Virus record (IMG/VR): IMGVR_UViG_3300045999_010033
Coordinates: 157,096-221,095 of that record
Strand: one strand, 5' to 3'
Length of the DNA: 64,000 nt
Below are positions 1-64,000 of this stretch, piece after piece. Both the position numbers and the translations under genes were made by a program. How positions within the stretch are numbered: the stretch's first letter is position 1; the number at the start of each line of letters is the position of its first letter. The notes under the pieces were generated by a model, which saw only the letters and a list, made by a program, of their open reading frames with translations, did not search any database and was not told where the DNA came from.

Positions 1-3000
1 GATATTATTGATGTAAAGGCTACGCCTGATGTGTTTCCAAAATCAACCGTAGATACATCACTAACAACAGTTGATGCCCCAGACCACATCGCTATAAATT
101 GTCCCATTCTTGCATTAGAACCACTCCTAATTGTGTATTCAACAAACATTCCATCGTAAGAACCGGTACTCATACTATAAATTGTAGTTGAACCTGTTAT
201 AGATACACGCTTAGTTGTATTCAATACGGGTGCAATACTATCTCCCATCAATACCGTATCATCCGAAAATACTTCCAATATCGGAAGACCCGAAATATCA
301 TTCACAGAGAATAGTGAACCCGAAAGGTTATCAGTAACTGAAAATAGTTCACCTTGGCTGCCTAATACACTAAATATAGATTGAGAAGAACCTGAACCAT
401 GTATGATTGCACGTTGTACTCCGGAGCCGGATACTAATAGTGTGGATGATGTAAGTGATGTTGCAATTACGCTACCCGTTACATTTAATACACTACCATT
501 AAAATTAAGATTTGCTTCCGCAACTGCACTATTTACACTACCATCCGATGTTAATACTCTATTATCTGCAGGTGTCGCTATTGTGGTAAATCCGGTACCA
601 CTTGTTCCTGCAGTTCCGCTGCTTCCTGCTGTCCCGCTGCTGCCACTACTGCCGGTTGAACCGCTACTTCCACTGCTTCCTGCTGTCCCGCTGCTGCCAC
701 TACTGCCGGTTGAACCGCTACTTCCACTGCTTCCTGCTGTCCCGCTGCTGCCACTACTGCCGGTTGAACCACTACTTCCACTGCTTCCTGCCGTGCCGCT
801 GCTGCCACTACTTCCAGCGGTTCCGCTACTGCCGCTGCTACCGGTTGAACCACTACTGCCCGCACTACCACTGCTTCCTGCAGTTCCGCTGCTTCCGCTA
901 CTACCGCTTGTTCCCGAAGAACCTGCTGTCAATAGATTTGTTCCTACACCTGCTGCTGCTTCTGTTAAATCTATATATGCACCCCTTGCTGCACCTCCTT
1001 GTTCAAAAAATCTTAATTTATTTTGATAAGAATCGATAGTTATACCACTACCAGTGAGTGAGTTATTAGTAGCTGATTTATTTAGTAATATTTCACCACC
1101 CTCGTCACCCGATTGATATAATATACTTAATTTAGTACCATCAAATGTTAAAAGTGATTCTGCGTTCGCTTCCCCTTGAGTTCCCGTTGCGGTTAATATT
1201 CTATCATTAGCATTGTTTAATATGTTTGCAACACCACTCGTACCGCTGCTTCCGCTGCTTCCTGCAGTTCCGCTGCTGCCACTACTGCCGGTTGAACCGC
1301 TACTTCCACTGCTTCCTGCAGTTCCGCTGCTGCCACTACTGCCGGTTGAACCGCTACTTCCACTGCTTCCTGCAGTTCCGCTGCTGCCACTACTGCCACT
1401 GCTTCCTGCTGTCCCGCTGCTGCCACTGCTGCCGGTTGAACCGCTACTTCCACTGCTTCCTGCAGTTCCGCTGCTGCCGCTACTGCCGGTTGAACCACTG
1501 CTTCCGCTACTTCCACTGCTTCCTGCCGTCCCCGATGTGCCCGAAGTTGCTGCAGTATAAGATGTACCGTTTATTATCAGTGAACCGGATATACTAACAG
1601 AGCCGGTAAATTGATGTGTATTTGATACCAATGTTCCGAATTGTGTGGAACCGGTAATCAATTCGGTCGAAGAAGTAATAATTTGCGAAACTATTCTTTG
1701 TGCAACTAATGTATCTCTTACCGTAAAGTTATCCGCAGAAGATGCGGTTAGCGCCAGTACCGCGAGTGATGCGGTTTGTGCAAATGATGCGGATGTGGCA
1801 TTAAGTGGTGTACCATTTATCCAAACCCCACCATTGTAAACTAATGCCTGTCCATTTGTAGGAGTTGTAATATTTACATCCGATAAATCATCCAGAGTTT
1901 GTGTTATATTTGTAGCAGCTGAAGACCCACCCGATGTATTTCTAAAAGAACCCGCTTGTATAAAAATTGCTTGTGATGTATTTGTTAAATCACTAGCATT
2001 TCCCTGAACTAATAGGTATCCCGCAAAAATTAATGATTTAGCGGTAAACTCACCTTCTACAAAACTATCAGAAAGTAACGCAGATAAAGCGTTTGCTATT
2101 GATGTATATGAATTATGTCCGTAGTATATTACTGCACGCTTAGATTCGGGACTATAAAATATTCTTTGAATAGTAACGTTAGGACCAGATACACTTGATA
2201 ATCCATTTCCGTTATCATATTTTGTAGGATCCACTACGGTGTAATAGTTGCCATTATTACTGTCCAAATATATTCCAGATCCAGTTCTATACGCCCTAGC
2301 CATAGATGCAGTAAGAGCAGGTGTAGCAGTATAATGTGATGGACTATTAGGATTTTGTGAATAATATCCACCTAAAAAGAATCCCGTACCATCTCCTATA
2401 TTGATTCTTAGCGAACCACTTTGGCCCGATGGTGTGAATCCATTTACTTTTATCGGTCCGAATGACCTAATAAAATCATTTTGTTGTGTATCACTATTAT
2501 ATGTAGTTTGTACACTACTTGCGTATCCTGTTATACTTGAATAGTTTGGATGTGTAACTAATCCAAGAGGTATTGCCTCCTCGTATTGAGTTTCATCAAA
2601 ATAAGAAGTTTGTTGGAAGATTACTCCTGTCCCATCAACGTATAAATAAGTCGTTTGTGATGAAGTTATGTATTGTGCAGATGCAGTATAATCATTCCAA
2701 TTAACGTAAGTAATAATAGGATTGATTTCCGACCCGCTGGTGGCATTCATATTATTAATGATACCACTACCTTTTTTAACATATATTACACTGCCACTAA
2801 AAGAAATACCTCCACCATATAATATTCCCGAACTTAATCCACCTTCTAACCATTTGAATTTGGTTAAGTTACCATTTTGACGATAATATAAATCATATCC
2901 GGTAGCTGTGTTAGAAGCAGATGTAAATAAGTACGATGCAGTTATGTTATTGGGTCCTGGATCTTGACCTGGATCTAATCTTAAATGTCCTTGTAATGTA

Positions 3001-6000
3001 AAGTTAGCAGTTGCATTTAATGATCCAGATACATTAACACTACCCGATAGTACACTTATTCCTATTAAGGTATTAGACCCACTTGTTATTAAACTACCGG
3101 TAACTATTTGGTTTCCTACACTAACTGATGTTCCTATAAATGTCTGAGACCCCGATACGTTTATGCTGCCGGTTATGGTTTGCGTTCCTATAATCGTACT
3201 TGAACCCGTCAATCCATAAGAACCCGTTAATTGTTTAGAGTTTATCCAAACACTACCACTTCTAACTAAAAGGTCTCCCGATGTTATTCCATTAATTTTA
3301 ACATCATGCAGTTCATCTAATTCGTAACCATTATCTATTTTTACATATATCGAACCAACAGTCGCACTTACTCTTTCTACATATCCTAGTCTAACGGAAT
3401 GTAGTGGCGCTTGTGGTGTGGTTTGTGTGTATTGTCCTGCCGAACTACTTAAATATACAAGTCCGCCGGCAGTTAATCCTAATGTGTTTAATTCATTGAG
3501 TGGACCTTCGGTTTGTACGAATCCCTCCTCTCCCGAAAGTATTTGTTCTGCTACAAATCCTAATGTATTTGCCGAACCCAATTCAGCTGTCGCAGACGCA
3601 CGTTTTACTGAAACACGATTTCCTTGTGAACCAAAAATATAAACTACAGTTCCTTTTGTTAATGTTGTCGCTTCTGCGTTAAATGCACGTATGAATAATT
3701 CTTCACCAATTGCCAAGTTTACATTTCCACCTTTCAGTCCGAGATTCAATGTTCCGTATCCATCATCCCACCCCAATCTACCTTCTGCCTTTGGTTGGTC
3801 AGAACCGGTAACAAAATTAATTACACTTGCGTTATTAATTGAGCCTGATATTTGAAGATTTTCAGAATACGATGCGGACACCGCTCGTAATGCCCAACTT
3901 GCAGTACCATATAATGAGCTTGTAATATTTGTCGCATTTATAGACCCGGTTACATTTAAAACCGAACCATCAAATGTTAAGTTAGCTTCGGCATTAGCAC
4001 TATTTGCACTACCATCCGATGTTAGTATTCGATTATCTAAAGGATTTGATATTGTATTAAATCCTGTACCGCTGGTGCCTGCACTTCCACTACTTCCTGC
4101 AGTTCCGCTGCTTCCTGCTGTCCCACTGCTTCCGCTGCTTCCACTGCTTCCTGCCGTTCCGCTGCTCCCTGCTGTCCCACTGCTTCCACTGCTTCCTGCC
4201 GTTCCGCTGCTTCCGCTGCTTCCATCGGTTCCGCTACTTCCACTGCTTCCTGCCGTTCCGCTGCTTCCGCTGCTTCCATCGGTTCCGCTACTTCCACTGC
4301 TTCCTGCCGTTCCACTGCTTCCGCTGCTTCCATCGGTTCCGCTGCTTCCACTGCTTCCACTGCTTCCATCGGTTCCGCTACTTCCACTGCTTCCTGCAGT
4401 TCCGCTGCTTCCACTGCTTCCTGCCGTTCCGCTGCTTCCGCTGCTTCCATCGGTTCCGCTGCTCCCTGCTGTTCCGCTGCTTCCACTGCTTCCTGCAGTT
4501 CCGCTACTCCCTGCTGTCCCACTGCTTCCGCTGCTTCCGCTACTTCCATCGGTTCCGCTGCTTCCACTGCTTCCTGCCGTTCCGCTGCTCCCTGCTGTCC
4601 CACTGCTTCCGCTACTTCCATCGGTTCCGCTGCTTCCACTGCTTCCTGCCGTTCCGCTGCTTCCGCTGCTCCCTGCAGTTCCGCTGCTGCCGGTTGCTCC
4701 TACTGCTGCTATCCATTGAGTTCCATCCCAACGATATATGTCGGTATCGGATGTATTATAATATAAAGAGCCACTTTTGAATGAACCGGTCGGACTTGAA
4801 CTATAATTGGGTAATTTAAATTGCGTTTCTGCATCAATAGCAGATGCTGTCAAACTTCCTGAAAGTGAAAGTGAGCTTGTAAATATTATTGTATTTACAT
4901 TTACAGAAAATTCAGCTCCACCCGATATAGATACTGATCCGGTAAATTGATGTAAATCACTCCCACTTACTCCGAATTTAGATGAACCCGTAACAAAACT
5001 GATAGATGATGTAATAGTTTGGACATGTATTCTTTGAGCAACTATTGTATCACTAACATTTATCGAACCGGTTACCACTAATGTATTACCATCAAATGTT
5101 AAATTGGATTCGGCAACCGCAGTATTGGTAGTTCCATCCGATGTAAGTATTCTATTATTTGCTGGATTTGAAATTGTATTAAATCCTGTCCCACTCGTAC
5201 CACTACTTCCGCTGCTTCCGCTGCTTCCACTACTTCCTGCAGTTCCGCTGCTCCCTGCTGTCCCACTGCTTCCGCTGCTTCCATCGGTTCCGCTGCTTCC
5301 ACTACTTCCTGCAGTTCCGCTGCTTCCACTACTTCCTGCAGTTCCGCTGCTCCCTGCTGTCCCACTGCTTCCGCTGCTTCCTGCAGTTCCACTGCTTCCT
5401 GCAGTTCCGCTGCTTCCGCTGCTTCCTGCAGTTCCGCTGCTTCCTGCAGTTCCGCTGCTTCCTGCAGTTCCTGCCGCTGCTATCCATTGAGTTCCATTCC
5501 AACGATATATGTTTGTATCACCTATATTATAATATAATGAACCGGTGCTAAATGATCCCGATGGGTTAGAGTTGTAAGTTGGTAAAGTAAATCCGGTTGC
5601 AGCACCAATATAAGATGATGTGAAACTTCCACTAATTAACATTGAACCGGTAAAGGAAATACTATCAATATTTGCAGTGAACACATTCCCAACACTACCC
5701 GATATATTTATCGAACCAGTTACTTCGAGTCCTCCACTAATTTGAGTATTCGTGTTTACTTTGAATCCATATGCAGGGTCTACCGAGGCAGTAACACTGC
5801 CTGATGATATTCTTGAAAGGTTTAATCCTACTACACTTGATGCGGATATGTTTGTTATTCCTGCACCATTTCCTATAAATGAACCAGAGAATGAACCACT
5901 AAATATGCCATTACCGGTTTGCGCAAAAGATGCAGAATCGGACCAACTTGCAGTTCCATATACACGTTTGTTACTACTATCTACATATATGTCACCTCTA

Positions 6001-6830
6001 ATATGGGTTTTAGTTATATTTGTGTTTCCAATTGTAGTCGTATTAGAACCTTTACCAATTGTGTTATATCCTATTACAATTTGATTGGTCTCCGAACTTG
6101 CGCTTGGTTTTGTATTTGCTCCAATAAAAACCGATTGATTAGAATCTATGTTGTTTCCTGCTTCAGCAGCCTTTCCGGCATTTACACCAACCGCGACGTT
6201 GTAATCGCCCGTTTCCATAGCAATCAGTGCTTCAGACCCAATTGCTACATTGTAGTTTGTATAGCTAGATGAATGTAATGTATAAGACCCTATTGCAGTG
6301 TTACCATCACCTGTGTTTTCATTTAATGCGTATGAGCCTATTGCTGTGTTTTGTTGTCCGGTATTTAGTGATAGTGCGTTATTACCAACTACGGTATTAG
6401 TTGTGAAACTTCCATCCCCACGGCCGATTCTGACACCATGTACATATATGTCGTTATTTGTAGTTAGTGAGCCAGAAACATCTACAGAACCACTAAATTG
6501 TGAATTAAAATTTACCTTAAAGCCAAGTATAGAATCTACCGATGCGGTCACACTACCCGATGATATACTAGAAAGATTTAATCCAACTACACTCGATGCC
6601 GATATATTTGTTAATCCTGAACCGTTTCCAAAAAAGGAGCCGGAAAATGAGCCACTAAATGCAGATACCGTTGATCCAATCTCAATTATTTTTTCACCAC
6701 TAGAACCACTGGTTTTCATAAACAACTTACCATCGTAAGTGTTTATTGCCAATTCACCATAATCCAATGAAGATGTGGTTGGTACACGACCGGGTACTGC
6801 ACTTCTACGCAGTTTTATTATTTGACTCAT
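1..6830 (-). CDS. Giant tail fibre/adhesin-like protein (>2,270 aa, 3' end runs off window) with Gly-Ser-Ser collagen-like tracts
   Basis: ATG at 6828-6830 reads MSQIIKLRRSAVPGRVPTTSSLDYGELAINTYDGKLF, a typical fibre N-terminal attachment motif. The same frame was verified at all four repeat tracts and at the window edge (...DVSTVDFGNTSGVAFTSII). Its absence from the ORF track is consistent with no in-window stop. Contains NxAIG beta-roll repeats and LDDLSDV/LDELHDV fibre motifs. Confidence 0.85.
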   Translation of the reverse strand, partial: MSQIIKLRRSAVPGRVPTTSSLDYGELAINTYDGKLFMKTSGSSGEKIIEIGSTVSAFSGSFSGSFFGNGSGLTNISASSVVGLNLSSISSGSVTASVDSILGFKVNFNSQFSGSVDVSGSLTTNNDIYVHGVRIGRGDGSFTTNTVVGNNALSLNTGQQNTAIGSYALNENTGDGNTAIGSYTLHSSSYTNYNVAIGSEALIAMETGDYNVAVGVNAGKAAEAGNNIDSNQSVFIGANTKPSASSETNQIVIGYNTIGKGSNTTTIGNTNITKTHIRGDIYVDSSNKRVYGTASWSDSASFAQTGNGIFSGSFSGSFIGNGAGITNISASSVVGLNLSRISSGSVTASVDPAYGFKVNTNTQISGGLEVTGSINISGSVGNVFTANIDSISFTGSMLISGSFTSSYIGAATGFTLPTYNSNPSGSFSTGSLYYNIGDTNIYRWNGTQWIAAAGTAGSSGTAGSSGTAGSSGSSGTAGSSGTAGSSGSSGTAGSSGTAGSSGSSGTAGSSGSSGTDGSSGSSGTAGSSGTAGSSGSSGSSGSSGTSGTGFNTISNPANNRILTSDGTTNTAVAESNLTFDGNTLVVTGSINVSDTIVAQRIHVQTITSSISFVTGSSKFGVSGSDLHQFTGSVSISGGAEFSVNVNTIIFTSSLSLSGSLTASAIDAETQFKLPNYSSSPTGSFKSGSLYYNTSDTDIYRWDGTQWIAAVGATGSSGTAGSSGSSGTAGSSGSSGTDGSSGSSGTAGSSGTAGSSGSSGTDGSSGSSGSSGTAGSSGTAGSSGSSGTAGSSGTDGSSGSSGTAGSSGSSGTAGSSGSSGTDGSSGSSGSSGTDGSSGSSGTAGSSGSSGTDGSSGSSGTAGSSGSSGTDGSSGSSGTAGSSGSSGTAGSSGTAGSSGSSGSSGTAGSSGTAGSSGSAGTSGTGFNTISNPLDNRILTSDGSANSANAEANLTFDGSVLNVTGSINATNITSSLYGTASWALRAVSASYSENLQISGSINNASVINFVTGSDQPKAEGRLGWDDGYGTLNLGLKGGNVNLAIGEELFIRAFNAEATTLTKGTVVYIFGSQGNRVSVKRASATAELGSANTLGFVAEQILSGEEGFVQTEGPLNELNTLGLTAGGLVYLSSSAGQYTQTTPQAPLHSVRLGYVERVSATVGSIYVKIDNGYELDELHDVKINGITSGDLLVRSGSVWINSKQLTGSYGLTGSSTIIGTQTITGSINVSGSQTFIGTSVSVGNQIVTGSLITSGSNTLIGISVLSGSVNVSGSLNATANFTLQGHLRLDPGQDPGPNNITASYLFTSASNTATGYDLYYRQNGNLTKFKWLEGGLSSGILYGGGISFSGSVIYVKKGSGIINNMNATSGSEINPIITYVNWNDYTASAQYITSSQTTYLYVDGTGVIFQQTSYFDETQYEEAIPLGLVTHPNYSSITGYASSVQTTYNSDTQQNDFIRSFGPIKVNGFTPSGQSGSLRINIGDGTGFFLGGYYSQNPNSPSHYTATPALTASMARAYRTGSGIYLDSNNGNYYTVVDPTKYDNGNGLSSVSGPNVTIQRIFYSPESKRAVIYYGHNSYTSIANALSALLSDSFVEGEFTAKSLIFAGYLLVQGNASDLTNTSQAIFIQAGSFRNTSGGSSAATNITQTLDDLSDVNITTPTNGQALVYNGGVWINGTPLNATSASFAQTASLAVLALTASSADNFTVRDTLVAQRIVSQIITSSTELITGSTQFGTLVSNTHQFTGSVSISGSLIINGTSYTAATSGTSGTAGSSGSSGSSGSTGSSGSSGTAGSSGSSGSTGSSGSSGTAGSSGSSGSSGTAGSSGSSGSTGSSGSSGTAGSSGSSGSTGSSGSSGTAGSSGSSGTSGVANILNNANDRILTATGTQGEANAESLLTFDGTKLSILYQSGDEGGEILLNKSATNNSLTGSGITIDSYQNKLRFFEQGGAARGAYIDLTEAAAGVGTNLLTAGSSGTSGSSGSSGTAGSSGSAGSSGSTGSSGSSGTAGSSGSSGTAGSSGSSGSTGSSGSSGTAGSSGSSGSTGSSGSSGTAGSSGSSGSTGSSGSSGTAGSSGTAGTSGTGFTTIATPADNRVLTSDGSVNSAVAEANLNFNGSVLNVTGSVIATSLTSSTLLVSGSGVQRAIIHGSGSSQSIFSVLGSQGELFSVTDNLSGSLFSVNDISGLPILEVFSDDTVLMGDSIAPVLNTTKRVSITGSTTIYSMSTGSYDGMFVEYTIRSGSNARMGQFIAMWSGASTVVSDVSTVDFGNTSGVAFTSII
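591..923 (-). repeat. Coding 9-nt-period repeat, about 37 Gly-X-Y triplets (GSS/GTA/GST)
   Basis: Minus strand reads GGA AGC AGT GGA AGT AGC GGT TCA ACC... in the fibre frame. Confidence 0.9.
1233..1541 (-). repeat. Coding Gly-X-Y repeat tract, about 34 triplets
   Basis: Same GSS/GTA/GST triplets, same frame. Confidence 0.9.
4062..4700 (-). repeat. Coding Gly-X-Y repeat tract, about 71 triplets (GSS/GTA/GTD)
   Basis: Same triplet period and frame; longest tract. Confidence 0.9.
5184..5471 (-). repeat. Coding Gly-X-Y repeat tract, about 32 triplets
   Basis: Same triplet period and frame. Confidence 0.9.
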
Positions 6831-6890
6831 TTAGGTATATACCTTTAGTTAGTAATAGAATATGCTATATAGCACTTACTAACATAAATA

Positions 6891-7175
6891 TTAAAACTCC
6901 CCTAAATCAATTACATTTCCATAAAGACTACCCGATATAATTGGGTCAGATGGTGCGTTTGAACCGGATTGCATCCATATCATAGCAGGAACTACTGAAC
7001 CCGATTCCGAATCCAAGCTAGCCGATATATCGTATGAGGTTGCATCTACAACCGCAATTGCACCACTAACAATAAGAGAATATTGGTCATCGGTTAAAGT
7101 GGTGATAGTTACATTTTTAAGTGTGGCTCCATCCAAATCTAATTCAAGTTGTTTTGTTCTTATTCTTGTGGCCAT
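6891..7175 (-). CDS. Hypothetical virion/fibre-associated protein (94 aa)
   Basis: ORF track; SGS-rich like the fibre and immediately upstream of it. Confidence 0.6.
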   Translation of the reverse strand: MATRIRTKQLELDLDGATLKNVTITTLTDDQYSLIVSGAIAVVDATSYDISASLDSESGSVVPAMIWMQSGSNAPSDPIISGSLYGNVIDLGEF

Positions 7176-7176
7176 T

Positions 7177-7830
7177 TTATACGGGTTTTATTTTTCCAAA
7201 TATTTTAATATCTTGTGGTGGAACTCTATTATCTATTAACCAATAATCGTTAATTTTTATTTCAATATTAGAGCCACTTTGACTTATACTAAATATTCCC
7301 GGCATATGCAATCCATCAATAAATACTTCAAAGTTTTCAGGGCCGATGGTTTCCGTACCATAATCTAATGTTCTATTATTTATGATTAATCTATTTAATA
7401 CGGACTCATCTGCGGTGGCAGGTGTTTTATCTATCACACTTGCACTAACATAAATATATCTTGCACTATATTGTAGGATTTCTTTATGAAAGTCGTTTGT
7501 TATGTTATTGGTAAAAATATATGTAGTCGGCGATTCTGACACTTTTGTATTTGCCTGAAATGCTTTTGGTGCAGAAATCCCATCATTAATAATTTCTTGA
7601 ATACTTCCGGTTGCCGAATTTAAATTAGGTACATTATTTATATTTACTTTTGAAACCGATTGTTTCAATTTTTTTGTATTGGCTTGAAAATTTTTTGGTG
7701 AAGCAATGCCATCATTAATAATTTCTTGAATACTTGCAGTTGCAGAAAGTACATCTGGCAAATTATTAAAATTTATCTTTGATACAACTCGATTGAGTTT
7801 TTTTGTATTCGATGTGAATCGGTTAAGCAT
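7177..7830 (-). CDS. Hypothetical structural protein with tandem 43-aa repeat
   Basis: NTKKL...SIQEIINDGI..PK.FQA occurs twice, 129 nt apart. Confidence 0.65.
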   Translation of the reverse strand: MLNRFTSNTKKLNRVVSKINFNNLPDVLSATASIQEIINDGIASPKNFQANTKKLKQSVSKVNINNVPNLNSATGSIQEIINDGISAPKAFQANTKVSESPTTYIFTNNITNDFHKEILQYSARYIYVSASVIDKTPATADESVLNRLIINNRTLDYGTETIGPENFEVFIDGLHMPGIFSISQSGSNIEIKINDYWLIDNRVPPQDIKIFGKIKPV

Positions 7831-8152
7831 ATTTTTCTAAGTCTCCTCCAACTACAATTTCATCCAAAGTATCTAATGGATATTCAAATCTTGATTTAAT
7901 AAATTTAACTAAAAGTCCATCCGATGCCATTTCAGTAATATAATCTCTTGGATTGATATTTTGTGTATTAATTCTTATTCTTAATCGGTCTTGCTTAGTA
8001 CGATATTCTACCTCTCGTAATATTGGTGCAAACCGCCAACCTTTTGCAATCCAAATCCAATATGTAGAATCATTTAAATTATATGGAGTTAGAATTACTC
8101 TTGGAACATTTCGACTAATTACGTTTGTAATATCTAAAAGTGTTCGTTTCAT
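7823..8152 (-). CDS. Hypothetical neck-region protein (109 aa)
   Basis: ORF overlaps both neighbours; resembles the C-terminal domain of the 8149-9246 protein. Confidence 0.6.
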   Translation of the reverse strand: MKRTLLDITNVISRNVPRVILTPYNLNDSTYWIWIAKGWRFAPILREVEYRTKQDRLRIRINTQNINPRDYITEMASDGLLVKFIKSRFEYPLDTLDEIVVGGDLEKYA

Positions 8153-9246
8153 ATCAATTCAATATATTTTCCGGTTATTGTTACTTCATCAGTATTTACA
8201 ACATTCCATCCCAAAGTTATATTATTGAATGTAACCGTTAATGTACTTCCACTCATAGAATATGTATAATGTGTAGTTTCGTAATATCTGACACCATTTA
8301 TGTATATTTTTATATCGTATTGCGTCGCTATTACCGATGAAAATGCTGCGGGTGTTTTTATTAATTTTACATTTGTCAAATTAAATATATTATCCGAAAC
8401 ATAATTCATAAAATCCGAACTATTTAACGATAGATAATCCACAAGGTCTTTATTATCGTAGTATGGTGATTGTGTAGTGAGCATTGCTTCTAATCTGCCA
8501 TCTGCTGTCAAATCCGTTTCAGATGTAACAACCACACGATTAATTGATTGAGATTTCCTCGTTGTATTTTCTGATGCGAATTTTTCAGGTAGAAGATATG
8601 CCTTTACACTTAATGTAAACTCTAATCTATTTATGCGTTCTTGATTATCATTTACTTCATTTACTACATTGTAATCCGCAACACTGGCATAAAACTTAAA
8701 TCGGGCCTTATCACCCCAATATTCATCTGATGCGAAGTTTAATGCCTCAATTACAACGTTCATATGTTCGGTAAAACTTGTCCATGCCATGCAATCGTAG
8801 TTTACTTCGACATAATCCGGCATAGTTATATTATATAAATCATAAGCAGGAGTTATGCCATTTAGAATACTAAACCTGTCGTATCGGTTTCTTTTACTCC
8901 ACTTTGTTACGGTTGAATATGATACGTGTCTATTAAGCATTGGTATTGCATCATTTTTGGCAACAGTTGTCCTTCGTATCATCATTATAGGTAGCTGTAT
9001 TCTACCTTTATTATCTCTATATATACCCTGACGTCTTGCTCCATTCCATCTTTCAGAATTACCATAAATTACTGGTATCTTTATATTTGTATTTTGTGAA
9101 TCGGATAGATTTGGCAATGCCACATCTTCTAAATATGACATGATGGCGTAATCTACATCATATAGAGTTACCGATGGGTTAATATCCCCACCTTCCCATT
9201 TTCTTTGAAGTATTCTATCTGATTGTCTTAGTGGATTCTCTGCCAT
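8149..9246 (-). CDS. Tail terminator/sheath stabiliser (T4 gp15-like) with C-terminal extension
   Basis: KIPVIYG..ERW...LPIMMI, PDYVEVNYD and FTLSVKAYLLP motifs; follows the gp13/gp14-like genes. Confidence 0.6.
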   Translation of the reverse strand: MAENPLRQSDRILQRKWEGGDINPSVTLYDVDYAIMSYLEDVALPNLSDSQNTNIKIPVIYGNSERWNGARRQGIYRDNKGRIQLPIMMIRRTTVAKNDAIPMLNRHVSYSTVTKWSKRNRYDRFSILNGITPAYDLYNITMPDYVEVNYDCMAWTSFTEHMNVVIEALNFASDEYWGDKARFKFYASVADYNVVNEVNDNQERINRLEFTLSVKAYLLPEKFASENTTRKSQSINRVVVTSETDLTADGRLEAMLTTQSPYYDNKDLVDYLSLNSSDFMNYVSDNIFNLTNVKLIKTPAAFSSVIATQYDIKIYINGVRYYETTHYTYSMSGSTLTVTFNNITLGWNVVNTDEVTITGKYIELI

Positions 9247-9701
9247 TATTCAATTCTTTTTTCTATGTTAAGATCACTTATTCTACTCATAAATGCGGTA
9301 CACACAATACTGTAATTGTTATACTCCTGTCCTCCTATGAATTGAACTTCATTTGTATTATTGATTTCGTAATAAGATGTATCAAAATAAATGAAATCAC
9401 CAACTTCGGGATATATTCCTTTTTCTTGACACCTTTCTCTATCCAACTTGAATGTTATGGTTTGTGTAGTATCTGGTCCAAATCCTTCGTATGTTCTTTC
9501 AATACCATCTTTATCAATTAGGGCGTATATGGATACTCCACGATAGTATGTTTTATCAAGAGATTCACCATACAAGTTTACCTTTGATTGATAGATATTA
9601 AGTTTGTAGAGTATTATTTCAACTTGTATTACTTCATCTACCAACTCTCTAGCAATCCCTCTAAAAAATGTTACGTCACGTGGAGATATGAATTTTGGCA
9701 T
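9246..9701 (-). CDS. Neck/head-closure protein (T4 gp14-like)
   Basis: NLYGES..K, YPEVGDFIYF, YYEI motifs; synteny. Confidence 0.65.
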   Translation of the reverse strand: MPKFISPRDVTFFRGIARELVDEVIQVEIILYKLNIYQSKVNLYGESLDKTYYRGVSIYALIDKDGIERTYEGFGPDTTQTITFKLDRERCQEKGIYPEVGDFIYFDTSYYEINNTNEVQFIGGQEYNNYSIVCTAFMSRISDLNIEKRIE

Positions 9702-9702
9702 T

Positions 9703-10890
9703 TCAACCTATATAAATTGTGAGTGGAATTTTTTTCAACATCTCTTGATGGTAATCGGCTTCGTTCTTTTTATATTCAAATTGCTTTGTACGTCCGAGTT
9801 CATCTAAATTTTCGCGTAGTTGAGTGATTAGTGTATCCTTTTCGGTTTGAGCTTCGGAACGAAGTGCCGCACCATCAAGTGATACTTCACCATCGGGTAT
9901 CGGAATTGTACTATATTTTTCACGAATAGCACCAAGTAATTCTTTAGCAAGGGCTAATGTGTATTTTCGTATCCATTGTTTTCCAACATCGTTTATGGAA
10001 TCATATGAAATAAAATCATATTTAATATCCGAATAGTCCGATACCTTATTATCTTTTATAGTTATCGCGTTTTTATCAAATTCATTACTTGAAAAATATT
10101 CAAAATAAATTCGTTTTGGGGTTCGAACCGTTGGGATTGGAAATACTTTTATTTTATCATTTACAATATTAAAAGTATATGCAGATTTACGAATTTGGTC
10201 GTTTAACTCAATGTGTTGAATTCTAAGTGCATCCTCAAATAGTGGCATCAATAGGAATTGTGCCGCAGGTGAATACTGTCCAAATCCAAATTCATCCAAT
10301 AAGTTTAGAGTACCTTGCGCACCAACTGAATATGGGTCAAAGAATCTTTGTATCGCAGGTGTTGATTCAAAAAATACTTTTGTAATTTCAAATTTAGATG
10401 CCGTGTTGAATAGAGTTGAAAACGATTGTGATGTGGCAGCATCCTTTGCCAATGAGGCGATATCGTATTCTTGCTTACCTACTTCCATATCAATATACGC
10501 CTTCTTAATATCCGTGTCACCACCAACATACGCAAGTGTTCCATATGCCTGCGACATTCTGAATATCGTAGGAACAAATGAGCCATCTACAAGTGTCTGA
10601 CTAAAGTTTTTGTTTTCTGATTTCGGATAACCACGGAGTATATTTAGATTATTTCTTATATTAAATTGATTAACTTGTGCCGAATATTCCGAAACGGCTT
10701 CTTCAAAGCAGGCATAAAATTGTGTATCTATCATTTCGATATCAACTGTTGGATATCCAAGACGAGTTGCACACCAAACTGCAGTTCTGGGTCCATCGGT
10801 TTGAAAATCCGCATCTGCATCATACAATGCGTATGGGGTTGAACCTGATATTGCCGAACCTGAACCGGGCCATTTTACGTTAAGAGACAT
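9703..10890 (-). CDS. Neck/adaptor protein (T4 gp13-like)
   Basis: RLGYPTVDIEM..Q, WIRKYTLALAKELLG..R.KY..P.G.V.LDG, C-terminal P..IYIG. Confidence 0.8.
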   Translation of the reverse strand: MSLNVKWPGSGSAISGSTPYALYDADADFQTDGPRTAVWCATRLGYPTVDIEMIDTQFYACFEEAVSEYSAQVNQFNIRNNLNILRGYPKSENKNFSQTLVDGSFVPTIFRMSQAYGTLAYVGGDTDIKKAYIDMEVGKQEYDIASLAKDAATSQSFSTLFNTASKFEITKVFFESTPAIQRFFDPYSVGAQGTLNLLDEFGFGQYSPAAQFLLMPLFEDALRIQHIELNDQIRKSAYTFNIVNDKIKVFPIPTVRTPKRIYFEYFSSNEFDKNAITIKDNKVSDYSDIKYDFISYDSINDVGKQWIRKYTLALAKELLGAIREKYSTIPIPDGEVSLDGAALRSEAQTEKDTLITQLRENLDELGRTKQFEYKKNEADYHQEMLKKIPLTIYIG

Positions 10891-10904
10891 AGTTAGTTAT
10901 TTAC

Positions 10905-10914
10905 TATAAATATA
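10905..10914 (-). promoter_or_regulatory. Representative copy of the recurrent ATATTTAT(A) upstream motif (candidate late promoter)
   Basis: Copies at 6884, 10905, 13919, 16971, 19070, 23550, 30805, 34829, 39626, 40828, 42764, 54726, 58113, 61951 and 62835, all just upstream of gene starts. Confidence 0.7.
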
Positions 10915-10946
10915 AAAAATAAAAAAGGGGAGAATTAATCTCCCCT
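10915..10946 (-). terminator. Intrinsic terminator after major capsid gene
   Basis: Sense GGGGAGA-TTAAT-TCTCCCC followed by TTTTTTATTTTT. Confidence 0.8.
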
Positions 10947-10974
10947 AATTTATTTTTGGTTATCTAATCGGTGA

Positions 10975-12609
10975 TTAGAGAGTATGTAGACCCTCAACCA
11001 CAATCTTGCCATAGAATTCCGGACGGACTATCTTCTTAGCGTATCTCGTCATAACTCCACGACGTGGTGTGAAGTTAGTCGGGTCATACACAAGCGGAGT
11101 CATAATCAAAGGCACATATGGTGCGTAGACAGCTCCAGTTTCGAAGAAGTTAGAACCTTTGAAACCAAGAAGGATAACGTTCTCAGTCATGTATGGGTTT
11201 TTGTAAACATCATACCTGTTAGAGATTGAACCTACATTGGTTACACCAGCTGCAAATTGAAGAGCATCTTTACCAGGGTTAGCTGAGAAGCCATTCATTG
11301 ATTCGAGGATAGTACATACATCCGGGCTAGCCACGATGAAGTTTGCACCACCACGCATTGTCAACTGATGGATTTTGTTTGATACCTTTTGAAGTTTGAT
11401 ACCAAGTGTTTGATACCAAGTGTTCTTTTGGTAAGCGTTTGCAGATATAGTAGCAGAATCAGGTGCGAAAAGACCGGTTGTTGAATTGTAGTCGTATCCT
11501 ACTCTTGCAGACCAGTAATCAGTAGTCAATGCGTTAGCCTGAAGCATCTCAAGAATTTCCAAATCAATCTCAAGAGAGATGTATTCAGAAAGCATCTGAG
11601 TCAATTCAGCTTCTGCGTCGATACTGTGGTATGCGTTAAGGTCTTGCGCCAATTCAGGAGTCCAAACTGCTTTCAACTTACGAGTTTTAGCAACGATTGG
11701 TTCTGATTTGAGTTCAAGCTCAATTTCAGGAATACCAACATCAGCACCAGTTCTATCTTCAAAATCACCTCTTGAAGTAGCGGTTGGTTGTTTGTGATAA
11801 GATACTGTTGCAGTTGCACCATCGGAAAGGAATGCAGCAGTAGATCCAGTTACAAAGAATTCAACAAAGTTTCCGTTGATATTTGTGTATTGTGGATATA
11901 GTGTGACAGAGCCAGATGTAAGTACAAACGCTCTAACACCATTGAAATCCATTTCGGAAAGAATTGATGAAGATACTGCTACCTTCTTAATACCACCTGC
12001 TGCAACGGATGCTGAAAGTGCGTTTGAATAATCGGTATCTGCCCAAGATGCACTTGTTACAGTTACTCCTGCACCTATACTTCCTGTACCGATTGTTACA
12101 CTAACATCGTTGATGGAATATCCGAAACGACCAGGGCCATAAAGACCTTCTTCTGCTACTTGAGTAGAACCAAGTTTGTTACCTGCAGGTGAAAGAGAAT
12201 CTTTACCAACGGTACCACCTTTACCGAACATTGAAGAACCAGAGAATGCTGGCTTACCTGCTTGGTCGGTTGAATACTTGAAGTCCATGTAGAAGATAAG
12301 ACCTGAAGGTAAGTTCATCGGCTGTACAGAAACGAATTCTTTTGCAGCGATGCTACCAAAGATACGTCTTACAAGCGGAAGAGCTACACCTGCCCATTCT
12401 TCAGAACCAGCTGCGAAGCCAGTCTTTGTTGCTTCATCAAGAAGCTGCTTAGCTTGGTTTTCAAGCAATACTGCCATACCATGCTTTTGTGATTCAGAAC
12501 CTGCTCCTTCAAGAAGGCCTGTTTTTTCCCATTTGGATTTCAAACCCCTAGTTTGCTCAAGCATAATGCTTTGCGGGTTTGCACCATTCATTAATTTTTT
12601 TAAGTCCAT
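10975..12609 (-). CDS. Major capsid protein (T4 gp23-like), 544 aa
   Basis: AVLLENQ, VSVQPMNLPSGLIF, AKTRKLKAVWTPELAQDLNAYHSIDAEAEL, YAPYVPL, F.PRRGVMTRYA. Start reassigned to ATG at 12609 (MDLKKLM). Confidence 0.95.
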   Translation of the reverse strand: MDLKKLMNGANPQSIMLEQTRGLKSKWEKTGLLEGAGSESQKHGMAVLLENQAKQLLDEATKTGFAAGSEEWAGVALPLVRRIFGSIAAKEFVSVQPMNLPSGLIFYMDFKYSTDQAGKPAFSGSSMFGKGGTVGKDSLSPAGNKLGSTQVAEEGLYGPGRFGYSINDVSVTIGTGSIGAGVTVTSASWADTDYSNALSASVAAGGIKKVAVSSSILSEMDFNGVRAFVLTSGSVTLYPQYTNINGNFVEFFVTGSTAAFLSDGATATVSYHKQPTATSRGDFEDRTGADVGIPEIELELKSEPIVAKTRKLKAVWTPELAQDLNAYHSIDAEAELTQMLSEYISLEIDLEILEMLQANALTTDYWSARVGYDYNSTTGLFAPDSATISANAYQKNTWYQTLGIKLQKVSNKIHQLTMRGGANFIVASPDVCTILESMNGFSANPGKDALQFAAGVTNVGSISNRYDVYKNPYMTENVILLGFKGSNFFETGAVYAPYVPLIMTPLVYDPTNFTPRRGVMTRYAKKIVRPEFYGKIVVEGLHTL

Positions 12610-12628
12610 TTTGTTTTGTTTTGTTTTA

Positions 12629-13777
12629 TTACTTAATAATACCAGCCAACTTCTTAAATCTATTTGCGAAGTCAGCATTTTCAGAAATTACTTGCTTTTG
12701 TTGAGCAGCGGTAGGTTTTGTTGATTTAACCGCTCTACTTGCAATACCTTCAGCGATAGCCTTTTTAGCAACTTTAGATACTGATGTGTACTTAAAGTTT
12801 TCTGCCAATGTAGAATATACTAATTTGACTTCTCTAACTGATTTTGTTCTATCCAAAGTTTCGATAACTTTAACCTTTTGCTCGTTGGTCATGTTATGTG
12901 CTCTGAACAATTTGTTTGCGAAAAGAAGTTTAGCGTTTAGAAGATTTACTTCATTGATAGTGCCCTGAAGTGATTTGATTGCCTTGTATGCTTGGTTAAG
13001 TTCGGATTTCAACTTTTTGTTTTCTTCCACTTTCTTTTCCATTTCATCATCATCTGCATCGGTCATATCAGCTTCCATTTCACGAAGAATTTCTTCTAAG
13101 TCAATGGTATCATCATCTTTTGCAGTATCATCTTCATCTTCTTCACTAACAACTACTTTTGGGTCTTCACCTTTATCGGTGCCGGCCTCTTCACCATCGG
13201 CTAGGGATTCCATAGCCATCTGGTCATCATCTTCATCTTCAGTTGATTCTTCTTCTGCGAGTGATGATTCCAATTCTCTAATGATTGATTCAAGATCCAT
13301 ATCATCTTCATCATCATACGCTTCTTCTTCATCTCCGGTGATTTCGTATTCCTCATCATTATCGGAATCAGTGTCATCGTCACCGAAATCCATATCATCG
13401 TCGCCGAAATCCATATCATCGGTATCATCTGTGTCTTCTTCTTCAGTAAGATCTTTTACTTTAGAATAGTCATCAAGTTCAGAACCGGGTTCGCCGGATT
13501 CGGTTTCAGTAGAACCACCTTCGAATTCGGTATCGGCATCATAACCCGAAGGTTCTTTCATGTCACCTGCACCGATTTCAGATGAATCTAATTCCTCGGT
13601 CTTCATTTCTTCTTCATCATCGCTCATTTCGGCTTCTGCTCTCAATTTTTGAGATAGAATTGATTGGAGGCGTGGAGTGAAGGCTTCTTCAAGAGCGAGT
13701 TTAGCATTTGCCAAAGCAGTTTCTTTAACGGCTTTAGCATCAGCAATTGCTTGCTTTAACAATTTTGAATTTGCCAT
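12629..13777 (-). CDS. Prohead scaffolding/core protein (gp22-like role)
   Basis: Highly acidic centre, coiled-coil C-terminus (INEVNLLNAKLLF), directly upstream of the capsid gene. Confidence 0.75.
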   Translation of the reverse strand: MANSKLLKQAIADAKAVKETALANAKLALEEAFTPRLQSILSQKLRAEAEMSDDEEEMKTEELDSSEIGAGDMKEPSGYDADTEFEGGSTETESGEPGSELDDYSKVKDLTEEEDTDDTDDMDFGDDDMDFGDDDTDSDNDEEYEITGDEEEAYDDEDDMDLESIIRELESSLAEEESTEDEDDDQMAMESLADGEEAGTDKGEDPKVVVSEEDEDDTAKDDDTIDLEEILREMEADMTDADDDEMEKKVEENKKLKSELNQAYKAIKSLQGTINEVNLLNAKLLFANKLFRAHNMTNEQKVKVIETLDRTKSVREVKLVYSTLAENFKYTSVSKVAKKAIAEGIASRAVKSTKPTAAQQKQVISENADFANRFKKLAGIIK

Positions 13778-13955
13778 AATTTTTTACTTTTTTGATTTGT
13801 GAAGTTATTGTAGGGGAACTTCAATAGAATTTAGTTAGTTGTTCGGTCACCACTTATAGGGAAGGGTATTCATTAACTAACGAAGTTTAATCACATAATA
13901 AAAAATGTGATATTTGAGTATAAATATCACATTTTATAAAAAACATAAAATTAAT

Positions 13956-14390
13956 TTACCAATTTATATTATCTACTTTATTTTTTATAGTTGTTGCAAC
14001 TCCACGTTCTTTTGCTTCTTCGTTCATTGCCTTTGTTAACACCTTTCTTAACTCACGTATAAGTTCATCGTAATTTATATCAGTATTATTTTCGTAAGAT
14101 GTAAGTTGTGCCTTTGTTTCTGGTAGTTCCATTATATAATCTATAAGGTGTGTTCCTGCACCATTTTTTTCAACATATTTATCAATTTTTTTTAAAAAAC
14201 TATTTGTGTTACTAAAGTTTTTTAATATTTTTTTAAGTGCCCTTTGAACTTCAACACTTCTTCCGTTATAATATGCATCTATATTATCTGCAAGTTTACT
14301 AAACAAACCGGTTACCCAAGCTAGTATCAGTATTCCACCTAAAATAGCCACCAATGAAAATTCGTTCAATTGTTTTTTATTTGTTTTCAT
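13956..14390 (-). CDS. Putative head cargo protein with LNE site followed by a hydrophobic helix
   Basis: Likely start ATG 14390: MKTNKKQLNE|FSLVAILGGILILAWVTGLF. Confidence 0.55.
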   Translation of the reverse strand: MKTNKKQLNEFSLVAILGGILILAWVTGLFSKLADNIDAYYNGRSVEVQRALKKILKNFSNTNSFLKKIDKYVEKNGAGTHLIDYIMELPETKAQLTSYENNTDINYDELIRELRKVLTKAMNEEAKERGVATTIKNKVDNINW

Positions 14391-14391
14391 T

Positions 14392-14922
14392 TTATTTGAA
14401 ATATATTTCTTCAAAGTGAAGTATATCCAATAGGTTTGTTGGGTCTATTAATTGTGCCGCATTTAGAAGGTCTGAAAATTCTGTTATTGATTCGAATTGT
14501 CCTTTTCTAAATTCTTCTAGAAAATCAAACGTTGTAATATCTTTTTGCATAATCTCAACTGAATCCGCATTGTATTTTGTGAATAGGTCGTATTCCAATG
14601 CGTAAGATTTATTTACTATATCAATCAATCCTGTGAAATTAATGTTTGGTTTTACGGCCGGCATAGTTGGATTTATATTCCAATCTACAAGGTATTGTTG
14701 AAGTTTTTCGGCATGTCCCAATTCATTGGCTGCTTCTTTTTCAAAGAATGCTGCAGCATTGTTATATCCAACACCTTTGCACCAATTCGATGCAATACGA
14801 TAAAAGAAGTGTGCAGTATATTCATCTACCAATCTATCGTTGATAATCTTTACCGATGCTGGGTTAAGCTCTTTTGGATTTAGAGCCTTTGCCATTGTCA
14901 ATGCTTTGATATTTGTTGCCAT
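14392..14922 (-). CDS. Ferritin-like protein
   Basis: DEYTAHFFY...FFEKEAANELGHAEKLQQYL...ALE...GQFESITE matches non-haem ferritin ferroxidase-centre spacing. Start reassigned to MATNIK. Confidence 0.8.
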   Translation of the reverse strand: MATNIKALTMAKALNPKELNPASVKIINDRLVDEYTAHFFYRIASNWCKGVGYNNAAAFFEKEAANELGHAEKLQQYLVDWNINPTMPAVKPNINFTGLIDIVNKSYALEYDLFTKYNADSVEIMQKDITTFDFLEEFRKGQFESITEFSDLLNAAQLIDPTNLLDILHFEEIYFK

Positions 14923-14926
14923 AAAC

Positions 14927-15184
14927 TTAATGTAATTTTTGTTTTTCTCCTTTAATATAAGAAATAAATGCATTCATTGATGATGAATCTCTAAATACTA
15001 TTTGTTTCTTATCTTTATCGTAACTTTTTATATCTCTTTGAATTTGTGCCAACGCAGGATTTTGATACATTGTAGATAGTGTTTTCCATACTCTTTCCCA
15101 TACTTGCGGGTTTTGAATTGTTAGTGTACTATCGGTTGCCCCATCATTTGCGTTATAATCAAATTCTTCTTTTATTTTTTTTTT
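14927..15184 (-). CDS. Start-less 85-codon open frame (KKKIKEEFDYNAND...GEKQKLH*), the -1 frame continuation of the 15172-15588 gene
   Basis: Open from the A10 run (15175-15184) to TAA at 14927-14929, 4 nt before the ferritin ATG. No ATG/GTG/TTG between the upstream in-frame TGA and the run. Confidence 0.6.
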   Translation of the reverse strand, partial: KKKIKEEFDYNANDGATDSTLTIQNPQVWERVWKTLSTMYQNPALAQIQRDIKSYDKDKKQIVFRDSSSMNAFISYIKGEKQKLH

Positions 15185-15588
15185 AGTCCAAGCCTTTCTT
15201 GCATTTGCTCATGTGAAATATCGGCGATTTCAAAATATCTTCCGAGAACGTGTCCCATATCTTCATATAGGGCTTCAAGTCTTTGTTCTTGCTGATGTGC
15301 TATACTTGATTCTTTTTCAAACTTTTCTTGTAAGGATTTTAATTCTTTCATATTACGTTTGATAGTAACACGGTCAAACCAATCTCCACCCTCTCTCAAT
15401 GTGTATTCTTGTGCAGCATCTGCAATAGCACCAAGTGTTTCGGCAATTTGACGAATATCAGATTTACGATTAATACTTTCTCTATGTGTGCCGAATGTAG
15501 ATATTATTTCCAAAAAGTGTTTTTTAACTTCGGAAGGTAATTGTTGAAACTCTTCGGATTCTTTCAGTAAATCTTTTAATCGTATCAT
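15172..15588 (-). CDS. Putative internal head protein with MIRLKDLLKE leader
   Basis: ORF track; shared leader; ends CTA AAA AAA AAA TAA. Confidence 0.7.
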   Translation of the reverse strand: MIRLKDLLKESEEFQQLPSEVKKHFLEIISTFGTHRESINRKSDIRQIAETLGAIADAAQEYTLREGGDWFDRVTIKRNMKELKSLQEKFEKESSIAHQQEQRLEALYEDMGHVLGRYFEIADISHEQMQERLGLKKK

Positions 15589-15609
15589 TGTTTATATTTA
15601 ATATATTAA

Positions 15610-16164
15610 TTAAAACTCATCATTACCGTACGCCTTAATAAGTTGCATCAATCCATCGTAAGTTTTAGAAGAACCCTCTGGCTTATATTCACCATATCTA
15701 CTATTAAACTTTACTTTGACGGAATCTTTATCAGGATGACTTAACCAAACATTTTGTGTTGTATTTGATGTTTTTACAACAACTCCATTTTTATATTTTT
15801 TTGTATCAAACGCTTTCCACTCTCGGCCGGCTGGCTTTGGCTGTGATTTTGGTCTTTCAAATTTTTGGTATGGCTTATCACCCTTTCCGTACTCGCCGGC
15901 TGCAAATTTATTAACAAGATTATTTAAACCGGTTACATCACCACGATATCCATCTGCGTTTGCAGGAGTTCTCCATCTATCAGTTGCTGCTCCATCTTTT
16001 TTGAACTGCATAGTTCCATATTTTGGATGGCTTAAAGTTACATACTTATCGGCGGTTCTTACTGATACCCCATTTTTGAAATTTAATACACTTTCATTAA
16101 TGGTGGAGATTTTTTTAATCTCCTCACGAATTATTTGTCTTAATTGTGATACTGTGATTTTCAT
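15610..16164 (-). CDS. Putative internal head protein (MKITVSQLRQIIREE leader) with duplicated internal module
   Basis: FKNGVSVRT..YVTLSHP and YKNGVVVKTS..VWLSHP; GLNNLVNKFAAGEY and GLMQLIKAYGNDEF. Confidence 0.6.
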   Translation of the reverse strand: MKITVSQLRQIIREEIKKISTINESVLNFKNGVSVRTADKYVTLSHPKYGTMQFKKDGAATDRWRTPANADGYRGDVTGLNNLVNKFAAGEYGKGDKPYQKFERPKSQPKPAGREWKAFDTKKYKNGVVVKTSNTTQNVWLSHPDKDSVKVKFNSRYGEYKPEGSSKTYDGLMQLIKAYGNDEF

Positions 16165-16190
16165 TGTTTTTTTTTTTGATTAATAAAAAT

Positions 16191-16658
16191 TTATTTTTTA
16201 TGAGATTGGTATCCTTTATTTTTCATCCAATTAGTTAATGCGTATGGATTATCAATGCCCGGCTTATCTTTCATTGCTTTAACGGTTCCTTCCCATCCTT
16301 CGGGTGCCTTTTCGGAAATATTTTCTCCTCTAAATCCACTCATTCCATCTCCTTTCGTATTTCCTTGAAACCCAGCACCTACATCATTTTTTTTTTGACC
16401 GCCGAATGCATCTGCTTGCTTAATCTTTTGGATAGCCCTCATTACTTCTTGCTTATCCATATTAAGGCCATCAATTATTTTTGCAATTACAAGTACTTCT
16501 TTTTTACGAGGAAGATTGTAAGTTTTTAATTGAGATGTAAGTTTTTCTAAAAATCGGTTTACAGCCGTTGGAAGATTAACATCCAAATCATCAAGTGCTT
16601 CTTTTTGAATTGGTTTTTTATTTTCTTTTATAAGGCCTTTTAGTTTTATTGGTTTCAT
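16191..16658 (-). CDS. Putative internal head protein (IKLKGLIKE leader; C-terminal ISE|KAPEGWEGTVKAMK module)
   Basis: ORF track; leader and internal xxE sites. Confidence 0.6.
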   Translation of the reverse strand: MKPIKLKGLIKENKKPIQKEALDDLDVNLPTAVNRFLEKLTSQLKTYNLPRKKEVLVIAKIIDGLNMDKQEVMRAIQKIKQADAFGGQKKNDVGAGFQGNTKGDGMSGFRGENISEKAPEGWEGTVKAMKDKPGIDNPYALTNWMKNKGYQSHKK

Positions 16659-16678
16659 ATTTTTTGATTATTATTTTA

Positions 16679-16951
16679 TTAGTTAACAACTATATCCCAA
16701 TACTTAGAAGTTTCTTTTTTTGGCATTGATGTGTTTGTATATTTTGGACTAAGACTGTATATACGACGTCCTCCATTAATAGTACGAGAATATGTATAGT
16801 ATTTCGGATTTGGTAGATCATTTGTTCCATCAACTTCAAGTGGTAGCATGCCTCGTTTACGTCTTTGCCTATGTAGCGGATTATGCTTTTCGGCTTCATT
16901 CAGTTTTTGTATTCTATTAGGAATGAGTTTCATTAATTGCATGCTAATCAT
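16679..16951 (-). CDS. Small basic putative head protein (KLNE|A site)
   Basis: ORF 19 nt downstream of an ATATTTATA motif. Confidence 0.5.
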   Translation of the reverse strand: MISMQLMKLIPNRIQKLNEAEKHNPLHRQRRKRGMLPLEVDGTNDLPNPKYYTYSRTINGGRRIYSLSPKYTNTSMPKKETSKYWDIVVN

Positions 16952-16982
16952 TTTATTTTTCTTTATATAGTATAAATATACG

Positions 16983-17573
16983 TTAGTTCAATTCAACAAT
17001 TATTTCACGCATTAGGTCTTGTGCTTTACACCACTTACCACATTCGTCTGCAATTTTCTGCCATTGCTTACTCTCATTCATTGGTGCCATAAATGCTCCA
17101 TGCGTAGACGGGTTCGATACGAAGTCCCAGCCAACCAATTCGAAGTCGTCTTGCACCATTACCGTGCCATCCCTTTGCTCATTAACTGAACCAAGTCCAC
17201 GTGAACTAATACCAAGACGTATATTATTTTTAAGCAATTCTTTTAAGATATTGCCCGATGGTGTTGAAAGAATTTCTACCACTCCACAAACATCATCCCC
17301 TTCCCACCATATTTCACGAATATTGTGTGATACATTTTTAAGCTCGATTACTGGAGAATCCGGATGGTCTAATTCACCAAGTGCACGTCTTTCCTTAATC
17401 AATTGCTTATATTTTTCACACTCACGCTCTAATATCTCTTTTGGATAACGGCGATTGTTTTGATTGGGTGCACCTGCTCTTTGCAAAACGCCTTTAACAA
17501 GAAAAGTACCATTAGATTCTTCTTTGAGTTTTGCTTCGAATAGGTGGGTTTCTATTAATAGTTTTTTATTCAT
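16983..17573 (-). CDS. Prohead maturation protease (T4 gp21-like)
   Basis: NNRRYP, ALGELDHP, NVSH, LGISSRGLGS, DFVSNPST motifs. Confidence 0.93.
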   Translation of the reverse strand: MNKKLLIETHLFEAKLKEESNGTFLVKGVLQRAGAPNQNNRRYPKEILERECEKYKQLIKERRALGELDHPDSPVIELKNVSHNIREIWWEGDDVCGVVEILSTPSGNILKELLKNNIRLGISSRGLGSVNEQRDGTVMVQDDFELVGWDFVSNPSTHGAFMAPMNESKQWQKIADECGKWCKAQDLMREIIVELN

Positions 17574-17574
17574 T

Positions 17575-17769
17575 TTACATTCTTAATCTACCTTCAGACT
17601 TTGCTTGATATGCTTTGTCTACGGCATTAAAAAATTTCTTTTTTTCTTCGTCACTCATTGAGTTAATATCTTTCCCAGTTTTATCAAGCATAGTTTTGAA
17701 CAATTCTTGATAATCCTGCTCTTCTTTAATTACTTCTCTAACGAGTTCTTTTAGTTGTTGTAAGTTCAT
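17575..17769 (-). CDS. Small prohead core-like protein (64 aa)
   Basis: LKELVREVIKEE, MSDEEKKKFF; sits between portal and protease like T4 gp67/68. Confidence 0.55.
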   Translation of the reverse strand: MNLQQLKELVREVIKEEQDYQELFKTMLDKTGKDINSMSDEEKKKFFNAVDKAYQAKSEGRLRM

Positions 17770-17781
17770 TTTATTGTGGTT

Positions 17782-18192
17782 TTATTCTGATATTTTTCTA
17801 ATATGTTGTTCTAACTTAATCAACCTTTCTTTTATTTTCAAAATGTTTCCATTTGTACGTTTCCAAAATTGGTCATTAGATACTCCGTTTTCTTGCTTCA
17901 ATTTACCATACCAATTTAGAAATTTTTCCATTTCTGCCAATTGCTTATTGATGTTAGAAACGCCTTTACCGATTTTTCGGTGAGCAGGGATATCTTCATT
18001 TTTTAGTTCTAACCAACGATTTTCTTTTACAACGGTATACCCAGTTAGGTCAGCTTGTTGTTTCGCACTTTGCTTTGTATCTCCTCTTTTTTTGAATGCG
18101 TTTGGTGACTGGTATCCTTGAACGTTCCCTGTCACATTCATTTCTCTTACAACCTTTCTTATAAATTCTTTTAATTTACTTTTGTGTTGCAT
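17782..18192 (-). CDS. Hypothetical head-associated protein
   Basis: VVRE|MNVTGNVQGYQSPNAF and VKE|NRW sites. Confidence 0.55.
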   Translation of the reverse strand: MQHKSKLKEFIRKVVREMNVTGNVQGYQSPNAFKKRGDTKQSAKQQADLTGYTVVKENRWLELKNEDIPAHRKIGKGVSNINKQLAEMEKFLNWYGKLKQENGVSNDQFWKRTNGNILKIKERLIKLEQHIRKISE

Positions 18193-19048
18193 TTTTCAAT
18201 TCTTTTATTAGTTCGTATGCCATCATAAGCGCGGATACGTGTTGCTCTTTAACACGTTTATTCTGCTTTATTTTTTTTATCTGCCCTATCGTTTCTACTA
18301 ATTTTATTTTTGTAACTTTATCGGTAATCTTCTTTCCAATTTCATTTAGGGATTGTGTAATTTTATTTACTTCACTTTGAATGTGATTTGAAAAGCCGGA
18401 ACTATTAGTCATTCCATTAATATATTCTCGTAGTAAAACCTTTTGCTCATTACTTAGGTCTTTATACTTTGTATTAAAACTTTCTATTAAAATTTTATAC
18501 GAAAGAGCCCTTACAGTTTCATCTTGTTTTTTGAATTGTTCCAATACGGCATCTTTTATTTTTGCATCTTTATTCTGTATTGATTTATTTATTATGTTTT
18601 CTGCAATTGTAAATCTTGAAGATACCACATCGGTTGGATCTAAAATTTCGGATTCATTTATTGATTCAAAAATTTTATAAATTGATGCAAGAACTTTGTA
18701 GTTTGAAACCGATGATTTTAATAAATCTTCTATATTATACGATTCTCTTATTTTTTTTACTAAATTATATTTTTCTTTTGTCAATTTAGCTTCATCAAGA
18801 CGTTTGCGTGCTTCACAAACGGTATCAATAAACTTTTCTGCTTTTGCTTCAGAATTATATTTTTCGTTTATAAGATACTGATATAATTTTAATTCTTTTG
18901 AAAGTTCTTTTTTAGAATTAAAAAATTCTTGTAGGATTTTTTCTGCTTTAGATTTATTTTCCGACATAATTTCGGAGGTGATTTGTCTAAGCAGTAATTC
19001 AAAAATGAATCCTGTATTTTTGAACTTAGAATGTTTAATTTTTTTCAT
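18176..19048 (-). CDS. Hypothetical helical protein downstream of portal
   Basis: ATG 19048 MKKIKHSKFKNTGFIFELL; preceded by ATATTTATA motif. Confidence 0.65.
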   Translation of the reverse strand: MKKIKHSKFKNTGFIFELLLRQITSEIMSENKSKAEKILQEFFNSKKELSKELKLYQYLINEKYNSEAKAEKFIDTVCEARKRLDEAKLTKEKYNLVKKIRESYNIEDLLKSSVSNYKVLASIYKIFESINESEILDPTDVVSSRFTIAENIINKSIQNKDAKIKDAVLEQFKKQDETVRALSYKILIESFNTKYKDLSNEQKVLLREYINGMTNSSGFSNHIQSEVNKITQSLNEIGKKITDKVTKIKLVETIGQIKKIKQNKRVKEQHVSALMMAYELIKELKNATQK

Positions 19049-19087
19049 CAAAGGGATAATTTATCTCTTTATAAATATATTTATTGA

Positions 19088-20836
19088 TTATTTAACAGCA
19101 GATTTGGTATCTGTTAGTATTATTTTTTTACCACCAAGCATATCTTTGTATATTTCTTTATAACTTACTTTACGTGGTTTGTATTTTACAGAACCTTCTT
19201 TTTGTTTTAGAGTTTTAATCCCAAGTGGGTCGCGACCAAGTGGATGATCATCTTTACCATATCTAACCGGGTCTTTTGGTCTTCCAACTTTTCCTTCTTC
19301 TTCTAATTCATCTTTAATTTTTTGAATTTCTTCTTCAACATTGGTTGGTTCTTCTGTTCCGGTTTCTTTAGCAGGATCAGTTCCTTGTGTTTCAATTTGT
19401 GTCAATCTGAACGCTTGCTTTGTATCTTCCAATACATCAATTGTCATGTCATCTTGTTCATCTTGCGCAAATTTCATAATATTTTCATACATCCACTTTT
19501 TAGAAAACAATTTTGTTTGTTGCATAGATTGTATAAGAGATACCTTTGATGTATATAATTCTATTTGCTCTTGCTCATATATTTTTGATGGAATAGTAAG
19601 TTCTAATTGAAAATCCAAATCTGCCGCGTTATCCATACCCTGCGCATATAAATGAACTATTGCTATCTTTGTCAATTCGGAAATAAGAACTTTTTGTATT
19701 CTTTCGATGGTTTTGGCGAACCTTACATCTTGCGCTGCCAATGTTGCTTTTCCGTTTACATCTTCTTCATATCCCAAATGTGATTTTGGAATTTTAAGAG
19801 CTGCGAACATTTTTCCTTTTAGGTAGTTGATATCATCTATTGCCTGATATTCCATGCCCTTCAAAGTATCTATGCTCGTACCACTATCGCTACCGCGGAC
19901 AGGAAGATAATAATCCTCAATAATATTTTGAATATTATATTTAAGATTGTAATCTCCGGTTTTTTCATCTACAAATGGTGTTTTTTTACTGCTGTTAATG
20001 ATTCGTTGCATATAATTATCAACTTCAGTTGGTGGTATATTACCAACATCAACTTTGAATATACGTTTTTCGGGAGCACGCATAATACGATGTATTAACA
20101 TAGCATCCTCCATAAGAGTTAGTTGTTTCCAAACCCGTCTTGCACCTTCTATCATTGATTTTCCATAAGGAAGAAAATTAGAATCAGAATGCATTCTGAA
20201 ATGCGCAATTTCATAATTTTCATATTCTTTTTTATTAGAAGCAGAAGACCCTCCGTATGGGTTTGTGTATGGTGCATATACAAACTTTACACGTTGTGGA
20301 TTTTCTATATCAAAGTTTTCAACACGTGTAACTTCATATACCGATATGGGAATTACATTAACAATTCCAAGTTCAGGTGCTACTTCTAATTGTAAAAAGA
20401 AATCACCATACTTTACCAAGTTTCTTGTCCAAGGCCAAAGTGTGAATTCTATGTTTACAATATCATAAAATAAGTTATGAAGAATTTGTTTTACATTTTC
20501 ATCTGAACAATGTATTTTCAGTACATCTCCATGTTCATTTTTTGTTGTACTTTCATCTGCGTAAATATCTAATGCCGCAGCAAGAATAGGGTCATGATCC
20601 ATTGAATCATAATCTCTAAATAGGTCAGCACGAACTTGCTGATACGACATTGCCGATTCCAACATTCCACCACTATATTGTGGGGTCTTCAATTTCATAA
20701 AACGGTCTACAAGGTTAGTCGTCATTGATTGATATTCATCAGTATCAATGACCCTTACGCCCTTTTTAGTTCTACGAATAATTGTGTTTGTAGAAAATAG
20801 TTTTTGTAACCTTCCAAAAATGGTTTTATCTGCCAT
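19088..20836 (-). CDS. Portal protein (T4 gp20-like)
   Basis: QLTLMEDAMLIHRIMRAPEKRIFKVDVGNIP, EDYYLPVRG..GTSIDTLKG, ALKIPKS. Confidence 0.93.
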   Translation of the reverse strand: MADKTIFGRLQKLFSTNTIIRRTKKGVRVIDTDEYQSMTTNLVDRFMKLKTPQYSGGMLESAMSYQQVRADLFRDYDSMDHDPILAAALDIYADESTTKNEHGDVLKIHCSDENVKQILHNLFYDIVNIEFTLWPWTRNLVKYGDFFLQLEVAPELGIVNVIPISVYEVTRVENFDIENPQRVKFVYAPYTNPYGGSSASNKKEYENYEIAHFRMHSDSNFLPYGKSMIEGARRVWKQLTLMEDAMLIHRIMRAPEKRIFKVDVGNIPPTEVDNYMQRIINSSKKTPFVDEKTGDYNLKYNIQNIIEDYYLPVRGSDSGTSIDTLKGMEYQAIDDINYLKGKMFAALKIPKSHLGYEEDVNGKATLAAQDVRFAKTIERIQKVLISELTKIAIVHLYAQGMDNAADLDFQLELTIPSKIYEQEQIELYTSKVSLIQSMQQTKLFSKKWMYENIMKFAQDEQDDMTIDVLEDTKQAFRLTQIETQGTDPAKETGTEEPTNVEEEIQKIKDELEEEGKVGRPKDPVRYGKDDHPLGRDPLGIKTLKQKEGSVKYKPRKVSYKEIYKDMLGGKKIILTDTKSAVK

Positions 20837-20865
20837 AGTTAATCTTTATTATATATATACTATTT

Positions 20866-21975
20866 TTACCACTTTCTGCATGACCAGTAACGCGCTTTCC
20901 ATCTTGGGCCAGGATTATCACAGTTGTGTCTAGCTCTGAATGATTTGCGTCTTTCAGGATTTGATTTTTTAATACGCATATTTGGGTCTCCGAAGTTTAC
21001 TTTAACAACGTTACCTTTATCATTTTTAACGTACACTTTAAATTTTTTAACATCACCCTGCATTGGTTTGCCGAGCTTTACTTTTCTACCCTGATATTCT
21101 GCTTCAAAAACGCAACCGCATCCTGCTTCATTTAGTGTTCGGTTATATTCTCTCATAAAGACAATAAAGTCTTTGTAGTCATCATAGTTTTCAACATCGT
21201 ATTCTACGGGTTGAACTCTTCCGTAATTAATTTCGGAATCTTTATCTCTACGTTCGGGATGATCTGGATATTCTTCTTTCATAGCTTTTTGTTTTGATAT
21301 TTCGATAGCAGCCAATTGTTTTTGCGCTGCAGATTTACTTGAATGTGTTCCTAATCGGTCTCCACCTTTCTTTGGATATACTGCGTACTTATCTCCTACT
21401 TTCTTAATAGTTTCTTTAACCGGCTCATATCCTTTTCTCTGATTATCTTTTGTATCGGATTGATATCCTGGCTCTACTTCTCTATCATCATCAAAATCAT
21501 ATGTATCTAATTCGGCAGGATATCCATAATCGGGTGTATATGAAGAACTCTTATGATGATGCAAAAAATTACCATCACCGGTCCCATGTGGTATGTGATT
21601 GCGGGAGTTAATTGCTTCAGAAACCGGTACACAATTTGGAACTTCTTTACCATTTTTGTCTTTCATTCCAACTTGCTTATATCCATCCCAGCATGGCCCT
21701 TCCAATAACTCATCATCATCTTTATCTAATGGATTTTCGACTGGAATACGTCCACTTGGCTGTACCCATCCACCTGCGGAAGGGTCGTATCCTTCATTAC
21801 AAGTACGCCATCCACCACCCTTTGATTTATAGTTTTTTGCAGCCCATCCATTTGCATATGCACTTGGGTAAACATCAAATTTACGTTTTGCCGCAGCCTT
21901 TGATGCTGACCATTTTGCTGGGTCAGTCGGGCAATTCTTTTCTAAAAATAATTCTAATCTTTCTTCTATTGTCAT
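20866..21975 (-). CDS. Modular polyprotein-like head protein (alternating basic and acidic modules)
   Basis: Modules YPSAYANGW, GPCWDGYKQVGMK..VPNCVP, IKKVGDKYAV..LGTH, and FGDPNM..RRKSFRARHNC..RYWSC, separated by xxE sites. Confidence 0.7.
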   Translation of the reverse strand: MTIEERLELFLEKNCPTDPAKWSASKAAAKRKFDVYPSAYANGWAAKNYKSKGGGWRTCNEGYDPSAGGWVQPSGRIPVENPLDKDDDELLEGPCWDGYKQVGMKDKNGKEVPNCVPVSEAINSRNHIPHGTGDGNFLHHHKSSSYTPDYGYPAELDTYDFDDDREVEPGYQSDTKDNQRKGYEPVKETIKKVGDKYAVYPKKGGDRLGTHSSKSAAQKQLAAIEISKQKAMKEEYPDHPERRDKDSEINYGRVQPVEYDVENYDDYKDFIVFMREYNRTLNEAGCGCVFEAEYQGRKVKLGKPMQGDVKKFKVYVKNDKGNVVKVNFGDPNMRIKKSNPERRKSFRARHNCDNPGPRWKARYWSCRKW

Positions 21976-21976
21976 T

Positions 21977-22618
21977 TTAGTTTACGGATTTAGATTTAGT
22001 ATCACGACCCGCCTGTCGGGCTTTTCTACCTGCACAGTGTGCTTTTTGGCTGAATCCTTTGGGGTTATCGCAATCAATTGATTTTTTGTAGCCTTTTGTC
22101 CATTTTTCATTTAGTCGGTTTTCGTGCTTTATGATTAACTCACCCAATACTTCTATTAGTCCGACCAATCTTTGAAACCCGATTTGGTCCATTTGAACTT
22201 TACCACCACATATTTCTTCCATATAACCATTAAATTCTTCACGAGCATCTTCTAAATTAAAACCGCCTTCGGCTGCTTTTTTATAGTGTGGAAGTTTTAC
22301 AACAAAATGATGATAGGTAAGAATTGCTACTCCACCCTTTTCTTTTGCATCTTTAGTTATTTTAGTAGCACCTTCTAATCTTTTCTTTGCAAAATCTTCA
22401 AAACTTTCTATTTTTGGAGAGTTTGATTTAACTAGATTTGCGGAAGTTTTTTTCTTTTCATCACCATAGGATTTACCCATAGCCTGCCCAGCGGTAGTTT
22501 CTCTTCCAGCTATCGTCACTTTTGTAGATGGACGTATATCATGCTGCTTTGCATAAGCATCAAATTCGGCTTGAGATTTAAATTCTAATTCGTTCAATAT
22601 ATCTTTAAGTCTAATCAT
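21977..22618 (-). CDS. Putative internal head protein (MIRLKDILNE leader; C-terminal LNE|KWTKGYKKSIDCDNPKGFSQKAHC module)
   Basis: Start reassigned to ATG 22618. Confidence 0.65.
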   Translation of the reverse strand: MIRLKDILNELEFKSQAEFDAYAKQHDIRPSTKVTIAGRETTAGQAMGKSYGDEKKKTSANLVKSNSPKIESFEDFAKKRLEGATKITKDAKEKGGVAILTYHHFVVKLPHYKKAAEGGFNLEDAREEFNGYMEEICGGKVQMDQIGFQRLVGLIEVLGELIIKHENRLNEKWTKGYKKSIDCDNPKGFSQKAHCAGRKARQAGRDTKSKSVN

Positions 22619-22619
22619 T

Positions 22620-22859
22620 TTATTTAATGGCTTTACCAAACTCTTGTGAAAAGTCCGTATCTTGTGATAAATCAATTGTTTGAACTCGGCACTTTTTACA
22701 TTCGTGTTTTTGTGTAAGTATTTCTATTACTTGTTTAGCTTCACTCATTGATTTAGCTTTTGTAAAAAGTATTTGTTCATCCTTTTTGCCAGGAGGAACA
22801 CCCCAAATAATATATTCAGTTTTAGTGGTTTCTTTTAATATATCTTTAAGTCTAATCAT
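22620..22859 (-). CDS. Putative internal head protein (MIRLKDILKE leader)
   Basis: First 23 nt identical to those of the 22618 gene. Confidence 0.65.
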   Translation of the reverse strand: MIRLKDILKETTKTEYIIWGVPPGKKDEQILFTKAKSMSEAKQVIEILTQKHECKKCRVQTIDLSQDTDFSQEFGKAIK

Positions 22860-23200
22860 GTCGGCGGATTATATTTTTTATCACTTCCCTTTTTATCCCA
22901 ACTAACTCTTACTGGCTTTTTACCTTTACTGCCATCACCTTTATCGCCACGTCCTGCTTTGTTTTGTTTTGCACGTTTACGTCTTACGAAACTTGCTCTA
23001 CCTTTTTTTCCAAGCTTTTTTGCCGCTGCCGATGAAAGACATGCCGCATATGCTTCACCTTCTTCGCCGGCTCCACACTTTCCAACACGTTTACCACTGG
23101 AATCATATCTATCCCAGCCACCACCTCCTTTACCTCCCCATTTGCCCTTTCCGAACCACTTACGGAGGTCTTCGTCTAAAAGGTCAAATAGTTTAATCAT
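22856..23200 (-). CDS. Basic Gly/Lys-rich putative internal head protein (MIKLFDLLDE leader)
   Basis: DLRKWFGKG...KCG...ACL...FVRRKR; very basic after the leader. Confidence 0.65.
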   Translation of the reverse strand: MIKLFDLLDEDLRKWFGKGKWGGKGGGGWDRYDSSGKRVGKCGAGEEGEAYAACLSSAAAKKLGKKGRASFVRRKRAKQNKAGRGDKGDGSKGKKPVRVSWDKKGSDKKYNPPT

Positions 23201-23523
23201 TAGAATACGGAATTGATTTGAGATGAAACCTCTTTACCATACTTTGATTGACATTGTTTCATCAATTCATTATAGATATTTGTTCTCAAATCTATAAGCT
23301 CTTTTGGAGTATGTCCAAACTCTTTCTGCATATCCAACATACTATTCAAAATGTTTTCAAATGCTCCCATTTTCATAAATTTGGCGAACTCAAGTACCGC
23401 TTCGGTATGCGCATTTCTATCGGTTAATTTTTCTATCTTTTTAACGATAGGGTCTACATTGATCGCTTCTTTTAATCCGGTAACTACCTTTGTTTCTGAT
23501 AGTATATTAGTTAGTTTAATCAT
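23200..23523 (-). CDS. Putative internal head protein (MIKLTNILSE leader)
   Basis: Leader plus a second LKE|A site; first gene after an ATATTTATA motif. Confidence 0.65.
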   Translation of the reverse strand: MIKLTNILSETKVVTGLKEAINVDPIVKKIEKLTDRNAHTEAVLEFAKFMKMGAFENILNSMLDMQKEFGHTPKELIDLRTNIYNELMKQCQSKYGKEVSSQINSVF

Positions 23524-23562
23524 GCTATTTTATTTTAAGTGTTTCAATCTATAAATATACAA

Positions 23563-25167
23563 TTATCCTAATAACCATCTTATATCTTCAATCTCTCCGT
23601 TATTTCCATAAGAAATTTCATATGGGTTATTTTGTAAGTGGTTTTTAGTATAAACACTTTCGTATTGTTGTATTTTAGCCGAACTTAACATAGACTTTGT
23701 AAGGTCTACTCCTTCATTTCTAAGCCTCAATGCAGTATTTCTAACCCACAGTCCTATCGCCATAGCCATTGTCAAGTCATCGTTGTAGCCCTTCATTGCT
23801 TCCGCTCTACCATTAAACCAAATAAATGTAAATAATTCTTCTATCATACGAGAAGACCGTATTAATATCTCTTTTTCTCTAAGATACGTATCTAATGCAG
23901 AAATAATAAGTGGTCGCGTCCTTTGTGTTACCGAAAATCCAGCAACCATCTTGCGTTCCTCACGATAATATTTGTTGGTCATTTGCCTTTCTACATCAAT
24001 GTATTTCAAGTCATTACTCATGTAAAATAGATTACCATATCCACGATTAATGATTTGTTGTATGGCGGCCCAACCTACGTTTGAGTTTTCCACAACTAAT
24101 AGGGCATTATTGTATTCGGTAGCAAGTGAAACTAATAGGTTTCCAAAATCTTTTGTATTGATTTTACCACGATATTCTGCAACTTGTGAGCAATTATCTA
24201 AATCTATAACTTGTGCAGTTGAAAAGTCATTTGAATCACCACGTGAAACGTCCGCAGCAACCATATAGTTTCTTGTATAATCCGGATGTTCCCATCTCCA
24301 TAGGTTTCCATCGAAACCAGTTTTTTCAATTGGATCGATTACCCAAGTTTGCTTATACCACATTAGAAGTTGTGGGTCTATCACAGTATCACCGGAACTT
24401 ACAAAATCACAATCACACTCTTGCGCAGCTCCTTTTACACCAAGAACACGTGTTTGATCATCTCTCCACGTTTGATTTCTTTCAGGGTGCTCTGTCCAAT
24501 GAAGCATTATATTATTGAATCCATTTATTCCACTTTCTCCATCTACCCACATTTTATGAAACCAATTACCAACACCATTTGGAGTTGATAGTACAATAGC
24601 AGAACCACCAGTTGAAAGTGTAGATTGCGCCGATAGCCAAATTTCATCAATATCTCTAATGAACGCTGCCTCATCAATTACAAGCAATGATAGGGCTTCA
24701 GAACGTCCTGCATCAGGAGATGATGTGATTGCTTTAACTTGCGAACCATTTTTTAGTTTAAGAGATAATTTATTATCTTCAACTGATGCGGATGAGCCAT
24801 CTCTCAACCAAATTGGCAAAAGATCGTGCATCACTCTTACTTTTTCTACAAGGTTTTTTGCAACTGTTACTTTTGTAGCAATAACAAGTGCGTTAAAATC
24901 CGCATTGAATATCATTTTCCATAAAATAAATCCTGCGGATAACGTGGATAATCCAAGTTGTCTACTCTTTAAAATTATATTATAACGATTATCTTTAAAA
25001 TCAGTAATACATTTTTCTTGAAATGGAAAAAGGTGAAATGGAATTTTACCACGAGTAGGGTGCTGAATGACACAATACTTTTTCATAAAGTATATTGGGT
25101 CTAATGCACATTTTTTATACTCATCGGCAATTAGGTCTTTCAGGCTTCTATTTGGATTTATTGGCAT
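23563..25167 (-). CDS. terL: Terminase large subunit (T4 gp17-like)
   Basis: LFPFQ Q-motif, KSRQLGLST Walker A, LLVIDEAAF Walker B, LSTPNG, nuclease DVSRG..DFS and DDLTMA. Confidence 0.95.
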   Translation of the reverse strand: MPINPNRSLKDLIADEYKKCALDPIYFMKKYCVIQHPTRGKIPFHLFPFQEKCITDFKDNRYNIILKSRQLGLSTLSAGFILWKMIFNADFNALVIATKVTVAKNLVEKVRVMHDLLPIWLRDGSSASVEDNKLSLKLKNGSQVKAITSSPDAGRSEALSLLVIDEAAFIRDIDEIWLSAQSTLSTGGSAIVLSTPNGVGNWFHKMWVDGESGINGFNNIMLHWTEHPERNQTWRDDQTRVLGVKGAAQECDCDFVSSGDTVIDPQLLMWYKQTWVIDPIEKTGFDGNLWRWEHPDYTRNYMVAADVSRGDSNDFSTAQVIDLDNCSQVAEYRGKINTKDFGNLLVSLATEYNNALLVVENSNVGWAAIQQIINRGYGNLFYMSNDLKYIDVERQMTNKYYREERKMVAGFSVTQRTRPLIISALDTYLREKEILIRSSRMIEELFTFIWFNGRAEAMKGYNDDLTMAMAIGLWVRNTALRLRNEGVDLTKSMLSSAKIQQYESVYTKNHLQNNPYEISYGNNGEIEDIRWLLG

Positions 25168-25823
25168 TATTTTTTCAATTTTATTTTCCAGTAAACTGAA
25201 CCATTTACATATGGTGTGATTGTAGAGCCATTTTGTAATCCAACACCTAATCCAAATATTTTATTTTTTGGAGTTTGGTACATTAGACTTAATCCAATCG
25301 TATTTGGTAATTGGTTTTTTGTAAATCCACCATTTATTCCGAAATACAAAGTTGAAGTTGGTACCGGAGTTAACCACGTTGTATCGTGAATTTCTTTTTG
25401 ATTGATATTAGATAAATATGTTCTATACCAAATACGATTTTCTTTTATAGTATCAGTTAAAGTTACATATCCCAATGAATCTTTTAATTCAAGTGTATCA
25501 ATAGAAACTTTCTTTGCAAAATAGTCTTTAAGAATTTCTGCGGTATCCACATTTTCATATTGAACCGCAGTATCGTATTCAACTATAAATGTGTATATTT
25601 GTTCTTTACTACGATATTCAGTAAAACGATTTGGAATGTATTTAGTACTTGTTGTTTTTTTATTTACTTTATAAAGTTCTCCATCAATTACAACCGTATT
25701 TGATTTATCATATTTAGATTGTTGACATTGCATAAATGTCAAAAAAATTAAGAATATAACAAGTAATACTCCTTTCCAATCGAGTAGTGATTTGAAATTA
25801 AAATTTAACGATGAGTTCGGCAT
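25167..25823 (-). CDS. Hypothetical membrane-anchored protein
   Basis: N-terminal hydrophobic segment (GVLLVIFLIFLTFMQC); beta-rich C-terminus. Confidence 0.55.
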   Translation of the reverse strand: MPNSSLNFNFKSLLDWKGVLLVIFLIFLTFMQCQQSKYDKSNTVVIDGELYKVNKKTTSTKYIPNRFTEYRSKEQIYTFIVEYDTAVQYENVDTAEILKDYFAKKVSIDTLELKDSLGYVTLTDTIKENRIWYRTYLSNINQKEIHDTTWLTPVPTSTLYFGINGGFTKNQLPNTIGLSLMYQTPKNKIFGLGVGLQNGSTITPYVNGSVYWKIKLKK

Positions 25824-26475
25824 GATTTAGTTTAATAAATTCTTCTTCTAATAATCGTTTTCTTTCTATTAATAATTCTATCACTTCTCCCGCATCGGTT
25901 ACTTCTTGCTCTAAATCTGCTTTTACTTTATTTATATCAATATCCCACGTCCATTTTTGTAAAGAACCATCTTCCATAACAATAGTAAAATCATCTTTTA
26001 CTGATGCCAATGCTTCTTCAAATCTTTGCTTCATTTCTTTTGAAAACGCTAATTTATTACGAGTTAGTTTGTAATCAACATATAAATCATAAACACCATC
26101 AATTCTCAATTGTGTTTCAAATTCAGCAAGGCAATTAATACATTTGCCAGTTTTCCTCAATACCTTTTTATCGGCATGGGAATACTTAATTGTTTTACAA
26201 CTTTCGTTTGAGCAAGTGTTTAGTTTTTGTAGATATTGTCTTACATCATCAAAATCCGAAACTGATTCTTTGAATCCATCTTGTTGCTTCCATGTCTTTC
26301 CATCCTTATCGGTCCAAACTTCTCCAACTTCTCTTTTTACAATTTCTTCTTTTTCTCCATCATAACCAAATACTCTTTTTGTATTATCTTCTCTACCGAA
26401 AACGGTATCAATTATTTTTTTACGAGATTTGTGAATGTACTTGTTTTTTTCATCCCAACTTTTCCTTTTTTGCAT
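25798..26475 (-). CDS. Hypothetical protein with putative Zn-binding Cys cluster and coiled coil
   Basis: CSNESC...CINC. Confidence 0.55.
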   Translation of the reverse strand: MQKRKSWDEKNKYIHKSRKKIIDTVFGREDNTKRVFGYDGEKEEIVKREVGEVWTDKDGKTWKQQDGFKESVSDFDDVRQYLQKLNTCSNESCKTIKYSHADKKVLRKTGKCINCLAEFETQLRIDGVYDLYVDYKLTRNKLAFSKEMKQRFEEALASVKDDFTIVMEDGSLQKWTWDIDINKVKADLEQEVTDAGEVIELLIERKRLLEEEFIKLNHAELIVKF

Positions 26476-26504
26476 AGTTTGTTTTTTTGTAACTGTTAAT
26501 AAAA

Positions 26505-29500
26505 TTATTCATAAAATATTCCTAAAAGCTGATTTAATGGAGCGAATGTGCCTGTAAGTTTATAAGTCTTTCCGTTATAAACAAATACAATACCTTCTGC
26601 TGCTACTATTTTATCTACCCCACCCAATGAGTTTAATCTTTCTAATTCGTTTTTGAATTTTTTAATTATAGATGTGTCTCCGGTTTGTTTTACTTTTTGT
26701 GCAACTGAATCCAATTTCGTTTTCATAGCACGAATGGCAGTATCGGGGTGCACAGTTATTACTGATGTTACAAATTGTAAAACTTCAGAACCTACTCCCA
26801 AAAATATTTCTTCAAACGGTTTTATATTATCACGTTGTTGTTTTGGAACATTTATCTTATCGTGCTCTATTGTCCAATTTTGCAATGTTTTATCTGATAT
26901 TGTATTTAACCTAAAAGATTTTTCTCCAAATCCCCATCTGCGGATTAGTGCTTCTTTTGTAAGTTTATCGGGCTTAACGGGTGATTGCTTATCTATAAAA
27001 TCTGCCCACCATGCGTAGTGATAATCCGAAACGGAAGCAGAATCAGAAAGTCCAAATTTAGATTGTAGTTTGTTTAATTTTCCAAACCAATATCCTTGCT
27101 TCGATGAAAGCTCTTTACTTTTTGGAAGTTCTAAAACCGGAGGACCTGCTATCGTATATTTGGATTGCACATTTGCGTTGATTTGTTTTATCATGCCTGC
27201 CAATACTCTTGCGCTAGATTGGTCGGCGCTTATTGCCTTACCCGCATCATCATAACACACCGTTCCATGAAATACTAATAATGCCTGTCCGTATGGTATT
27301 ACGTTTACTGATTCTGGCCATATAACTTCAAGATTCATAAAACATTTCCCATTATTAAATATCTTTTCTTTTTGTTTTTCTGAAAGCCCACCTATTGCGG
27401 CGTTAAGGTCTTTCATTGCAAAATTATACGCATCGGTTAATCCACCACGACCTGCAAATTTAGATGCTACATCTTCTATACCCATTGCGTTTGCTCCTGC
27501 ATTTGCAAGATGTCCTTTGTTACGTGCGGCAATCAATCTTCCATTCTTCCAACTTATTGCCAAAGCCTGTCCGTCGGTTTTTTCACGAGCCAATTCCAAA
27601 CGACCACTTAGTGCGCCAGATATAATACGTTTAAGGTCACCAAACGTAAGCCCCATATCATCAAATGGATGTGACATGTGTCCATACGCACCACCTTCTT
27701 GTAATAGAGAAACTATACGATGCTCATATCCTCTTTCACGAATTACATCAACCGGTCTAATTGCCTTTGGTTTTACATATACATCTGGATAAGAGTATGG
27801 GTTTGGTCTTGAATTAAATGGATACATTTCCCATTTATCTGCTTTATCTTTTGCATATGCATCTCCTTTAGATGGATGAATTGTACGTTTAGCAGGTCCG
27901 TTTTCCTCTCTTGGATTATTAACCGGTATATTTTTTGCTGCCTTTTTAGCATCACGTTTTGAACTATATTCTAATACATCATATCCTACTATTTCAGCGT
28001 GCTTTTTTCCATATTTATCGTGCTTTTCCCAATCAGGAGAATATGGAGATCTGAAACTTTCCCCATTACTTGTCCCATCTACTACGGCTTCATTTACAAA
28101 ATTCTTTTTATTGAATTTAGTTGGTTTAAAATCAGTACGTGGTAAGTTCTTAACACGCCAAATTACATATGGTTGGTCTTGCTCATCATCACCGAATATA
28201 GTATCCGCAGTTGGGAAATCAATTTGAATATATCCGCCATTAGTAAACCACTCATCGGATTTATTTATACCATCATTGTTACCCAATTTTCTTTTATATC
28301 CTTTTGGTAAAAACATACCATCGGGTTGGTCATCATTAAATGCACCCTGAATACTTGTTGCTTCGTTTATAATTCCCTCTTGGAATATCTTTTTATTAAT
28401 CTTACCATATTCACGCATTAGTATTCCGGCCACCGCATGGGCTTTATTTTCAACAGAAGAGCCAGTCTTACCATCCTCTGCCCTATCTTTAATAATGCCC
28501 ATTTCATCTTGCTTACGATGTACCATTTCATGCGCAATCGTTCTTAAAATATCGGCAGTTAGGCGACCTTCGGTTGAAACGAATATTTCTTTTGTATTAT
28601 CATCGTATCCACCAAGAGATGTTTGTGATTCTGCGAACTCACCACCACCTACTAAATTGATTTTAGGTCTTTCATTTAGTTTCAATCGCTTTGTAGCATA
28701 TTCAACGAAATGATTTATTGATTCGGTTTTACTATCCAATGCATCTTCGGTTTCTCCGGTTTCGGGATTGTGATGTGAAAACGTTTTGTGCCAAATTTTA
28801 GATTTTTCTATTGCCCTTGCAGGATTAAGTTTATCTATTTTTTGTTGTGGTGATAATCTTCTATTAAACATTCCGGTAGCAGGAACATAATGTTCTTCAT
28901 TCAATAAATCTGCTGCGTTTCTTTTTGGTTCTTCTTTTTTATAACTTTTTATAGATTGTAATAATTGCGCATCGGTTAATTTGTATGTTTCTACACGTTT
29001 AATAACTTTTTCTAAAAAGTTTATTATAAATTTATTGTTACCATCTTGGGTTGATGAAATTTCGAACAAACCCATTGTTGCAGTAGATAGTGCCGCACCA
29101 CCACCCGCTGCTTGCGCACCACCAAATCCCAATGTTTCAAGTGCAGCATGCTTCACAATATCTTTTCCCAAATGAATACCAAACCCACCAAATCCATGTG
29201 TAAAAACACCAACTGAACCTTGTGCTGCTGCACTTGCAACTCCTAACGCACCTTGACCAGCGCTAACCGCTTTGGCCGCCGCTACACCTGCGCCACCTAA
29301 CATCATAGACCCCATTAACAATCCAACATCAATTGCAAAATGTTTGACATGATGTAATTGTTCTTTTCGTTTTTCATCGGAATAATCCCACTTTCCGGTT
29401 TGCTTATTTTTTACAGAACCAATCTTTTGTCCATTAGCCAATGCTTTAACTGCATCAACAGTTCCACCAATCATTTCTTTTTTGTGATGCGCCCACTTTT

Positions 29501-30800
29501 TTATTCCTTTACCAAAACCTTTAATGGCAGATTTTAATCTGGTCATCATTCCTTTTCTCTCCGGTGATTGTGGATTATTTATTTGTTCTATTGTTTTAGT
29601 TTCTTCATCAGATAACTTACTTTTTTCCGAATCCAATTGAGTTTTAATTTCTTCTTTTTCTTTTTCTGATTCCGGCTTTTCGGCATTTGTTTTAAAATCA
29701 GAACCTGATAGTTTATTAGGGTCTTCAGTTGGCTCTTCTGCTCCTGTCGTTTTTGGCTCTGAATCACTTGTGGGCTTTTCTGAAGCCGGTTTCTTTTCTT
29801 GATTGGTAGAGGCAGATGGTTCTTCTTTTGATGATGTCTTTTTATCTTTGCCAGTAAGCTTTTCTGCCTCTACGTGAGCTGGATGATCTTTGGCTAATCT
29901 AAGAGCTGCTCTTACTTTTATTTTTTTCTTTTCTCCTGCGGCGTTTGTATATTCAATTTCTTTATCCATTATAGGATTTTCCGATTCTGCCTCACCTAAA
30001 TAATTTGAAATAAAATCATTAAATATATCTTCGGCGGCAGCTCTTTCTATAATTGAAAAAATTGGATTGTATAATTCTGTCTCATCAATTGTTCTAAATG
30101 TAGTTGCCTGCTTTCCGTTTATGGTTGGCATTCCATGAGAATCTGATGATATATCTTTTACTTTCACCTTTTTGTTTTTGAATTTACCCATAAGAACGTT
30201 ATCTCCGACATCAACTCCTACTTTAATATTTTCACCGATTAATCGTTTTCTAATTAGGTCAAAAATACCTTTATCAAATTTTGAATATACTTTTTTAAAG
30301 TATTCTATGGCAGTTTTTTCATCTGCGCCACCAATATTTTTTCTTACATCAGTTCCACTAATTGCTTCTGCTTGTGGCGGCACTAAATACGTGTATCCAA
30401 TTTCTTTATAACCATAGCCCGCTTTACCACGATATGGTTTAAAATATGAACCACCTAATCTTTCTGCATCTTTTTCTCCAACTGCTGCAACGTATTGTGT
30501 AGTATCGGCATCAAACTTACTTAATATTTCAACTGGATTGTATGGATTTTTAACCATAACAAATCTATTAGCTGGAATATCAAACATTGTAGTTGCTATC
30601 TTTTTCTTTTCTTTAAAGTTAAAAGGAGATTTAGGTTGGGAAGTCGTATTTGAAGACCCAATGAAAACGTTACCAGCACCAAACTTACTAACTAAATTTT
30701 TATATGCTGCATAATGCCCTTTGTGGAATGGTTGAAATCTACCACTATATACTACTATTGTTTTTTTTACTTTTGGTTTATCTACTTCTGTTATATTCAT
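26505..30800 (-). CDS. 1,431-aa multidomain protein: HIGH-motif nucleotidyltransferase, hydrophobic Gly-rich segment, HExxH metallopeptidase-like and ligase-like (EKxDG) domains
   Basis: SGRFQPFHKGH and ISGTDVRK; ILRTIAHEMVH (28518-28532); REKTDGQ (27570-27584), MNLEVI, EGIVF. Confidence 0.75.
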   Translation of the reverse strand: MNITEVDKPKVKKTIVVYSGRFQPFHKGHYAAYKNLVSKFGAGNVFIGSSNTTSQPKSPFNFKEKKKIATTMFDIPANRFVMVKNPYNPVEILSKFDADTTQYVAAVGEKDAERLGGSYFKPYRGKAGYGYKEIGYTYLVPPQAEAISGTDVRKNIGGADEKTAIEYFKKVYSKFDKGIFDLIRKRLIGENIKVGVDVGDNVLMGKFKNKKVKVKDISSDSHGMPTINGKQATTFRTIDETELYNPIFSIIERAAAEDIFNDFISNYLGEAESENPIMDKEIEYTNAAGEKKKIKVRAALRLAKDHPAHVEAEKLTGKDKKTSSKEEPSASTNQEKKPASEKPTSDSEPKTTGAEEPTEDPNKLSGSDFKTNAEKPESEKEKEEIKTQLDSEKSKLSDEETKTIEQINNPQSPERKGMMTRLKSAIKGFGKGIKKWAHHKKEMIGGTVDAVKALANGQKIGSVKNKQTGKWDYSDEKRKEQLHHVKHFAIDVGLLMGSMMLGGAGVAAAKAVSAGQGALGVASAAAQGSVGVFTHGFGGFGIHLGKDIVKHAALETLGFGGAQAAGGGAALSTATMGLFEISSTQDGNNKFIINFLEKVIKRVETYKLTDAQLLQSIKSYKKEEPKRNAADLLNEEHYVPATGMFNRRLSPQQKIDKLNPARAIEKSKIWHKTFSHHNPETGETEDALDSKTESINHFVEYATKRLKLNERPKINLVGGGEFAESQTSLGGYDDNTKEIFVSTEGRLTADILRTIAHEMVHRKQDEMGIIKDRAEDGKTGSSVENKAHAVAGILMREYGKINKKIFQEGIINEATSIQGAFNDDQPDGMFLPKGYKRKLGNNDGINKSDEWFTNGGYIQIDFPTADTIFGDDEQDQPYVIWRVKNLPRTDFKPTKFNKKNFVNEAVVDGTSNGESFRSPYSPDWEKHDKYGKKHAEIVGYDVLEYSSKRDAKKAAKNIPVNNPREENGPAKRTIHPSKGDAYAKDKADKWEMYPFNSRPNPYSYPDVYVKPKAIRPVDVIRERGYEHRIVSLLQEGGAYGHMSHPFDDMGLTFGDLKRIISGALSGRLELAREKTDGQALAISWKNGRLIAARNKGHLANAGANAMGIEDVASKFAGRGGLTDAYNFAMKDLNAAIGGLSEKQKEKIFNNGKCFMNLEVIWPESVNVIPYGQALLVFHGTVCYDDAGKAISADQSSARVLAGMIKQINANVQSKYTIAGPPVLELPKSKELSSKQGYWFGKLNKLQSKFGLSDSASVSDYHYAWWADFIDKQSPVKPDKLTKEALIRRWGFGEKSFRLNTISDKTLQNWTIEHDKINVPKQQRDNIKPFEEIFLGVGSEVLQFVTSVITVHPDTAIRAMKTKLDSVAQKVKQTGDTSIIKKFKNELERLNSLGGVDKIVAAEGIVFVYNGKTYKLTGTFAPLNQLLGIFYE

Positions 30801-30871
30801 ATTAATAAATATCTTTTTTTATTGAAATATTATTATTACTATTTTTTTAATCGAACATACGAAATTTTTTT

Positions 30872-33800
30872 CTAATTACCAATTTTATTTTGTAACTCTT
30901 CTACTTTTTGAGTAAGTTCTTGTACAGCTTTCCATAAAACAAATACTAAATCGGATGTACTAATATTATCTATCTTTCCATCCATTACACCAACAAATTC
31001 TGGTAAGCCAATATCATGTAGTTCTTCGGCTATAATACCAATCATTTTCGCATCTCCATCGGATTGAGATTTAAAATTATATTCACGTATAGGTAATTCG
31101 TTAACCATAGATAATACAGATTTATCCCAATTTTTAATATTTTTTTTATATTTTTTACTAGATGTTCTCCTAACAATGTATCCAGTATCTGCTCCATTTT
31201 GAACCCATTGTACATCAACAAATGGATTCACTCCCGGTGATGAAACATCGGATGTTCTTAACATATTAGGTAAAAACAATGTTGGTCTAGTACTTTTGTG
31301 AGTTAATATTCCGATGTTTGCAGTTCCCCATGATATTGTGTTATCAACTGCAATTGATGAATAATTTGCTACTGCTCCTGCCGGCAAAATTATTTTTCCA
31401 TCGTTTAATCTTATATTTCCTTTTTGTATTACTAATGCATCTTTATTGGCATCATCAACCGTGTGTATAACCTTCCCGGCAATTCTAGCTGATACCAAAT
31501 CAGAACCGTCAGTATCATCTCTTTTTATTCTGAAATATTTGTTTTCATTTTTCAACATCTGAAACCCATCATTTGTTAATTCTATTAAATCAATTTCAGA
31601 TGTTGCAGTAAAATTGGCGTTATCCCAAATTGTTGAATTTATGTTTATACTCGGCTCTTGTGTTGTATTATTATTAGACCAAAAAGGACCGGATATAGTA
31701 TAAAAAGTATATAATGTATACACGTTATTCGGTGGGGTCGCAGTTGGAAAAGTTAATAATACATTTGAAGCAAATGTATTATCTATGGATACTACTTGGT
31801 TTGATCCAGATACAGTTACACCATTTCCAAATAGAGTAAAAATTGGTATATCGGCCGAATCTCTTATTTGAATTCCCCTATCAAAGCTTACATATCCTTC
31901 AAACGTATCGTTTGTTTCTATTAAAGGATTGCCAATGGAATCCCATCCAATTGTTAAATAGTAAGTTAGAGCACCATTGGGATTAATTGTTATCGTATCA
32001 TACGTTGGTGAATAATTAAAAGTACCATCAAAATAGTCAGTACCGGTCTTAGTTTCACCTTGTATTGTTATAGCAGGTGTACTTCCACTAATTGTATTAG
32101 TATTCGCAGATATAGATGATAACTCGCCATAACGTATATCTACACGCTTTTTAGAATTTTCATCAAATAATCCAATTGAAGGTATTTTGGGATTTAATAC
32201 AATTTTACTAGAACTATCTCTCAAAGAATCCCTATCGATAATCCATCCAGCAATTCTACCATCAGTTGCTACAACACTTCCGGATATTGTTAAATTTGCT
32301 CCATCCCAAAGAAGTGCGTTACTACCATTACGAATTGACATCTTTGGACTACCACTATCGAATCCTAAAAATATTCCATCGGTATTGTACGCAGAAGCGC
32401 TTATTTTTATACTTGGATTTTTACGTGTAGGATGATCGGAATCTAAAGCAATGACAGGAGTTCCACCTTTTGCACCTATATTAATTGTTCGGTTTGCATA
32501 AACATCTTGAGCAAAAAGAATATCAGTTGCTACCGAATCAAATTGTGCACTAAAATTATCCCAACTAGCAGACCATTGAGAGCCAACACTATTTCCCGTA
32601 TTATCATCGGATGGACGTGTACCAATTGTTGATGTATGACTTACTGCGCATAAATAATATCTATCAATCAAACTTGAGCCATTCCAATATTTTCCCAATA
32701 CAACATCACGTCGGGTATCGGTTCTATAATAATCGGTACTTGCCGACCATTCACCCCTATACACTACTCCTGGTCCGGTTTGTCCTACTTTACCTTCATT
32801 GAGTCTAAAAACTGTAGCGTATCTCTCAATGCCATCGGCAGACGCAGTATATGTTATACTACCAACCTTATATCCAGTTAATGACCCCGAAAAACTTTGC
32901 GATGTTAATATATAAAGTCCATCGTTAATTTTATTTAAAGTACCGGGGTATGGTGTTAGATTTTTTGGTATAAGACTTCCGGTATCATCATATGCAGATG
33001 AATAAAATGTTATAGAGCCGGTAATAGCAATTGGCTTTACTATAAAATTTATAAGATTAGGAAACGCTAAAGTACCGGATGCGTTAAATGCAAATGAATT
33101 ATTTGTTAATGTTAATTCTATGTCCTTTCCTGCCACTATATCATTACCACCTACAAATGTAAATGATTGCCTTAAATCTATTGGAACAAAATTATTGTTT
33201 ATATCGTAAAATTCAAACTTAAATTCAAACTTTTCGTTTGATATTTTATTTGGAACATTTACATTTAGTGTAACTTCGTTTGGAGAAAATGATGTTTCGG
33301 AAGCTGTAGATAATGATACATCTGTCAATTGCCAAACACCTGATTTAACTACAAAGAAAAGCCTACCACCACCAGTTTTATCTGCTTTAAAATTAATTTG
33401 TTGCTTATCAAATCTCCTAAAATTGGTGGGGGTTGTTATTGTAGTTAAACGCTTTCCATATCCAAAGTTAATATCGGTATCTACAAAAGAAGACCCGGTC
33501 ATATACACTTCTAAATTTCCGTAGTTTGCAACGGATGATGATAGTAATGGTGTAAAATCTAATTGATATTCAGTGCCCTCTGTAAAATTAATTGATTCGG
33601 ATGTAGCAAAATAAATCAATCCATTTGTGGTATTACTATCAGTTTGTGGAATTAATTTTACTGATTTATTTAAATACGTATCATCTACTTGCCAATCCGA
33701 TGGTGTGCTGATTGATCCAGTTATCCAAAACGCATCCAATATAGGGTCAGTAAATATTCCTTTTCTTACATTTAATGATGAAGAAAATGTTTCGGCAATT

Positions 33801-34813
33801 AATAAATCCGCACTCTCCAATTGAACATCTTCTAACAACTCAAAATCACCAAGCCAGTTTTGACTTTTGGCAAATACCTTTACACGATGCACATCACCGG
33901 TAAATGTATTCAAATCAGTTATTTTGATACGTGCAAAAGAACTATCAATATTTGAATCAAATACTAATGATGTATTTTCATATGAAGCAGTAAATGATGC
34001 AGATATAAAGTTTTTTACCTCTTGGTAATATGGACTAGTAGAACTTGTTTCATAATAAGGTATATTTACAACCGCAAGTTTGGATGTGTAAATATCCGAT
34101 AATGTAGGAGAAAAGGATTGGGGGAGTCCATCTACTTGTATTTGCAATCCTTCCATAGATTGAGAAAAAATTGTATCATCATTTATTCTCAATTGGTAAT
34201 TTACTGCACCATTGAAAGTTCTATAATCATCTCCTGGCGCAGGATTTATTGCGTATCCATCTATACTACTACTTACTGTTACTATTAATGGACTCCTATT
34301 ATATATTGGAAGTATTTGTTCTGTAATTTCAAACTTCGGAGTTTTATAAAATCTTATTTTAGTAGTGTTACGAAGATTTGGATTTACTTCAATTACCTTT
34401 TGCCACTTTACGTTATATGAATCTTTCCAAATATCCGGCACCGGTGTTATAGACCCATTTTGATCTACATAATCACTTAATTCTCCCAATATCGTTATGG
34501 TACACGGACCAAAGGCAGTATCGGGATAAATATGGACCGATACCACCTTTGATACACCATCGTATGGCTCTGGATTTCCTTTGGCAGGTTCATAGTAAAT
34601 GGTTTCACCTGCCGAATCCTTTATTTCTAGTTTTACTTCAGTACCGTTAACTAAAAATTCAGAACCTTGTATAAGGAATGCGTTTTTACCACCGGTAAAT
34701 GTATCCGGCAATTCAGTAACTCTAAAATATTTTGAGTTTGCATCCGTATCTAAAACCAGTGTGTTTACTCTATCTAAATTCTGTTTAAATAGTGTCTTTT
34801 TTAATATAGCCAT
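30872..34813 (-). CDS. Tail fibre/spike protein with C-terminal intramolecular chaperone (peptidase S74-like)
   Basis: TSSKKYKKNIK..YNFK..IGIIAEEL..LWKAVQELTQKVEEL at the C-terminus; YRGEWSAS..Y carbohydrate-binding-like motif. Confidence 0.75.
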   Translation of the reverse strand: MAILKKTLFKQNLDRVNTLVLDTDANSKYFRVTELPDTFTGGKNAFLIQGSEFLVNGTEVKLEIKDSAGETIYYEPAKGNPEPYDGVSKVVSVHIYPDTAFGPCTITILGELSDYVDQNGSITPVPDIWKDSYNVKWQKVIEVNPNLRNTTKIRFYKTPKFEITEQILPIYNRSPLIVTVSSSIDGYAINPAPGDDYRTFNGAVNYQLRINDDTIFSQSMEGLQIQVDGLPQSFSPTLSDIYTSKLAVVNIPYYETSSTSPYYQEVKNFISASFTASYENTSLVFDSNIDSSFARIKITDLNTFTGDVHRVKVFAKSQNWLGDFELLEDVQLESADLLIAETFSSSLNVRKGIFTDPILDAFWITGSISTPSDWQVDDTYLNKSVKLIPQTDSNTTNGLIYFATSESINFTEGTEYQLDFTPLLSSSVANYGNLEVYMTGSSFVDTDINFGYGKRLTTITTPTNFRRFDKQQINFKADKTGGGRLFFVVKSGVWQLTDVSLSTASETSFSPNEVTLNVNVPNKISNEKFEFKFEFYDINNNFVPIDLRQSFTFVGGNDIVAGKDIELTLTNNSFAFNASGTLAFPNLINFIVKPIAITGSITFYSSAYDDTGSLIPKNLTPYPGTLNKINDGLYILTSQSFSGSLTGYKVGSITYTASADGIERYATVFRLNEGKVGQTGPGVVYRGEWSASTDYYRTDTRRDVVLGKYWNGSSLIDRYYLCAVSHTSTIGTRPSDDNTGNSVGSQWSASWDNFSAQFDSVATDILFAQDVYANRTINIGAKGGTPVIALDSDHPTRKNPSIKISASAYNTDGIFLGFDSGSPKMSIRNGSNALLWDGANLTISGSVVATDGRIAGWIIDRDSLRDSSSKIVLNPKIPSIGLFDENSKKRVDIRYGELSSISANTNTISGSTPAITIQGETKTGTDYFDGTFNYSPTYDTITINPNGALTYYLTIGWDSIGNPLIETNDTFEGYVSFDRGIQIRDSADIPIFTLFGNGVTVSGSNQVVSIDNTFASNVLLTFPTATPPNNVYTLYTFYTISGPFWSNNNTTQEPSININSTIWDNANFTATSEIDLIELTNDGFQMLKNENKYFRIKRDDTDGSDLVSARIAGKVIHTVDDANKDALVIQKGNIRLNDGKIILPAGAVANYSSIAVDNTISWGTANIGILTHKSTRPTLFLPNMLRTSDVSSPGVNPFVDVQWVQNGADTGYIVRRTSSKKYKKNIKNWDKSVLSMVNELPIREYNFKSQSDGDAKMIGIIAEELHDIGLPEFVGVMDGKIDNISTSDLVFVLWKAVQELTQKVEELQNKIGN

Positions 34814-34859
34814 TAAAGAATATTTTTTTATAAATATTCCTAAAACTGATTATATATCT

Positions 34860-37800
34860 TTATCCACGTATTGAACTATATCCACCTATCTTTTTAATCT
34901 CGACAATGCCATCAACCATATCTCTCATTTGGTCAAGGTGTGAAATAATCCAAATAAAATCAAATTGAGTTTTTAGATATTGCATCATCATAAATAGGGA
35001 TGAGATGTTATCTGAATCCAATGTGCCAAACCCTTCATCAATTACGAGGAAGTTGGGTCTAGGAAGGTTGCATATGTTAATTAGAGCCACTCTAATTGCC
35101 AATCCACTAATAAACTTCTCCATACCACTCGACATTTCAAGAGCCCATTCTTGGTCATCGTAAACGATTCTAGCGTTAATGTTCTTACCATCCACATTCA
35201 TAACGATATTGAAATCCACAACCTGTCCAAGAATGTTATTAACTTCACTTTCTATTATTGGTAAGGCTTTAGATATTAATTCATATGGTATGCCATCTTT
35301 TTTAACGGCATCCAAATAGCACTCATATAAATGATATTTATCTTCCAAATCTTTTACTTCTTTTATCTTTGCTCTACAACTATCTATATAAGATTTTATT
35401 GTTGCCATCTTTGAAGTTAGAGATGATAGTTCACTATTTTTTACCTTAATGATTTTATCCAATTCGGTATTGGTTTCTTCTAATGCAGAAAGTTTAATTT
35501 CAATTTCTTTGTTTTGCTTTATAGTTTCTTCATTTGCATAGTATCTCTTTATACTATCACTAATAGTTTCCAATTGATGATTATATAGCTCATTTTTAGT
35601 TTTCAAAGTTTTAATCTCTTCTTGAACTTTTTCTATAAATGAAAGTAGTTTGTTATATTTTAATTTATTTTCATTTAAGGTATTCCAAATCGTTTCTACA
35701 TCTTTTATGGATTCATATTTCAATTTTAACTCTTCGATTGTATTCAATTTCGATTGTAAATCGGATTCCTCTTTATCCACTTTTTCTTTTGTAGAAATTG
35801 CATCTTTTACAAAAACATTATTTATACAATATTTACAATTTGGGTCATACTCGTGCTTTTCTAAATGAGAAAGCTTTTCCTTATTTAGTTTTATTGATTG
35901 CTTCAATAATTGTATGTTGTGGTTTAGTGTAACAATTTGATTCTTACACGAATCCAATTCATCTTTAGCATCACTTATACTTACTCCATTTATAGTTTGT
36001 GTTTCGTTTATGGTATTAAGTAACGCCTCTGATAAATAATTCAAATCGTTTAACTGCTTTTGTTTAGCACCACTTTCCGTGTCTAACGATTCCAATGCGG
36101 ATAATATATCCTTCTTTTTAGAAATTAATTTATCAATATCATAAACCACATCAACTTTTGCTAATTGTTTATTCAATGATATTATAGATTCTATTACATT
36201 ATCTTTTTTATTAATAGTTTCTGAAATTAATGATTCTAATTCTGAAATTAAAGTTTGGGTTTGCCCCACTTCTAATATTTTATCATTTAATTCAGATGTG
36301 AAATCAGTTCTTTTGAAATTTTTAATTAGAGCACTTACCTCTTTTATTTCATCCGAAGCCGCTTCATGTAATTTATCAAATACATTTAATCCCATAAATT
36401 GAGCAAGTAACTCTTTCCTTTCCGATTGAGATTTATCAATGAATAGGGCGTTGTTTCCTTGCAAAGAAAGAGATGTCAATACAAAATCTTCATAACGTCC
36501 AACGTATTGTTCTATTATCAGATTAGTATCACGACGTTCTGTTCCATTAAGAGATTCGACTCGCCCATCTACAGTTCTCCAAAACTGAACATCTACTTTT
36601 ACATTTTTACCTTTGTTGACAGTGCGTGCTTCTCTACGAATTGAATATGATACACCATTTATTTCAAAATCCAGTTGACACCAAAACGTTGTTTTACGAT
36701 TGTTCATTATGTTGGTAGCCTTAAACGCTCGGCTACATTTATCGTATAGGCAAAATGATATGGAATCAAATAGAGATGATTTTCCTGATGCGTTTGGTGC
36801 AAACAATCCGGTCAATCCATTTATTTTTGTAAAATCAATTTTATTATCTTCACCATATGAAAACATATTACTAAACTCAAAACGAATTGGTTTCCAAAAT
36901 ATATTACGTTGAACATCATCGGTTGATATCCTTCCATTTATTTCGGTGTTTATTGTTTCTATTTTGCGTAAATCACCATCTGTTAGATGTGGAAGCATAC
37001 GATTTAGATAATCGTTTATTAATGAGTTTTGATAATTGATATCACTTACATCATCAAAATCCAATTTAGAGCTTCTATTGCCGGTCTTTACTTTTGAAAT
37101 TGAATCGGTGCGGATAATACTAAAATCTTTTATTTTGTATTTCCTTTTTATTTCCATTACTACTTTTTTAGTAGTAGCAGAATCGGTATTGGAAAGCTTT
37201 ACACGTAGATGCGCATACTTTGGCATATCTAACACATTTGGTACAATACCATTATCAACATTTAGAGTATAATATCCATAATCATTTTGGATATCAATTG
37301 CTTCATAGGTTAAGGTATCCAAATCCCAAACAAGAAACCCATGACCACTTACACTTTCTCCAAAGTTTTGTTGTACAAGAGAACCGGCGTAAACTGCTTT
37401 ACAACCACTTGATGAAATCAACTCTTGCCTTTTATGGATATCGCCCAATAGAGCAATGTCATACCCATCAAACATATCAACCGTGAAATGACGAGATGAA
37501 ACTACATATCCAACATCGGTTTGAGAATGATCAACTGGTCCATGAAATAATGCAATCTTTATTTTTGTATCAATATCATCTGCTTTGGGCCAATTATCTT
37601 TATTATCAAAGATACTGAATACACCAAATCCAACTCCACCATAACTCCAAACTTGTGTATCTTTTAAATAATAAAAGTTTGGCAGGTTAAGTGCATCTAC
37701 CATTGGTGTCAAAACATCAAGCCTATCGGTGTTGTTCATATTACAATCATGATTACCTGCGATAAGAATTGTTGGGCAATGTTTTGTACATTCGGTGAAT

Positions 37801-38003
37801 AACCAACTTATTTCTTTTATCAATTCGGGAGACATCTCAAGTTTAGCATGAGCGATATCACCTGCTAAATAAATGATAGAATCTTCAGTACCATGTTTGC
37901 GAATTTCTTCAAACATTTTATCAAACACCAATCGGTACTCTTTATGTCTTTTGATGTTACGAATGTGAACATCTGCTATGTGAAATATTTTTTTTAATCT
38001 CAT
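34860..38003 (-). CDS. Fused Mre11/SbcD nuclease + Rad50/SbcC ATPase (gp47-gp46 fusion)
   Basis: HIADVH, AGD, GNHD, GDIH phosphoesterase motifs; APNASGKSS Walker A, CKYC hook, SSGMEK signature, LVIDEGFGTLD, ISH. Confidence 0.9.
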   Translation of the reverse strand: MRLKKIFHIADVHIRNIKRHKEYRLVFDKMFEEIRKHGTEDSIIYLAGDIAHAKLEMSPELIKEISWLFTECTKHCPTILIAGNHDCNMNNTDRLDVLTPMVDALNLPNFYYLKDTQVWSYGGVGFGVFSIFDNKDNWPKADDIDTKIKIALFHGPVDHSQTDVGYVVSSRHFTVDMFDGYDIALLGDIHKRQELISSSGCKAVYAGSLVQQNFGESVSGHGFLVWDLDTLTYEAIDIQNDYGYYTLNVDNGIVPNVLDMPKYAHLRVKLSNTDSATTKKVVMEIKRKYKIKDFSIIRTDSISKVKTGNRSSKLDFDDVSDINYQNSLINDYLNRMLPHLTDGDLRKIETINTEINGRISTDDVQRNIFWKPIRFEFSNMFSYGEDNKIDFTKINGLTGLFAPNASGKSSLFDSISFCLYDKCSRAFKATNIMNNRKTTFWCQLDFEINGVSYSIRREARTVNKGKNVKVDVQFWRTVDGRVESLNGTERRDTNLIIEQYVGRYEDFVLTSLSLQGNNALFIDKSQSERKELLAQFMGLNVFDKLHEAASDEIKEVSALIKNFKRTDFTSELNDKILEVGQTQTLISELESLISETINKKDNVIESIISLNKQLAKVDVVYDIDKLISKKKDILSALESLDTESGAKQKQLNDLNYLSEALLNTINETQTINGVSISDAKDELDSCKNQIVTLNHNIQLLKQSIKLNKEKLSHLEKHEYDPNCKYCINNVFVKDAISTKEKVDKEESDLQSKLNTIEELKLKYESIKDVETIWNTLNENKLKYNKLLSFIEKVQEEIKTLKTKNELYNHQLETISDSIKRYYANEETIKQNKEIEIKLSALEETNTELDKIIKVKNSELSSLTSKMATIKSYIDSCRAKIKEVKDLEDKYHLYECYLDAVKKDGIPYELISKALPIIESEVNNILGQVVDFNIVMNVDGKNINARIVYDDQEWALEMSSGMEKFISGLAIRVALINICNLPRPNFLVIDEGFGTLDSDNISSLFMMMQYLKTQFDFIWIISHLDQMRDMVDGIVEIKKIGGYSSIRG

Positions 38004-38941
38004 ATACTATTAATCTTACTCAACAATAGTTCATCCGATGTGAACTCTTTACTTTTATATACTTCTTTGTAAAAATTATCGTATCCCATTTCTGATGGGT
38101 CTTTTTCTTTCAAATAAATCATCCTTACCGCTATTCCTTGCTTTCTGAAATATTCTGCAACTTTAAGTGCTTCTGCTTTTGCATCATCATCCAATGCTAT
38201 AAACAGCTCTTTGACGGATTTGAAAAATATTTTTTCTACTAATTGCTTTGATGGAAACTTACCCAATAGTGGTATTGCATTCCTACGAATCGCTATGGCA
38301 TCAAACACACCTTCGCACAATATTATAGGCATATCCCAATTTATTTGGGAATCAAAGCATATTATATTTTTTGATATAGGGGGATTTTTATATTTCATTT
38401 TTGTATCCTCATAATACGAACGAGATACAAAATAATTTACAGAACCATCGGAATTGTATGATGGTACAATTAATCGTTTAGCATACATTCCATCCAAACA
38501 ATATCCTATATTGTATTTTACAATTTCTTTAATACCGATTCCACGTCGGTTTAGATAAGCGATTGCTTGACGATATTCCGGATTAAATCCACTCGGTTCT
38601 ATGGATAGTGATACAAACTCTTTTGGTAGTTGAATGAATACTTTTGTATCGGTATCGTTTTTTTCAGAAACGTATCCGGCATCCCCATAAACATCACGAA
38701 TGATTTTAATAGTATCTTTATCTACATCCAATTTACGAAGTAGATACGCAATTTTTTTCCCACCACTGTTACATACCCAACAATGCCATTTTTGAGTCTG
38801 AAGATTTATTTGTAATTTTTGCTTATGATGGTGGCAAAATGGACAATAAAACGCGTGTTCATCACCCTTTAAAAGAGAGTGTGAACCGATTACGTTTGTA
38901 AGTATTGATAGGACTTTATTTTTATCGAATTGTTTTATCAC
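38000..38941 (-). CDS. DNA primase (CHC2 Zn finger + TOPRIM)
   Basis: CPFC..HCWVC, KYKNP, CEGVFDA, ALDDD, KDP. Confidence 0.88.
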   Translation of the reverse strand: MIKQFDKNKVLSILTNVIGSHSLLKGDEHAFYCPFCHHHKQKLQINLQTQKWHCWVCNSGGKKIAYLLRKLDVDKDTIKIIRDVYGDAGYVSEKNDTDTKVFIQLPKEFVSLSIEPSGFNPEYRQAIAYLNRRGIGIKEIVKYNIGYCLDGMYAKRLIVPSYNSDGSVNYFVSRSYYEDTKMKYKNPPISKNIICFDSQINWDMPIILCEGVFDAIAIRRNAIPLLGKFPSKQLVEKIFFKSVKELFIALDDDAKAEALKVAEYFRKQGIAVRMIYLKEKDPSEMGYDNFYKEVYKSKEFTSDELLLSKINSI

Positions 38942-38945
38942 AAAT

Positions 38946-38976
38946 CAAATATACAAAAAGTATTTTGTATTTCAAA
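38946..38976 (-). promoter_or_regulatory. Bacteroidota-type housekeeping promoter (-33 TTTG, 19-nt spacer, -7 TATATTTG) for primase/SbcDC
   Basis: Exact match to TTTG-N19-TAnnTTTG. Confidence 0.7.
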
Positions 38977-38977
38977 A

Positions 38978-39400
38978 CTATTCTTCTAACCATTTTTGGG
39001 GAATCTGCTTATCAGCATAAAGAAACCCATTCTTCTCACACCACATAGCATAAGTAGTTTTTGAACCTTTGGATATTTTGTTTTTAGAATTTGTGAATAC
39101 AAATCGGATATCAAAATGTGGGTATTGCTCTTTTATTAACAAATGCTTTTTCCTATCCGCCAAAACAAACCTACCTTTAGTTTCAACTATTATCCCATTA
39201 GGTAATATAAAATCGGGATGATAGCTGTGTTCAGAAGCAGGTATAACATAATTAATAACTGACTCTTTTTCTTCGTATCTAATAGGTATCCCATTTTCTT
39301 TTAGCTGATTAGAGATTGATTCCTCCAACCCAGATTTAAAACCATATTTTTTTCCTACCCAATTTGATTTAGTACGCGATGTAACCTTAGATTTGGTCAT
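38978..39400 (-). CDS. Endonuclease I-like Holliday junction resolvase (T7 gp3 family)
   Basis: FKSGLEE, YHPDFILPNGIIVETKGRF..DRKKH, DIRFVF, TTYAMWC. Confidence 0.9.
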   Translation of the reverse strand: MTKSKVTSRTKSNWVGKKYGFKSGLEESISNQLKENGIPIRYEEKESVINYVIPASEHSYHPDFILPNGIIVETKGRFVLADRKKHLLIKEQYPHFDIRFVFTNSKNKISKGSKTTYAMWCEKNGFLYADKQIPQKWLEE

Positions 39401-39401
39401 A

Positions 39402-39611
39402 TTATTTTTTAACTGTAGAAGAATACATCTTATCGTTTACGATACCACCTCTGGCTTGCTTTAATCTTTCTTCACTTACTGCCCCACTGTCAATCTTTTG
39501 TAAATCATCGGTGGAATATGGAGTCTTTCTAGCGTTACTGACATCTTTGCCGATTTTATCTGTACCAAGTTGAGTTTGTTGTGCTTTATAAAGGTCTACT
39601 ATTTGTGCCAT
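39402..39611 (-). CDS. Hypothetical protein (69 aa)
   Basis: ORF downstream of an ATATTTATA motif. Confidence 0.55.
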   Translation of the reverse strand: MAQIVDLYKAQQTQLGTDKIGKDVSNARKTPYSTDDLQKIDSGAVSEERLKQARGGIVNDKMYSSTVKK

Positions 39612-39637
39612 ATTGTTTTGTTTTATATAAATATAAG

Positions 39638-40822
39638 TTATGTATCAAAACGTACTATAAAGTTTAATGGAATATCTATTTCCGATTTAACCGGCTTTGG
39701 TAATTTTGCAACAGCAACTAAATCATTATTATCATCATATAATCCGATTGCAGTAATAAATGGGGTAAGATATGAACCCGTCATATCAATTGATTGGCTA
39801 TAATATCCATCACCAAACCCACCATATACCGATGCATTTACTTTTGATTGATATCCAAATTGTATTGTTGAACCATTATCCAGCGTTACCTGCTTTCTGA
39901 CGTATCGTACACCGGGATATGGAGTTACACGACGTGTTATTCCATTTGAATCTACAAAATCTTCAACAACTGACCCGGTTTCAATTATTGCGCTAGGATT
40001 TGTAGATACATTGAATTCATCTTCACCTACAACTAAAAGATATTCATTTTCATATATCGTAGTTGTTGATTTGTATTGTATATCCCAAAGAGCAGTAAGT
40101 CTTGTAGATGGTGAAAGTGTGAGTACAATTAATCCTTTATCATAAAAGATATTTCCTATTTTAGTGGCAGATTGTCCTGCTGGTAAAAATGTGGCGTTTT
40201 CTATAACCATTACGCCGGTTTCTGCATCAAAGCTAATAAGGTTTTCTAAATATGTAGTTGAATCTAAATCAAAACTAATTTCATTATCATTTATATTTAT
40301 ATAATTCAAAGATGCGCTGTATTCATTTCCTAATTGATCTGAAAAATTAAACTCATTTGTTTCATTATCAATTAACGATACCAATATACCATTGAATCCA
40401 CTATCTCCAACTATATTACCATAAGAATCATCTATAAACGTTCTATTATTATCTATAAGAGTAAAACTACCTGGCTTTATTCCCTCTCCAATATATTTTT
40501 GTGGTATAGAAATAATTTTAGCAGAATCGTTTAATAATCTTTCTTTTTCTAAATTATTAGTAGCATAATTTGAAGTTTTTCTGCCAATTCTTAAAAAAGG
40601 ATTATCTTCGTTTCCATTATAAAATTGAGCCCTAAGTTGGCCGTATAATGATAGTTTATTAAAAGATAAGTTAGTATCGGACGTAGTAGTGCTATTCGCA
40701 TAAGATGCGGTATATTGCGCACTTAGTGTATCTATTTCGGCAGACGAGTCCGTGAATGACCAATCTTTGTAAACTTTGAATGGTCTAATGCTAATATCGG
40801 ATTTTGGTATAGGTTTTAACAT
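39638..40822 (-). CDS. Putative tail/baseplate structural protein, paralogue of 40894-42111
   Basis: C-terminal ITAIGLYDD..LVAVAKLPKPVK. Confidence 0.6.
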   Translation of the reverse strand: MLKPIPKSDISIRPFKVYKDWSFTDSSAEIDTLSAQYTASYANSTTTSDTNLSFNKLSLYGQLRAQFYNGNEDNPFLRIGRKTSNYATNNLEKERLLNDSAKIISIPQKYIGEGIKPGSFTLIDNNRTFIDDSYGNIVGDSGFNGILVSLIDNETNEFNFSDQLGNEYSASLNYININDNEISFDLDSTTYLENLISFDAETGVMVIENATFLPAGQSATKIGNIFYDKGLIVLTLSPSTRLTALWDIQYKSTTTIYENEYLLVVGEDEFNVSTNPSAIIETGSVVEDFVDSNGITRRVTPYPGVRYVRKQVTLDNGSTIQFGYQSKVNASVYGGFGDGYYSQSIDMTGSYLTPFITAIGLYDDNNDLVAVAKLPKPVKSEIDIPLNFIVRFDT

Positions 40823-40845
40823 ACAACTATAAATATTCCTAAACT

Positions 40846-40874
40846 AAAAACCCACCATAATTAGGTGGGCTTTT
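40846..40874 (-). terminator. Intrinsic terminator
   Basis: Sense CCCACC-TAATTAT-GGTGGG followed by TTTTTAGTTT. Confidence 0.75.
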
Positions 40875-40893
40875 AAAGTTTATATTTGAAATT

Positions 40894-42111
40894 TTAGAAA
40901 TCAAGTTTTACTTTTATTGATACTTCTTTATCGAAGGATTTTTCAATAGGTTTACTTATTTTAGCAACTGCCAATAATTCACTCGCATCATTATAAAGAC
41001 CAACTGATGTTATGTACACTTTTGGATCACGTTCAAACGTTGCTTGTGAAAATTGACCGGTGGAGCCAGTTACAAATGTTGGATTATTTGAGAAATTATA
41101 TTCTCTATTGTTTGCTCTTACAAAATAATGTGAAGTTGATACATTCTCAATTCTACGAGCTTGAAAATCATCACCGGCATCAAATGCTAAAAACAATTTT
41201 TTGTTGTTATCGTAGTATGTATCCGCTACACTTGCACTTGTTGGAATTAAACTAGATCCTACAGTGGCACCCAATGCAGCTGGATTCAAAATGAATATAC
41301 CCATATCAGGATAGAATAATCCAAATCCCTGTCCGTTTGATGATGTATATGTTGATATTGTTCCTTCGTTTGCGGTTCCGATATTCAATGCTCCACTTAC
41401 CATATTAAATACCCTACCAAAAGAACCAACAGTTTCAGTTTGTGCACTATCATCTATGAATGTATAAGTAGACCCTCCAGCTTGAAGACTTATTTGAATA
41501 TTTCCTGGATCCAATCTCTCTTTATATCTTGCTCTATTGATGGCTACTGCATAAAATTGATGTAAGTTATGAGCGCCTGCAGTAGAACCTGAATAAACAC
41601 TAAAGAACTCATCGTTGGTATCCAATAAAATGTTCCTAAATTGAGTATAAACTGCTTTGGTTTGCAATAGAGATGAATCGGTTTGAGAAAGTGTTGGAAC
41701 TCCACCACCACTTATATTTCCATAAGCAATTGAAAATTGAACTTCGGCGGTACTATCTGTTTGTGGATTTTTGTTGTAAACATCAAGATAGTATTTTCCA
41801 CTAACCGAACTACTTTGTGCGGAAGATGTAAAAAACCCAGTAAGTGAGCCAGATCCATCACTCCATATTCCTGAAGTTACTATTTCGGTACGATTTGTTA
41901 CTTTATCAATTGAACCAAATCTTTTATAAATACCACTTGATATTGTGGTTACATCGGGACTTATTTGCTCACCCTGTCCCAAAAATTGGTTAAGTATATT
42001 TACGAGCTCATTAGTATCAATCGGTGTACCGGCTGTGTTTGCAGCTGCGGCTAGATATTGCGAAAGATTACTTGCTAAAAGGGCTCCTCTATTATCTCTA
42101 ATTACTGCCAT
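40894..42111 (-). CDS. Putative tail/baseplate structural protein
   Basis: C-terminal YITSVGLYND..LLAVAKISKPI..KVKLDF; S/T/G-rich. Confidence 0.6.
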   Translation of the reverse strand: MAVIRDNRGALLASNLSQYLAAAANTAGTPIDTNELVNILNQFLGQGEQISPDVTTISSGIYKRFGSIDKVTNRTEIVTSGIWSDGSGSLTGFFTSSAQSSSVSGKYYLDVYNKNPQTDSTAEVQFSIAYGNISGGGVPTLSQTDSSLLQTKAVYTQFRNILLDTNDEFFSVYSGSTAGAHNLHQFYAVAINRARYKERLDPGNIQISLQAGGSTYTFIDDSAQTETVGSFGRVFNMVSGALNIGTANEGTISTYTSSNGQGFGLFYPDMGIFILNPAALGATVGSSLIPTSASVADTYYDNNKKLFLAFDAGDDFQARRIENVSTSHYFVRANNREYNFSNNPTFVTGSTGQFSQATFERDPKVYITSVGLYNDASELLAVAKISKPIEKSFDKEVSIKVKLDF

Positions 42112-42119
42112 AGTTTATA

Positions 42120-42743
42120 TTATTGAACGTAGTTTACGGTTACTGGTATTGTTTGAGAGCCACCCGTTTCATTACCATAAACAGTAATTGTTGTTCTTAC
42201 CGTTGATGTTAGTGATGGATTTGGAATGAATTTAAATGTAAGTCCTTTTGCTACCGCTGCCGTTGCTGAAACATCATCACCTATAAATACGGGGACAGTT
42301 CCTACATCTGCAGTTACACCCTCTCCTACTAAATCACCTGCATTTTTATTTGCAAGAATGACCGTGTATCCCAATCTTCTATTTCCGGAAGGGGAGGTGG
42401 TTGGTGAAAGAGCAACCTCACCACTTTTTTGATTAACCGTAATATTAGGTACACCAAATTCTACAACTGGGATTCTTGTAGTATTTTTTGGAAGTGTAAC
42501 AAGTTTGTATTTCATAACTTGTGTTTCATCCGGAGATGCTTCCAATACCGGCATATTTTTAATTGCGGAATCGTAATAAGCAGACCCAAGTGGATGTGCA
42601 GGTTCGTAGAGAGAGTAATCTACCTCATCATCGGCAAGTGCGAATTGTGTAATATTCAACCCCAATCCTGCCGCGAGTTTTTCCCTACCTTTTTTTGTTA
42701 GAATTGCATCTACTGTCAATTCAGTATTACTTAAATATCCCAT
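42120..42743 (-). CDS. Putative baseplate/tail structural protein
   Basis: DAILTKKGREKLA..ITQFALADD resembles tail-collar/fibre-base N-termini; context. Confidence 0.55.
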   Translation of the reverse strand: MGYLSNTELTVDAILTKKGREKLAAGLGLNITQFALADDEVDYSLYEPAHPLGSAYYDSAIKNMPVLEASPDETQVMKYKLVTLPKNTTRIPVVEFGVPNITVNQKSGEVALSPTTSPSGNRRLGYTVILANKNAGDLVGEGVTADVGTVPVFIGDDVSATAAVAKGLTFKFIPNPSLTSTVRTTITVYGNETGGSQTIPVTVNYVQ

Positions 42744-42792
42744 AGTGTATTGTTATCTTTTGTTATAAATATATTATTCTAAAAAATAAGTA

Positions 42793-45700
42793 TTATTCAG
42801 TTTCCAAAATCGGTTCTGAAGAATCTCTTCCTGCTTTATTTACTTTCAATGTATTTGGATTGGTAGCAAACACTTCGACCGGTGGTGTTCCATCCAATGT
42901 AGTGGCCGAAGTGTTTTTACATCCTCTCCAATATGAATTTTCCAATCCACGAGTTAGATCAGATGTATTTTTATAATGTGTAGGCAGATATCCTCTAACC
43001 GGCGTTACTTCTACTATTCTATCATTCGTGGTTGGAAGTGATGATGGCGTTGTTGTACCTGGCTGATAAAATGGCTGAATATTTACACGTGTTTCATAAT
43101 AAACTTCAGTGCCAGTTAATTCACCACTACGAGGATCATCTCCTTGCTGATAGTATGTGAACTCTCTTTCTTTCTTTTCTTTTAGAATCGATACAAGTAC
43201 ACGCTCTTTTGCTACTTTTCCGAATCGGTCGAAATAAGAGCGAACCGCGTGACCATCTTCTCCGAATATACCAAATCCAATATCACTAAACTCATCTTGT
43301 CCGGCCACCGCCAATCCTGCGAAAGCCTCTCTTTCCTTTTGTGGGGTGCCCTCATCTAGATTAGCATCTACAACCGAATCCGCGGTTTCTAAATATCCTG
43401 TCTCACTTAAAGATGATACGTTGAATAGACCTTCGGTTTCTATATTAGAATCGAGTTGATAACTATCGGATTCCAAACTTTCAGAATAATCGGCATCAAT
43501 AATCGTTGTGTGCTGATTATCTTCACCCATTAATTCATATTCGGTTGCATCTATTTCGGATTCAATTATAGTTGTTTCAAAATTCAAAATCGGTGAATCT
43601 TTCAAATCAATAGTATCCTGATAGTTTTCGGCACTACCGGTTGGTTTTGTGTGCTGAAACTTACTTCTTTCCAATATGTGTGGTTCAATCAATAGACCAG
43701 ATGTGGCTTTAACCCTAGCCGGCAACATTTGCTTGATATCTTCAAATAGGGCCTTTTCATATAACTTTATAAGATTGATATATTGATAAATGTCTATTTT
43801 TGAATTTGCATATCTTCTAAAATAATATTGACGTAGTTTATCTAATGAATCGTAGTTTGGTTTGTATGTATCCGATGGGTCACCAATATAGTTATCAAAA
43901 TTCAAACCACCGAATGCTTTTATAATATCAAAGTTTAATTCTTTGTTTGGAGAGAAAAACAATCCAACTCTATTAGAATCAATCGGAGCGTTATCATACG
44001 ATTTAACTGTAGACCTATATTTCGGTGATAGTTGGCTTACCAATGTTTGTTCTTCAACCCTAACTTTGTTTCCTACAAATCGACTGGAGCCGATGGATGG
44101 AATGGGTGCGGACACTTTTCTTTCATATGGAAGGAATTGATATGGATACGTCGTTATATCAGTAAATCCACTAACAGATGCAGTAAGTGGAGATGCTGCG
44201 TTTCTTGTGTTCATATAAGTAGCCGGAGTTGATTCCGCTTCTACCATATTACGAGTATATCCTTCATCATAATAAACGTTTGCATCAACGTTTAGTATGC
44301 TTGTACTTACATAGAGATTCTTTGGATATTCAAAATCAAGTCTGAAAAATAAATCATCAGTTGAAGATGAATAGTTATTACCGTTAATCATCTCAGGCCA
44401 TGCAGCATGTTCGTAAAATACCGAACTACTTAATGGCTGTGACCACGTTCTGATTTCATCTATATATCCAGTAAATGTTGAACTACCAACAACGACGGTA
44501 CCGGTGCTAGTAGCCCAACTTGCGGCAGTAGAAAGTGATTGAGTAAATACACGTCTTTCTCCACTATATTTTGCAATATCCATACGAACATTACTACCTT
44601 GCTTTGTTAAGCAAACGGCAGTATATTCGGTATCAAACAATGGAAACTCATTACTTGTCAATGTACCTGCTCCATAATTCCAAACTAATTTACCAAACGT
44701 TGGTTCTAATTGTGAACTTGCAGACGCTCGTAATGTCCAGCTATTAGATAATATTGTTGATACACTACCGGTCGCTGTAGGTCTAAAGAACAATTCCAAA
44801 CTATCTGGTGTTCTACTATTTTCTGTTGTGGGCCAACTTAAATTAATTCTTGAACCAGTATCCATACCCAACACATAGGTCAATTCATCCATTACCAACT
44901 TTCCTTTGCCGGATGTGGTTGGTTCTGGTCCACCAAATTCCATTATAGAAAGATTTGATGAAGGAATGCCATAGCATGAAAGTAAAGCGTAGATACCACG
45001 ACGTGTGCCTTTATGTTTTAGAAGATATGGCAGGTTATTTAGAATACGTCTCCATACTTCATAGTTTCTTTTTTTGGATGGTGAAAGAAACTTCTCATCA
45101 CCATTGGAATCCAATCCTAATGTATATTCCCAAAGTGGAATGTTTGAATTTAGATTTTTGGCATCCCAATTATAAGATTTTAGTACATCAAATAATATTT
45201 TATCCGCGATACCATTGGTTATATTATAACTTATATCTCTACTCCTCTCAATGGATTTCGCGTAGTAATATATGTTATCGAAATGATGTCCCATCATTGA
45301 CATGAACAAAAGGAATTGTTCATTTTCATCGTAGTTTAAAACATACGATGGAATATTGTTTAATACATAATTAGCGTTATTGTTATCATATATAGTAGCT
45401 GCAGTTGAGGCACTATTGTACCAATTTATTACTTGAGATGATGTGCTGGAATATCTAATCGTTCCATTGAATGGCCAAGATAAAGATGAACTTGTAAATA
45501 GAAATTTTTCAAATCCATCAAATCCTTGGATTACTGCGTTTTTCTTTTGTGTTTGACGATTTATCTCATTGATGCCCGCAGTAGAACCGGTGTATGCCGA
45601 ACCATTTCCGGTATAATCGGTAGATGCCGATGTTATAAGTGTTTCATACGTTTCGATTAATTGAACCTTATAAACAAAATTATCCAATCTTTCTTTTGCA

Positions 45701-48135
45701 GATGAAAAATGAGTAAAGTTTTCCCATAGATACCCGGTCAATGCATTAGATCCACTTGCGTATTCTATATTAATGTCTTCCCAATCCAAGAGAGACGCAC
45801 TTGTATAATTTTGAACTAAAGTATTATTGTTAACTGACCCACTCAATAAAACATCATCCAATGTTTCATAACTAACCGATTGCCCCTGAACAAAGTTTAC
45901 TTCTATGTTAAAGTTTGGTCCTTTAATTGGTGGACATTCTAATTTGGCTTGTTCAGTAAGTATTACAGTTTCAACCAATGGATTGGTCATCAATTTAGTA
46001 ATCCAAGAAGTTGAATTAATTTGAATTGCAGGAGGAAGCGGATTATATAATTTTAATATTAAAGATTTAACTTCCTTGCCAGGAACTACGGCAAGTATTC
46101 CATCTGCGTTTTCTGCTTTTTCCGATAGAGTCCAATTATCTTCTTCCCAAGATGAAATTAATACTTGTTCGTTACCTCCGAAATTCAAAAGATGAGTTAA
46201 ATACTTACTATCTTTTTCGGGAGTTATTATGGATAGGTTTTCAGTAAATGCTTGCATTAAAGCAGATTCAATTATGGTCTCATTTAACTGAACCTTTGGT
46301 AAACGAATATCGGTAATAATTTCGTATTCATTTCCAATAAGATTTTCTGCTCCACCACGATTGTATGGTCTTAAAACCAGATACAATTTGTTATCGCCTG
46401 CGTTCCAATCGGGATATGCCTCGTTTAGTTTTTTAACATTAAGTTTGAAAGCAGAATTTGTACCTAAATTCTTAAAAACGTTTATTAGCGTTTTATCTTT
46501 TTTACGAAGGTCTACATCAACACTTGTTGCACCAAACGTATCATAATTTACGTTAATATCTATATTAAAATCTGAAAACGCAGGAATATCCAAAAATTGT
46601 GGATATGTTATATTTGTGATAGATGGAAAATCATTTACAGCAGTAAATGTTATTAGAACTTCAATTGGAGAACTTGTTCCATATCTTCCACTACGTGCTA
46701 CAAGTATAACTTTTTTACTACCATATATTTCTTCAAAGTCTTTTTGAAAAAATAGCGTTACTTCATTATCAGATGCATTTACTTTTACCGATTTATCTTT
46801 ACTAATATATGCGATTACCTCATCTGCTCTTATTGTAGTAAATGGAATCCTTACGCCTTTTTCTAAATCTGATTCTTTTACTTGTACATCAAATTTATTT
46901 TGAGGTAAACTCAACTCCGGAGCCAATATGGCAACCTCTTTGTATAATTCAGCAACAACCGCTATGCCATACTTTAGTTCATTAATAGATAACTCAAATT
47001 GTTGGGGTACCGTTTTCCAATTTGTATAATCTATTTGAGTATCTCTTGAAAGACCTTGTAATTTATTTTGATAAACGGCTTTGTACTTGTATTCGGCAGG
47101 TAGATTTCCAGTAATCCCTAATCGTACTTTACCATTTGTAAGTTCCGTAAAATTTAATTTACCTATATCACTGCCATCTTCTACACCAATTCTACCGCCA
47201 GCAACAACATCGCCGTTTGCTCCTTCAATTGAATATTCTAAAAATATTTTACCATTTAATTCAAGTCCAAAGTTAGTACCAAACGCGATTTCGTAATCCA
47301 ATTGACTTGATGCATCTTTTGGAACTTCCTCTATTGGAGTATCGGTAGTTTTCTTTTCTCTAAAATAAAATGTAAGATTTATTACATCACCGGTACTTTT
47401 ATAGTCTTTAGTTGATGATACAATGTATGTACCATCATCTTGCAATTCATATTCGTTTACTTGTAGGTTCTCCGTGTATATTTCTTCAAATCTTGTAAAC
47501 GGAGTGTTACGATTACCTCTATTGAAATCAAATGTATAATTGTAAGTTCCATTATTTTGATCCCAATATGGATATCTGCTTGTACCGAATGTATTTGGGT
47601 CCGGTATAACTCCATCACTACCCGGTTGCCATCTTATCACATCATCAAATGGATAATTTGAACTAACAAACGTTTTTACAACAGTAACTTCGTAATAGTT
47701 AGTTAAAACCTTTCCTGCCGATGTTGCTTTATATATTTTCTTATCACCGAATGAAAGTGCAGGAGAATATACTATACGAGTGTTATTACTGATACCTTTA
47801 GAAATATCATTTTCTAAAAATTCAACATCTACTTTTTCAGAGCTAGATAAAGATTCAGCAGATAGATTTACAATTATGTTCCCATTCAGCAAATCTTGTT
47901 GATTTGATGGTGGAACAAACGTACTATTTGGTGGTGTCGGTGGTGTATAAGATGTACCGCCTCCGCCAGTTCCACCGCCCAATTGATCAGTAAATAATCC
48001 TAATTGATTAAATGGAACATATGGTCTAGTCCCATCGTATGGATCCGAAATTCCTGCCCCTCCGAATTGATTATCAAATTCAAATGGATTACCATCTACT
48101 GGTCTCTGATATTGTCTATTTTGTTTTACTGCCAT
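42793..48135 (-). CDS. Large baseplate wedge-like protein (gp7/P2 gpI-like core, LamG-like domain)
   Basis: IPSYV..FLLFMSMMGHHFD, WRRILNNLPYLLKHKGTRRGI..LLSCYG, FTGYIDEIRTW. Confidence 0.65.
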   Translation of the reverse strand: MAVKQNRQYQRPVDGNPFEFDNQFGGAGISDPYDGTRPYVPFNQLGLFTDQLGGGTGGGGTSYTPPTPPNSTFVPPSNQQDLLNGNIIVNLSAESLSSSEKVDVEFLENDISKGISNNTRIVYSPALSFGDKKIYKATSAGKVLTNYYEVTVVKTFVSSNYPFDDVIRWQPGSDGVIPDPNTFGTSRYPYWDQNNGTYNYTFDFNRGNRNTPFTRFEEIYTENLQVNEYELQDDGTYIVSSTKDYKSTGDVINLTFYFREKKTTDTPIEEVPKDASSQLDYEIAFGTNFGLELNGKIFLEYSIEGANGDVVAGGRIGVEDGSDIGKLNFTELTNGKVRLGITGNLPAEYKYKAVYQNKLQGLSRDTQIDYTNWKTVPQQFELSINELKYGIAVVAELYKEVAILAPELSLPQNKFDVQVKESDLEKGVRIPFTTIRADEVIAYISKDKSVKVNASDNEVTLFFQKDFEEIYGSKKVILVARSGRYGTSSPIEVLITFTAVNDFPSITNITYPQFLDIPAFSDFNIDINVNYDTFGATSVDVDLRKKDKTLINVFKNLGTNSAFKLNVKKLNEAYPDWNAGDNKLYLVLRPYNRGGAENLIGNEYEIITDIRLPKVQLNETIIESALMQAFTENLSIITPEKDSKYLTHLLNFGGNEQVLISSWEEDNWTLSEKAENADGILAVVPGKEVKSLILKLYNPLPPAIQINSTSWITKLMTNPLVETVILTEQAKLECPPIKGPNFNIEVNFVQGQSVSYETLDDVLLSGSVNNNTLVQNYTSASLLDWEDINIEYASGSNALTGYLWENFTHFSSAKERLDNFVYKVQLIETYETLITSASTDYTGNGSAYTGSTAGINEINRQTQKKNAVIQGFDGFEKFLFTSSSLSWPFNGTIRYSSTSSQVINWYNSASTAATIYDNNNANYVLNNIPSYVLNYDENEQFLLFMSMMGHHFDNIYYYAKSIERSRDISYNITNGIADKILFDVLKSYNWDAKNLNSNIPLWEYTLGLDSNGDEKFLSPSKKRNYEVWRRILNNLPYLLKHKGTRRGIYALLSCYGIPSSNLSIMEFGGPEPTTSGKGKLVMDELTYVLGMDTGSRINLSWPTTENSRTPDSLELFFRPTATGSVSTILSNSWTLRASASSQLEPTFGKLVWNYGAGTLTSNEFPLFDTEYTAVCLTKQGSNVRMDIAKYSGERRVFTQSLSTAASWATSTGTVVVGSSTFTGYIDEIRTWSQPLSSSVFYEHAAWPEMINGNNYSSSTDDLFFRLDFEYPKNLYVSTSILNVDANVYYDEGYTRNMVEAESTPATYMNTRNAASPLTASVSGFTDITTYPYQFLPYERKVSAPIPSIGSSRFVGNKVRVEEQTLVSQLSPKYRSTVKSYDNAPIDSNRVGLFFSPNKELNFDIIKAFGGLNFDNYIGDPSDTYKPNYDSLDKLRQYYFRRYANSKIDIYQYINLIKLYEKALFEDIKQMLPARVKATSGLLIEPHILERSKFQHTKPTGSAENYQDTIDLKDSPILNFETTIIESEIDATEYELMGEDNQHTTIIDADYSESLESDSYQLDSNIETEGLFNVSSLSETGYLETADSVVDANLDEGTPQKEREAFAGLAVAGQDEFSDIGFGIFGEDGHAVRSYFDRFGKVAKERVLVSILKEKKEREFTYYQQGDDPRSGELTGTEVYYETRVNIQPFYQPGTTTPSSLPTTNDRIVEVTPVRGYLPTHYKNTSDLTRGLENSYWRGCKNTSATTLDGTPPVEVFATNPNTLKVNKAGRDSSEPILETE

Positions 48136-48142
48136 GTATTAT

Positions 48143-49486
48143 CTATTGTTCTAATTGAAATACATCATTATTTATTCCATACCTAAATCCACTATCTATT
48201 GGGTTTTCCAATCGTGTTCCACTTCCACCACCTCCTCCACCAATTGGTGTTTGTATTGGAGGTTCTGGTAGGGGTTCTACCTCTCTTGTACCTGAATTAG
48301 GTGGAGTTATAACATCAATCGGAAATACACCTGGATCGGGCTCTACTATCGGTGGTTCTTGTGGCCTGAATGGTGCACCGGGTAATATATCCGGCTCCAA
48401 TTGTCTAATCGTAACAAGTGGATTTTCAATTGGTGTTGGGGATGGAGTTATTACCAATGATTCTTCTCTCCGGAGTTGAGCCAACTTCGGACTAAATATA
48501 TCAGTAGCATTTACCGTTGGAACTTCAAAACTTGCCAAATTATCTTTAACTGATTTTTGTAGCTGAACAACTGAAAATTCTTGTGGTAGTATCTGATATT
48601 CTACATTTCTTCTTTTGAGTGTTTTTATTTGAGATGAAACGCATTTATACAATATCTTTTCTACTTCCATTCTTATCATAGAAAAATCATATCTTTCCGA
48701 ATCATCAAATGTTGGAACTGATAATTGTCTTCCAAAATTTGATTGTTCTATATCGTAATATTTGTTTGATAGATAATATGTTACCGATGTTTTAAAGTTT
48801 TCAAAAATTCTATCTTTAAACGCATCAAATGATGATATTCCAAAATCTTTTTTTATTGTAGTAAAAAAATCATTACCAAATTTTGAAACCATAGTATCAT
48901 TTATCTTTGATAGATACTCTCTGCCAAATGAATCCAATGAATCCAAAATCCATTTTTTAACAAGTGGAAAATCTTTATCTTGCGCAATCGTTCTATTAAA
49001 CTCTTCTGCTACTTTCTTTGTTAGTTGCTCATCTTTAACTTTTAGTGGTAGGATTCTGACTTCTTCGCGTGTTGCGGAAATTTCTTGTATCCATACTTTT
49101 TGATATTCATTATCGTTTCCAACACGATTTCTTACAAAGTTTATATTAACTTTTAAAATTCCATTTGAGAATCCCAATCCATTCAACAACTTTTCCGCAT
49201 CAATCGCCAATTCCTTCTGCCCACCTTTGTTTACTACATTATAGATATAATTTTTAATATCACCACCCTTTATGTATGCAACATTTTTTCCCGATTTTTG
49301 TGGAAGTAAATTATTATTAACATCATAAACCGATACCTCCATAACATCATATTTGGAATCTCCAAACTCTGATATTTCGGATTCATCTTTTGAAACGATA
49401 AATAGGTCTTCGGGTTTTAAGAACTGCCCCTCATTTTCTAGCCTACTATTTATTTGTTCAATATTTGTATATTTGTTTATTGCCAT
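48143..49486 (-). CDS. Hypothetical structural protein with Pro-rich C-terminus
   Basis: ORF in the baseplate cluster; IQEISATREEVRI. Confidence 0.55.
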   Translation of the reverse strand: MAINKYTNIEQINSRLENEGQFLKPEDLFIVSKDESEISEFGDSKYDVMEVSVYDVNNNLLPQKSGKNVAYIKGGDIKNYIYNVVNKGGQKELAIDAEKLLNGLGFSNGILKVNINFVRNRVGNDNEYQKVWIQEISATREEVRILPLKVKDEQLTKKVAEEFNRTIAQDKDFPLVKKWILDSLDSFGREYLSKINDTMVSKFGNDFFTTIKKDFGISSFDAFKDRIFENFKTSVTYYLSNKYYDIEQSNFGRQLSVPTFDDSERYDFSMIRMEVEKILYKCVSSQIKTLKRRNVEYQILPQEFSVVQLQKSVKDNLASFEVPTVNATDIFSPKLAQLRREESLVITPSPTPIENPLVTIRQLEPDILPGAPFRPQEPPIVEPDPGVFPIDVITPPNSGTREVEPLPEPPIQTPIGGGGGGSGTRLENPIDSGFRYGINNDVFQLEQ

Positions 49487-49491
49487 AATTA

Positions 49492-50655
49492 TTAATCGTT
49501 ACTTGCGTATGATTTTGGATGTGATTTTATCATCAATGTTTTGAATGCTTTAGTATCTTCACTTTTATCAGAACGAATTACTTTTACTCTTAATTCGCCT
49601 GTATAATTCTGACTAGATCCGTATCCTAAAAATATAGGTTTACTTTGATATCCATTTGCCGCTCTTCCTCTTAAATTCAAAGATACTTTTACATCTCCGT
49701 TCGGAGGAACTTCAAAGTTAGTATTATCCGGCTCAAACCAACGCAATCTTCCATTTTCAGGATATGATACATCTATAATTATTTTGACTGGCAATTTATC
49801 GTTATTTACAAATTTAATAGATTCACCATTTATCCATTTACTTTCTGGCTCTTTATTGTTTCTATTTTCTTGAATCTTGGCATAGATTCTGTAATCGGTT
49901 GTAGTTGATAGTGTTCTATCAAATGATGCAACAACAACATCATTTATAACTTCACCTTTTGCCGCAAGTGCTTGCGCTTGCGTTCCTTGCTCAATTGCTT
50001 GTTGTTGTTGAACTGCTCCCAATTGTGCCTGCAATCCTTCTATAATAGAATTAAGAGAATCAATCTGCTTTATGAGTGCTTCTATCTGAGCTTTGAATCC
50101 AGAATTTTGTGCTTGTAACGATGCACGTAGTATGGATTCATCTACTGATTTTTGAACTGCAGTTTGTATTTGACTGGCAAAGTCGGCAAGTGTTTGAGAA
50201 AGAGTTTCTAACTGATTTACCAATACATCATTTAGCTGATCAGTTGCAAGTTTTTCATTTCTGGCTACTTCTATTTGCGCATTTAATACACCTATTGTTG
50301 ATTCTAATATGTTGATATTTTCTCTAAGTAAAGCAACTAATGCACGCAAATCTTCAATTTCACTAAGAGCCTGATTATATAATTCTAAATCAACTTTCGG
50401 TGTAGTTTGTATCGGAATATTTGGTTTTAACTCCGTTATCTCTATATCAATTGCTTTTACAAGCTCATCGTTATCAAATTTATCCTTTGATACATTTTTG
50501 AATATCAATGATGATGCGGCATTTTTTTCATCAACTATCGTTGTATTATATTCAGTTTTTGAAATAGCATTACTGCCGGAAACCTTTAGAATTTCTTCTA
50601 ATCTTTCTCTCTTTTCTATTTCTAATTTTTCTTTTATGGCTTCAATGGATAACAT
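49492..50655 (-). CDS. Coiled-coil structural protein with C-terminal beta domain
   Basis: Long heptad region, approximately aa 90-230. Confidence 0.55.
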   Translation of the reverse strand: MLSIEAIKEKLEIEKRERLEEILKVSGSNAISKTEYNTTIVDEKNAASSLIFKNVSKDKFDNDELVKAIDIEITELKPNIPIQTTPKVDLELYNQALSEIEDLRALVALLRENINILESTIGVLNAQIEVARNEKLATDQLNDVLVNQLETLSQTLADFASQIQTAVQKSVDESILRASLQAQNSGFKAQIEALIKQIDSLNSIIEGLQAQLGAVQQQQAIEQGTQAQALAAKGEVINDVVVASFDRTLSTTTDYRIYAKIQENRNNKEPESKWINGESIKFVNNDKLPVKIIIDVSYPENGRLRWFEPDNTNFEVPPNGDVKVSLNLRGRAANGYQSKPIFLGYGSSQNYTGELRVKVIRSDKSEDTKAFKTLMIKSHPKSYASND

Positions 50656-50656
50656 C

Positions 50657-51733
50657 TTATACTATTTCAAATAAAAACTTGTCATCAATAATGTTGTCAA
50701 TTCCGTCGGACGTAATTTTTAGTTTAAGTCTATAAATACGTTTTTGAGGTAATGTGTTTAAATCCATAACAAAATAACTACCACTTTGGTCGCAACTTAT
50801 TTTGGTATAATCTCCAAAAGGAAATAATATATCACCACTTACTTCATCTTGCAATTGATAATAACTCGATGTTGGTAAATATTTACTTTGGTCGTATTCA
50901 AAAGCCGTAGTGGTAAAAGATTTTAGAGGATATAACTCTCTACCTTTCAATCTTACTTTTACTTTTGAATTTTTATCGTATTTTGATTTAAGGTTTGTGA
51001 ATACAACTTTGTAATCACTGGTTGGCATCGAAGATAATGACCCTGTTGTAAATGAAAAATCATTCCAAACAAATTCCAATTTTGGTTCGTATATGGTTGA
51101 GGTTTCTTTTGAAAACCATTTTAGCAAACCATAATCGGTTGTATTTTCTTCATTTTGAAGACTATGATGTATAATAAATCCTTCATTTGGAACACTACCA
51201 CTTAACCACAATCTTACTATACCACTTACATCCATACGAACATCATCGGATGAATATGAGTATGATTGACTGGCTTCGGAACCGGTGTACCAAGTACCGC
51301 CTTCTCCATTAGCAGAACCAGTCGTGCCGGCAGAATAAACCGCAGAACCACCAATAGTATTAGTCATCCAAGCGGTTATACCATCACGATATTTCCAACT
51401 TACACCATTTGATGTTATATTATCAAATTTAGTACCGGTGCCCATTGTCCAGCTTTGTGATACGGCGTTAGCATATATTGTATAGTTCAAAGGAATTTCC
51501 TCTGAATTTGCCGACCTTAAAACTAAGTAAGATGTGAAGCTTGAACTAATAGCCCCTGCCGAAATACTTTGAGATATAGAGGTGATATCAAACTTTATAA
51601 GGGTACGCGTGACATCGCGGGTTGACCCATAATACGTTTTACCAACTTCTATTATCTCATCTAATCCGCTATTTTGTTCGGGTTGCTGTAGATATACACT
51701 CGCATCATACGATGCTGTAAAGAATTTATGCAT
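50657..51733 (-). CDS. DNRLRE/disaggregatase-like beta-sandwich virion protein
   Basis: DASVYLQQPEQNSG..RTLIKFD..W..GTG..VSW..WLSG..PNEGFII..PKLE. Confidence 0.55.
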   Translation of the reverse strand: MHKFFTASYDASVYLQQPEQNSGLDEIIEVGKTYYGSTRDVTRTLIKFDITSISQSISAGAISSSFTSYLVLRSANSEEIPLNYTIYANAVSQSWTMGTGTKFDNITSNGVSWKYRDGITAWMTNTIGGSAVYSAGTTGSANGEGGTWYTGSEASQSYSYSSDDVRMDVSGIVRLWLSGSVPNEGFIIHHSLQNEENTTDYGLLKWFSKETSTIYEPKLEFVWNDFSFTTGSLSSMPTSDYKVVFTNLKSKYDKNSKVKVRLKGRELYPLKSFTTTAFEYDQSKYLPTSSYYQLQDEVSGDILFPFGDYTKISCDQSGSYFVMDLNTLPQKRIYRLKLKITSDGIDNIIDDKFLFEIV

Positions 51734-51734
51734 T

Positions 51735-53756
51735 TTATAATACCTTTCCTTTTATGTCTTTATTTGGATACTTTACTTCAAATACACATGGGTCTAATGA
51801 TGGATACACTATTTTACCCATAGTTGCCGCCTGAATGTTATATTCATTTGGTGAGTATAATCCATCATTCGAACAAATGTTTTTAATAGTGACGGATGGG
51901 ACACTCATAACCCCATCAACGTTTGCTAATGTTAATTCTATATCGGAAATGTTTATGGGTTTATTGAATGTCCAATTATCAATATTAAAATAATCTTGCA
52001 ATTCGGTCAAACAATTTGCAAGAACTTCACGTTTATTATAAGATGAATAAACTATTATATCAAACTCAACTCCGATGTTTACAATAAATCCATCAATTAT
52101 ATTCACACCATCGGTAAGCATTCTATATTCGGAAAGGTATGTTTTAAGATTTTGTTTTACTGCAGAATTTAATGTAGTTAATTTTTTATTTACATCATAT
52201 CCTAGCACATAAAGATTAACTGCAAAGGGATTATTCAATTCCGTTGTAGAACCTTTCTTCTTTGAAATAAATTCATTTACTTGTCGTTGCATTTCCTCTT
52301 TAGGAACATCTTTAAGAGATTCTATCAAATTCATAAACTCCGATAAGGAACTTGGATTTGAGAGGATTGTAGACGGGTCATTTGCGTTTATTTCACCATC
52401 TGCGGATACATATACTTTCGCTACACTGCCATACCTTTCAGGCATACTCAACGCTCGTATCGAATAATCTTGTCTAGTCACTGCACGATTTTGCGAACCA
52501 AACATTGCCAAAGCATTTTGACGTATTTCTTCAACACTTTCTGCACCACGACCACCGGTGGCAGGTTCAAGATTTTCAACTGCCAAAGAGTTTTTTACTG
52601 TTTGATAAATTCCCGCATCAATAGTAGAAAGAGATAATAGGTCTTCTTCGTATTCAATTCTTGATACTGTAATCAAATCGCCTTGGTTTACATTCGATTG
52701 AATTCCTCCGCCGGTAAGATATTTGACAGTAAGTGTCTGTCCCGCAGGAGCAATACCAAATGTATTTGTTTTTAAAAAATTAGACGGGTCAATTGAATCG
52801 TTTAATCGGTAAACTGAATTTGCCAATCCTAATCCTATGTTTTTTGTATTTGGAAGTATTATATCATCCGATAGAGCAGTGTTGCCACTACCGAATTGTA
52901 TTTCCATTGTAGAATCGGTATTTACTTTAATAGAAAATCTGCGTGGAACTTTTTGTATTTCCAACATATAAGGAACTGAACCAGAATATTGTGCATATTC
53001 AGAACTGAACTTTGTAGTGTTTGCATTTTCTACAAAAATACTTTCTTGTGCCAAATAAGGAACTTCATAGTATTTGTTTCCATTTGAATCTGCTACTGAA
53101 ATTATCTGAATGATATTGGTATCGAATAATGTGGCAGTAGGATATTCGGTTGTATTTGGTATTGTAATTGTAGTTTCAGTTTCGGTCGCGGATATAGCTT
53201 TAACTGTTTTTGTTATAAGATAAAATGTAGGTTCACCATTTGAATCACGTTCATATACATCTATTTCTCTCCCACTTGAATTTCCAAAATCAAGCCCATC
53301 AACCGTTCGAAAAATTACGTTAGAATTTGAGGTTGAAATAACCTGCATGCCATCTTTTATCTTTAGATAAAATCTATCATCTGGTCGGTTATTAGCACCC
53401 ACCCCGATTGATGGAACCAATTGATATACGGTTAAGTTTACGGCGGCAGGTGTTGTCACTTTTGGTTTATATCCTAAAGTTTGAGCAAGTGCCATCACAT
53501 TTTTTCTTTCCGTTGCAAATGTTAGAATGGATTCCTTTAATTGTGTATCTAAATAAAAAGAAAGTACATCTCCAATGTAGGATGCCATTTCAATAAACAT
53601 CATACCGGGTGATGCCTCGTTAAAATCGGAGTAAGTGTTTGGAAAGTAAGTTTTTGCATAATCAATAAGGTTTTGCCTAAAACTTCCAAAATCTTTTCCC
53701 AAATAGTTTATTGTTCTATTTTCACCCCAATTTTTATTTGTTGGTTTTAATGCCAT
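51735..53756 (-). CDS. Baseplate wedge protein (T4 gp6 / baseplate J-like)
   Basis: YSDFNEASPG..IEMASYIGDVLSFY, LGYKP, ATGG..AESVEEIR, QNRAVTRQDY. Confidence 0.88.
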   Translation of the reverse strand: MALKPTNKNWGENRTINYLGKDFGSFRQNLIDYAKTYFPNTYSDFNEASPGMMFIEMASYIGDVLSFYLDTQLKESILTFATERKNVMALAQTLGYKPKVTTPAAVNLTVYQLVPSIGVGANNRPDDRFYLKIKDGMQVISTSNSNVIFRTVDGLDFGNSSGREIDVYERDSNGEPTFYLITKTVKAISATETETTITIPNTTEYPTATLFDTNIIQIISVADSNGNKYYEVPYLAQESIFVENANTTKFSSEYAQYSGSVPYMLEIQKVPRRFSIKVNTDSTMEIQFGSGNTALSDDIILPNTKNIGLGLANSVYRLNDSIDPSNFLKTNTFGIAPAGQTLTVKYLTGGGIQSNVNQGDLITVSRIEYEEDLLSLSTIDAGIYQTVKNSLAVENLEPATGGRGAESVEEIRQNALAMFGSQNRAVTRQDYSIRALSMPERYGSVAKVYVSADGEINANDPSTILSNPSSLSEFMNLIESLKDVPKEEMQRQVNEFISKKKGSTTELNNPFAVNLYVLGYDVNKKLTTLNSAVKQNLKTYLSEYRMLTDGVNIIDGFIVNIGVEFDIIVYSSYNKREVLANCLTELQDYFNIDNWTFNKPINISDIELTLANVDGVMSVPSVTIKNICSNDGLYSPNEYNIQAATMGKIVYPSLDPCVFEVKYPNKDIKGKVL

Positions 53757-53761
53757 TTAAT

Positions 53762-54199
53762 TTATCCGTTTACGTTTATTGTTACTGAATCTCTTATAGC
53801 AGGATTAGATGTCAATGAAAATTGTAATTCAAGGTTTACTCTATGATTATCAATATCGTTTTCATCATAATCAAATAATATTTGGTCTACATTTATATAT
53901 GGTAACCAAATGTTTACTGCTTCTGTTACTGTTCTTTCTATTTCTGCATCAATTTGCCCCTCAATAATTGGTTCAAAAAGTATCCTCCATATATCACATC
54001 CAAATTCGGGTTGCATTACGCGTTCACCTTTTTTTGTTAGGATTAGATTAATCAAATTATATTTTACTTGAGATAGAGTAGTATAATTCACAGCAAAAAC
54101 ACCATTGCTATTCGATGTTTGGTTTATGGATATCCCTAACGATTTGTAATCGTTTTCGGAAAGGTCTTGTACACTTACTCTACCAAGTTCTATTGCCAT
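53762..54199 (-). CDS. Baseplate wedge/sheath initiator (T4 gp25-like)
   Basis: NLINLILTKKGERVMQPEFGC..LFEP..WLPYI. Confidence 0.9.
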   Translation of the reverse strand: MAIELGRVSVQDLSENDYKSLGISINQTSNSNGVFAVNYTTLSQVKYNLINLILTKKGERVMQPEFGCDIWRILFEPIIEGQIDAEIERTVTEAVNIWLPYINVDQILFDYDENDIDNHRVNLELQFSLTSNPAIRDSVTINVNG

Positions 54200-54711
54200 T
54201 ATTTAAATCTTTTAACTAACTCAGTGTAATCTCTAGTCAATGCTTTTGCTACAATATCGACTGCTTCATTACCAGTGCTTTCAACCGTCACTTGTGGTGC
54301 CGGTTGATAATTCATATTTTTTGTGGAAAGATTTATCTCTCCCCAACCATTTTCCGAATCTCTATGGATAGCATCTAAAACTGACCCACCCATCATTCCG
54401 GCTAATCCACCACCATCACGTCTTTGATCTGCGGTAAATGGTGTAGTTGAATTTAGAATTTCGTTAAGCATAGGATCTTTTGATAAAGTTCTTTGCTTAG
54501 TATTACTTCTATTAATTCCAACCGATGGAGAAGAAGCAGTTTGTTTTTTTACACTAGATTTTATAGTTTCATTCGTATTTGACTTTTTATTTATTGCCGG
54601 AACTAATACTCCTGATTTAATAAGTTTAGCTACTTCTTCTTTTACTTGTTGTTTTACTTCATTTTTTACAACCTCTTTAATAAGAGTTATTAATACATCC
54701 GATTTAGACAT
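54199..54711 (-). CDS. Hypothetical protein
   Basis: LIKEVVKNEV, DPMLNEILNST, ALTRDYTELVK; preceded by ATATTTATA. Confidence 0.55.
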   Translation of the reverse strand: MSKSDVLITLIKEVVKNEVKQQVKEEVAKLIKSGVLVPAINKKSNTNETIKSSVKKQTASSPSVGINRSNTKQRTLSKDPMLNEILNSTTPFTADQRRDGGGLAGMMGGSVLDAIHRDSENGWGEINLSTKNMNYQPAPQVTVESTGNEAVDIVAKALTRDYTELVKRFK

Positions 54712-54779
54712 AGTTTTTTCTTTTTTATAAATATTGAAAGAAAAAGTTTACTTATAAAACCTTTTTACCAATATTGATT

Positions 54780-55850
54780 TTATTGTTTGATTTGGGATTT
54801 TGTAAGCTCTTGTCCATCTTTTATGGAAGCTTGCAAACGAGATTTATTATCAAATATTTGCTCTCTCACAGATTTTATTGAATTTTTTAAATTTGATGCA
54901 AGTTCTTCACCTTCGGCACTTCCTCTTAATAATTCAACCAATCTATCCGATGTTAATAGTTGTTCGTTATCACCAACCCCCTTTGCACTAATAAATCCGC
55001 CGCCTAAACTTACACTTGAGCGTGCAGTAATACTTTCCAAAGAAAACGCTTCCGAACTTTTTTTATTTTCTGAAACTATTTCAGTTACGGCTGGAAGAAT
55101 TGTATTTGTCACCGTGGCGATTGCCAATCCAATAAAATCACTCTTATCTAAACTTTTTAGAGGATTAACACTACTAAGTGGTGGAACAAAATAACCAACA
55201 TATGGTAATACTCCTGGCGCAGGAGGTGCAGGTGGTGGATACGCGCAATTGCACACAAACAACCCACTAATTGTAAGTAAATGGAGGTTTGCCGAAATTA
55301 TAAAATTAAGTAAAAATGGAGAAACACTTTCAAATAATGGAGGAACTATAATTGGAGTCCAAACTCCGGGAAATAAATTTATCGCGGTAGTTGTTGATAT
55401 ATTTTGTACTGCACCTATACATGGGATTGTAGGAGGAGGAAACCTTTTTAGTCTTGCACCCAACCAATATGATTGAACCGATGGACCAATATCCCTCAAT
55501 AGGTCTCCATTTTCATCTGATTCGGTTTTGCCTAACAAAGTAAATAGTAATGATTGCATTACACTAAAATTACCCGATTGTAATCCAACCCCTCCTATTA
55601 ATGTTTTTCCTGCATTTGTAACTAACTTATCATATTCATTTGTAAGATTGTAAGCAAACCAAAAGTTATCATTCAAGTTTATCAACTCTTGCTGTAATGC
55701 AGTATCATCTACTCCACCTAATGCAAATTTTGAAAATTGTTGAATTGCAACATTTTCTCCCATTTCTAGTGCCATATTTACATAAAAATCTGTCCACGAT
55801 GTGGATACTGCCGTTTTTTGTAATATTGATTTTTTTAAATTTATGGCCAT
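54780..55850 (-). CDS. Hypothetical baseplate-region protein with Pro-rich motif
   Basis: YPPPAPPAPGVLP; directly after the spike-like gene. Confidence 0.5.
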   Translation of the reverse strand: MAINLKKSILQKTAVSTSWTDFYVNMALEMGENVAIQQFSKFALGGVDDTALQQELINLNDNFWFAYNLTNEYDKLVTNAGKTLIGGVGLQSGNFSVMQSLLFTLLGKTESDENGDLLRDIGPSVQSYWLGARLKRFPPPTIPCIGAVQNISTTTAINLFPGVWTPIIVPPLFESVSPFLLNFIISANLHLLTISGLFVCNCAYPPPAPPAPGVLPYVGYFVPPLSSVNPLKSLDKSDFIGLAIATVTNTILPAVTEIVSENKKSSEAFSLESITARSSVSLGGGFISAKGVGDNEQLLTSDRLVELLRGSAEGEELASNLKNSIKSVREQIFDNKSRLQASIKDGQELTKSQIKQ

Positions 55851-55851
55851 C

Positions 55852-57093
55852 TTACTTACTTAGGTAATTACTCTTTGATAATATTACATCTAATCTATTT
55901 TTTATTGCTTGAAACTGTGGAAAGTTTTGAGGTTGTTTTTTTGAACCACCTGCAGGAGTTAGAAACCACATTTTAGTTACCTCATCAATTAAATCTTGTA
56001 ATATTTTTACAAGTTCACCACCCAAAACCATTTTTTGTACATCGGCACCTGCTGCTCCCTCACCCTTATTTTTACCTAAATAAATCTTACCATTTTCAGA
56101 ATTAAGAAATATTTGATTTGATCCTTTTGTGTGTAAAATTATATTACTTTCGTTATGAATATAAACTTCTTTTTTAGCATCAACCGAAAAATTTGCATCA
56201 GTTACTACACCAGTATTTCCTTTTCCAAAAATAATAAACTCTTTACTTTTTGCGGATAAAATAACTTGGTCGGAATTGATGTATATTTGGTTCCCTTTAA
56301 ATGAATCATCGCTTGGAAAATCCTTAAAAGCAATTCTTTCTTTTGAAACATTCTTATAATCAAATGGAATTTTAACTTTTTCAGAGACAATATAAATTGA
56401 AGAACCATCTTTATTAATATCTTCTTCGATTAATTCTCCTATTTTTTTATTTTCAGAATCGTTACTTTTTTTATTACTGATAAAAATTGATGGTGAAGAT
56501 GTTTTACCATCTTCGGTTAAGAAAAATTCCGAAAATCTAATTGATTGACCGGTCCGGCCAGTTATGATAGTATCTCCTACGTATGGTTTTAGAAATTTTG
56601 GCTTAGTATTTACTTTATAATTTTGTGTGGTTTGTTTTTTTTGATTTGAATTTGCGGTGTTTGTTATTCCTGTCTTTTTTAACCTTCCATAATTTTTTGA
56701 TTTTTCGGGAGAAATTTCATCTACTTCTTTTTCTTCTGTTAATTTTGAAATAGAATATAGTTCTCTAAAATTTGGATAAATAGTTCTTGAATACGGTAAC
56801 CAATAGTGATTGTTTTCTATTTTAAAAATTATAACAGTTTCTCCCTCAATTGGAAACGTCATTTGATTTTTATCAAAAGGATACGCTTTTACATTTTGAC
56901 TAGTAGATTCGTGATAAAACAATATAGCACCAAGTGCACTTGTATCAATATCACCAAATGAATCCGATTCATTGTAAACTATAACATCATCTGCTAATTT
57001 TCCATTTTCTTTTTGTAAAGGAAATTCAGACATGGATTCGCCATACCCCATATAAACAGTAACTACTTTTGCCAAAAAAGAATCTATTCTCAT
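55852..57093 (-). CDS. Baseplate central spike/hub protein (gp5/gpV-like)
   Basis: FPIEGETVII OB-fold-like motif, GDTIITGRTGQSIRF, QIYINSDQVIL, IYLG..MVLGGELV. Confidence 0.65.
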   Translation of the reverse strand: MRIDSFLAKVVTVYMGYGESMSEFPLQKENGKLADDVIVYNESDSFGDIDTSALGAILFYHESTSQNVKAYPFDKNQMTFPIEGETVIIFKIENNHYWLPYSRTIYPNFRELYSISKLTEEKEVDEISPEKSKNYGRLKKTGITNTANSNQKKQTTQNYKVNTKPKFLKPYVGDTIITGRTGQSIRFSEFFLTEDGKTSSPSIFISNKKSNDSENKKIGELIEEDINKDGSSIYIVSEKVKIPFDYKNVSKERIAFKDFPSDDSFKGNQIYINSDQVILSAKSKEFIIFGKGNTGVVTDANFSVDAKKEVYIHNESNIILHTKGSNQIFLNSENGKIYLGKNKGEGAAGADVQKMVLGGELVKILQDLIDEVTKMWFLTPAGGSKKQPQNFPQFQAIKNRLDVILSKSNYLSK

Positions 57094-57105
57094 ATAGAAT
57101 TATAA

Positions 57106-57642
57106 TTAAATTTTTACATAACCCGTACCAGGAATAAAATCTTTTTTATCCCATTTAGCTTTTAGTTGTCTCCAAGTAAATCCAAAATTTTTTTCAAAGT
57201 GAGGAGCATCTTTAAAACGAGTCCAATCACCTCCCCATGTCCATCCATTTGCTTTGAAGATGTTTGTTACTTCCATCCAATCGGATTTTCTATCTCCATC
57301 ATAATCTGCAACCGTATTATATGAACCTTCTTCGTATCTGCCATCACGATTGTTATCAACTAACAATATAATATCAAATGCCAATCCATAATTGTGAATA
57401 GATTGACCGGCGGCTGCTTGCGTTACAACACCCAATCGTTGTCCTTTTTCATCGAACAATTTGGTTCTACCACGTGAATAAATTTCTGCCTGCTCATCAA
57501 ACGTCCTAAGAGTGTAAGCAAAGCGACACATTGCTCTACCGGTCAGAGCAGGAACAATTTGTGCACGATAAATATGTTCTACTTCACTTCTAACTTTTGG
57601 ATGAAGTAGTTTAATTCTTTCTAATGTAAGTTTATCTTCCAT
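57106..57642 (-). CDS. M15-family L-Ala-D-Glu peptidase (endolysin-type)
   Basis: LRTFDEQ, SIHNYGLAFD, WGGDW..FKDAPHFE. Confidence 0.88.
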   Translation of the reverse strand: MEDKLTLERIKLLHPKVRSEVEHIYRAQIVPALTGRAMCRFAYTLRTFDEQAEIYSRGRTKLFDEKGQRLGVVTQAAAGQSIHNYGLAFDIILLVDNNRDGRYEEGSYNTVADYDGDRKSDWMEVTNIFKANGWTWGGDWTRFKDAPHFEKNFGFTWRQLKAKWDKKDFIPGTGYVKI

Positions 57643-57645
57643 AGG

Positions 57646-58050
57646 TTAAAATTTTGATTTTATTTCATCAATTTCTATTTCCAAATCAATTAACTTTTCT
57701 TTACTATCCCTTTCCATTTCGGAAACGGTATGTTCTATTTCGGAAAGTAATTGAGATTTTTCTGCTTCAGATAAATAACCTTCTTGTCCTTTTTGTTTTC
57801 CTGCAGCTGCTGCTAATCTCTGTGCAATGGTTGCTAACTTAATTAGATGATCATCATTCTTTACTGAGACTTCAATAAGGTCTTTTACTATCGGTGCAAT
57901 TACTGCTGCCTCTCCCACGTTTTTAATTAATTTTCGTAAGGATTCGATGAGTTCTGAAATGTTCTTCTTTTTATTTACTTGGTTTGTGTAAATATCTTGA
58001 AAAACATCAGATAGAGTTTTGCCGGGAAACAATTGAAAATCTACTGACAT
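57646..58050 (-). CDS. Hypothetical helical protein (possibly small terminase-like)
   Basis: Helical and acidic C-terminus; own ATATTTAT motif. The TerS idea is speculation. Confidence 0.45.
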   Translation of the reverse strand: MSVDFQLFPGKTLSDVFQDIYTNQVNKKKNISELIESLRKLIKNVGEAAVIAPIVKDLIEVSVKNDDHLIKLATIAQRLAAAAGKQKGQEGYLSEAEKSQLLSEIEHTVSEMERDSKEKLIDLEIEIDEIKSKF

Positions 58051-58135
58051 TTATTTTTATTTTTAATTACGTGTGAAATATATTCTTTATCCTAAATAGG
58101 ATACTCACACAAATAAATATAGTTAATCAATAAAC

Positions 58136-58828
58136 TTACATTTTAATATCACCCGTATCTTGATATTCGTTAAATAACTCCATTTGTTTCTGTCGCATTT
58201 TGTTTACCACTTTTGTAATATAATGAGTGGGGCAACCGGTCATTTCTCTAACTAAAAGATATAGACTTTTCTTATTGAAATTTTCTATGTATTCGGCACG
58301 ACGGAACAATTCCAATACTGAATCTGCAATTTGAATATCACGTTTTTTCTGAAAATATGTTTCTAAATTCTTATCCCAATAAGCTAGCATTAACCTATTA
58401 AATACCTTATATTCGGAATCTTTAACCTCATCGTGAAAATTATTTTCTACATCCCATTGTTCGGGCATTTTGGAGATTATATCGGTATCTTTGTACCTTT
58501 TGTAATTAGAATTGTTATTCAATATAAGGTAGTTTCTCGCTACAATTGTAAAGTAACTATACGCCTTTCCTTTATTAGGGTCATTGTACATATGGATTTT
58601 CTCTACCATAAACGCAACAACCTGCGACATAACATCTTCCGGCTCATCATCGAAATATGTAAACTTCCATTTATTGTAAACAATTTCGGCAAGCTTTTCA
58701 AATGATTGCTGGATTCTTTCTTTGTAGATTCTATCTCTAATTTCTTTTTCTGAAGCCGTATTATATTCCAATATGGCGTTCTCCGTGTCTTTTGTGAAGT
58801 ATTCTCTTACTACTTTTTTTCTTGGCAT
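58136..58828 (-). CDS. Phage sigma factor-like protein (gp55-like late sigma)
   Basis: YFTKD..AILEYN, KLAE, YNDPNKGKAYSYFTIVARNYL resembles sigma region 2 of gp55 homologues. Confidence 0.65.
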   Translation of the reverse strand: MPRKKVVREYFTKDTENAILEYNTASEKEIRDRIYKERIQQSFEKLAEIVYNKWKFTYFDDEPEDVMSQVVAFMVEKIHMYNDPNKGKAYSYFTIVARNYLILNNNSNYKRYKDTDIISKMPEQWDVENNFHDEVKDSEYKVFNRLMLAYWDKNLETYFQKKRDIQIADSVLELFRRAEYIENFNKKSLYLLVREMTGCPTHYITKVVNKMRQKQMELFNEYQDTGDIKM

Positions 58829-58830
58829 AT

Positions 58831-59094
58831 TTATTCGAAGTTTTTGTAATCTTCTATTAACTCCTTTATGCCTTGAAAGGTTGATCCAACGTCATCATCT
58901 TTTTCAAAGATTTGACGAGAATCAATCTCTCTCATTTTCTCCAGCAGTTGCTCATATGCCAAAGCCTTCTTAGAAAGAAATTCATCGTATGATTCGAATA
59001 TATCTTCGTATACTTCTAATTTAGAAAATAGATTCCAAATCAAATACAATGAGGCAATAAGGAATATAGAAAGTATAAAAATTATTATTTCCAT
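58831..59094 (-). CDS. Small membrane-anchored hypothetical protein
   Basis: N-terminal TM helix; FEKDDDVG. Confidence 0.55.
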   Translation of the reverse strand: MEIIIFILSIFLIASLYLIWNLFSKLEVYEDIFESYDEFLSKKALAYEQLLEKMREIDSRQIFEKDDDVGSTFQGIKELIEDYKNFE

Positions 59095-59095
59095 T

Positions 59096-59725
59096 TTAAA
59101 CTATTTCATATCCTTTTAAATAAAACTCATTTGCTTTTTTATGTTTTACTTCAATCAAATCTCCATCGGGAGATTTCATAATGATAATATCATTTCTTCC
59201 ATAATTAATTTTTTTAGTAACCTGAGTAGTATACACACGTTCTTTTATAGTTATTCCATCCAAATGGTCTATCTCATGTTGCACAACTACAGTTTGTAGT
59301 GTTTCGATTGAAACCGAATCTTTATCACCATCGGGATTAATAGAAAATTGCATTTCACCGAAATTATCAGTCATTACCGTAACAGAGTTAGAACGAAGTG
59401 TTCTTATTGGTTTGTTTATTGTTTTAGGAATAGATAAACACCCTTCATAAAATATGAATCCCTCTTCATCACGTTTTACGATGTATGGATTTAATAAAAA
59501 TAGTGAAGTATCTCTAACACGTATTAGGCATGCACGTTTTTGAATACCTAACTGATTTGCAGATATACCCACTCCACCATATTCATCAATGGCGCTAGAA
59601 AGAATGGATTCCAATTCATCTGCGGACTCTTTTGTAAATTCAGTACGTGGTACTGATGTTTTTAAATTTTTATCAAATTCGGGATTTGATAATCCATTTG
59701 CTTTTTTGTCTACAATTAATTTCAT
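59096..59725 (-). CDS. def: Peptide deformylase
   Basis: GVGISANQLG, EGCLS, QHEIDHLDG. Confidence 0.92.
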   Translation of the reverse strand: MKLIVDKKANGLSNPEFDKNLKTSVPRTEFTKESADELESILSSAIDEYGGVGISANQLGIQKRACLIRVRDTSLFLLNPYIVKRDEEGFIFYEGCLSIPKTINKPIRTLRSNSVTVMTDNFGEMQFSINPDGDKDSVSIETLQTVVVQHEIDHLDGITIKERVYTTQVTKKINYGRNDIIIMKSPDGDLIEVKHKKANEFYLKGYEIV

Positions 59726-60621
59726 ATAACTTTGTTTATAAATGGTAAAATAGCTAACTCTTTTGCTTTCGCTTCAACCATAATATCTACATCCAATTCG
59801 TATGTATTGGGGAGTGAATTAATATAATTAGAGTGAGCTTGTGGTTTTTCTTTGATGTTGTTTTCGTGCAATGCTTTCGATTCGGAATAATGCACAACTG
59901 GCGTTATGCCTTTTGGCCAAGTGGTAGCTGCTGCTTTCAGTGCTTCTTCTTCCGTCCAATCACTTGTACAAAATTGATGGTGATGATAATCGAACACAAT
60001 CGGAATACCGATTTTATTGTGTACGTATAGTAAATCTTTTACAGAATACATAGATGCCTTATCATCATTCTCAACGGTAAGCCGAGAACGAACCGATTCC
60101 GATAATCTATCAAAATTGGTACAGAATCTATCCATTGCCTCTTTCTTGTTGCCATAAACGCCGTTACAGTGTATGTTTATCTTATTGTAAGGAGAACGTT
60201 CTAGCCCCATTAGGTCGAATATTTTAGCGTGTAGTTCCAAATCTGCGATTGCATTGCGGACTACACTTTCTTTAGGGGATGTAAGAACTACAAATGGACC
60301 AGGATGCGATGTAATACGAACACCCATCAATTGGGCGTAATCACCTGCCTTTCTGAGCTCGGTTGCAATTTGTTTGTAATCCTTTAAGGCAGTAATATCA
60401 ATATGGTCACCCCAAGGAATGATGGCAGATGATAGTCTGAAAAAGTAAATATCGTTTGCTACGTTCCATTCCAATATTTTGATAATATCACTTGCGTTTT
60501 TAAGTGCAAGTTCTGACACGTAATCCAATCCTTTACTATCAAGAGTTTTTTTAACCATACTTCGATTTGTGGTAATCTTTTTACCCAATGATAAGTTTAT
60601 ACAAGCGTAACCTAAATTCAT
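59722..60621 (-). CDS. uvsE: UV DNA damage endonuclease
   Basis: LGYACIN, FFRLSS, HPGPFVVL, INIH, LTVENDD, VFDYHHH, HYSES, AHS, MVEAKAKE. Confidence 0.92.
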   Translation of the reverse strand: MNLGYACINLSLGKKITTNRSMVKKTLDSKGLDYVSELALKNASDIIKILEWNVANDIYFFRLSSAIIPWGDHIDITALKDYKQIATELRKAGDYAQLMGVRITSHPGPFVVLTSPKESVVRNAIADLELHAKIFDLMGLERSPYNKINIHCNGVYGNKKEAMDRFCTNFDRLSESVRSRLTVENDDKASMYSVKDLLYVHNKIGIPIVFDYHHHQFCTSDWTEEEALKAAATTWPKGITPVVHYSESKALHENNIKEKPQAHSNYINSLPNTYELDVDIMVEAKAKELAILPFINKVI

Positions 60622-60637
60622 AATATTAATTATTACC

Positions 60638-60669
60638 TAAATATAACAAAATTTTATCAAAAAACCAAA
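60638..60669 (-). promoter_or_regulatory. Bacteroidota-type promoter (TTTG-N20-TATATTTA) for the uvsE-def-sigma block
   Basis: One mismatch to TAnnTTTG, correct spacer. Confidence 0.55.
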
Positions 60670-60671
60670 TA

Positions 60672-61754
60672 TTAATAATTACCGAGGCCCTTATTGTTCA
60701 TCCAATGGTTGACTGCCTTTTGGTCATTCTGCCAAAGATGTTTTTTATCCCACGGAAACTCAGGATTTGTGTAGTATGGTTGCCCATTGTAAGCATTTAA
60801 CCAATCTTGCTCAGGTTTTTCGTTTTTTTCACTTTCTACCACGTTTTTATACTCATCTGCCGCAGTTTTTAGTGCATCATTCGGAATTGGGGGATTTTCT
60901 AATGTTTCTTCAAGTATTTTTGAATCTTTTTCGGATAAATTTATGATATTATCGTCTTTATCATCACCATAAACCTTAAATACTCTAATTCCATCGTTTG
61001 GAGTTGATTTTTTTTCGGAATTTTGTCTAATTAAGTTATTAAACGCGATGACCAGAGCAATTGCCAATGGGTCAAACACAAAAACTATCAAAAATATGAA
61101 AAATTTTACAACCGAGTTCAAATCTACTCCAAATGCTTCGGCAACAAAACGAAATCCACCCACTTCTCGCTCAATATCTATGTTTGCATTCTTAATTTTG
61201 TTAATAGTATCGTTATATTGTACGATTTCACTTTGCAAAACATCAATTTTTTCAGAAGTTTCGGTGATTTGTCTATCTCTATTATCAACTGAGCGTAAAA
61301 GTCTACTATTCGCGCGATTACCTTGTTGTAAATCAATTATTTTACCCTGATTTTGCTGGAAATTATTTAATTGTGTGTTAAAAATTTCTATTTGTTCTTT
61401 GTTCGTGTTGATTTTTTGCTCCCAAATGGATATTTCACGTTCAACTTGTTGAATTTTTAGGTTTTGCTGTTGAAACGCGTTAGAAAGATATCCAAAAATA
61501 CCCGCTGAAGTTATTATCATTAAGATAACTACGGCCAAAACCAAATAAATTTTTAATACTTTACCAATTGAATCCCAAGATTGTTTTAAATATGACGCTG
61601 CTACCAATTTTGAAAACTCTAACGCAGATGCCATTACCATTACGGCGATTGATGCACCACTGAATAGTATTCCCAAACCGGTTACTGAAAAATATGCAGC
61701 GCAACCAGCTACCACAAAGGCAGCTAACGCCACTAAAAATTTAAGCCAATTCAT
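60672..61754 (-). CDS. Multi-pass membrane protein with coiled coil
   Basis: AAYFSVTGL, LEFSKLV, ITSAGIFGYLS, IVFVFDPLAIAL. Confidence 0.7.
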   Translation of the reverse strand: MNWLKFLVALAAFVVAGCAAYFSVTGLGILFSGASIAVMVMASALEFSKLVAASYLKQSWDSIGKVLKIYLVLAVVILMIITSAGIFGYLSNAFQQQNLKIQQVEREISIWEQKINTNKEQIEIFNTQLNNFQQNQGKIIDLQQGNRANSRLLRSVDNRDRQITETSEKIDVLQSEIVQYNDTINKIKNANIDIEREVGGFRFVAEAFGVDLNSVVKFFIFLIVFVFDPLAIALVIAFNNLIRQNSEKKSTPNDGIRVFKVYGDDKDDNIINLSEKDSKILEETLENPPIPNDALKTAADEYKNVVESEKNEKPEQDWLNAYNGQPYYTNPEFPWDKKHLWQNDQKAVNHWMNNKGLGNY

Positions 61755-61755
61755 T

Positions 61756-61932
61756 TTATCTTTCTATGGATATGAGTTCACTAATTTTTTCTCTGATTCT
61801 TTTACAATCTTCGATAACAAATATAAGGTCATTCGTATCCAATCGCATGCGACCATTCGCCACATTTTCAATTATAGACATTTTAGATTCGAGAGATTCT
61901 AAAAGAGATTCTATTTTATCTTTATAATTCAT
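61756..61932 (-). CDS. Hypothetical protein
   Basis: Likely start MNYKDKIE at 61932, 18 nt after an ATATTTATA motif. Confidence 0.5.
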   Translation of the reverse strand: MNYKDKIESLLESLESKMSIIENVANGRMRLDTNDLIFVIEDCKRIREKISELISIER

Positions 61933-61965
61933 TTGTTTAAAGTTTATAAGTATAAATATCCCCAT

Positions 61966-62003
61966 AAAACAAAAATGGGTGAAGTTTTTCTGACTTCACC
62001 CAT
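61966..62003 (-). terminator. Intrinsic terminator after hsp20
   Basis: Sense ATGGGTGAAGT-CAGAAAA-ACTTCACCCAT followed by TTTTGTTTT. Confidence 0.8.
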
Positions 62004-62025
62004 TAATATAACACTTTTTTGTGAA

Positions 62026-62418
62026 TTAATCAACTTTAATTTCCACACTTTTTGGTTTTGCTTCCTCTTTTTTAGGAATGGTAAGATAGAGAACACCATT
62101 TAAAATCTTTGCTTCGGCTTTTTCTCCATCAAATTTTTTACCTACGGCAATCTTTTCATTAACTTTTGAAATTAATTGCTTTTGGATAGATGTCATTTCC
62201 TTTTCTGCCGATTTTACTACAATAGAATCTTCGTGTAATTCAATTGTAATATCATCTTTAGAGTGTCCTAATACTGATAAAGCAATCTGTGCTTTATCAT
62301 CTAATACTTCAATTGCCAATTTGGAATTTTCGTATTGATATTCAGTTGTAGTAAATATCGTATCGTTAAAAAACGAATCAAAAATCCTATCAAGTGCATC
62401 GTATTTTTTGTAATACAT
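62026..62418 (-). CDS. Small heat-shock protein (Hsp20/alpha-crystallin)
   Basis: LGHSKDDITIEL, AEAKILNGVLYLTIPKKE. Confidence 0.85.
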   Translation of the reverse strand: MYYKKYDALDRIFDSFFNDTIFTTTEYQYENSKLAIEVLDDKAQIALSVLGHSKDDITIELHEDSIVVKSAEKEMTSIQKQLISKVNEKIAVGKKFDGEKAEAKILNGVLYLTIPKKEEAKPKSVEIKVD

Positions 62419-62532
62419 AGTAATTAAGTTTTTAAGGTTATTTAATGCCTATTATAATTCAATTACTATACCAAATAAAAAAGTATGACAATACGTCATA
62501 CTTTTTAAGTTTTACCTGAAATAATTTCTGAA

Positions 62533-62811
62533 TTACTTCTCGTGAAGAGCATCAATTTTAGTAGCTACCTCTGGGTCTTTGTTTGTTAATTGTGCCAATA
62601 TAAGAGCAACTACTGATCCAACCATTACATTTGCATTACCGACGGTTGCAACCCACTCTGGTAATTGTACTGATGTTGTTTGTAGATAAGAAATAATTGC
62701 AGAAACACCACCAGTTACGATGGACAACCATTGGATGGTTACGAAGAACTTAGGTTTTGAAGAAAAAGTTCTCAAAACTAATTCAGAAATAAAAAGTGAA
62801 AGTGCGTTCAT
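62533..62811 (-). CDS. Holin-like two-TM protein
   Basis: Two hydrophobic helices, charged C-terminus, next to NlpC/P60; likely start MNALS at 62811. Confidence 0.5.
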   Translation of the reverse strand: MNALSLFISELVLRTFSSKPKFFVTIQWLSIVTGGVSAIISYLQTTSVQLPEWVATVGNANVMVGSVVALILAQLTNKDPEVATKIDALHEK

Positions 62812-62849
62812 AGTTAAAAGTTTTTGTTTCAATAATAAATATCAGAAAA

Positions 62850-63296
62850 TCACATAACACGTTTGAAACCTCTTATTTTTTTAGAATATTTTTCTTCACT
62901 TAAATTGTTTACATAAACACCATTCGATGTTCCCGAATGTAGAAACCATCCATCTATTAGGTAAACACCAACGTGCCAACCCGATGGACCTGAACTTCTA
63001 AAGAATACTAAATCTCCAGTATTTACTTCTTCTTTTGTAATCGTTTTACCTACTTTATATTGTTGAGATGCTACTCTTGGTATATTAACATCGTATACCT
63101 TTTTGTACAAAGATTGTGTAAATGCTGAACAATCTATTCCGCGCTTACTACTACCACCATACCGATATGGTGTGCGCCACCATTCGTTTATAAATTTATA
63201 TAATGATTTAGTTTCTTCGTTTAAGAGAGAATCGGGTATTTGAGCTTTTACCGATATGGATAAAAATAATAAGATTCCTAAAAATAATGTTTTCAT
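62850..63296 (-). CDS. NlpC/P60 (C40) peptidoglycan endopeptidase with signal peptide
   Basis: PYRYGG..GIDCSAF, PRVASQQ, GDLVFF, HVGVY, FLH; AQ signal cleavage site. Confidence 0.9.
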   Translation of the reverse strand: MKTLFLGILLFLSISVKAQIPDSLLNEETKSLYKFINEWWRTPYRYGGSSKRGIDCSAFTQSLYKKVYDVNIPRVASQQYKVGKTITKEEVNTGDLVFFRSSGPSGWHVGVYLIDGWFLHSGTSNGVYVNNLSEEKYSKKIRGFKRVM

Positions 63297-63337
63297 CTTA
63301 AAAATTTTATGGTTAACAATAAACCAATAAAACTTTA

Positions 63338-63802
63338 CTATTGTTTTCTAAACAAACCCTCTAAAGATGAAACCTTATTTCCGTTATTATCATTTAACTG
63401 CCTTTCGTAATACAATTGTTTGAGAGTTTGTAAATCTCGCGAGTTTTGATTAACAAGTCTATTATTTTGATAAGTTGCGTTTTGCAAAATATCAATTTTC
63501 TGATTTAATAGTCTTATAGAATCAAGTGTAGAGCCCGTAAAATTATATTGATTTTCTATAATGACATCAACCTTTTCATGTAAAAGGTTTTGTCCAGTTT
63601 TTACACTATCTATTTTTTGGTCAATCGTAGAAACGTTTGTTCTTATTGTACTTACATCGGTAAGCCCTTTTACGAAATTAGGAAATAGCAGGTAAACCAT
63701 CCCCAAAGTGATAAGTAATGTCGTAGTATATAGGATAATGGTATCCATAAACTCCTTCTTACTCATTTTAATAAAATCAAAATTAAAAGATTTCCAATTC
63801 AT
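63338..63802 (-). CDS. Membrane-anchored coiled-coil hypothetical protein
   Basis: TM helix at about aa 22-40 followed by heptads. Confidence 0.55.
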   Translation of the reverse strand: MNWKSFNFDFIKMSKKEFMDTIILYTTTLLITLGMVYLLFPNFVKGLTDVSTIRTNVSTIDQKIDSVKTGQNLLHEKVDVIIENQYNFTGSTLDSIRLLNQKIDILQNATYQNNRLVNQNSRDLQTLKQLYYERQLNDNNGNKVSSLEGLFRKQ

Positions 63803-63835
63803 AGAAGTGCGCGTTTTATATAAGTATTTAATTCT

Positions 63836-64000
63836 TTAAGAATTTTTCCATTGAGAATTTTCTTGTCTGCAAGACATGTGATCTGCCCAATGAATAATGT
63901 ATGGCAATTCGGTTTTCAATCTAAAATCTTCGTTGTATACTATAAAATATTTTTCATTTGCTTTATTATAAAGTCCATCTGCCAAAAAGATTCCGAGCAT
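63836..64000 (-). CDS. 3' end of a probable HD-domain hydrolase (partial)
   Basis: Reads ..LGIFLADGLYNKANEKYF..LPYIIHWADHMSCRQE..* into the window. Confidence 0.45.
   Translation of the reverse strand: MLGIFLADGLYNKANEKYFIVYNEDFRLKTELPYIIHWADHMSCRQENSQWKNS

What the first reader, a model, noticed from the sequence alone, without database searches (positions are those of the whole stretch)
6884..62842. Candidate late promoter is the reverse complement of the T4 late promoter
Seen: ATATTTAT(A) in the sense direction (TATAAATAT on the plus strand) lies 4-141 nt upstream of 15 gene starts, mostly heads of structural gene blocks; a variant ATACTTATA is at 63819. No -33 TTTG partner was noticed. 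Known: T4 gp55 reads TATAAATA in the sense direction, and Bacteroidota sigma reads TAnnTTTG at -7. Inference: the 58136-58828 sigma recognises a motif derived from the host -7 element. Copies only 4-5 nt from the ATG (30800, 40822) would give essentially leaderless mRNAs.
Basis: partly seen in the sequence, partly recalled or inferred. Interest (0 to 1): 0.6.

Follow-up and report, generated by a model that had tools for sequence, protein, structure and literature searches.

The report
Variant T4-type late promoter, ATATTTATA
A T4-like phage of a Bacteroidota host marks the heads of its late (virion) gene blocks with the box ATATTTATA, most likely read by its own distant relative of the T4 late sigma factor gp55; it is a new variant of a known system and gives a promoter rule for a large uncultured freshwater phage clade.

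Summary
The window is the last 64 kb of a 221-kb T4-like myovirus with nearly all genes on the minus strand. Read in the gene direction, ATATTTATA occurs 31 times genome-wide against 4 in the opposite direction. Twenty-five copies lie in 17 kb of intergenic DNA, where about 1 is expected. ATATTTAT is the commonest intergenic 8-mer.

In 851 kb from 80 relatives the count is 195 to 5. The box sits a median 25 nt before an ATG and often follows a terminator. It is kept when the flanks and the downstream gene change. There is no -33/-35 partner.

The ORF at 58136-58828 is a sigma factor. Its family profile matches the gp55 family (hhalign E 1.8e-7) and T4 gp55 is its best structural match (Z 9.8). 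It lacks gp55's clamp-binding tail and carries a possibly sigma-region-4-like domain instead.

"Reverse complement of TATAAATA" is literally true, but the box is better described as TATAAATA with the two central A changed to T, in the same orientation and probably the same register. Derivation from the host -7 box is not supported. No transcription start was mapped. Verdict: new variant of a known kind.

The parts
61951..61959 (-). ATATTTATA box after a terminator-like hairpin, 21 nt before a small ORF's ATG, ahead of 60672-61754
54726..54734 (-). ATATTTATA box, 14 nt before the ATG of 54199-54711
42764..42772 (-). ATATTTATA box, 20 nt before the ATG of 42120-42743
40828..40836 (-). ATATTTATA box after a terminator-like hairpin, 5 nt before the ATG of 39638-40822 (candidate leaderless mRNA)
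39626..39634 (-). ATATTTATA box, 14 nt before an ATG
34829..34837 (-). ATATTTATA box, 15 nt before the ATG of the 1313-aa tail-fibre-like ORF 30872-34813
23550..23558 (-). ATATTTATA box, 26 nt before the ATG of 23200-23523
19070..19078 (-). ATATTTATA box, 21 nt before an ATG in 18176-19051, just after the portal gene
16971..16979 (-). ATATTTATA box, 19 nt before the ATG of 16679-16951, just after the prohead protease gene
13919..13927 (-). ATATTTATA box, 141 nt before 12629-13777, heading the block that ends with the major capsid gene
10905..10913 (-). ATATTTATA box directly after the capsid-gene terminator, 14 nt before the ATG of 9703-10890; same layout in 46 of 64 relatives
62834..62842 (-). 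variant box ATATTTATT, 22 nt before an ATG
58112..58120 (-). variant box ATATTTATT, about 61 nt before 57646-58050, just downstream of the sigma gene
30804..30812 (-). variant box ATATTTATT, 3 nt before the ATG of the 1431-aa ORF 26505-30800; function uncertain
6883..6891 (-). variant box ATATTTATG, about 52 nt before the 2276-aa ORF that starts at 6830
63819..63827 (-). variant box ATACTTATA, 16 nt before the ATG of 63338-63802; 7 of 8 sense copies of this variant in the genome are intergenic
58136..58828 (-). 230-aa sigma factor: gp55-like region-2 domain (about residues 8-118), long helix, C-terminal four-helix domain (about 160-226)
60638..60669 (-). host-type promoter candidate (TTTGG, 17-nt spacer, GTTATATTTA) heading the four-gene block that ends with the sigma gene
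10921..10945 (-). terminator-like hairpin plus T run after the capsid gene, immediately upstream of the box at 10905-10913

Best explanation
ATA(T/C)TTATA, with core TATTTATA, is the late-promoter -10-type element of this T4-like phage of a Bacteroidota host. It is read in the direction of the genes.

Proposed cascade:
1. Host sigma-A RNA polymerase reads promoters that carry a -33 TTTG box. One of these, at 60638-60669, heads the block that contains the phage sigma gene (58136-58828).
2. The phage sigma, a remote gp55 homologue, replaces host sigma on the core enzyme.
3. The new holoenzyme opens DNA at TATTTATA, placed at about -13 to -6, with no -35 contact. It starts about 5-6 nt downstream of the box.
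4. The resulting mRNAs have leaders of roughly 5 to 30 nt, or in a minority none at all.

Shown here: the enrichment, strand bias, position, conservation across the clade, absence of a -33 box, and the sigma identity of the ORF. Inferred: the timing (late), the pairing of this sigma with this box, the start site and the register.
For: Enrichment and orientation:
- 31 sense against 4 antisense copies genome-wide.
- 25 intergenic copies against about 1 expected.
- ATATTTAT is the top intergenic 8-mer.

Clade-wide conservation:
- 195 sense against 5 antisense copies in 851 kb from 80 relatives; 158 of the 195 are intergenic.
- Distance to the ATG has a median of 25 nt and an interquartile range of 21-28 nt.
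- TATTTATA is still the top upstream 8-mer in phages whose sigma is only 42-61% identical, and in Flavobacterium phage immuto and phage Mel-JY01.

Footprint: after the capsid gene, the order terminator, variable spacer, box, ATG is kept in 46 of 64 relatives even where the next gene differs.

Orientation from terminators: hairpins with a T run lie within 60 nt upstream in 60 of 194 sites and downstream in 3.

Spacing: the distance to the ATG is bimodal. It is exactly 4-5 nt or at least 11 nt, never 6-10 nt. This is what a start site about 5-6 nt past the box would give, and it matches T4 geometry.

Site distribution: box sites concentrate at 120-221 kb, where the virion genes lie. Host-type TTTG...TAnnTTTG promoters concentrate at 40-60 and 100-120 kb.

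The sigma:
- The best PDB sequence hit of the family profile is T4 gp55.
- Profile against the gp55-family profile gives probability 93.8%, E 1.8e-7.
- 6 of 82 family members hit the PHROG late-sigma family and 15 of 82 hit Pfam Sigma70_r2.
- The AlphaFold model (pLDDT 91.9) has gp55 chain 7d7c_F as top match, Z 9.8, and all 50 top entries are sigma factors.
- No second sigma was found in the genome.

Recognition pockets: T4 gp55 inserts A-12, A-9 and A-8 into pockets (PMC7892883). In the T4 register this box keeps A-12 and A-8 and changes -10 and -9. The aligned residues for -12 (Tyr) and -8 (Ser/Thr) are kept in the family. Those for -9 (invariant Asn13; His95) are replaced.
Against: - No transcription start, timing or binding data exist. 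The two metatranscriptomes found are assembled contigs from relatives. They only show RNA over the capsid and scaffold genes (10972-13883).
- The window's own sigma gives no direct hit to Pfam, PHROGs or the PDB. Homology rests on profiles and fold.
- The sigma lacks gp55's C-terminal clamp-binding motif, so T4-style clamp activation may not apply.
- Its extra C-terminal domain could contact DNA or another factor that I did not detect.
- About ten box copies lie in regions otherwise early, so "late" may be too simple.
- The residue-to-base rationalisation depends on a remote alignment. Position 95 is also Phe in 10 of 32 gp55-family members.
Confidence: 0.72

Rival explanations
1. The box is a variant host -7 element (TAtaTTTA resembling TAnnTTTG). 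Host sigma-A reads it, perhaps helped by a phage activator, and the phage sigma serves other promoters.
For: T precedes the box in 66% of sites, giving TATATTTA, a 7-of-8 fit to TAnnTTTG with its final G changed to A. The host consensus and its position at -12 to -5 come from PMC9723704.
Against: - The G-equivalent position is always A, and the two bases after it (TA) are as fixed as the rest.
- The first T of the supposed host box is absent in a third of sites.
- There is no -33 TTTG, although genuine host-type promoters in the same genome have one.
- The leaderless class implies a start 7-8 nt after the G-equivalent base, against 5 nt in the host.
- A conserved phage sigma with no other candidate motif would be left without a target.
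Confidence: 0.12
2. The boxes are genuine T4-type TATAAATA promoters that fire on the plus strand and give antisense RNAs.
For: The plus strand carries a perfect TATAAATA at each site.
Against: - The plus strand has almost no genes.
- The boxes keep a fixed distance to the ATG of the minus-strand gene.
- They follow minus-sense terminators.
- 48 of 194 sites would send a plus-strand transcript into a terminator-like hairpin within 60 nt.
- The base after the 8-mer and the downstream G and A preferences are conserved only in the minus-sense reading.
Confidence: 0.03
3. The box is not a promoter. It is an RNA-level or protein-binding signal in 5' leaders, such as a translational operator, a processing site, or the site of a late activator or repressor.
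For: The position close to start codons is compatible. Bacteroidota lack Shine-Dalgarno sequences and use A/U-rich leaders (PMC9723704).
Against: - Only about 33 sites serve about 295 genes, and they sit at the heads of blocks and after terminators rather than before each gene.
- The distance to the ATG ranges from 3 to 141 nt.
- A class with only 4-5 nt to the ATG leaves no room for the box inside a leader unless transcription starts upstream of it. Yet the box often directly abuts a terminator T run.
Confidence: 0.08
4. The pattern is a by-product of AT-rich intergenic DNA.
For: The pooled two-strand window test is only borderline: 12 copies against 4.2 expected, 1 of 100 shuffles.
Against: Intergenic-specific Markov models of orders 1-3 give about 1 expected against 25 observed, and the mirror orientation is not enriched. 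The ratio in relatives is 195 to 5.
Confidence: 0.01

Closest known systems
Phage T4 late transcription (gp55 sigma, TATAAATA at -13 to -6, gp33, gp45 sliding clamp)
   Same: - T4-like virion and replication genes.
- A single 8-9 bp A/T-only box with no -35 element, close to the start codons of late genes.
- A sigma whose region-2 domain is homologous to gp55 (E 1.8e-7; Z 9.8).
- 6 of 8 box positions identical in the same orientation, including the two adenines that gp55 buries deepest (-12, -8).
   Different: - The central AA is TT, and an extra upstream A (often TA) is fixed.
- The sigma is 230 aa rather than 185.
- It lacks the C-terminal clamp-binding motif and has a four-helix domain that may be region-4-like.
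- No gp33 was identified.
- The clamp is only a positional candidate.
Late promoters predicted for other T4-family phages (KVP40, 44RR, S-PM2, Aeh1; review PMC2988020)
   Same: In-silico consensus boxes upstream of late genes, paired with a gp55 homologue.
   Different: Those consensus sequences are the same as T4's or differ at -13/-12. None has the central AA-to-TT change, and I found no paper that reports it.
Bacteroidota sigma-A promoters (-33 TTTG, -7 TAnnTTTG at -12 to -5)
   Same: TATATTTA resembles TAnnTTTG. The same host RNA polymerase core would be used. Such promoters exist in this genome's early regions.
   Different: The box has no -33 element, A in place of the G, a fixed TA extension, and an implied register 2-3 bp further upstream.

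Membership tests
T4-type late transcription system | A gp55-family sigma is encoded by the phage | tested here: met
   The family profile against the gp55-family profile gives probability 93.8%, E 1.8e-7. T4 gp55 is the best PDB sequence hit and the best structural hit, Z 9.8. Six of 82 members hit phrog_234. The window protein itself gives no direct hit.
T4-type late transcription system | Promoter is TATAAATA in the sense direction at about -10 | tested here: not met
   Sense TATAAATA occurs 4 times in intergenic DNA against 26 for TATTTATA. The box differs at the two central positions.
T4-type late transcription system | No -35 element | tested here: met
   The matrix of 114 sites shows only a T-rich tract upstream and no box.
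T4-type late transcription system | The sigma carries a C-terminal sliding-clamp-binding motif | tested here: not met
   T4 gp55 ends in SLDFLYEAND. The window protein ends in a hydrophilic tail after a helical domain.
T4-type late transcription system | gp45 clamp and gp33 co-activator are present | tested here: inconclusive
   gp44 and gp62 clamp-loader homologues and the polymerase were found. A 237-aa unknown ORF sits at the expected clamp position, but it has no gp45 profile hit. I did not search for gp33.
T4-type late transcription system | Transcription starts about 6 nt downstream of the box, late in infection | not testable with these tools
   The only evidence is indirect: ATGs lie exactly 4-5 nt after the box and never 6-10 nt. 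The RNA data are contigs without ends.
Sigma-70 family | Region-2 fold | tested here: met
   Fifteen of 82 family members hit Pfam Sigma70_r2. All 50 top structural matches are sigma factors.
Sigma-70 family | Region-4 helix-turn-helix domain | tested here: inconclusive
   The C-terminal domain model (pLDDT 96.4) gave no significant Foldseek hit. In the wide structural search the top match is SigA region 4 (Z 6.2, 68 of 69 residues). Eight more sigma factor chains are in the top 50, six aligned on their C-terminal (region-4) part. These Z values are in the range of common helical arrangements.
Bacteroidota sigma-A promoter | -33 TTTG plus -7 TAnnTTTG | tested here: not met
   The box has no -33 element, and the G position is always A.

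The most novel reading that the evidence does not exclude
This large, mostly uncultured clade of T4-like phages of Bacteroidota has rewired T4 late transcription in two ways.

1. The gp55-type sigma changed its -9/-10 base specificity (AA to TT) through changes in the pocket formed by Asn13 and His95 in T4.
2. It exchanged the sliding-clamp tether for a region-4-like domain. Late transcription would then no longer be coupled to replication through the clamp.

In addition, a subset of late mRNAs would be made leaderless by placing the ATG exactly at the start site.
Probability: 0.3. Interest if true: 0.65.

Novelty: new variant of a known kind. Interest (0 to 1): 0.5.

Why it matters
The sigma family has 3350 clusters at 90% identity and 1278 at 50%, almost all labelled hypothetical. 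The relatives are common in freshwater metagenomes and metatranscriptomes. A validated promoter rule and a named sigma would have three uses:

- Late operons could be annotated across this clade.
- It would offer a natural specificity variant for studying how gp55-type minimal sigmas read DNA.
- It would provide an orthogonal sigma and promoter pair for Bacteroidota, where expression tools are scarce.

It also raises the question of whether clamp-coupled late transcription is universal in the T4 superfamily.

Tried and rejected
- Direct hits for the sigma ORF in Pfam, PHROGs and PDB sequences: none.
- Pairwise BLAST against T4 gp55: nothing.
- PHROG gp55 and gp45 profiles against the whole genome: nothing.
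- Pfam Sigma70_r2 against the genome: nothing.
- A weak Sigma70_r4_2 hit at genome position 76200 turned out to be an HNH endonuclease.
- The RM378 annotated sigma is not detectably related to this family.
- Near-identical phage genomes in GenBank: none.
- I first tried to use the capsid gene's upstream region as a conservation test. This failed because the capsid gene follows the scaffold gene directly and its true start is at 12609. I used the region after the capsid gene instead.
- RNA evidence: only two metatranscriptomes with small shares, kept as contigs. They show RNA over the capsid and scaffold genes of relatives but give no ends or strand.
- Foldseek on the C-terminal domain alone: no significant match.
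- Literature searches for the box or for promoter work on immuto or Mel-JY01 phages: nothing relevant.
- No plus-strand late genes exist in this genome, so I could not test orientation tracking within it.
Full report
**What the window is.** The window is the last 64 kb of a single 221,095-bp virus record that CheckV rates as complete. Nearly every gene is on the minus strand. Pfam and PHROGs identify four T4-type virion genes:
- a major capsid protein (gp23 family, 10975-12678, true start 12609);
- a portal (gp20, 19088-20836);
- a large terminase (23563-25167);
- a prohead protease (16983-17573).

Elsewhere the genome has gp43-, gp44- and gp62-like replication genes. The nearest isolates by capsid protein are Flavobacterium phage vB_FspM_immuto (53% identity), phage Mel-JY01 (54%), an uncultured 484-kb phage, and more distantly Rhodothermus phage RM378. 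Early regions of the genome carry textbook Bacteroidota promoters of the form TTTG, about 19 nt, TAnnTTTG. The host is therefore almost certainly a member of the Bacteroidota.

The simple two-strand window test is only borderline, with 12 copies against 4.2 expected. It hides the signal, because the motif is almost confined to one strand and to 8% of the sequence. The finer tests give:
- Genome-wide, the 9-mer occurs 31 times in the sense direction and 4 times in the other.
- Of the sense copies, 25 lie in 17.3 kb of intergenic DNA. Markov models of order 1 to 3 trained on that DNA predict 0.8-1.4 copies and never gave more than 6 in 1000 runs.
- The mirror word is at expectation, 2 against 1.1-1.7.
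- In an unbiased count, ATATTTAT is the single most frequent intergenic 8-mer.
- Among one-mismatch variants only ATACTTATA is clearly intergenic (7 of 8 copies). The first three positions tolerate no change.

**Conservation.** I fetched 80 related loci around the capsid gene (62-80% protein identity, 851 kb).
- They hold 195 sense copies against 5 in the other direction, and 158 of the 195 are intergenic.
- The distance to the next ATG has a median of 25 nt and an interquartile range of 21-28 nt.
- After the capsid gene, 46 of 64 non-identical relatives show the same order: stop codon, GC-rich hairpin with a T run, a spacer of variable length and sequence, the exact 9-mer, then an ATG. This holds even where the next gene is a different one.
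- In 80 further loci found with the sigma family profile, TATTTATA is still the top upstream 8-mer where the sigma is only 42-61% identical.
- The same is true in immuto (often preceded by C instead of A) and in Mel-JY01. RM378 shows a different but related word, TTATTTAA.

The conserved core is therefore TATTTATA.

**Orientation and position.**
- Terminator-like hairpins with a T run lie within 60 nt upstream of the box, on the gene strand, at 60 of 194 sites. They lie downstream at 3 sites.
- At 48 sites a transcript leaving the box on the opposite strand would meet such a hairpin at once.
- The position matrix of 114 sites shows a T-rich tract upstream, T before the box in 66%, and G four bases after the box in 62%. 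There is no -33 or -35 box.
- The distance from the box to the ATG is bimodal. A class sits at exactly 4-5 nt and is conserved for one orthologous gene across many relatives. There is nothing at 6-10 nt, and then a broad class from 11 nt upward.

The simplest reading is that transcription starts 5-6 nt after the box. Genes then either begin exactly at the start site (leaderless) or need a leader of several nucleotides. This is an inference, not a mapped start. It places TATTTATA at about -13/-12 to -6/-5, which is where T4 places TATAAATA (PMC2988020). If instead TATATTTA were aligned to the host box, it would lie 2-3 bp upstream of the host position of -12 to -5 (PMC9723704).

**The sigma.** The ORF at 58136-58828 (230 aa) has no direct hit in Pfam, PHROGs or PDB sequences. 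It does belong to a very large family, nearly all unnamed: 3350 clusters at 90% identity and 1278 at 50%. Evidence from an 82-member alignment:
- A profile of the alignment finds T4 gp55 as its best PDB hit, E 0.064 over 150 residues.
- Compared with a profile of 32 gp55-family proteins, hhalign gives probability 93.8% and E 1.8e-7 over 104 columns.
- Six members hit the PHROG late-sigma family and fifteen hit Pfam Sigma70_r2.
- The AlphaFold model (pLDDT 91.9) has gp55 from the T4 open complex as its best structural match (7d7c_F, Z 9.8, 118 residues, rmsd 4.0). All 50 top entries are sigma factors.

No second sigma was found in the genome.

The protein differs from gp55 in its C-terminal third. 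The clamp-binding tail of gp55 is absent. A confident four-helix domain is present instead (pLDDT 96.4). Its best structural match in the wide search is SigA region 4 (Z 6.2, 68 of 69 residues). Eight more sigma factor chains are among the top 50, six of them aligned on their C-terminal (region-4) part. The scores are not high enough to settle the fold.

**A possible basis for the changed box.** The T4 open-complex structure shows that gp55 flips A-12, A-9 and A-8 of the non-template strand into pockets. A-12 stacks on Tyr97, A-9 lies between Asn13 and His95, and A-8 bonds to Thr99 (PMC7892883).

In the T4 register the new box keeps A-12 and A-8 and changes -10 and -9 to T. In two independent profile alignments:
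- the residue aligned to Tyr97 is Tyr in 75 of 82 family members;
- the residue aligned to Thr99 is Ser or Thr in 57 of 82;
- Asn13, invariant in the gp55 family, is mostly Thr or Gly;
- His95 is always Phe or Tyr.

This fits a change confined to the -9 pocket. It rests on a remote alignment, and Phe also occurs at position 95 in 10 of 32 gp55 relatives.

**Cascade.** Box sites are densest at 120-221 kb, where the virion genes lie. Host-type promoters cluster at 40-60 and 100-120 kb. The four-gene block that ends with the sigma gene is headed by a promoter with a -33 box (TTTGG, 17 nt, GTTATATTTA; 60638-60669). This resembles a class, TTTGG then about 17 nt then CGTATATT, that recurs upstream of the sigma gene in relatives. 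The order this suggests is: host sigma-A makes the phage sigma, which then switches on the ATATTTATA promoters.

**RNA.** Only two freshwater metatranscriptomes held related sequence, both as assembled contigs. They cover the capsid and scaffold genes (10972 to about 13883) and little outside. That agrees with a unit bounded by the box at 13919-13927 and the terminator at 10921-10945. Contigs cannot show starts, strand or level, and they come from relatives. I laid 6000 bases.

**Verdict.** The best explanation is a T4-type late promoter with an altered core, read in the gene direction by a remote gp55 homologue (confidence about 0.7).

"Reverse complement of the T4 promoter" is a correct string description that follows from the near-palindromy of TATAAATA. 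Mechanistically the box is a two-base variant in the same orientation. Derivation from the host -7 box is not supported by the implied register, by the invariant A in place of G, or by the missing -33 box.

I found no publication describing this box or this sigma family. It is a new variant of a known kind, of moderate interest. Its most interesting open point is whether the loss of the clamp tether and the gain of a possible region-4 domain uncouple late transcription from replication.

Noticed in passing
window 60638-60669 (minus strand); genome positions 66524 and 71878; loci L086-L102: There is a second promoter class with a -33 box: TTTGG, about 17 nt, then (C)GTATATT. It recurs upstream of the sigma gene in relatives and heads the sigma-containing block in the window. 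It may be an early or middle class read by host sigma-A.
   Followed up: partly
genome 40-60 kb and 100-120 kb (outside the window); window 38946-38976: Classical Bacteroidota sigma-A promoters (TTTG, about 19 nt, TAnnTTTG) cluster in the presumed early regions. This supports a Bacteroidota host.
   Followed up: partly
window 12609 versus 12678: The longest capsid ORF starts 23 codons too early. The start conserved in more than 60 relatives is the ATG at 12609 (MDLKKLM...), directly after the scaffold-like gene.
   Followed up: yes
window 26505-30800: A 1431-aa ORF begins with a cytidylyltransferase domain. It is one of several giant ORFs in the window (2276, 1780, 1313 and 1047 aa) that otherwise have no family match.
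   Followed up: no
genome 96.5-102.5 kb (L168): The T4-like replication block runs in this order: gp62-like, gp44-like, dUTPase, a 237-aa unknown ORF (phrog_12062) at the position expected for the sliding clamp, then a gp43-like polymerase. The clamp candidate has no gp45 profile hit.
   Followed up: partly
window 20850-20858: ATATATATA, a one-mismatch variant of the box, lies 13 nt before the portal gene's ATG. It may be a weak promoter or chance.
   Followed up: no
window 62026-62418: An Hsp20-like small heat-shock protein gene is present (PHROG hit E 1.4e-5).
   Followed up: no
whole window, leaders of late genes: The leaders are A-rich and lack Shine-Dalgarno sequences, as is usual for Bacteroidota. 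The box itself contains no G or C.
   Followed up: no

Follow-up and report, generated by a model that had tools for sequence, protein, structure and literature searches.

The capsid targeting sequence of T4 is the textbook address tag of phages; it has been used for packing foreign proteins into heads and accounts for anti-restriction proteins such as IPI reaching the host together with the DNA. To our knowledge, a targeting sequence of this type has hitherto been known mainly from T-even coliphages, with few payloads per phage. The internal proteins of T-even phages form a diverse set that has the targeting sequence alone in common (PMC3012670, PMC9026906). In the T4 targeting sequence, residues 4 and 7 contribute to targeting and residues 8 and 10 to processing; the T4 protease cuts after L/I-x-E, and maturation trims 65, 10, and 9 residues from gp23, gp24, and gp21, respectively (PMC9026906, PMC9958956). 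Also, in the giant phages phiKZ, 201phi2-1, and SPN3US, many head-internal proteins are cut after Glu by a distant homologue of gp21 (PMC9026906, PMC5694885), and the Dar anti-restriction proteins of P1 are head-internal, delivered with the DNA, and protective of it (PMC9024508, PMC12810830).

The head module and its tagged genes

In a stretch of 64,000 nucleotides of viral DNA (hereafter, the window), the head genes were found on the minus strand: namely, the large terminase at the module boundary (23563..25167), a portal of the T4 gp20 family (19088..20836; PF07230 at 5e-72), a prohead protease of the gp21/S77 family (16983..17573; PF03420 at 3e-29), and a major capsid protein of the gp23 family (10975..12609, its start set at ATG 12609; PF07068 at 3e-77). 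At the position of gp22, furthermore, a scaffold-like protein of 382 aa is encoded (12629..13777, minus strand; 10 L/I-x-E sites), which is a candidate gp22-type scaffold judging from its position and its very acidic nature (pI 4.1). The initial annotation described the neighboring genes correctly, from the terminase and the T4-type portal to the S77 protease, the scaffold, and the gp23-type capsid protein. A conserved protein of 290 aa adjoining the portal (18176..19048, minus strand) has 13 L/I-x-E sites versus 5.8 expected and is a candidate prohead-core protein, and a protein of 64 aa just 5' of the protease (17575..17769, minus strand) occupies the position of T4 gp67/gp68; the latter belongs to a single orthologous family and is without the portable tag described below. 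The nearest cultured relatives have 47-49% identity in the portal, and the source phage is a distant, uncultured relative of T4.

In the protease, the catalytic His70 and Ser123 are present and invariant with T4, and they align with both Ala-substituted positions of the PDB 5JBL chain. Its N-terminus, MNKKLLIE/T (slash, scissile bond), aligns with the self-cleavage site LLIE/T of T4 gp21. A maturation site in the major capsid protein is predicted at L-D-E59/A60 (12430..12441, minus strand), which aligns with the Glu65 cleavage of T4 gp23 (PMC9958956); E59/A60 is invariant in the window phage, Immuto, and Mel-JY01, and its counterpart in T4 gp23 is LTE65/A. The L/I-x-E specificity is, judging from these alignments, probably kept in the protease of the window.

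Five minus-strand genes of the window (starts 23523, 23200, 22859, 22618, and 15588) open with the decapeptide M-I-[KR]-L-x-[DN]-[IL]-L-x-E, the consensus of which in its fuller form is M-I-[KR]-L-K-D-[IL]-L-x-E. The initial annotation had listed six close leaders, and all were found at their minus-strand starts; the sixth is a shifted leader, MKPIKLKGLIKE (12 aa, ending in I-K-E), on a basic protein of 155 aa (16191..16658, minus strand) whose orthologues bear other leader variants, and this gene is included where six tagged genes of the window are counted. A degenerate DNA pattern of the tag gave five matches in the window versus none in 100 dinucleotide-preserving shuffles, and none of the approximately 45 window genes outside 13956-23523 carries the tag. 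Conservation starts exactly at the ATG, the 5' DNA ahead of it not being conserved among the tagged genes.

Four of the tagged genes form a tandem array on the minus strand. The first (23200..23523; leader MIKLTNILSE at 23494-23523; 107 aa) would give a mature form of ~11 kDa with pI 7.8, while the second (22856..23200; leader MIKLFDLLDE at 23171-23200; 114 aa) encodes a Gly/Lys-rich product with a predicted mature pI of 10.4, and the payload of this second gene stands in relatives behind a different leader or behind just three residues (MNE). As had been noticed in the initial annotation, the third (22620..22859; leader MIRLKDILKE at 22830-22859; 79 aa) and the fourth (21977..22618; leader MIRLKDILNE at 22589-22618; 213 aa, basic) are identical in their initial 23 nucleotides and divergent beyond. 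Apart from the array, a gene for 138 aa (15172..15588, minus strand) has the leader MIRLKDLLKE at 15559-15588, with codons differing from those of the other leaders. Its family is the most widely conserved of the tagged families and is mostly located just 3' of the protease gene; the AlphaFold2 model of this payload family (mean pLDDT 67.5) has an all-helical body, whereas its leader is poorly ordered.

Like the internal proteins of T4, the payloads in the window are small and for the most part basic, and most of them have the L/I-x-E site of the tag alone or few others. That these small proteins are unrelated was borne out by BLASTP after removal of the leaders, in which no significant payload-to-payload similarity was found in the window (best E 0.059); also, no match to the window payloads was found in Pfam, PHROGs, or ESM Atlas.

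The proposal of a portable tag in the initial annotation holds in silico for the L-x-E-ended decapeptide on unrelated payloads, but the looser leaders that had been grouped with it fall outside the tag family. These sequences are indeed present, and MNKKLLIE aligns with the gp21 self-cleavage site as described above, but they are not the same element as the tag: MNLQQLKELVREVIKEE heads a single orthologous family in which conservation runs well past the "leader," and behind MKTNKKQLNE comes a hydrophobic stretch of membrane type. A bare [LI]-x-E within the first 20 residues is common anyway (36% of N-termini versus 26% of internal stretches). We also considered x-Q-L-K-E-L-V-R-x-V-V-K-E-E as a second portable tag and rejected it; 26 of its 27 regex matches represent one orthologous family 5' of the protease, and the conservation in that family extends beyond the "leader."

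Just 5' of the four-gene array, we noticed a late-promoter-like motif, TATATTTATA (23550..23559, minus strand). It is over-represented in the window (7 versus 1.3 expected), with five further copies on the minus strand and one on the plus strand (including 16971-16980, 19070-19079, and 10905-10914), each of which precedes a gene of the head/tail region. Across loci, nonetheless, the motif was not enriched directly 5' of tagged genes (4/162 versus 117/1530 for other genes), and a late-promoter link was set aside as giving no support either way on the tag.

Spread and conservation of the tag

The motif scan was extended to IMG/VR, where the proteins headed by the looser pattern (at least 168 distinct ones) fall into 84 unrelated payload clusters, and those of the strict pattern into 56. 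At least 120 tag loci were detected, 88 of the 120 carrying homologues of window genes, and 118 of 124 matches sit at the first ATG. The codons of the tag are AT-rich and vary synonymously at every degenerate position across the 124 copies. When the tagged proteins were aligned, the tag columns alone were conserved; conservation ends at Glu10, and the linker that follows is variable even inside one family. Selection on the tag is thus judged to act at the peptide level, because the codons vary synonymously, the 5' DNA is unconserved, and the conservation ends at Glu10.

The residue following the tag has a pattern of its own. At residue 11, A, G, or S was counted in 33.8 of the 84 clusters versus 16 expected, and proline occurs there in none of the 84 clusters versus 5-6.4 at each of positions 12-14. 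This pattern reads as the signature of a scissile bond and would lend indirect support to removal of the tag.

The payloads range from ~60 to >400 residues in length, and those with Pfam folds include NUDIX, RNase T-type exonuclease, P-loop kinase, NT5C, and FMN reductase; HTH or sigma-like proteins are also among them, and the majority are orphans with no detectable family. Homologous payloads were found with variant leaders or without a leader. Tandem arrays of tagged genes, up to four, recur across loci.

In 596 Gb of cellular genomes, only 21 matching stretches were found, several of which are mis-binned phage contigs, and the tag was not found outside phages related to the T4-like clade of the source phage. 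The mis-binned contigs were in MAGs of Pelagibacter, Flavobacteriales, and an archaeon, and these assignments are mutually inconsistent, so that no host is called. BLASTN of the 30-nt tag against cultured phages gave largely noise and yet pointed to the cultured relative Microcystis phage Mel-JY01 (PP395634.1), in which tagged genes adjoin replication genes and an orphan 18-codon leader ORF is present. The tagged genes of Mel-JY01 include those at 60276-60926, 62056-62718, and 96164-96964. In Mel-JY01 and on long contigs, indeed, tagged genes are often outside the head module; on contigs >50 kb, approximately 3 of 17 loci (picked by eye) are in the head module proper. We did not count gene position relative to head genes as evidence, because the short contigs of IMG/VR are probably biased toward hallmark structural genes. 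We found no mention of the tag in the papers searched and no published virion proteomics or cleavage results for any member of the clade.

Possible roles of the decapeptide

We consider, with a probability of roughly 70%, that the decapeptide is a T4-type capsid-targeting propeptide removed by the prohead protease. From the sequences, we infer core binding, cleavage, packaging, and injection of the tagged proteins as follows. Late in infection, the tag would attach its carrier protein to the scaffolding core of a prohead under assembly, and the serine protease of the gp21 family would cut after Glu10 (the L-x-E site). The cut would release the mature protein, in most cases small and basic, within the head; this protein would remain with the DNA and probably enter the next host cell alongside it. 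Since targeting would need these ten residues only, the tag could head almost any gene, which would explain the dozens of unrelated families across the clade, often in tandem arrays.

Several observations are not in favor of the propeptide. Tagged genes are often outside the head module, which is weak evidence against it because the ip genes of T4 are scattered too; TATATTTATA is not enriched directly 5' of tagged genes; the need for packaging of housekeeping-type payloads (NUDIX, nucleotidase, and kinase) is not obvious; and further L/I-x-E sites occur inside payloads.

Alternatively, the tag might serve prohead targeting and cleavage, with its carriers being mostly assembly components, namely core, scaffold, or size-determining proteins like T4 gp67/gp68, which would be degraded or expelled before DNA packaging and hence provide no arsenal of injected effectors. 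This is unlikely, even if five of the six tagged genes in the window are located between the terminase and the portal or just after the protease, the place of gp67/gp68 in T4, and the 138-aa family is in synteny with the protease throughout the clade and contains four L/I-x-E sites internally. The 84 unrelated and fast-turning-over clusters, which include enzymes, exceed the needs of a conserved assembly machine, and few L/I-x-E sites beyond that of the tag occur in most window payloads. Some tagged proteins may nonetheless be core/scaffold components that are degraded and not injected, and the "effector delivery" put forward in the initial annotation therefore exceeds the evidence.

It is also quite improbable that recognition of the decapeptide serves a process outside the capsid, such as binding to some other phage/host factor or degradation by a host protease at a set time. 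The tagged genes far from head genes on long contigs and in Mel-JY01, the nucleotide-metabolism enzymes and HTH or sigma-like proteins among the payloads, and the lack of enrichment of the late-promoter-like motif would all be in line with such a process. However, a position-by-position match exists with both the T4 targeting sequence and the propeptide of gp24, the last residues of the tag fit the specificity of the protease encoded in this module, and carriers of the tag were found only among phages related to the T4-like clade.

We regard it as very improbable that the shared start is an element at the level of DNA or translation with no role as a peptide, that is, the boundary of a recombination cassette or an AT-rich initiation region favoring expression. 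The 23 identical nucleotides in the genes starting at 22859 and 22618 suggest that leader DNA was copied recently, and the orphan leader ORF in Mel-JY01 and the AT-rich codons of the tag would be consistent with this idea; recombination at the tag is, however, compatible with a function of the peptide while giving no explanation of it. The peptide is fixed while its codons vary synonymously at every position, conservation runs from exactly the ATG onward with unconserved DNA on the 5' side, and an element for expression would neither demand Glu10 nor bar proline at residue 11. Finally, a single old paralogous family with bodies diverged past recognition, an N-terminus kept, and no grafting can be dismissed almost entirely, given that the payloads span unrelated and well-defined folds (NUDIX, RNase T-type exonuclease, P-loop kinase, NT5C, and FMN reductase) and ~60 to >400 residues, occur as homologues with variant or absent leaders, and show no BLASTP similarity past the N-terminus, despite tandem arrays suggestive of local duplication and the many orphans without a detectable family.

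Returning to the capsid-targeting propeptide, we tentatively propose, at slightly less than even odds, that the decapeptide marks the full head-loaded and injected set, comprising at least 84 unrelated families, of a large uncultured aquatic T4-like clade. If this is true, the tag would be a sequence handle that lists phage-injected first-strike effectors, which are candidate anti-defense proteins, straight from metagenomes, and the T4 targeting grammar (positions 4, 7, 8, and Glu10) would be ancient and common to the T4 superfamily. If cleavage and packaging hold, furthermore, a ten-residue motif would identify the injected proteins of uncultured phages, prime candidates for counter-defense, and would be at hand as a packaging tag when phages of non-model aquatic bacteria are to be engineered. 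The families in the proposed set include NUDIX hydrolases, exonucleases, kinases, and nucleotidases.

Comparison with known systems

The parallel with the T4 targeting sequence turned out to be closer than the initial annotation had claimed, extending to the equal length, the critical positions, the aligned gp23 and gp21 sites, and the catalytic residues. IPII and IPIII of T4 both start with MKTYQEFIAE, and the tag also has 10 residues with hydrophobic residues at positions 4, 7, and 8, an acidic residue at position 6, and Glu10; in both systems, the N-terminal peptide precedes proteins that are otherwise unrelated and mainly small and basic, and the phage has a head module of the gp20/gp21/gp22/gp23 type. 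An Asp in place of Glu10 prevents processing in T4. The two differ in sequence (MIKLKDILNE here versus MKTYQEFIAE), and the window phage is very distant, its portal matching that of T4 at the family level only. Also, the repertoire here extends much further, to 84 sampled payload clusters with recognizable enzymes among them, the tagged genes are arrayed inside the head module, and the system is known from sequence alone.

The closest sequence match is the propeptide of T4 gp24, MAKINELLRE, the first 10 residues of the protein, which are removed by gp21. Against the consensus MIKLKDLLKE, it shows identity at M1, K3, L7, L8, and E10 and conservative replacements at positions 4, 6, and 9. Some members of the clade begin with MAKLKDL[IV]KE. 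Resemblance to T4 sequences over just ten residues is not proof of homology. T4 uses this propeptide on one structural protein and not as a portable tag; a paralogue of gp24 was not seen in the window.

In the giant phages, the cut sites share a short Glu-ended motif with few other determinants, and these reports describe no near-invariant common decapeptide (PMC9026906, PMC5694885). The Dar proteins of P1 belong to another lineage of capsid and protease, and we found no description of a common N-terminal decapeptide in them. Encapsulins also use a short, portable terminal peptide, the cargo-loading peptide, which steers diverse cargo enzymes into a shell of the HK97 fold; the encapsulin is, however, a cellular nanocompartment, and its peptide is usually C-terminal and retained, with no delivery to another cell. 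Our analysis suggests that the T4 device operates in a very distant and environmentally widespread T4-like clade, with a near-invariant tag and a much larger, fast-changing set of payloads.

Tagged genes in the head module

Six genes of the window, all on the minus strand, begin with close versions of the decapeptide M-I-[KR]-L-K-D-[IL]-L-x-E (the tag): namely, MIKLTNILSE (start at 23523), MIKLFDLLDE (23200), MIRLKDILKE (22859), MIRLKDILNE (22618), MKPIKLKGLIKE (16658), and MIRLKDLLKE (15588). The initial annotation, which proposed a capsid-address leader on diverse proteins, had named these same six starts, and it was also correct in that the 22859 and 22618 genes have their first 23 nucleotides in common and diverge beyond. 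The 15588 gene encodes nearly the same peptide with other codons, and no conserved DNA was seen 5' of the tagged start codons when the window genes were compared. A degenerate DNA pattern for the tag peptide had five matches in the window versus none in 100 shuffles, and the tag was absent from all of the approximately 45 genes elsewhere in the window. Among the window payloads (the protein bodies behind the tag), no significant similarity was found once the leader was removed, nor was any family matched in Pfam and PHROG; their predicted mature products are 8–23 kDa and mostly basic (pI 7.8–10.4, with one at 5.8).

Looser leaders had been counted in the same family, which we could not support, because each of these other N-termini is a different element. 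MNLQQLKELVREVIKEE was rejected as a portable leader, since it belongs to a single orthologous family that is conserved well past the “leader” and is placed upstream of the protease in relatives; behind MKTNKKQLNE comes a hydrophobic membrane-type segment. A bare L/I-x-E was present in the first 20 residues at 36% of N-termini versus 26% of internal stretches. The protease's own MNKKLLIE is no tag element either but is nonetheless meaningful, as it aligns with the N-terminus of T4 gp21 (MNEPQLLIE/T), from which gp21 itself cuts off these nine residues (PMC9958956).

Every gene in the tagged region is on the minus strand, and the region is a T4-type head module with genes for the large terminase (23563-25167), a gp20-type portal (19088-20836; PF07230, 5e-72), a gp21/S77 prohead protease (16983-17573; PF03420, 3e-29), a very acidic scaffold-like protein (12629-13777), and a gp23-type major capsid protein (10975-12609; PF07068, 3e-77). 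Portal identity to the nearest cultured phages is 49% for Microcystis phage Mel-JY01, 47% for Flavobacterium phage Immuto, and 34% for Rhodothermus phage RM378. A 221-kb IMG/VR contig matches the window at 100%; the source is a distant, uncultured T4-like phage.

Several other minus-strand genes were noticed in and around this module. A ferritin-like gene (14392-14973; PF00210, 3e-19) lies inside the module, with the tagged genes on one side and the scaffold gene on the other, and its true start is probably within the listed ORF because relatives begin at MATNIKALT. A 290-aa protein adjoining the portal (18176-19048), kept in Immuto and Mel-JY01, contains 13 L/I-x-E motifs versus 5.8 expected and may be a prohead core protein degraded by the protease. 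The terminase–portal interval is subject to extensive domain shuffling; the 369-aa protein at 20866-21975 is a mosaic with a Cys-rich C-terminal domain of ~115 aa, which in relatives stands behind many different N-terminal parts, one starting with a tag (MIKLKKILNE) and some containing the DLRKWF-type module that is the payload of the 23200 gene. On the terminase side, a 1431-aa protein (26505-30800) has a cytidylyltransferase-like N-terminus (..GRFQPFHKGH..), and its homologues are often neighbours of tagged genes at other loci. Furthermore, a single ORF of >2276 codons (1-6890) runs off the window start, with a tail-fibre-like N-terminus and long collagen-like Gly-Ser-Ser/Gly-Thr-Ala repeats, to which the raised GC (0.45–0.48) and the spurious plus-strand Pro-Leu-rich ORFs are due.

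A predicted capsid-targeting propeptide

On entirely comparative evidence, we consider it probable (roughly 70%) that the decapeptide serves as a propeptide for capsid targeting: through it the tagged protein would be bound to the prohead core, the S77 protease would then remove it, and the mature proteins would stay in the head. When each payload cluster was given one vote (84 listed clusters), Ala, Gly, or Ser occupied residue 11 in 33.8 clusters versus 16 expected and 10–16 at positions 12–14, while proline was found at residue 11 in none of the 84, versus 5–6.4 clusters each for positions 12–14. Since the residues after Glu at T4 sites are also small (A, A, S, A, T), these modest statistics fit the 10/11 bond as the predicted scissile bond.

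Three observations count against a propeptide. Our literature search found no virion proteomics for any member of the clade, that is, the distant T4-like phages related to the window phage. On long contigs and in Mel-JY01, the cultured member, the tagged genes are often outside the head module; T4 ip genes are likewise scattered. Also, tagged genes do not in general have an excess of TATATTTATA, a candidate late promoter that recalls T4's TATAAATA, directly ahead of them. In the window, this late-promoter-like motif occurs seven times versus 1.3 expected and precedes the tagged array and structural genes, with six of the seven copies on the coding (minus) strand 15–35 nt upstream of structural-gene starts (10905-10914, 16971-16980, 19070-19079, 23550-23559, 39626-39635, and 42764-42773). 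As to function, the tagged proteins may be injected effectors or, in part, disposable core components.

Portability and spread of the tag

That the same leader stands on unrelated payloads, as initially proposed, was borne out beyond the window by separate BLASTP clusters and unrelated Pfam folds, and the latter contradict the idea that the tagged proteins are a single diverged paralogous family. Among the IMG/VR matches listed, 118 ORFs of ≥50 aa, stripped of the leader, fell into 56 clusters, and a slightly looser definition gave at least 168 distinct proteins in at least 84 clusters; in an alignment of 51 representatives, conservation was confined to the tag columns. Most payloads of the listed proteins have no Pfam family, and the few assigned are NUDIX, RNase T-type exonuclease, Zeta-toxin/AAA_33 kinase, NT5C nucleotidase, FMN reductase, and HTH or sigma region 4. 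Homologous payloads also occur with variant leaders, with leaders of other lengths, or leaderless; for example, the DLRKWF... payload behind MIKLFDLLDE is found elsewhere as MNEDLRKWF.... Arrays of tagged genes in tandem, four at most, are also seen repeatedly in other clade members. Mel-JY01 has the leaders MIKLKSLLQE, MIKLKSLLKE, MIKLMSLVTE, and MGILKQLLKE, and directly after a tagged gene there is an unannotated orphan ORF of 18 codons starting MIKLKQLLNE (6001-6057 of the compared stretch L176, 62733-62789 of the record), which looks like a leader left over from cassette turnover or a truncated gene.

The codons contradict an explanation at the level of DNA or translation alone, given that the 124 listed copies vary synonymously at every degenerate position (ATA/ATT/ATC, six Leu codons, GAT/GAC, GAA/GAG); selection acts on the peptide. 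In the most conserved tagged family, the tag and Glu10 are retained even at 35–43% identity, and the segment just past Glu10 is variable in length and sequence; an AlphaFold2 model of this family (mean pLDDT 67.5) is helical in the body and poorly ordered in the leader.

The motif scan of relatives suggested in the initial annotation, run on IMG/VR with M-I-[KR]-L-K-D-x-L-[KN]-E, hit at least 120 stretches; 88 of the 120 listed loci carry homologues of window phage genes (30–100% identity), and in 118 of the 124 listed matches the tag is at the first in-frame ATG of its ORF. The same pattern, run on bacterial and archaeal genomes (596 Gb), hit only 21 stretches, of which at least three are clade phage contigs binned into metagenome-assembled genomes and most others are internal or off-pattern chance matches. 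On this distribution, the tag is specific to this virus group. At 53 IMG/VR loci selected by portal identity (73–100%), independently of the tag, 15 of 394 distinct genes fitted a loose pattern that asks for hydrophobic residues at 4, 7, and 8 and for Glu at 10, and every one of the 15 has M-[IL]-[KR]-L where the pattern sets no constraint. Clade contigs L184, L192, L199, and L201 were in bins labelled Pelagibacter, Methanobacteriota, Flavobacteriales, and Flavobacteriaceae, labels that are mutually inconsistent and hence no guide to the host.

Comparison with T4

In practical terms, the tag would offer a marker for packaged proteins of uncultured phages; we came across no reference to it in the literature searched. 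The T4 sequences compared here (NC_000866) begin MKTYQEFIAE (IPII and IPIII), MKTFKEF...ITE (IPI), and MAKINELLRE (gp24). The tag resembles the T4 targeting sequence in its equal length, hydrophobic positions 4, 7, and 8, acidic position 6, and Glu10, and 5 of its 10 residues are identical to the gp24 propeptide. His70 and Ser123 are retained in the window protease and align with the two positions that are Ala in the T4 gp21 structure 5JBL, and the T4 gp23 cleavage site LTE65/A aligns with Glu59-Ala60, invariant in the capsid proteins of the window phage, Immuto, and Mel-JY01. In T4, gp21 cleaves after L/I-x-E and shortens gp23 by 65 residues, gp24 by 10, and itself by 9; residues 1–10 of IPIII suffice for head incorporation, with positions 4 and 7 serving targeting and 8 and 10 processing, and the diverse T-even internal proteins have only the targeting sequence common to all (PMC9026906, PMC9958956, PMC3012670). 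For T-even phages, it is an established principle that diverse internal proteins carry a conserved targeting sequence, and a review suggests this as a general means of loading proteins in T4-like phages (PMC9026906); what is new is the tag itself, how little it varies across a distant environmental clade, how large its payload repertoire is, and the tandem arrays.

Follow-up and report, generated by a model that had tools for sequence, protein, structure and literature searches.

A gene in the head module of an uncultured T4-like phage from lake water ends in a run of ten adenines (A10) directly followed by its stop codon, and the -1 frame continues through this run into an open frame without a start codon. 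We refer to the gene as the head and to the start-less frame as the tail. The best explanation is that a conserved -1 recoding event makes a head-tail fusion, which is targeted to the prohead by the leader of the head and cut at an [I/V]xE site. We consider this reading likely (probability of about 0.7), and no direct RNA or protein evidence supports it. The anatomy of the locus, its conservation over deep divergence, the purifying selection on the start-less part and the leader-bearing stand-alone variants are shown below, and the fold of the tail is predicted by a model. The occurrence, rate and mechanism of the shift, as well as packaging and cleavage, are inferred.

In the proposed mechanism, the 138-aa head would be a prohead component with a capsid-targeting-type leader (MIRLKDLLKE/, the slash marking the predicted cut here and below), and the majority of translation would terminate at the TAA behind its C-terminal lysine run. 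A minority would enter the -1 frame at the A10 run, with the RNA polymerase adding one A or the ribosome slipping back on A_AAA_AAA by the stop, and would yield a head-tail fusion of ~220 aa. The leader of the head would bring the fusion into the prohead core, where the S77 protease would cut IKE/E and free a folded tail domain of 79 aa inside the capsid. In related phages, a tail gene that starts at an ATG of its own and brings its own leader copy would lead to the same outcome.

Architecture of the head module

The window, by which we mean the whole 64-kb stretch of DNA that was analysed, belongs to a 221-kb IMG/VR contig from lake water. The order of the module is portal, small proteins, a T4-type prohead serine protease of family S77 (16983..17573, minus strand; PF03420, 3e-29; phrog_207, 5e-54), four small genes, a ferritin-like gene (14392..14922, minus strand; PF00210, 2e-19), an acidic scaffold-like protein and a gp23-type capsid protein. 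Judged by the capsid protein, the closest relatives in culture were Microcystis phage Mel-JY01 (54%) and, at 53%, Flavobacterium phage immuto. When the region was searched as DNA against the genomes of cultured phages, nothing was returned.

The head gene (15172..15588, minus strand) encodes a conserved head-module protein of 138 aa, which we propose as a carrier. Its N-terminal leader MIRLKDLLKE (15559..15588, minus strand) resembles capsid-targeting leaders and closes with an L-x-E site, and its core extends to about GRYFEI (residue 121), after which comes the linker ADISHEQMQERLGLKKK. On the minus strand, the 3' end of the gene reads GGA CTA AAA AAA AAA TAA. The A10 run, the proposed shift site, lies at 15175..15184 (minus strand) and is read in the 0 frame as (CT)A AAA AAA AAA, with the in-phase heptamer A_AAA_AAA; the 0-frame stop TAA (15172..15174, minus strand) follows immediately 3'.

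In the -1 frame the sequence continues (AAA AAA AAA) ATA AAA GAA GAA TTT, which encodes IKEEFDYNANDGATDSTLTIQNPQVWER...KQKLH before a stop. The tail (14927..15175, minus strand) begins IKEEFDYN and comprises 82 codons and a stop, or 85 codons with the three lysines, and it has no start codon. The frame opens at 15208, 11 codons ahead of the ATA, and contains no ATG, GTG or TTG before the ATG at 15070. This internal ATG (15068..15070, minus strand) is Met36 of the tail, and ORF finders begin a 47-aa ORF (MYQNP...) there. The tail stop (14929..14927) is followed by GTTT and then by the ferritin ATG at 14922, 4 nt past the stop, and the tail frame occupies 245 of the 249 nt between the head stop and the ferritin ATG. 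Stops are expected at an estimated ~8% of random codons at the composition of the window, and on that basis an open frame of 82 codons exceeds chance expectation. The A10 run is one of three A/T runs of at least 10 in the 64-kb window. The fusion is predicted to read ...LGLKKKIKEE... at the junction, where IKE/E (15164..15175, minus strand) is a predicted prohead-protease site at the start of the tail. Cleavage at this site is inferred; a cut behind IKE would make EFDYNANDGATDSTLTIQNPQVWER, which lies upstream of Met36, the new N-terminus of the tail.

An earlier note on this DNA had already described the gene end CTA AAA AAA AAA TAA and the start-less -1 frame, and both held when the sequence was checked, as did its statements that the frame stops 4 nt before the ferritin ATG and fills a gap of 245 nt. 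Its count of 85 codons holds if the three lysine codons are included, with 82 left after the run.

In tail-less relatives, the ferritin gene starts 3-14 nt after the head gene. Several of these are close relatives, so the tail is a lineage-specific insert of 245 nt. In relatives (L003-L080), the head is followed either by this ferritin of 176 aa or by a protein of 123 aa that begins MEQLASLLLHSRTQAH, occasionally with a TTG start. In Mel-JY01 (L104, 5345-5572), a gene annotated as ribosomal protein S21 (RpsU) directly follows the head homologue, in the slot of the tail and ferritin. A low-depth contig from lake sample X4 joins 14925 to 15227, with the tail and the last head codons skipped or replaced, which we read as a co-occurring strain without the tail module.

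Authenticity of the A10 run

Homopolymers are error-prone, and it could be argued that A10 is an assembly or sequencing error, the true genome having A11 and thus a plain in-frame gene of 220 aa. The evidence against this consists of contigs rather than raw reads. The run was identical in IMG contigs from two metagenomes, the second of which contributed two further contigs, one of them carrying a flanking SNP. Logan contigs from two other lake samples spanned the run with 0 gaps (14300-15390 in sample X3 and 14912-15364 in sample X4), and no indels across the run were listed in the Logan contigs of those samples. In the window lineage, the run was uniformly A10 in DNA contigs. Contigs of one RNA run (X20) flanked the A10 on either side and none spanned it; only contigs were available for this run.

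All contigs of a sister lineage (L095-L098) from four JGI metagenomes also had A10, even though flanking synonymous sites differed. Other lineages had A9G or A11 with different flanks, yet every offset was -1. Taken together with the agreement among the IMG and Logan contigs, this all but excludes the error explanation. It is very likely that A10 is not an assembly error, although this rests on assembled contigs only and a minority of A11 molecules remains possible. A scan of viral sequences with a degenerate DNA pattern of the junction matched just three known contigs; for metagenomes the pattern was too loose, and the matches returned were chance matches only.

Conservation of the junction across lineages

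Homologues of the tail were collected by an exhaustive HMMER search of 1.84 billion representatives and a profile search of 5.8 billion sequences, after which the contigs were fetched and the junctions were read. The tail was matched only as 'proteins' of 44-92 aa, and no long in-frame head-tail fusion was found in either the 1.84-billion-representative or the 5.8-billion-sequence search. Apart from the locus of the window's own phage, the tail profile had no hits in viral contigs, and among JGI metagenome contigs it had none at all. Reading of the junctions defined ten tail lineages, eight with a start-less -1 frame and two with a separate gene. The tail is thus rare, with about 10 lineages compared to at least 562 head loci.

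Among the start-less lineages, the window (tail IKEE..), L095-98 (ITEE..) and L088/89 (IKEE..) have an A10 run and a head that ends in GLKKK and a stop. L084 has an A10 run, a head end of GLKKKEK and a stop, and a tail beginning (RK)VAEE... The run is A11 in L087, where the head ends in GITEKKK and the tail begins IKEA.., and A9G in L099/100, where the head ends ATA AAA AAA AAG TAA and the tail begins VNEE... Two lineages of one clade (L102/103 and L092-94) have runs of 5-7 A, a head ending RLGE(K/R)K.SKKK and a stop, and a tail beginning (V)IKV... The offset was -1 at the lysine run in 8/8 start-less lineages and in-frame in 0/8. The 0-frame stop abuts the lysine run in 7/8 of them and comes two codons later in L084. 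In every lineage, the tail stop and the ferritin ATG either are 1-5 nt apart or overlap; the start-less tail ORF overlaps the ferritin gene by 17 nt in L088 (3131-3147) and L089 (2530-2546).

The two remaining lineages have no run, a head without the linker, and a tail that is a separate gene with its own ATG. In L085/86 (protein P0002) the head is 124 aa long and the tail has the leader MLKLKTLLKKYIKE/E, whereas in L101 (protein P0008) the head is truncated by the contig and the leader is MIKLKDLLFEVKE/Y, i.e., MIKLKDLLFE/VKE/Y. The stand-alone tail proteins have 88-92 aa, and MLKLKTLLKKYIKE and MIKLKDLLFEVKE are near copies of the head's MIRLKDLLKE. The IKEE at the end of the P0002 leader aligns with the IKEE at the window junction.

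Tail identity to that of the window ranged from 82% down to 38% (40-82% for the A9G/A10/A11 branches). In the tail tree, the A9G/A10/A11 lineages occupy at least four deep branches, at 0.4-1.2 changes per site, and the short-run lineages (L102/103 and L092-94) form a fifth, shallower clade. The tree is star-like and does not resolve whether the stand-alone or the recoded form came first, and it would be compatible with a single origin of all recoded lineages.

Selection and predicted fold of the tail

Selection was estimated from Nei-Gojobori counts over tail codons 1-35, which contain no possible start, with dS of at least 1. The comparison of the window with L095 gave 13 synonymous and 12 non-synonymous changes and a dN/dS of 0.15; dN/dS was 0.26 between the window and L084, and 0.09 between L095 and L084. 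With dN/dS at 0.09-0.26, the start-less codons 1-35 are therefore under purifying selection. Strain SNPs from other samples, read in the tail frame, comprised four synonymous changes and the conservative changes K>R and N>S, with one more synonymous change in L082. Read in the other two frames, these SNPs give a stop or radical changes.

With an alignment of 10 sequences, AlphaFold2 predicted the tail to be a compact beta-beta-alpha-alpha-beta-beta-alpha domain (pLDDT 83.7, pTM 0.71). Strands at 7-20 and a helix at 23-38 lie upstream of Met36 with a pLDDT near 89, and the start-less first 35 codons make up half of the predicted fold. Foldseek found nothing significant in the PDB for the tail model (best E 0.026, TM 0.40), and the ESM Atlas provided no usable lead for the tail.

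These results bear on the possibility that the tail is translated without any shift. Translation would then begin at the internal ATG, giving 47 aa, or at some non-canonical start codon, or it would result from termination-reinitiation at the stop of the head. In favor of this, Met36 is invariant, gene callers give ORFs of 44-74 aa with ATG, GTG or TTG starts, and no clear Shine-Dalgarno sequences exist in these genes, which weakens start prediction; candidate starts would be ATA or GTA at the junction and, in some lineages, GTG or TTG. However, Met36 is equally invariant in the stand-alone proteins of 88-92 aa, where it is internal, which means that it is not necessarily a start codon. The codon at the junction varies (ATA, AGA, GTA) and is unusable as a start in L084 and L099, and the GTG and TTG sites that gene callers chose in L092 and L102 are at different alignment positions. 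A leaderless product would also miss the targeting leader that the stand-alone versions have kept. Because the part before Met36 is conserved, under purifying selection and included in the predicted fold, the 47-aa MYQNP product cannot be the whole story; according to the model, it would be half a domain. We consider translation without a shift unlikely.

A second possibility is that the tail is a dead remnant, a formerly in-frame or stand-alone gene that was inactivated by a 1-nt loss or deletion and is decaying, with any read-through being accidental. Most relatives lack the tail, a co-occurring strain appears to be tail-less (X4), and a stand-alone form exists, all of which could fit such a history. 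However, no stops or indels were found in the tail frame of the eight lineages despite saturated synonymous sites. The low dN/dS of the start-less part, the confident fold and an offset that is always -1 and always at the lysine run also speak against decay, and this explanation is very unlikely.

A third possibility is that the role is foremost regulatory, the recoding rate setting ferritin translation through coupling at the tail stop, which shifted ribosomes alone would reach, with the peptide being secondary. The tail stop is adjacent to or overlaps the ferritin ATG, the head stop of tail-less relatives is 3-14 nt away from it, and there is a precedent in spa13, where slippage alters spa32 expression (PMC5009743). 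However, the sequence and fold of the tail are conserved and the tail also exists as a stand-alone, leader-bearing gene, which argues that the tail protein itself matters. A mainly regulatory role is unlikely. A cargo role and ferritin coupling are compatible, and coupling may be a secondary role.

The proposed carrier, packaging and cleavage

In coliphage T4, internal proteins reach the prohead core by means of an N-terminal leader of ~10 residues, the capsid-targeting sequence (CTS). Cleavage by the gp21 protease occurs behind L/I-x-E, and cargo that is fused to a CTS-bearing protein is packaged and then cleaved (PMC9026906, PMC3012670). Most small genes between portal and capsid in the window (13956-19051) begin with leaders that end in [LIV]xE within the first 8-24 residues, such as MKPIKLKGLIKE, MKITVSQLRQIIRE and MNLQQLKELVRE. 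Judging from these leaders, the window may encode many protease-processed prohead proteins. The S77 protease (16983-17573) is the presumed enzyme for cuts at [L/I]xE sites, which is an inference.

The junction is of the [IV]xE/E type in the six long-run lineages (IKEE, IKEA, ITEE, VAEE and VNEE). In the L092/L102 clade, an LGE site is located in the head linker, upstream of the shift. The V-x-E junctions of L084 and L099 deviate from the L/I-x-E rule of T4. The simplest reading, itself inferred, is that the tail has to get into the capsid, for which it would use its own leader or ride as a passenger on the head.

Head relatives were confirmed at 562 loci in viral contigs, whereas the same kind of search located the tail in no phage but the window's own. 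A head homologue lies directly 3' of the prohead protease in Microcystis phage Mel-JY01. Pfam and PHROG searches found no family for the head and none for the tail. With the head profile, no relation to T4 gp68, T4 gp22 or sequences of the PDB was seen, and BLASTP and hhalign comparisons with gp68 and gp22 gave nothing; T4 internal proteins (IPs) and gp67 were not compared directly. Head homologues share the core to GRYFEI and the linker to RLG[LI]x(E) and diverge beyond it, where they have an immediate stop, a short basic or Cys-rich tail, or an in-frame module of 20-100 aa. The C-terminus of the head is thus a hot spot, which is consistent with, and possibly explained by, a carrier that takes C-terminal cargo behind an LxE site.

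The features shared with T4 IPI-III, Alt and engineered CTS/IPIII fusions are short L/I-x-E leaders, a gp21-type protease and highly variable cargo. The Pfam and PHROG searches gave no sequence similarity to T4 IPs, none to gp68 was found either, and the resemblance is functional and architectural only. The fusion here would be natural and arise through recoding, with a conserved 138-aa protein as carrier in place of the 10-residue peptide of the T4 CTS.

The earlier note had proposed that slippage yields a minor fusion of about 220 aa, packaged through a shared leader and then cut free, and had listed what would refute it. Of the refutations, A11 is countered by contigs from independent assemblies, which give A10 and not A11 (without read-level fractions); homologues that are always in-frame fusions are countered by the absence of any such fusion among those found; and production of the internal-ATG product alone is countered by the selection and fold upstream of Met36. 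Its suggestion that homologues might keep the A-run, the stop and the -1 ORF held in eight lineages, two of them with short runs of 5-7 A. The shared leader and release gain indirect support from stand-alone leaders like that of the head and from IKEE at the same alignment position; packaging and cleavage themselves are inferred. The minor fusion is supported by comparative evidence, whereas its production, its sub-stoichiometric amount and a ribosomal or transcriptional route are inferred at most.

Possible mechanisms of the proposed shift

An in-phase A_AAA_AAA is present in the window, L084, L087, L088 and L095, and A_AAA_AAG is present in L099 and, inside the overlap, in L102; the only in-phase heptamer of L092 is G_AAA_AAG. 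Six lineages have a run of at least ~9 A at the frame junction (A10, A11 or A9), and the L092/L102 clade has A5 to A7. Bacterial RNA polymerases slip at runs of at least 9 A, and A_AAA_AAG and A_AAA_AAA are known -1 sites (PMC5009743). Folding of 70 nt upstream and 87 nt downstream in eight lineages revealed no conserved stimulatory hairpin or pseudoknot. A weak 4-bp CAAG..CTTG stem is present and is encoded by conserved residues. Stimulators are not obligatory in phage frameshift cases (PMC5009743), and the 0-frame stop that abuts the run (7/8) could serve as a pause.

The length of the run alone is weak evidence, because AAA accounts for 77% of the lysine codons in these genes and a KKK end will often produce a long A run without selection for slipperiness. 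Long A runs are also tolerated in coding sequence, since a second A10 sits in frame in the gene at 16191-16658. A10 tracts gain and lose bases readily. Given this mutability, the fact that all lineages are one A short with the downstream frame kept argues that the -1 offset is selected.

The long pure runs may favor some transcriptional slippage, while the short-run clade, the in-phase heptamers and the adjacent stop may favor a ribosomal slip, perhaps in the P site while stop decoding is awaited. Both routes fit and would give the same fusion except for the number of lysines, and the choice between them remains unresolved.

Similar to the tail assembly chaperone gpG/gpGT of lambda and the capsid protein 10A/10B of T7, the window has overlapping 0/-1 ORFs in a virion-assembly module, from which a short, predominant protein and a minor trans-frame one with a C-terminal extension would be made. 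The arrangement likewise persists in phages that have diverged, and stimulatory structures are absent from some of the known phage cases (PMC5009743). However, the site in the window has the prohead protease gene on one side and the scaffold and capsid genes on the other, whereas the known sites precede the tape-measure gene or fall within that of the major capsid protein. A G/GT tail assembly chaperone, for which a position just upstream of the tape-measure gene and chaperone homology would be expected, does not fit the site. Slippage would take place on a long A run that directly adjoins the stop, and the extension is a discrete domain, predicted to be folded, behind a protease site, which is a separate gene in sister lineages.

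Known cases of transcriptional slippage at A/T runs of at least 9 (Thermus dnaX, Shigella spa13/mxiE, IS elements and the poly(A) 'corrections' of endosymbionts) resemble the present one, with its A9-A11 at the frame junction and its AT-rich genome, and one added A in the mRNA would give the fusion (PMC5009743). In contrast, no RNA heterogeneity was seen here, where no RNA contig spans the run, and the runs of 5-7 A in L092/L102 fit ribosomal slippage better. The heptamer A_AAA_AAG of Escherichia coli dnaX occurs identically and in phase in L099 and L102, and the window has A_AAA_AAA. In E. coli dnaX, however, the shifted product is shorter and strong stimulators flank the site (PMC5009743), whereas here the shifted product would be longer and no conserved stimulator was seen.

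Implications

Tail chaperones and major capsid proteins supply most of the known cases of recoding in the structural genes of phages, and the context here would be the loading of capsid cargo. In the literature searched, no paper linked frameshifting with capsid-targeting leaders in this sense. Proteins carried in capsids include the anti-defence proteins of T4, and the class is poorly understood outside model phages. If our reading is true, recoding controls the identity and the dose of the proteins that the capsid carries into the host. The three states of one domain (frameshift fusion, own leader, absent) offer a natural experiment. Gene callers systematically mis-annotate the tail module as ORFs of 44-74 aa.

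A bolder reading, which we hold to be as open to rejection as to acceptance, is that a group of freshwater T4-like phages doses a small, exchangeable cargo domain by a conserved A-run recoding. The carrier C-terminus behind a conserved LxE would be a general docking point, to which different phages have added modules in-frame, by frameshift or as leader-bearing genes of their own, with the protease releasing the cargo. If true, this would be a natural counterpart of engineered T4 CTS-fusion packaging. A conserved carrier with a modular C-terminal docking site could be used for packaging proteins into the capsids of non-model phages.

Other A/T runs and a shared C-terminal module

All three A/T runs of at least 10 in the window lie within 1.2 kb (15175-16396), among leader-bearing head genes. 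The second A10 (16387-16396) is in frame inside the 155-aa leader-bearing gene 16191-16658 (minus strand; GGQKKND). Adding or removing one A there would lead to an immediate stop (after QKKK or QKKMM), and slippage would add an N-terminal product of 91-92 aa beside the full-length protein, a layout like that of Thermus dnaX. The third run, A11 at 16167-16177, is just upstream of the ATG at 16164.

The C-terminus of gene 16191-16658 (16191-16310) is a module of ~38 aa, KAPEGWEGTVKAMKDKPGIDNPYALTNWMKNKGYQSHKK, located behind ISE/K. The same module, in the form KAPEGWEKTVKAMKDEP..GYKSHKK, is an in-frame C-terminal extension of head homologues elsewhere (L021, L024, L029, L033, L036 and L044), where it lies behind RLGLQE/K. 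We read it as a mobile peptide module that is shared by different carriers.

What the first reader, a model, noticed from the sequence alone, without database searches (positions are those of the whole stretch)
20866..21975. Bead-on-string polyprotein: basic mini-domains alternating with acidic spacers, each bounded by xxE
Seen: candidate sites are FLE12, CNE61, LLE92, VSE120, VKE188, MKE234, LNE283 and VFE291. Segments 13-61, 189-234 and 292-369 are Lys/Arg-rich, and 93-120 is a Lys-containing Cys-pair module. Segments 62-92, 121-188 and 235-283 are Asp/Glu-rich. Similar basic modules sit after xxE sites in neighbours (LNE|KWTKGYKKSIDC..., LDE|DLRKWFG..., ISE|KAPEGW...). Inference: a self-neutralised precursor that the prohead protease cuts into several small basic peptides (DNA-condensing or injected effectors), with the acidic spacers discarded.
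Basis: partly seen in the sequence, partly recalled or inferred. Interest (0 to 1): 0.75.

Follow-up and report, generated by a model that had tools for sequence, protein, structure and literature searches.

The report
Modular head-cargo polyprotein of marine phage
This gene of a 221-kb T4-like marine phage strings together several small basic domains found in many aquatic viruses, and each is preceded by the cutting motif of the phage's head protease, so it is probably cut up inside the capsid and packed with the DNA, which suggests a testable role for the long-unexplained Tlr6F-like viral domain.

Summary
The ORF lies on the minus strand (20866-21975, 369 aa).

An AlphaFold model shows five confident "beads" separated by disordered acidic spacers. 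Hydrophobic-x-E sites lie within 3 residues of 7 of the 9 bead edges (P=5e-5).

The gene sits between the large terminase and a T4-type portal, about 3.3 kb from a T4-type (S77) prohead protease. Nine nearby genes start with 10-17-residue leaders such as MIRLKDILxE, which have the geometry of the T4 capsid-targeting sequence.

Orthologues gain, lose or swap whole modules exactly at the xxE borders. The same modules occur shuffled in thousands of proteins.

The C-terminal Tlr6F-like (DUF5754-like) domain starts directly at Met in nine cultured viruses that lack S77. In four cultured S77-encoding phage groups and the window it carries an acidic extension ending in [LIVMF]-x-E. Among 50 IMG/VR records, all 10 with S77 were of the [LIVMF]-x-E class and none of the 17 other records had it.

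A module-bearing cyanophage protein is annotated as a virion protein.

I rate this a new variant of the T4 internal-protein system.

The parts
21940..21975 (-). Residues 1-12 (MTIEERLELFLE): N-terminal leader or propeptide ending in F-L-E|K. The same 12-residue stretch precedes module A wherever A occurs, including at internal positions.
   Evidence: [LIVMF]-x-E directly precedes module A in 80 of 81 unique instances. The model gives a helix at 3-11 with lower confidence.
21793..21939 (-). Residues 13-61: module A, a DUF5872-like basic helical mini-domain (+7) with the invariant FDVYPSAYANGW motif.
   Evidence: pLDDT 83-94. Pfam PF19197 scores below its cut-off for P0001 (20.2 bits against 27.5) but above it for orthologue P0161 (33.6 bits). 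AFDB structural hits are to DUF5872 proteins. It stands alone in phage DSL-LC04. An intein splits the motif in P0164.
21700..21792 (-). Residues 62-92: acidic spacer 1 (-6), disordered, ending in L-L-E|G.
   Evidence: pLDDT below 50 over 68-92. Its length varies from 7 to about 80 residues among orthologues, yet [L/I]-x-E before module B is kept in all of them.
21616..21699 (-). Residues 93-120: module B, a Cys-pair beta-hairpin (CW..GY...G.K.K.GK.VPNCVP), ending in V-S-E|A.
   Evidence: pLDDT 70-85, strands 99-107 and 110-117. C95 and C115 are invariant. It matches phrog_9737. In other proteins it follows a 10-residue leader directly, e.g. P0016 MIKLIDLLSE|GKPCW.
21412..21615 (-). Residues 121-188: acidic spacer 2 (-7), disordered, ending in V-K-E|T.
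   Evidence: pLDDT 34-45. It is deleted exactly in P0157 and replaced exactly by about 230 other residues in P0156.
21274..21411 (-). Residues 189-234: module C, basic (+7), a small beta unit plus a helix (KKVGDKYAVYPKKGG...).
   Evidence: pLDDT 76-87. It matches phrog_3684. It lies at the N-terminus of P0027 and P0148 and is absent from several orthologues.
21103..21273 (-). Residues 235-291: acidic pro-region of module D (net -8). It contains a helix at 264-283 and ends with two sites, L-N-E283|A and V-F-E291|A, which flank the octapeptide AGCGCVFE.
   Evidence: L281, E283 and E291 are invariant in orthologues. Acidic pro-regions of 20-60 residues ending in [LIVMF]-x-E precede D in most short D proteins.
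20869..21102 (-). Residues 292-369: module D, a Tlr6F-like (DUF5754-like) basic domain (+17) made of a small beta-barrel and two helices. The stop codon is at 20866-20868.
   Evidence: pLDDT 81-90. It matches phrog_7595. PF19058 is the top Pfam family for 7 of 10 family members but always below its cut-off. One Atlas cluster carries PF19058. Stand-alone versions start with Met immediately before the residue equivalent to A292.
16983..17573 (-). T4 gp21-type prohead serine protease (Peptidase_S77), the proposed processing enzyme. It has its own L-I-E8 near the N-terminus.
   Evidence: PF03420 E=3e-29 and phrog_207 E=5e-54. Sequence. The T4 gp21 motif L/I-X-E and its own LIE-9 are described in PMC9026906.
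19088..20836 (-). T4-type portal (gp20) directly downstream of the ORF.
   Evidence: PF07230 E=4.6e-72.
23563..25167 (-). Large terminase, upstream border of the variable cargo locus.
   Evidence: phrog_2 and PF03237.
21977..23523 (-). Four tandem small genes: 23200-23523, 22856-23200, 22620-22859 and 21977-22618. Each starts with a 10-residue leader M-I-(K/R)-L-x-(D/N)-(I/L)-L-x-E. Two of them carry basic modules (DLRKWFG... and KWTKGYKKSIDC...PKGFSQ) that are fused to the P0001 orthologue in related phages.
15172..18192 (-). Five more leader-bearing genes around the protease: 17782-18192, 17575-17769, 16191-16658, 15610-16164 and 15172-15588. Their leaders are of the type ..LK.LIRE| or MIRLKDLLKE|.
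   Evidence: Nine of the ten such leaders in the 221-kb genome lie within window 15172-23523.
10975..12609 (-). T4 gp23-type major capsid protein. Three L-x-E motifs (LLE34, LLE50, LDE59|A) lie upstream of the part that aligns with mature T4 gp23*.
   Evidence: phrog_138. Alignment to PDB gp23* chains.

Best explanation
P0001 is a capsid-internal cargo precursor of a T4-like marine myophage.

Proposed mechanism, by analogy with T4:
1. The precursor is taken into the prohead core through its N-terminal leader and/or its acidic pro-regions.
2. The gp21-type S77 protease cuts after [L/I/V/F/M]-x-Glu at the module borders. The well-supported sites are E12, E92, E120, E188, E283 and E291.
3. This releases small, folded, basic domains: A (DUF5872-like), the B hairpin, C, and above all the +17 Tlr6F-like domain D.
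4. The acidic, disordered spacers act as charge-neutralising pro-regions and leave the head as peptides.
5. The basic domains stay with the packaged DNA and probably enter the host with it.

Shown: the bead-and-spacer architecture; conservation of the motif exactly at module borders; module gain and loss at those borders; the head-gene context; the family of leaders with T4 CTS geometry; and co-occurrence of the junction motif with S77.

Inferred: capsid targeting, actual cleavage, the fate of the spacers, and DNA association or ejection.
For: 1. Context. The gene lies between TerL and a T4-type portal, with an S77 protease about 3.3 kb downstream. The same synteny holds for orthologues in L004 and L005.

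2. Leaders. Ten ORFs in the 221-kb genome start with MIxLxDILxE or ..LKxLIRE leaders, and nine of them lie within 8.4 kb around the portal and protease. The geometry is hydrophobic at positions 4, 7 and 8 and Glu at 10. This matches what PMC9026906 reports for the 10-residue T4 capsid-targeting sequence: targeting by residues 4 and 7, processing by residues 8 and 10, and gp21 motif L/I-X-E.

3. Structure. The model has confident beads at 12-62, 93-122, 188-235, 263-283 and 290-369, with pLDDT below 50 over 68-92, 124-186 and 282-286. Seven of the nine bead edges carry a hydrophobic-x-E site (P=5e-5).

4. Conservation at borders. [LIVMF]-x-E directly precedes module A in 80 of 81 unique instances, module D in 170 of 182, and module B in 93 of 143. 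The background rate is 0.029 per position. The motif is invariant at 12, 92, 283 and 291 in orthologues while the spacers vary.

5. The motif lies outside the domain and tracks the protease.
- D begins at Met plus Ala in HTVC111P, 112P, 202P, 026P, Kolga, CRP-901, CRP-902 and two Nitrosopumilaceae spindle viruses.
- D has an acidic extension ending in [LIVMF]-x-E in HTVC008M, C48C1, immuto and Melnitz.
- PF03420 is present in exactly the latter group, and also in S-BM3 and S-RIM8. It is absent from every former genome that was tested and from DSL-LC04.
- In IMG/VR, 10 of 33 records of the [LIVMF]-x-E class carry S77, against 0 of 17 records with other junctions (P=0.009). Among records at least 59% complete the split is 5 of 5 against 0 of 4.

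6. Experimental hint from a relative. S-SCSM1 ORF29 carries a DLxKWF-type module, an A variant, module B (FNE|DCWDGY) and DUF6321 (VSE|GAAWTKK). It is annotated 'virion protein' in a genome whose paper reports a mass-spectrometry virion proteome. The virion-detected NMNAT ORF91 starts MKSFLQFLKE|, which is CTS-like.

7. Many metagenomic relatives have a 10-residue leader fused directly to a module. Seventeen percent of unique N-termini fit a CTS-like pattern, against 2.4% of internal Met windows.
Against: - There is no direct evidence that P0001 or any homologue is cleaved, or that P0001 itself is in virions.
- P0001's own leader has F rather than L/I at P3 and lacks the hydrophobic P7 of its neighbours' leaders.
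- CNE61 and MKE234 do not fit the motif. If they are not cut, A keeps an acidic tail (net +1) and C keeps its acidic partner (net 0).
- The modules also sit in non-structural regions. Melnitz gp18 lies next to primase and helicase. The abundant short D proteins lie among UvdE, SNase and lipase genes. T4 ip genes are also outside the head cluster, but this rests on my own knowledge, not on a tool result.
- The S77 association rests on few independent lineages and has no phylogenetic correction. Most IMG/VR negatives are fragments.
- The conserved leader before A could simply be a structural helix.
- The protease-substrate complex prediction gave no answer.
- DNA binding rests only on charge, on fusion partners and on non-significant fold similarity.
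Confidence: 0.55

Rival explanations
1. A head-internal protein that loses only its N-terminal leader, like T4 IPI-III. The internal [LIVMF]-x-E motifs are then relics of leaders from once-separate mini-genes that became fused, and the mature protein stays as one multi-domain chain with acidic linkers.
For: The modules are separate leader-bearing genes in this window but are fused in relatives. An internal Met is often kept at the old start, e.g. ...KKNE-M-KIEEKL. The neighbouring genes are packed with 0-4 nt between or overlapping, so fusion is easy. T4 internal proteins lose only 10-19 N-terminal residues.
Against: A relic would not stay invariant at four internal borders while the adjacent spacers change freely in length and sequence. 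It would also not be kept in 170 of 182 D junctions. T4 core proteins gp22 and gp67, and phiKZ-type inner-body proteins, are cut at several sites. The sites lie in disordered, accessible segments.
Confidence: 0.25
2. An uncleaved cytoplasmic protein, not packaged. It would be a chain of small nucleic-acid- or ligand-binding domains acting in the infected cell, and the Glu-containing junctions would merely be part of the acidic linkers.
For: The modules occur in viruses without head proteases and in early or replication regions. They are fused to enzymes such as cytidylyltransferase, ParB/Srx and peptidoglycan-binding proteins. PgVV Tlr6f was at most marginally detected in virions.
Against: The gene sits between TerL and the portal in all three loci seen. 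The leader family has T4 CTS geometry. The junction motif is specific to S77 genomes. A relative's module protein and the NMNAT are annotated or reported as virion proteins.
Confidence: 0.13
3. A chance pattern. Glu-rich linkers next to hydrophobic residues could give xxE by composition alone.
For: The protein has 27 Glu. 'xxE' with a free P3 is uninformative. The count of hydrophobic-x-E is only modestly above shuffles (P=0.019).
Against: Placement at bead edges has P=5e-5. The motif is invariant across orthologues. It appears in 80 of 81 and 170 of 182 junctions in homologues against a background of 0.029 per position.
Confidence: 0.02

Closest known systems
T4 internal proteins IPI, IPII, IPIII and Alt (capsid-targeting sequence plus gp21 processing)
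   Same: There is a short N-terminal leader ending in hydrophobic-x-Glu and a T4-type S77 protease in the genome. The cargo is basic. The cargo locus is hypervariable while the leaders are conserved.
   Different: T4 internal proteins are single cargos that lose only the leader. Here several mini-domains are chained, with acidic spacers and internal sites. The cargos are domains shared with podoviruses, siphoviruses, archaeal spindle viruses and (for Tlr6F and DUF5872) giant viruses and polinton-like viruses.
T4 core proteins gp22, gp67 and gp68, and phiKZ / 201phi2-1 / SPN3US inner-body and ejection proteins
   Same: The prohead protease cuts after Glu at several sites, and propeptides are removed from the head (PMC9026906).
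   Different: Those proteins are scaffold or large inner-body proteins. The phiKZ motif is S/A-x-E. They are not chains of autonomous basic mini-domains with acidic pro-spacers.
Tlr6F / DUF5754 (PF19058), the 'ubiquitous yet uncharacterised' small protein of polinton-like viruses, virophages, giant viruses and some phages
   Same: Module D is a small, basic domain found across many viruses. PF19058 is its best Pfam match. The literature is in PMC4642659, PMC12220804 and bioRxiv 10.1101/2022.07.28.501842.
   Different: All scores are below the Pfam cut-off (12.4 bits against 27.4; best E among relatives 0.0014). In eukaryotic viruses it is a stand-alone gene. Here it is the C-terminal bead of a precursor with a protease-type junction.
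Polyvalent proteins of phages and conjugative elements (Iyer et al. 2017, PMC5512222)
   Same: These are multi-domain polypeptides predicted to travel with the DNA and to be processed into separate units.
   Different: Polyvalent proteins are large, combine enzymatic domains and are typically processed by zincin-like peptidases. P0001 has no recognisable enzyme domain and would be cut by the head protease.
Adenovirus core protein precursors pVII and pre-Mu (from my own knowledge, not tested here)
   Same: Precursors of very basic DNA-associated core proteins are matured inside the capsid by the viral protease.
   Different: The virus realm, the protease (adenain, a cysteine protease) and the sequences are unrelated. 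This is an analogy only.

Membership tests
T4-type capsid-targeted, gp21-processed head proteins | The genome encodes a gp21-type (Peptidase_S77) prohead protease. | tested here: met
   PF03420 E=3e-29 at 16983-17573.
T4-type capsid-targeted, gp21-processed head proteins | An N-terminal propeptide of about 10-19 residues ending in L/I-x-E. | tested here: inconclusive
   P0001 has the 12-residue MTIEERLELFLE| with P3 = F; homologues have L, F or I there. Nine neighbouring genes fit the T4 geometry cleanly.
T4-type capsid-targeted, gp21-processed head proteins | The protein, or its fragments, is physically present in proheads or virions and is cut after Glu. | not testable with these tools
   Only indirect evidence: S-SCSM1 ORF29, which carries these modules, is annotated 'virion protein'.
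Tlr6F / DUF5754 (PF19058) | A score above the Pfam gathering threshold (27.4 bits). | tested here: not met
   11.2-12.4 bits for P0001. Seven of ten D modules hit it as the top family, with best E 0.0014. I therefore call the domain Tlr6F-like, not a proven member.
DUF5872 (PF19197) | A score above the Pfam gathering threshold (27.5 bits). | tested here: inconclusive
   P0001 scores 15.6-20.2 bits, below the cut-off. Orthologue P0161 scores 33.6 bits, but its best-scoring stretch is on its N-terminal DLNKWF-type module (residues 4-62, profile positions 55-106), not on module A. Many homologues carry a precomputed PF19197 hit. AFDB fold hits are to DUF5872 proteins at E=1e-5.
Polyvalent proteins (Iyer 2017) | Disparate enzymatic domains in one chain, typically with a zincin-like or other processing peptidase domain. 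| tested here: not met
   No enzymatic Pfam or NCBIfam domain was found in P0001.
phiKZ-type inner-body proteins | S/A-x-E cleavage motif and a phiKZ-like protease (gp175 type). | tested here: not met
   P3 is hydrophobic (L/I/V/F/M), not S or A. The protease is S77 and T4-like, although S80 also gives a weak hit.

The most novel reading that the evidence does not exclude
The Tlr6F-like (DUF5754) and DUF5872 mini-domains, conserved from tailed phages and archaeal spindle viruses to polinton-like and giant viruses, may be generic genome-associated virion core proteins: small basic domains packed with the DNA. T4-like phages would then have adapted them to their own packaging route by adding acidic pro-regions and prohead-protease sites, sometimes chaining several into one polyprotein. 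That would give the long-uncharacterised Tlr6F its first function.
Probability: 0.3. Interest if true: 0.8.

Novelty: new variant of a known kind. Interest (0 to 1): 0.62.

Why it matters
T4's capsid-targeting and processing logic is textbook, but it is known almost only from T4 itself and from phiKZ-like phages. If this reading is right, it would show four things.

1. A distant marine T4-like lineage, related to Flavobacterium phage immuto and Microcystis phage Mel-JY01, runs a large and plastic set of leader-tagged head cargos.
2. Cargos can be chained into a self-neutralised polyprotein whose beads are exchanged at protease sites.
3. The cargos are domains that are extremely abundant in ocean viromes (7,439 cluster representatives), and one of them is Tlr6F-like. 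Tlr6F is a core gene of polinton-like viruses and has had no known function since its description (PMC4642659).
4. The puzzling detection of NMNAT-like enzymes in cyanophage virions (PMC9602691) has a simple explanation: they carry a T4-like targeting leader.

All four points can be tested directly with existing cultured phages.

Tried and rejected
- Plus-strand reading of the coordinates gives only stops. The gene is on the minus strand.
- NCBIfam gave nothing useful for P0001 or for stand-alone D proteins. I could not reproduce the 'HVA1 family protein' label on CRP-901 gp67.
- Foldseek against the PDB with the full model gave no match at E<=0.001. The weak PWWP, SH3 and OB-like hits are not evidence.
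- BFVD and AFDB searches returned only uncharacterised relatives and fusion partners.
- The complex prediction of the S77 protease with residues 268-304 gave no answer (score 0.01), which is neither for nor against.
- A near-identity DNA search of 19000-25200 against cultured phages gave no match.
- The supplement of the S-SCSM1 paper held as text does not list which ORFs were detected by mass spectrometry. Virion status of ORF29 therefore rests on its GenBank product name plus the paper's statement.
- The exact capsid-protein maturation site could not be fixed. Three L-x-E candidates lie upstream of the region that aligns with gp23*.
- I considered a zinc site formed by C286/C288 with H350/C352/C366. 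The C-x-C is present in only a minority of D junctions, so it is not essential to D.
- I considered a disulfide- or metal-stapled secreted peptide (RiPP- or bacteriocin-like precursor). I rejected it because of the head-gene context, the absence of any signal peptide or modification enzyme nearby, and the association with S77.
Full report
**1. What is there**

The ORF is on the minus strand, 20866..21975, and encodes 369 aa (P0001). The plus strand is closed.

'xxE' by itself is weak, because the protein has 27 Glu. With P3 restricted to L/I/V/M/F there are 9 sites against 4.45 in shuffles (P=0.019). Seven of the nine edges of the folded beads have such a site within 3 residues (P=5e-5). I read the bead edges from the model output myself, so that figure is approximate.

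**2. Beads on a string**

I built an AlphaFold2 model on a 116-sequence alignment (A2). It has confident modules at 12-62 (helical, pLDDT 83-94), 93-122 (beta-hairpin), 188-235 (small beta unit plus helix), 263-283 (helix) and 290-369 (small barrel plus two helices, 81-90). Residues 68-92, 124-186 and 282-286 fall below pLDDT 50. The acidic segments are therefore predicted to be disordered linkers.

PHROG hits are also module-wise: 23-50, 79-123, 177-261 and 292-369 match four different families.

**3. Context**

The window is the last 64 kb of a 221,095-bp viral record. All genes here are on the minus strand. Their order is: large terminase (23563-25167), four small ORFs, P0001, T4-type portal (19088-20836), three ORFs, T4 gp21-type S77 prohead protease (16983-17573), further small ORFs, a very acidic scaffold-like protein, and a gp23-type capsid protein.

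The nearest cultured relatives by portal are Microcystis phage Mel-JY01 (49%) and Flavobacterium phage immuto (47%). Orthologues of P0001 on two other contigs sit in the same place, between terminase and portal, with S77 about 4 kb further on.

**4. A family of leaders**

Four genes upstream of P0001 and five around the protease begin with 10-17-residue leaders: MIRLKDILNE, MIRLKDILKE, MIKLFDLLDE, MIKLTNILSE, MIRLKDLLKE, and ..LKELVRE....LRQIIRE..LKGLIKE types. In the whole 221-kb genome only ten ORFs start this way, and nine lie within window 15172-23523. Related contigs carry still more of them.

The 10-residue version has hydrophobic residues at positions 4, 7 and 8 and Glu at 10. For the T4 capsid-targeting sequence, PMC9026906 reports that residues 4 and 7 serve targeting and residues 8 and 10 serve processing, that gp21 cuts after L/I-X-E, and that T4 propeptides are 10-19 residues long. 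The window protease even keeps an L-I-E near its own N-terminus, like T4 gp21's LIE-9.

P0001's own leader (MTIEERLELFLE) is a looser fit: P3 is F and P4 is L, but there is no hydrophobic P7.

**5. The modules are autonomous and mobile**

An exhaustive HMMER search found 7,439 cluster representatives. In the best 150, modules A (about 1-62), B (91-121), C (189-235) and D (289-369, often with 257-288) occur in different orders, numbers and partners. Examples are D-B-A, D-D and D-A-C, and D at the end of 160-900-aa proteins.

Cultured phages carry single modules: pelagiphage podoviruses, siphoviruses and myoviruses, roseophages, cyanomyoviruses, Methylophilales phage Melnitz, immuto, and two Nitrosopumilaceae spindle-shaped viruses.

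Fusion partners include cytidylyltransferase/NMNAT-like enzymes with DUF5824, peptidoglycan-binding domains, an XkdF-type protein, ChaB and ParB/Srx.

Module A is DUF5872-like and module D is DUF5754/Tlr6F-like. For D the Pfam scores are always below threshold, so I call it Tlr6F-like rather than a member. The literature describes Tlr6F as conserved in nearly all polinton-like viruses, several virophages, many giant viruses and some phages, and as having no known function (PMC4642659, PMC12220804). In the PgVV virophage only a few sub-threshold peptides were seen in particles.

**6. Do module borders in homologues coincide with the xxE sites?**

Yes.

In ten full-length orthologues, E12, E61, E92, E283 and E291 are invariant and E120 nearly so. 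P3 is hydrophobic at 12, 92, 283 and 291 throughout, while the spacers between them change in length from a handful to about 80 residues.

- P0157 lacks exactly residues 121-188 (…VSE|TIKK…).
- P0156 replaces exactly that stretch with about 230 unrelated residues between ISE| and FNE|.
- Other orthologues lack module C.
- Others carry one or two additional N-terminal modules joined at …NE| junctions.

Those extra modules (DLxKWF… and KWSxKYK…PKGFSQ) are separate leader-bearing neighbour genes in this window. The locus therefore evolves by splitting and fusing leader-plus-module cassettes.

Over all unique flanks in my sample, [LIVMF]-x-E directly precedes A in 80 of 81 cases, D in 170 of 182 and B in 93 of 143. 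The background rate is 0.029 per position. The sample is biased towards relatives of P0001.

**7. Is the motif part of the domain or a protease feature?**

Stand-alone D proteins in viruses that are not T4-like start with Met followed at once by the residue equivalent to A292 (MAKYKGR…, MAIYRGR…, MATYKGK…). This holds in HTVC111P, 112P, 202P, 026P, Kolga, CRP-901, CRP-902 and two spindle viruses. The motif therefore lies outside the fold.

In T4-like phages D always has an acidic N-terminal extension ending in the motif: HTVC008M …LEE|AEF, C48C1 …LTE|AEY, immuto …LDE|GEY (with an MIRLQEIVG leader), Melnitz …MME|SEY.

A search for PF03420 found S77 in HTVC008M, immuto, C48C1, Melnitz, S-BM3 and S-RIM8. 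It found none in HTVC111P, 112P, 202P, Kolga, CRP-901, CRP-902, either spindle virus, or DSL-LC04. DSL-LC04's stand-alone module A likewise lacks the leader.

In IMG/VR, 63 of the 80 best D loci have the motif and 17 have another junction. Of 50 records searched, 10 carry S77, and all 10 are of the motif class (10 of 33 against 0 of 17, P=0.009). Among records at least 59% complete the split is 5 of 5 against 0 of 4.

These counts are not phylogenetically independent, and most negatives are fragments. Still, the direction is uniform.

Short D proteins that are very abundant in ocean metagenomes show the same plan. They have a leader that is often MK.FKEF(I/L).E, then a 20-60-residue acidic or Cys-rich pro-region, then …(M/L/V/I)-x-E|AEYQGR. 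The minimal form is MFE|AEYQGR.

**8. Experimental hints from the literature**

The T4-like cyanophage S-SCSM1 has a published mass-spectrometry virion proteome of 45 proteins, 13 of unknown function. It includes an NMNAT, and the authors note that NMNAT-like proteins recur in cyanophage virions (PMC9602691).

- ORF29 is annotated 'virion protein'. It is a 517-aa chain with a DLxKWF-type module (VSE|GTLHKWF), an A variant, module B (FNE|DCWDGY) and DUF6321 (VSE|GAAWTKK).
- The NMNAT ORF91 starts MKSFLQFLKE|A, a CTS-like decapeptide.
- Melnitz gp18, an NMNAT-like enzyme followed by B, DUF5824 and D, starts MKKFSEIIE|A.

I could not confirm ORF29's detection from the supplement text.

**9. Mechanism I consider most likely (confidence about 0.55)**

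P0001 is a head-cargo precursor. It is taken into the prohead core. The S77 protease cuts after hydrophobic-x-Glu at E12, E92, E120, E188, E283 and E291; four of these six sites have G or A at P1'.

The expected products are:
- A with or without its acidic tail;
- the 28-residue B hairpin;
- C, possibly still joined to 235-283;
- an octapeptide (284-291);
- the 78-residue, +17 domain D.

The acidic, disordered spacers would neutralise the basic domains before maturation and then leave the head, as T4 propeptides do. The basic domains would stay with the DNA.

D is extremely conserved across phages of unrelated hosts (90% identity or more in many proteins). That argues for a universal ligand such as nucleic acid rather than a host-specific target. 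This last step is inference.

The rivals are removal of the leader only (0.25), an uncleaved cytoplasmic protein (0.13) and chance (0.02).

**10. Comparison and novelty**

The logic is that of T4 internal proteins and core proteins, and of phiKZ-type multi-site processing. It also recalls the polyvalent proteins of Iyer et al. (PMC5512222) and, by analogy only, the adenovirus core-protein precursors.

What is different here:
- autonomous viral mini-domains are chained together;
- the acidic pro-spacers sit between them;
- beads are exchanged at protease sites;
- the cargos are DUF5872-like and Tlr6F-like domains.

My literature searches found no description of capsid-targeting leaders in marine T4-like phages and no function for Tlr6F. 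I rate this a new variant of a known kind, with interest 0.62.

**11. What led nowhere**

Fold searches against the PDB, the NCBIfam scans and the protease-substrate complex prediction gave nothing usable.

Noticed in passing
Homologues P0164 and P0165 (metagenomic; not in the window): An intein (PF14890, below its cut-off; Cys at +1 and ...GN|S at the end) of about 240 residues is inserted in module A, between FDVYP and SAYANGW. That is the most invariant motif of the DUF5872-like domain, which suggests a functionally critical site.
   Followed up: partly
window 21977-23523 compared with L004:9702-11050 and L005:9388-11846: The stretch between terminase and portal is a plastic cargo locus. 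It holds four leader-bearing genes plus P0001 here, one plus a fused orthologue in L004, and two plus the orthologue plus one in L005. The modules DLRKWFG... and KWTKGYKKSIDC... are separate genes here and are fused to the orthologue elsewhere.
   Followed up: partly
G000:C1:2217-3044 (outside the window, minus strand): This is the only leader-bearing ORF (MIRLKDLLSE..., 275 aa) outside the head cluster. It lies at the other end of the linear record, which may be adjacent to the window's end if the genome is circularly permuted.
   Followed up: no
window 14392-14973 (minus strand): A ferritin-like protein sits inside the head-gene block. Its L005 homologue carries PF00210, and here it matches phrog_16594.
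   Followed up: no
window 12629-13777 and 10975-12678 (minus strand): A 382-aa extremely Asp/Glu-rich protein, probably the scaffold, lies just upstream of the capsid gene. The mechanical capsid ORF (start at 12678) overlaps it, and the real capsid start is more likely the Met at 12609 (MDLKKL...).
   Followed up: partly
S-SCSM1 ORF91 (L029:20-1249) and Melnitz gp18 (L003:4990-6942): NMNAT/cytidylyltransferase-like enzymes of T4-like marine phages begin with decapeptides resembling the T4 targeting sequence (MKSFLQFLKE|, MKKFSEIIE|). This would explain why such enzymes keep turning up in cyanophage virion proteomes.
   Followed up: partly
IMG/VR loci L049, L076, L086, L092, L104, L108: A second class of D fusions exists. 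A module KYKDPKTGE.YEYERKGIYKK.GR.LV is joined to D without any Glu junction, in 95-150-kb phage records that lack an S77 protease (one of them is 100% complete).
   Followed up: partly
P0001 residues 84-127 (window 21595-21726): Module B aligns structurally with a 47-aa AFDB entry named 'SSU ribosomal protein S31P' (43% identity, E=7.6e-3). This is a lead only and may reflect a misannotation.
   Followed up: no
window 3-6830, 26505-30800, 30872-34813, 34860-38003, 42793-48135 (minus strand): There are five very large ORFs (2276+, 1431, 1313, 1047 and 1780 aa). The first two gave GC-rich stretches in the composition profile. I did not examine them.
   Followed up: no
BFVD hits A0A6J5T6Y7 and A0A6J5R8N4: Module D occurs fused to proteins named 'PBSX protein XkdF', which from my own knowledge is a family of putative prohead proteases. 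This may be independent support for a capsid-internal location. The names come from automatic annotation.
   Followed up: no
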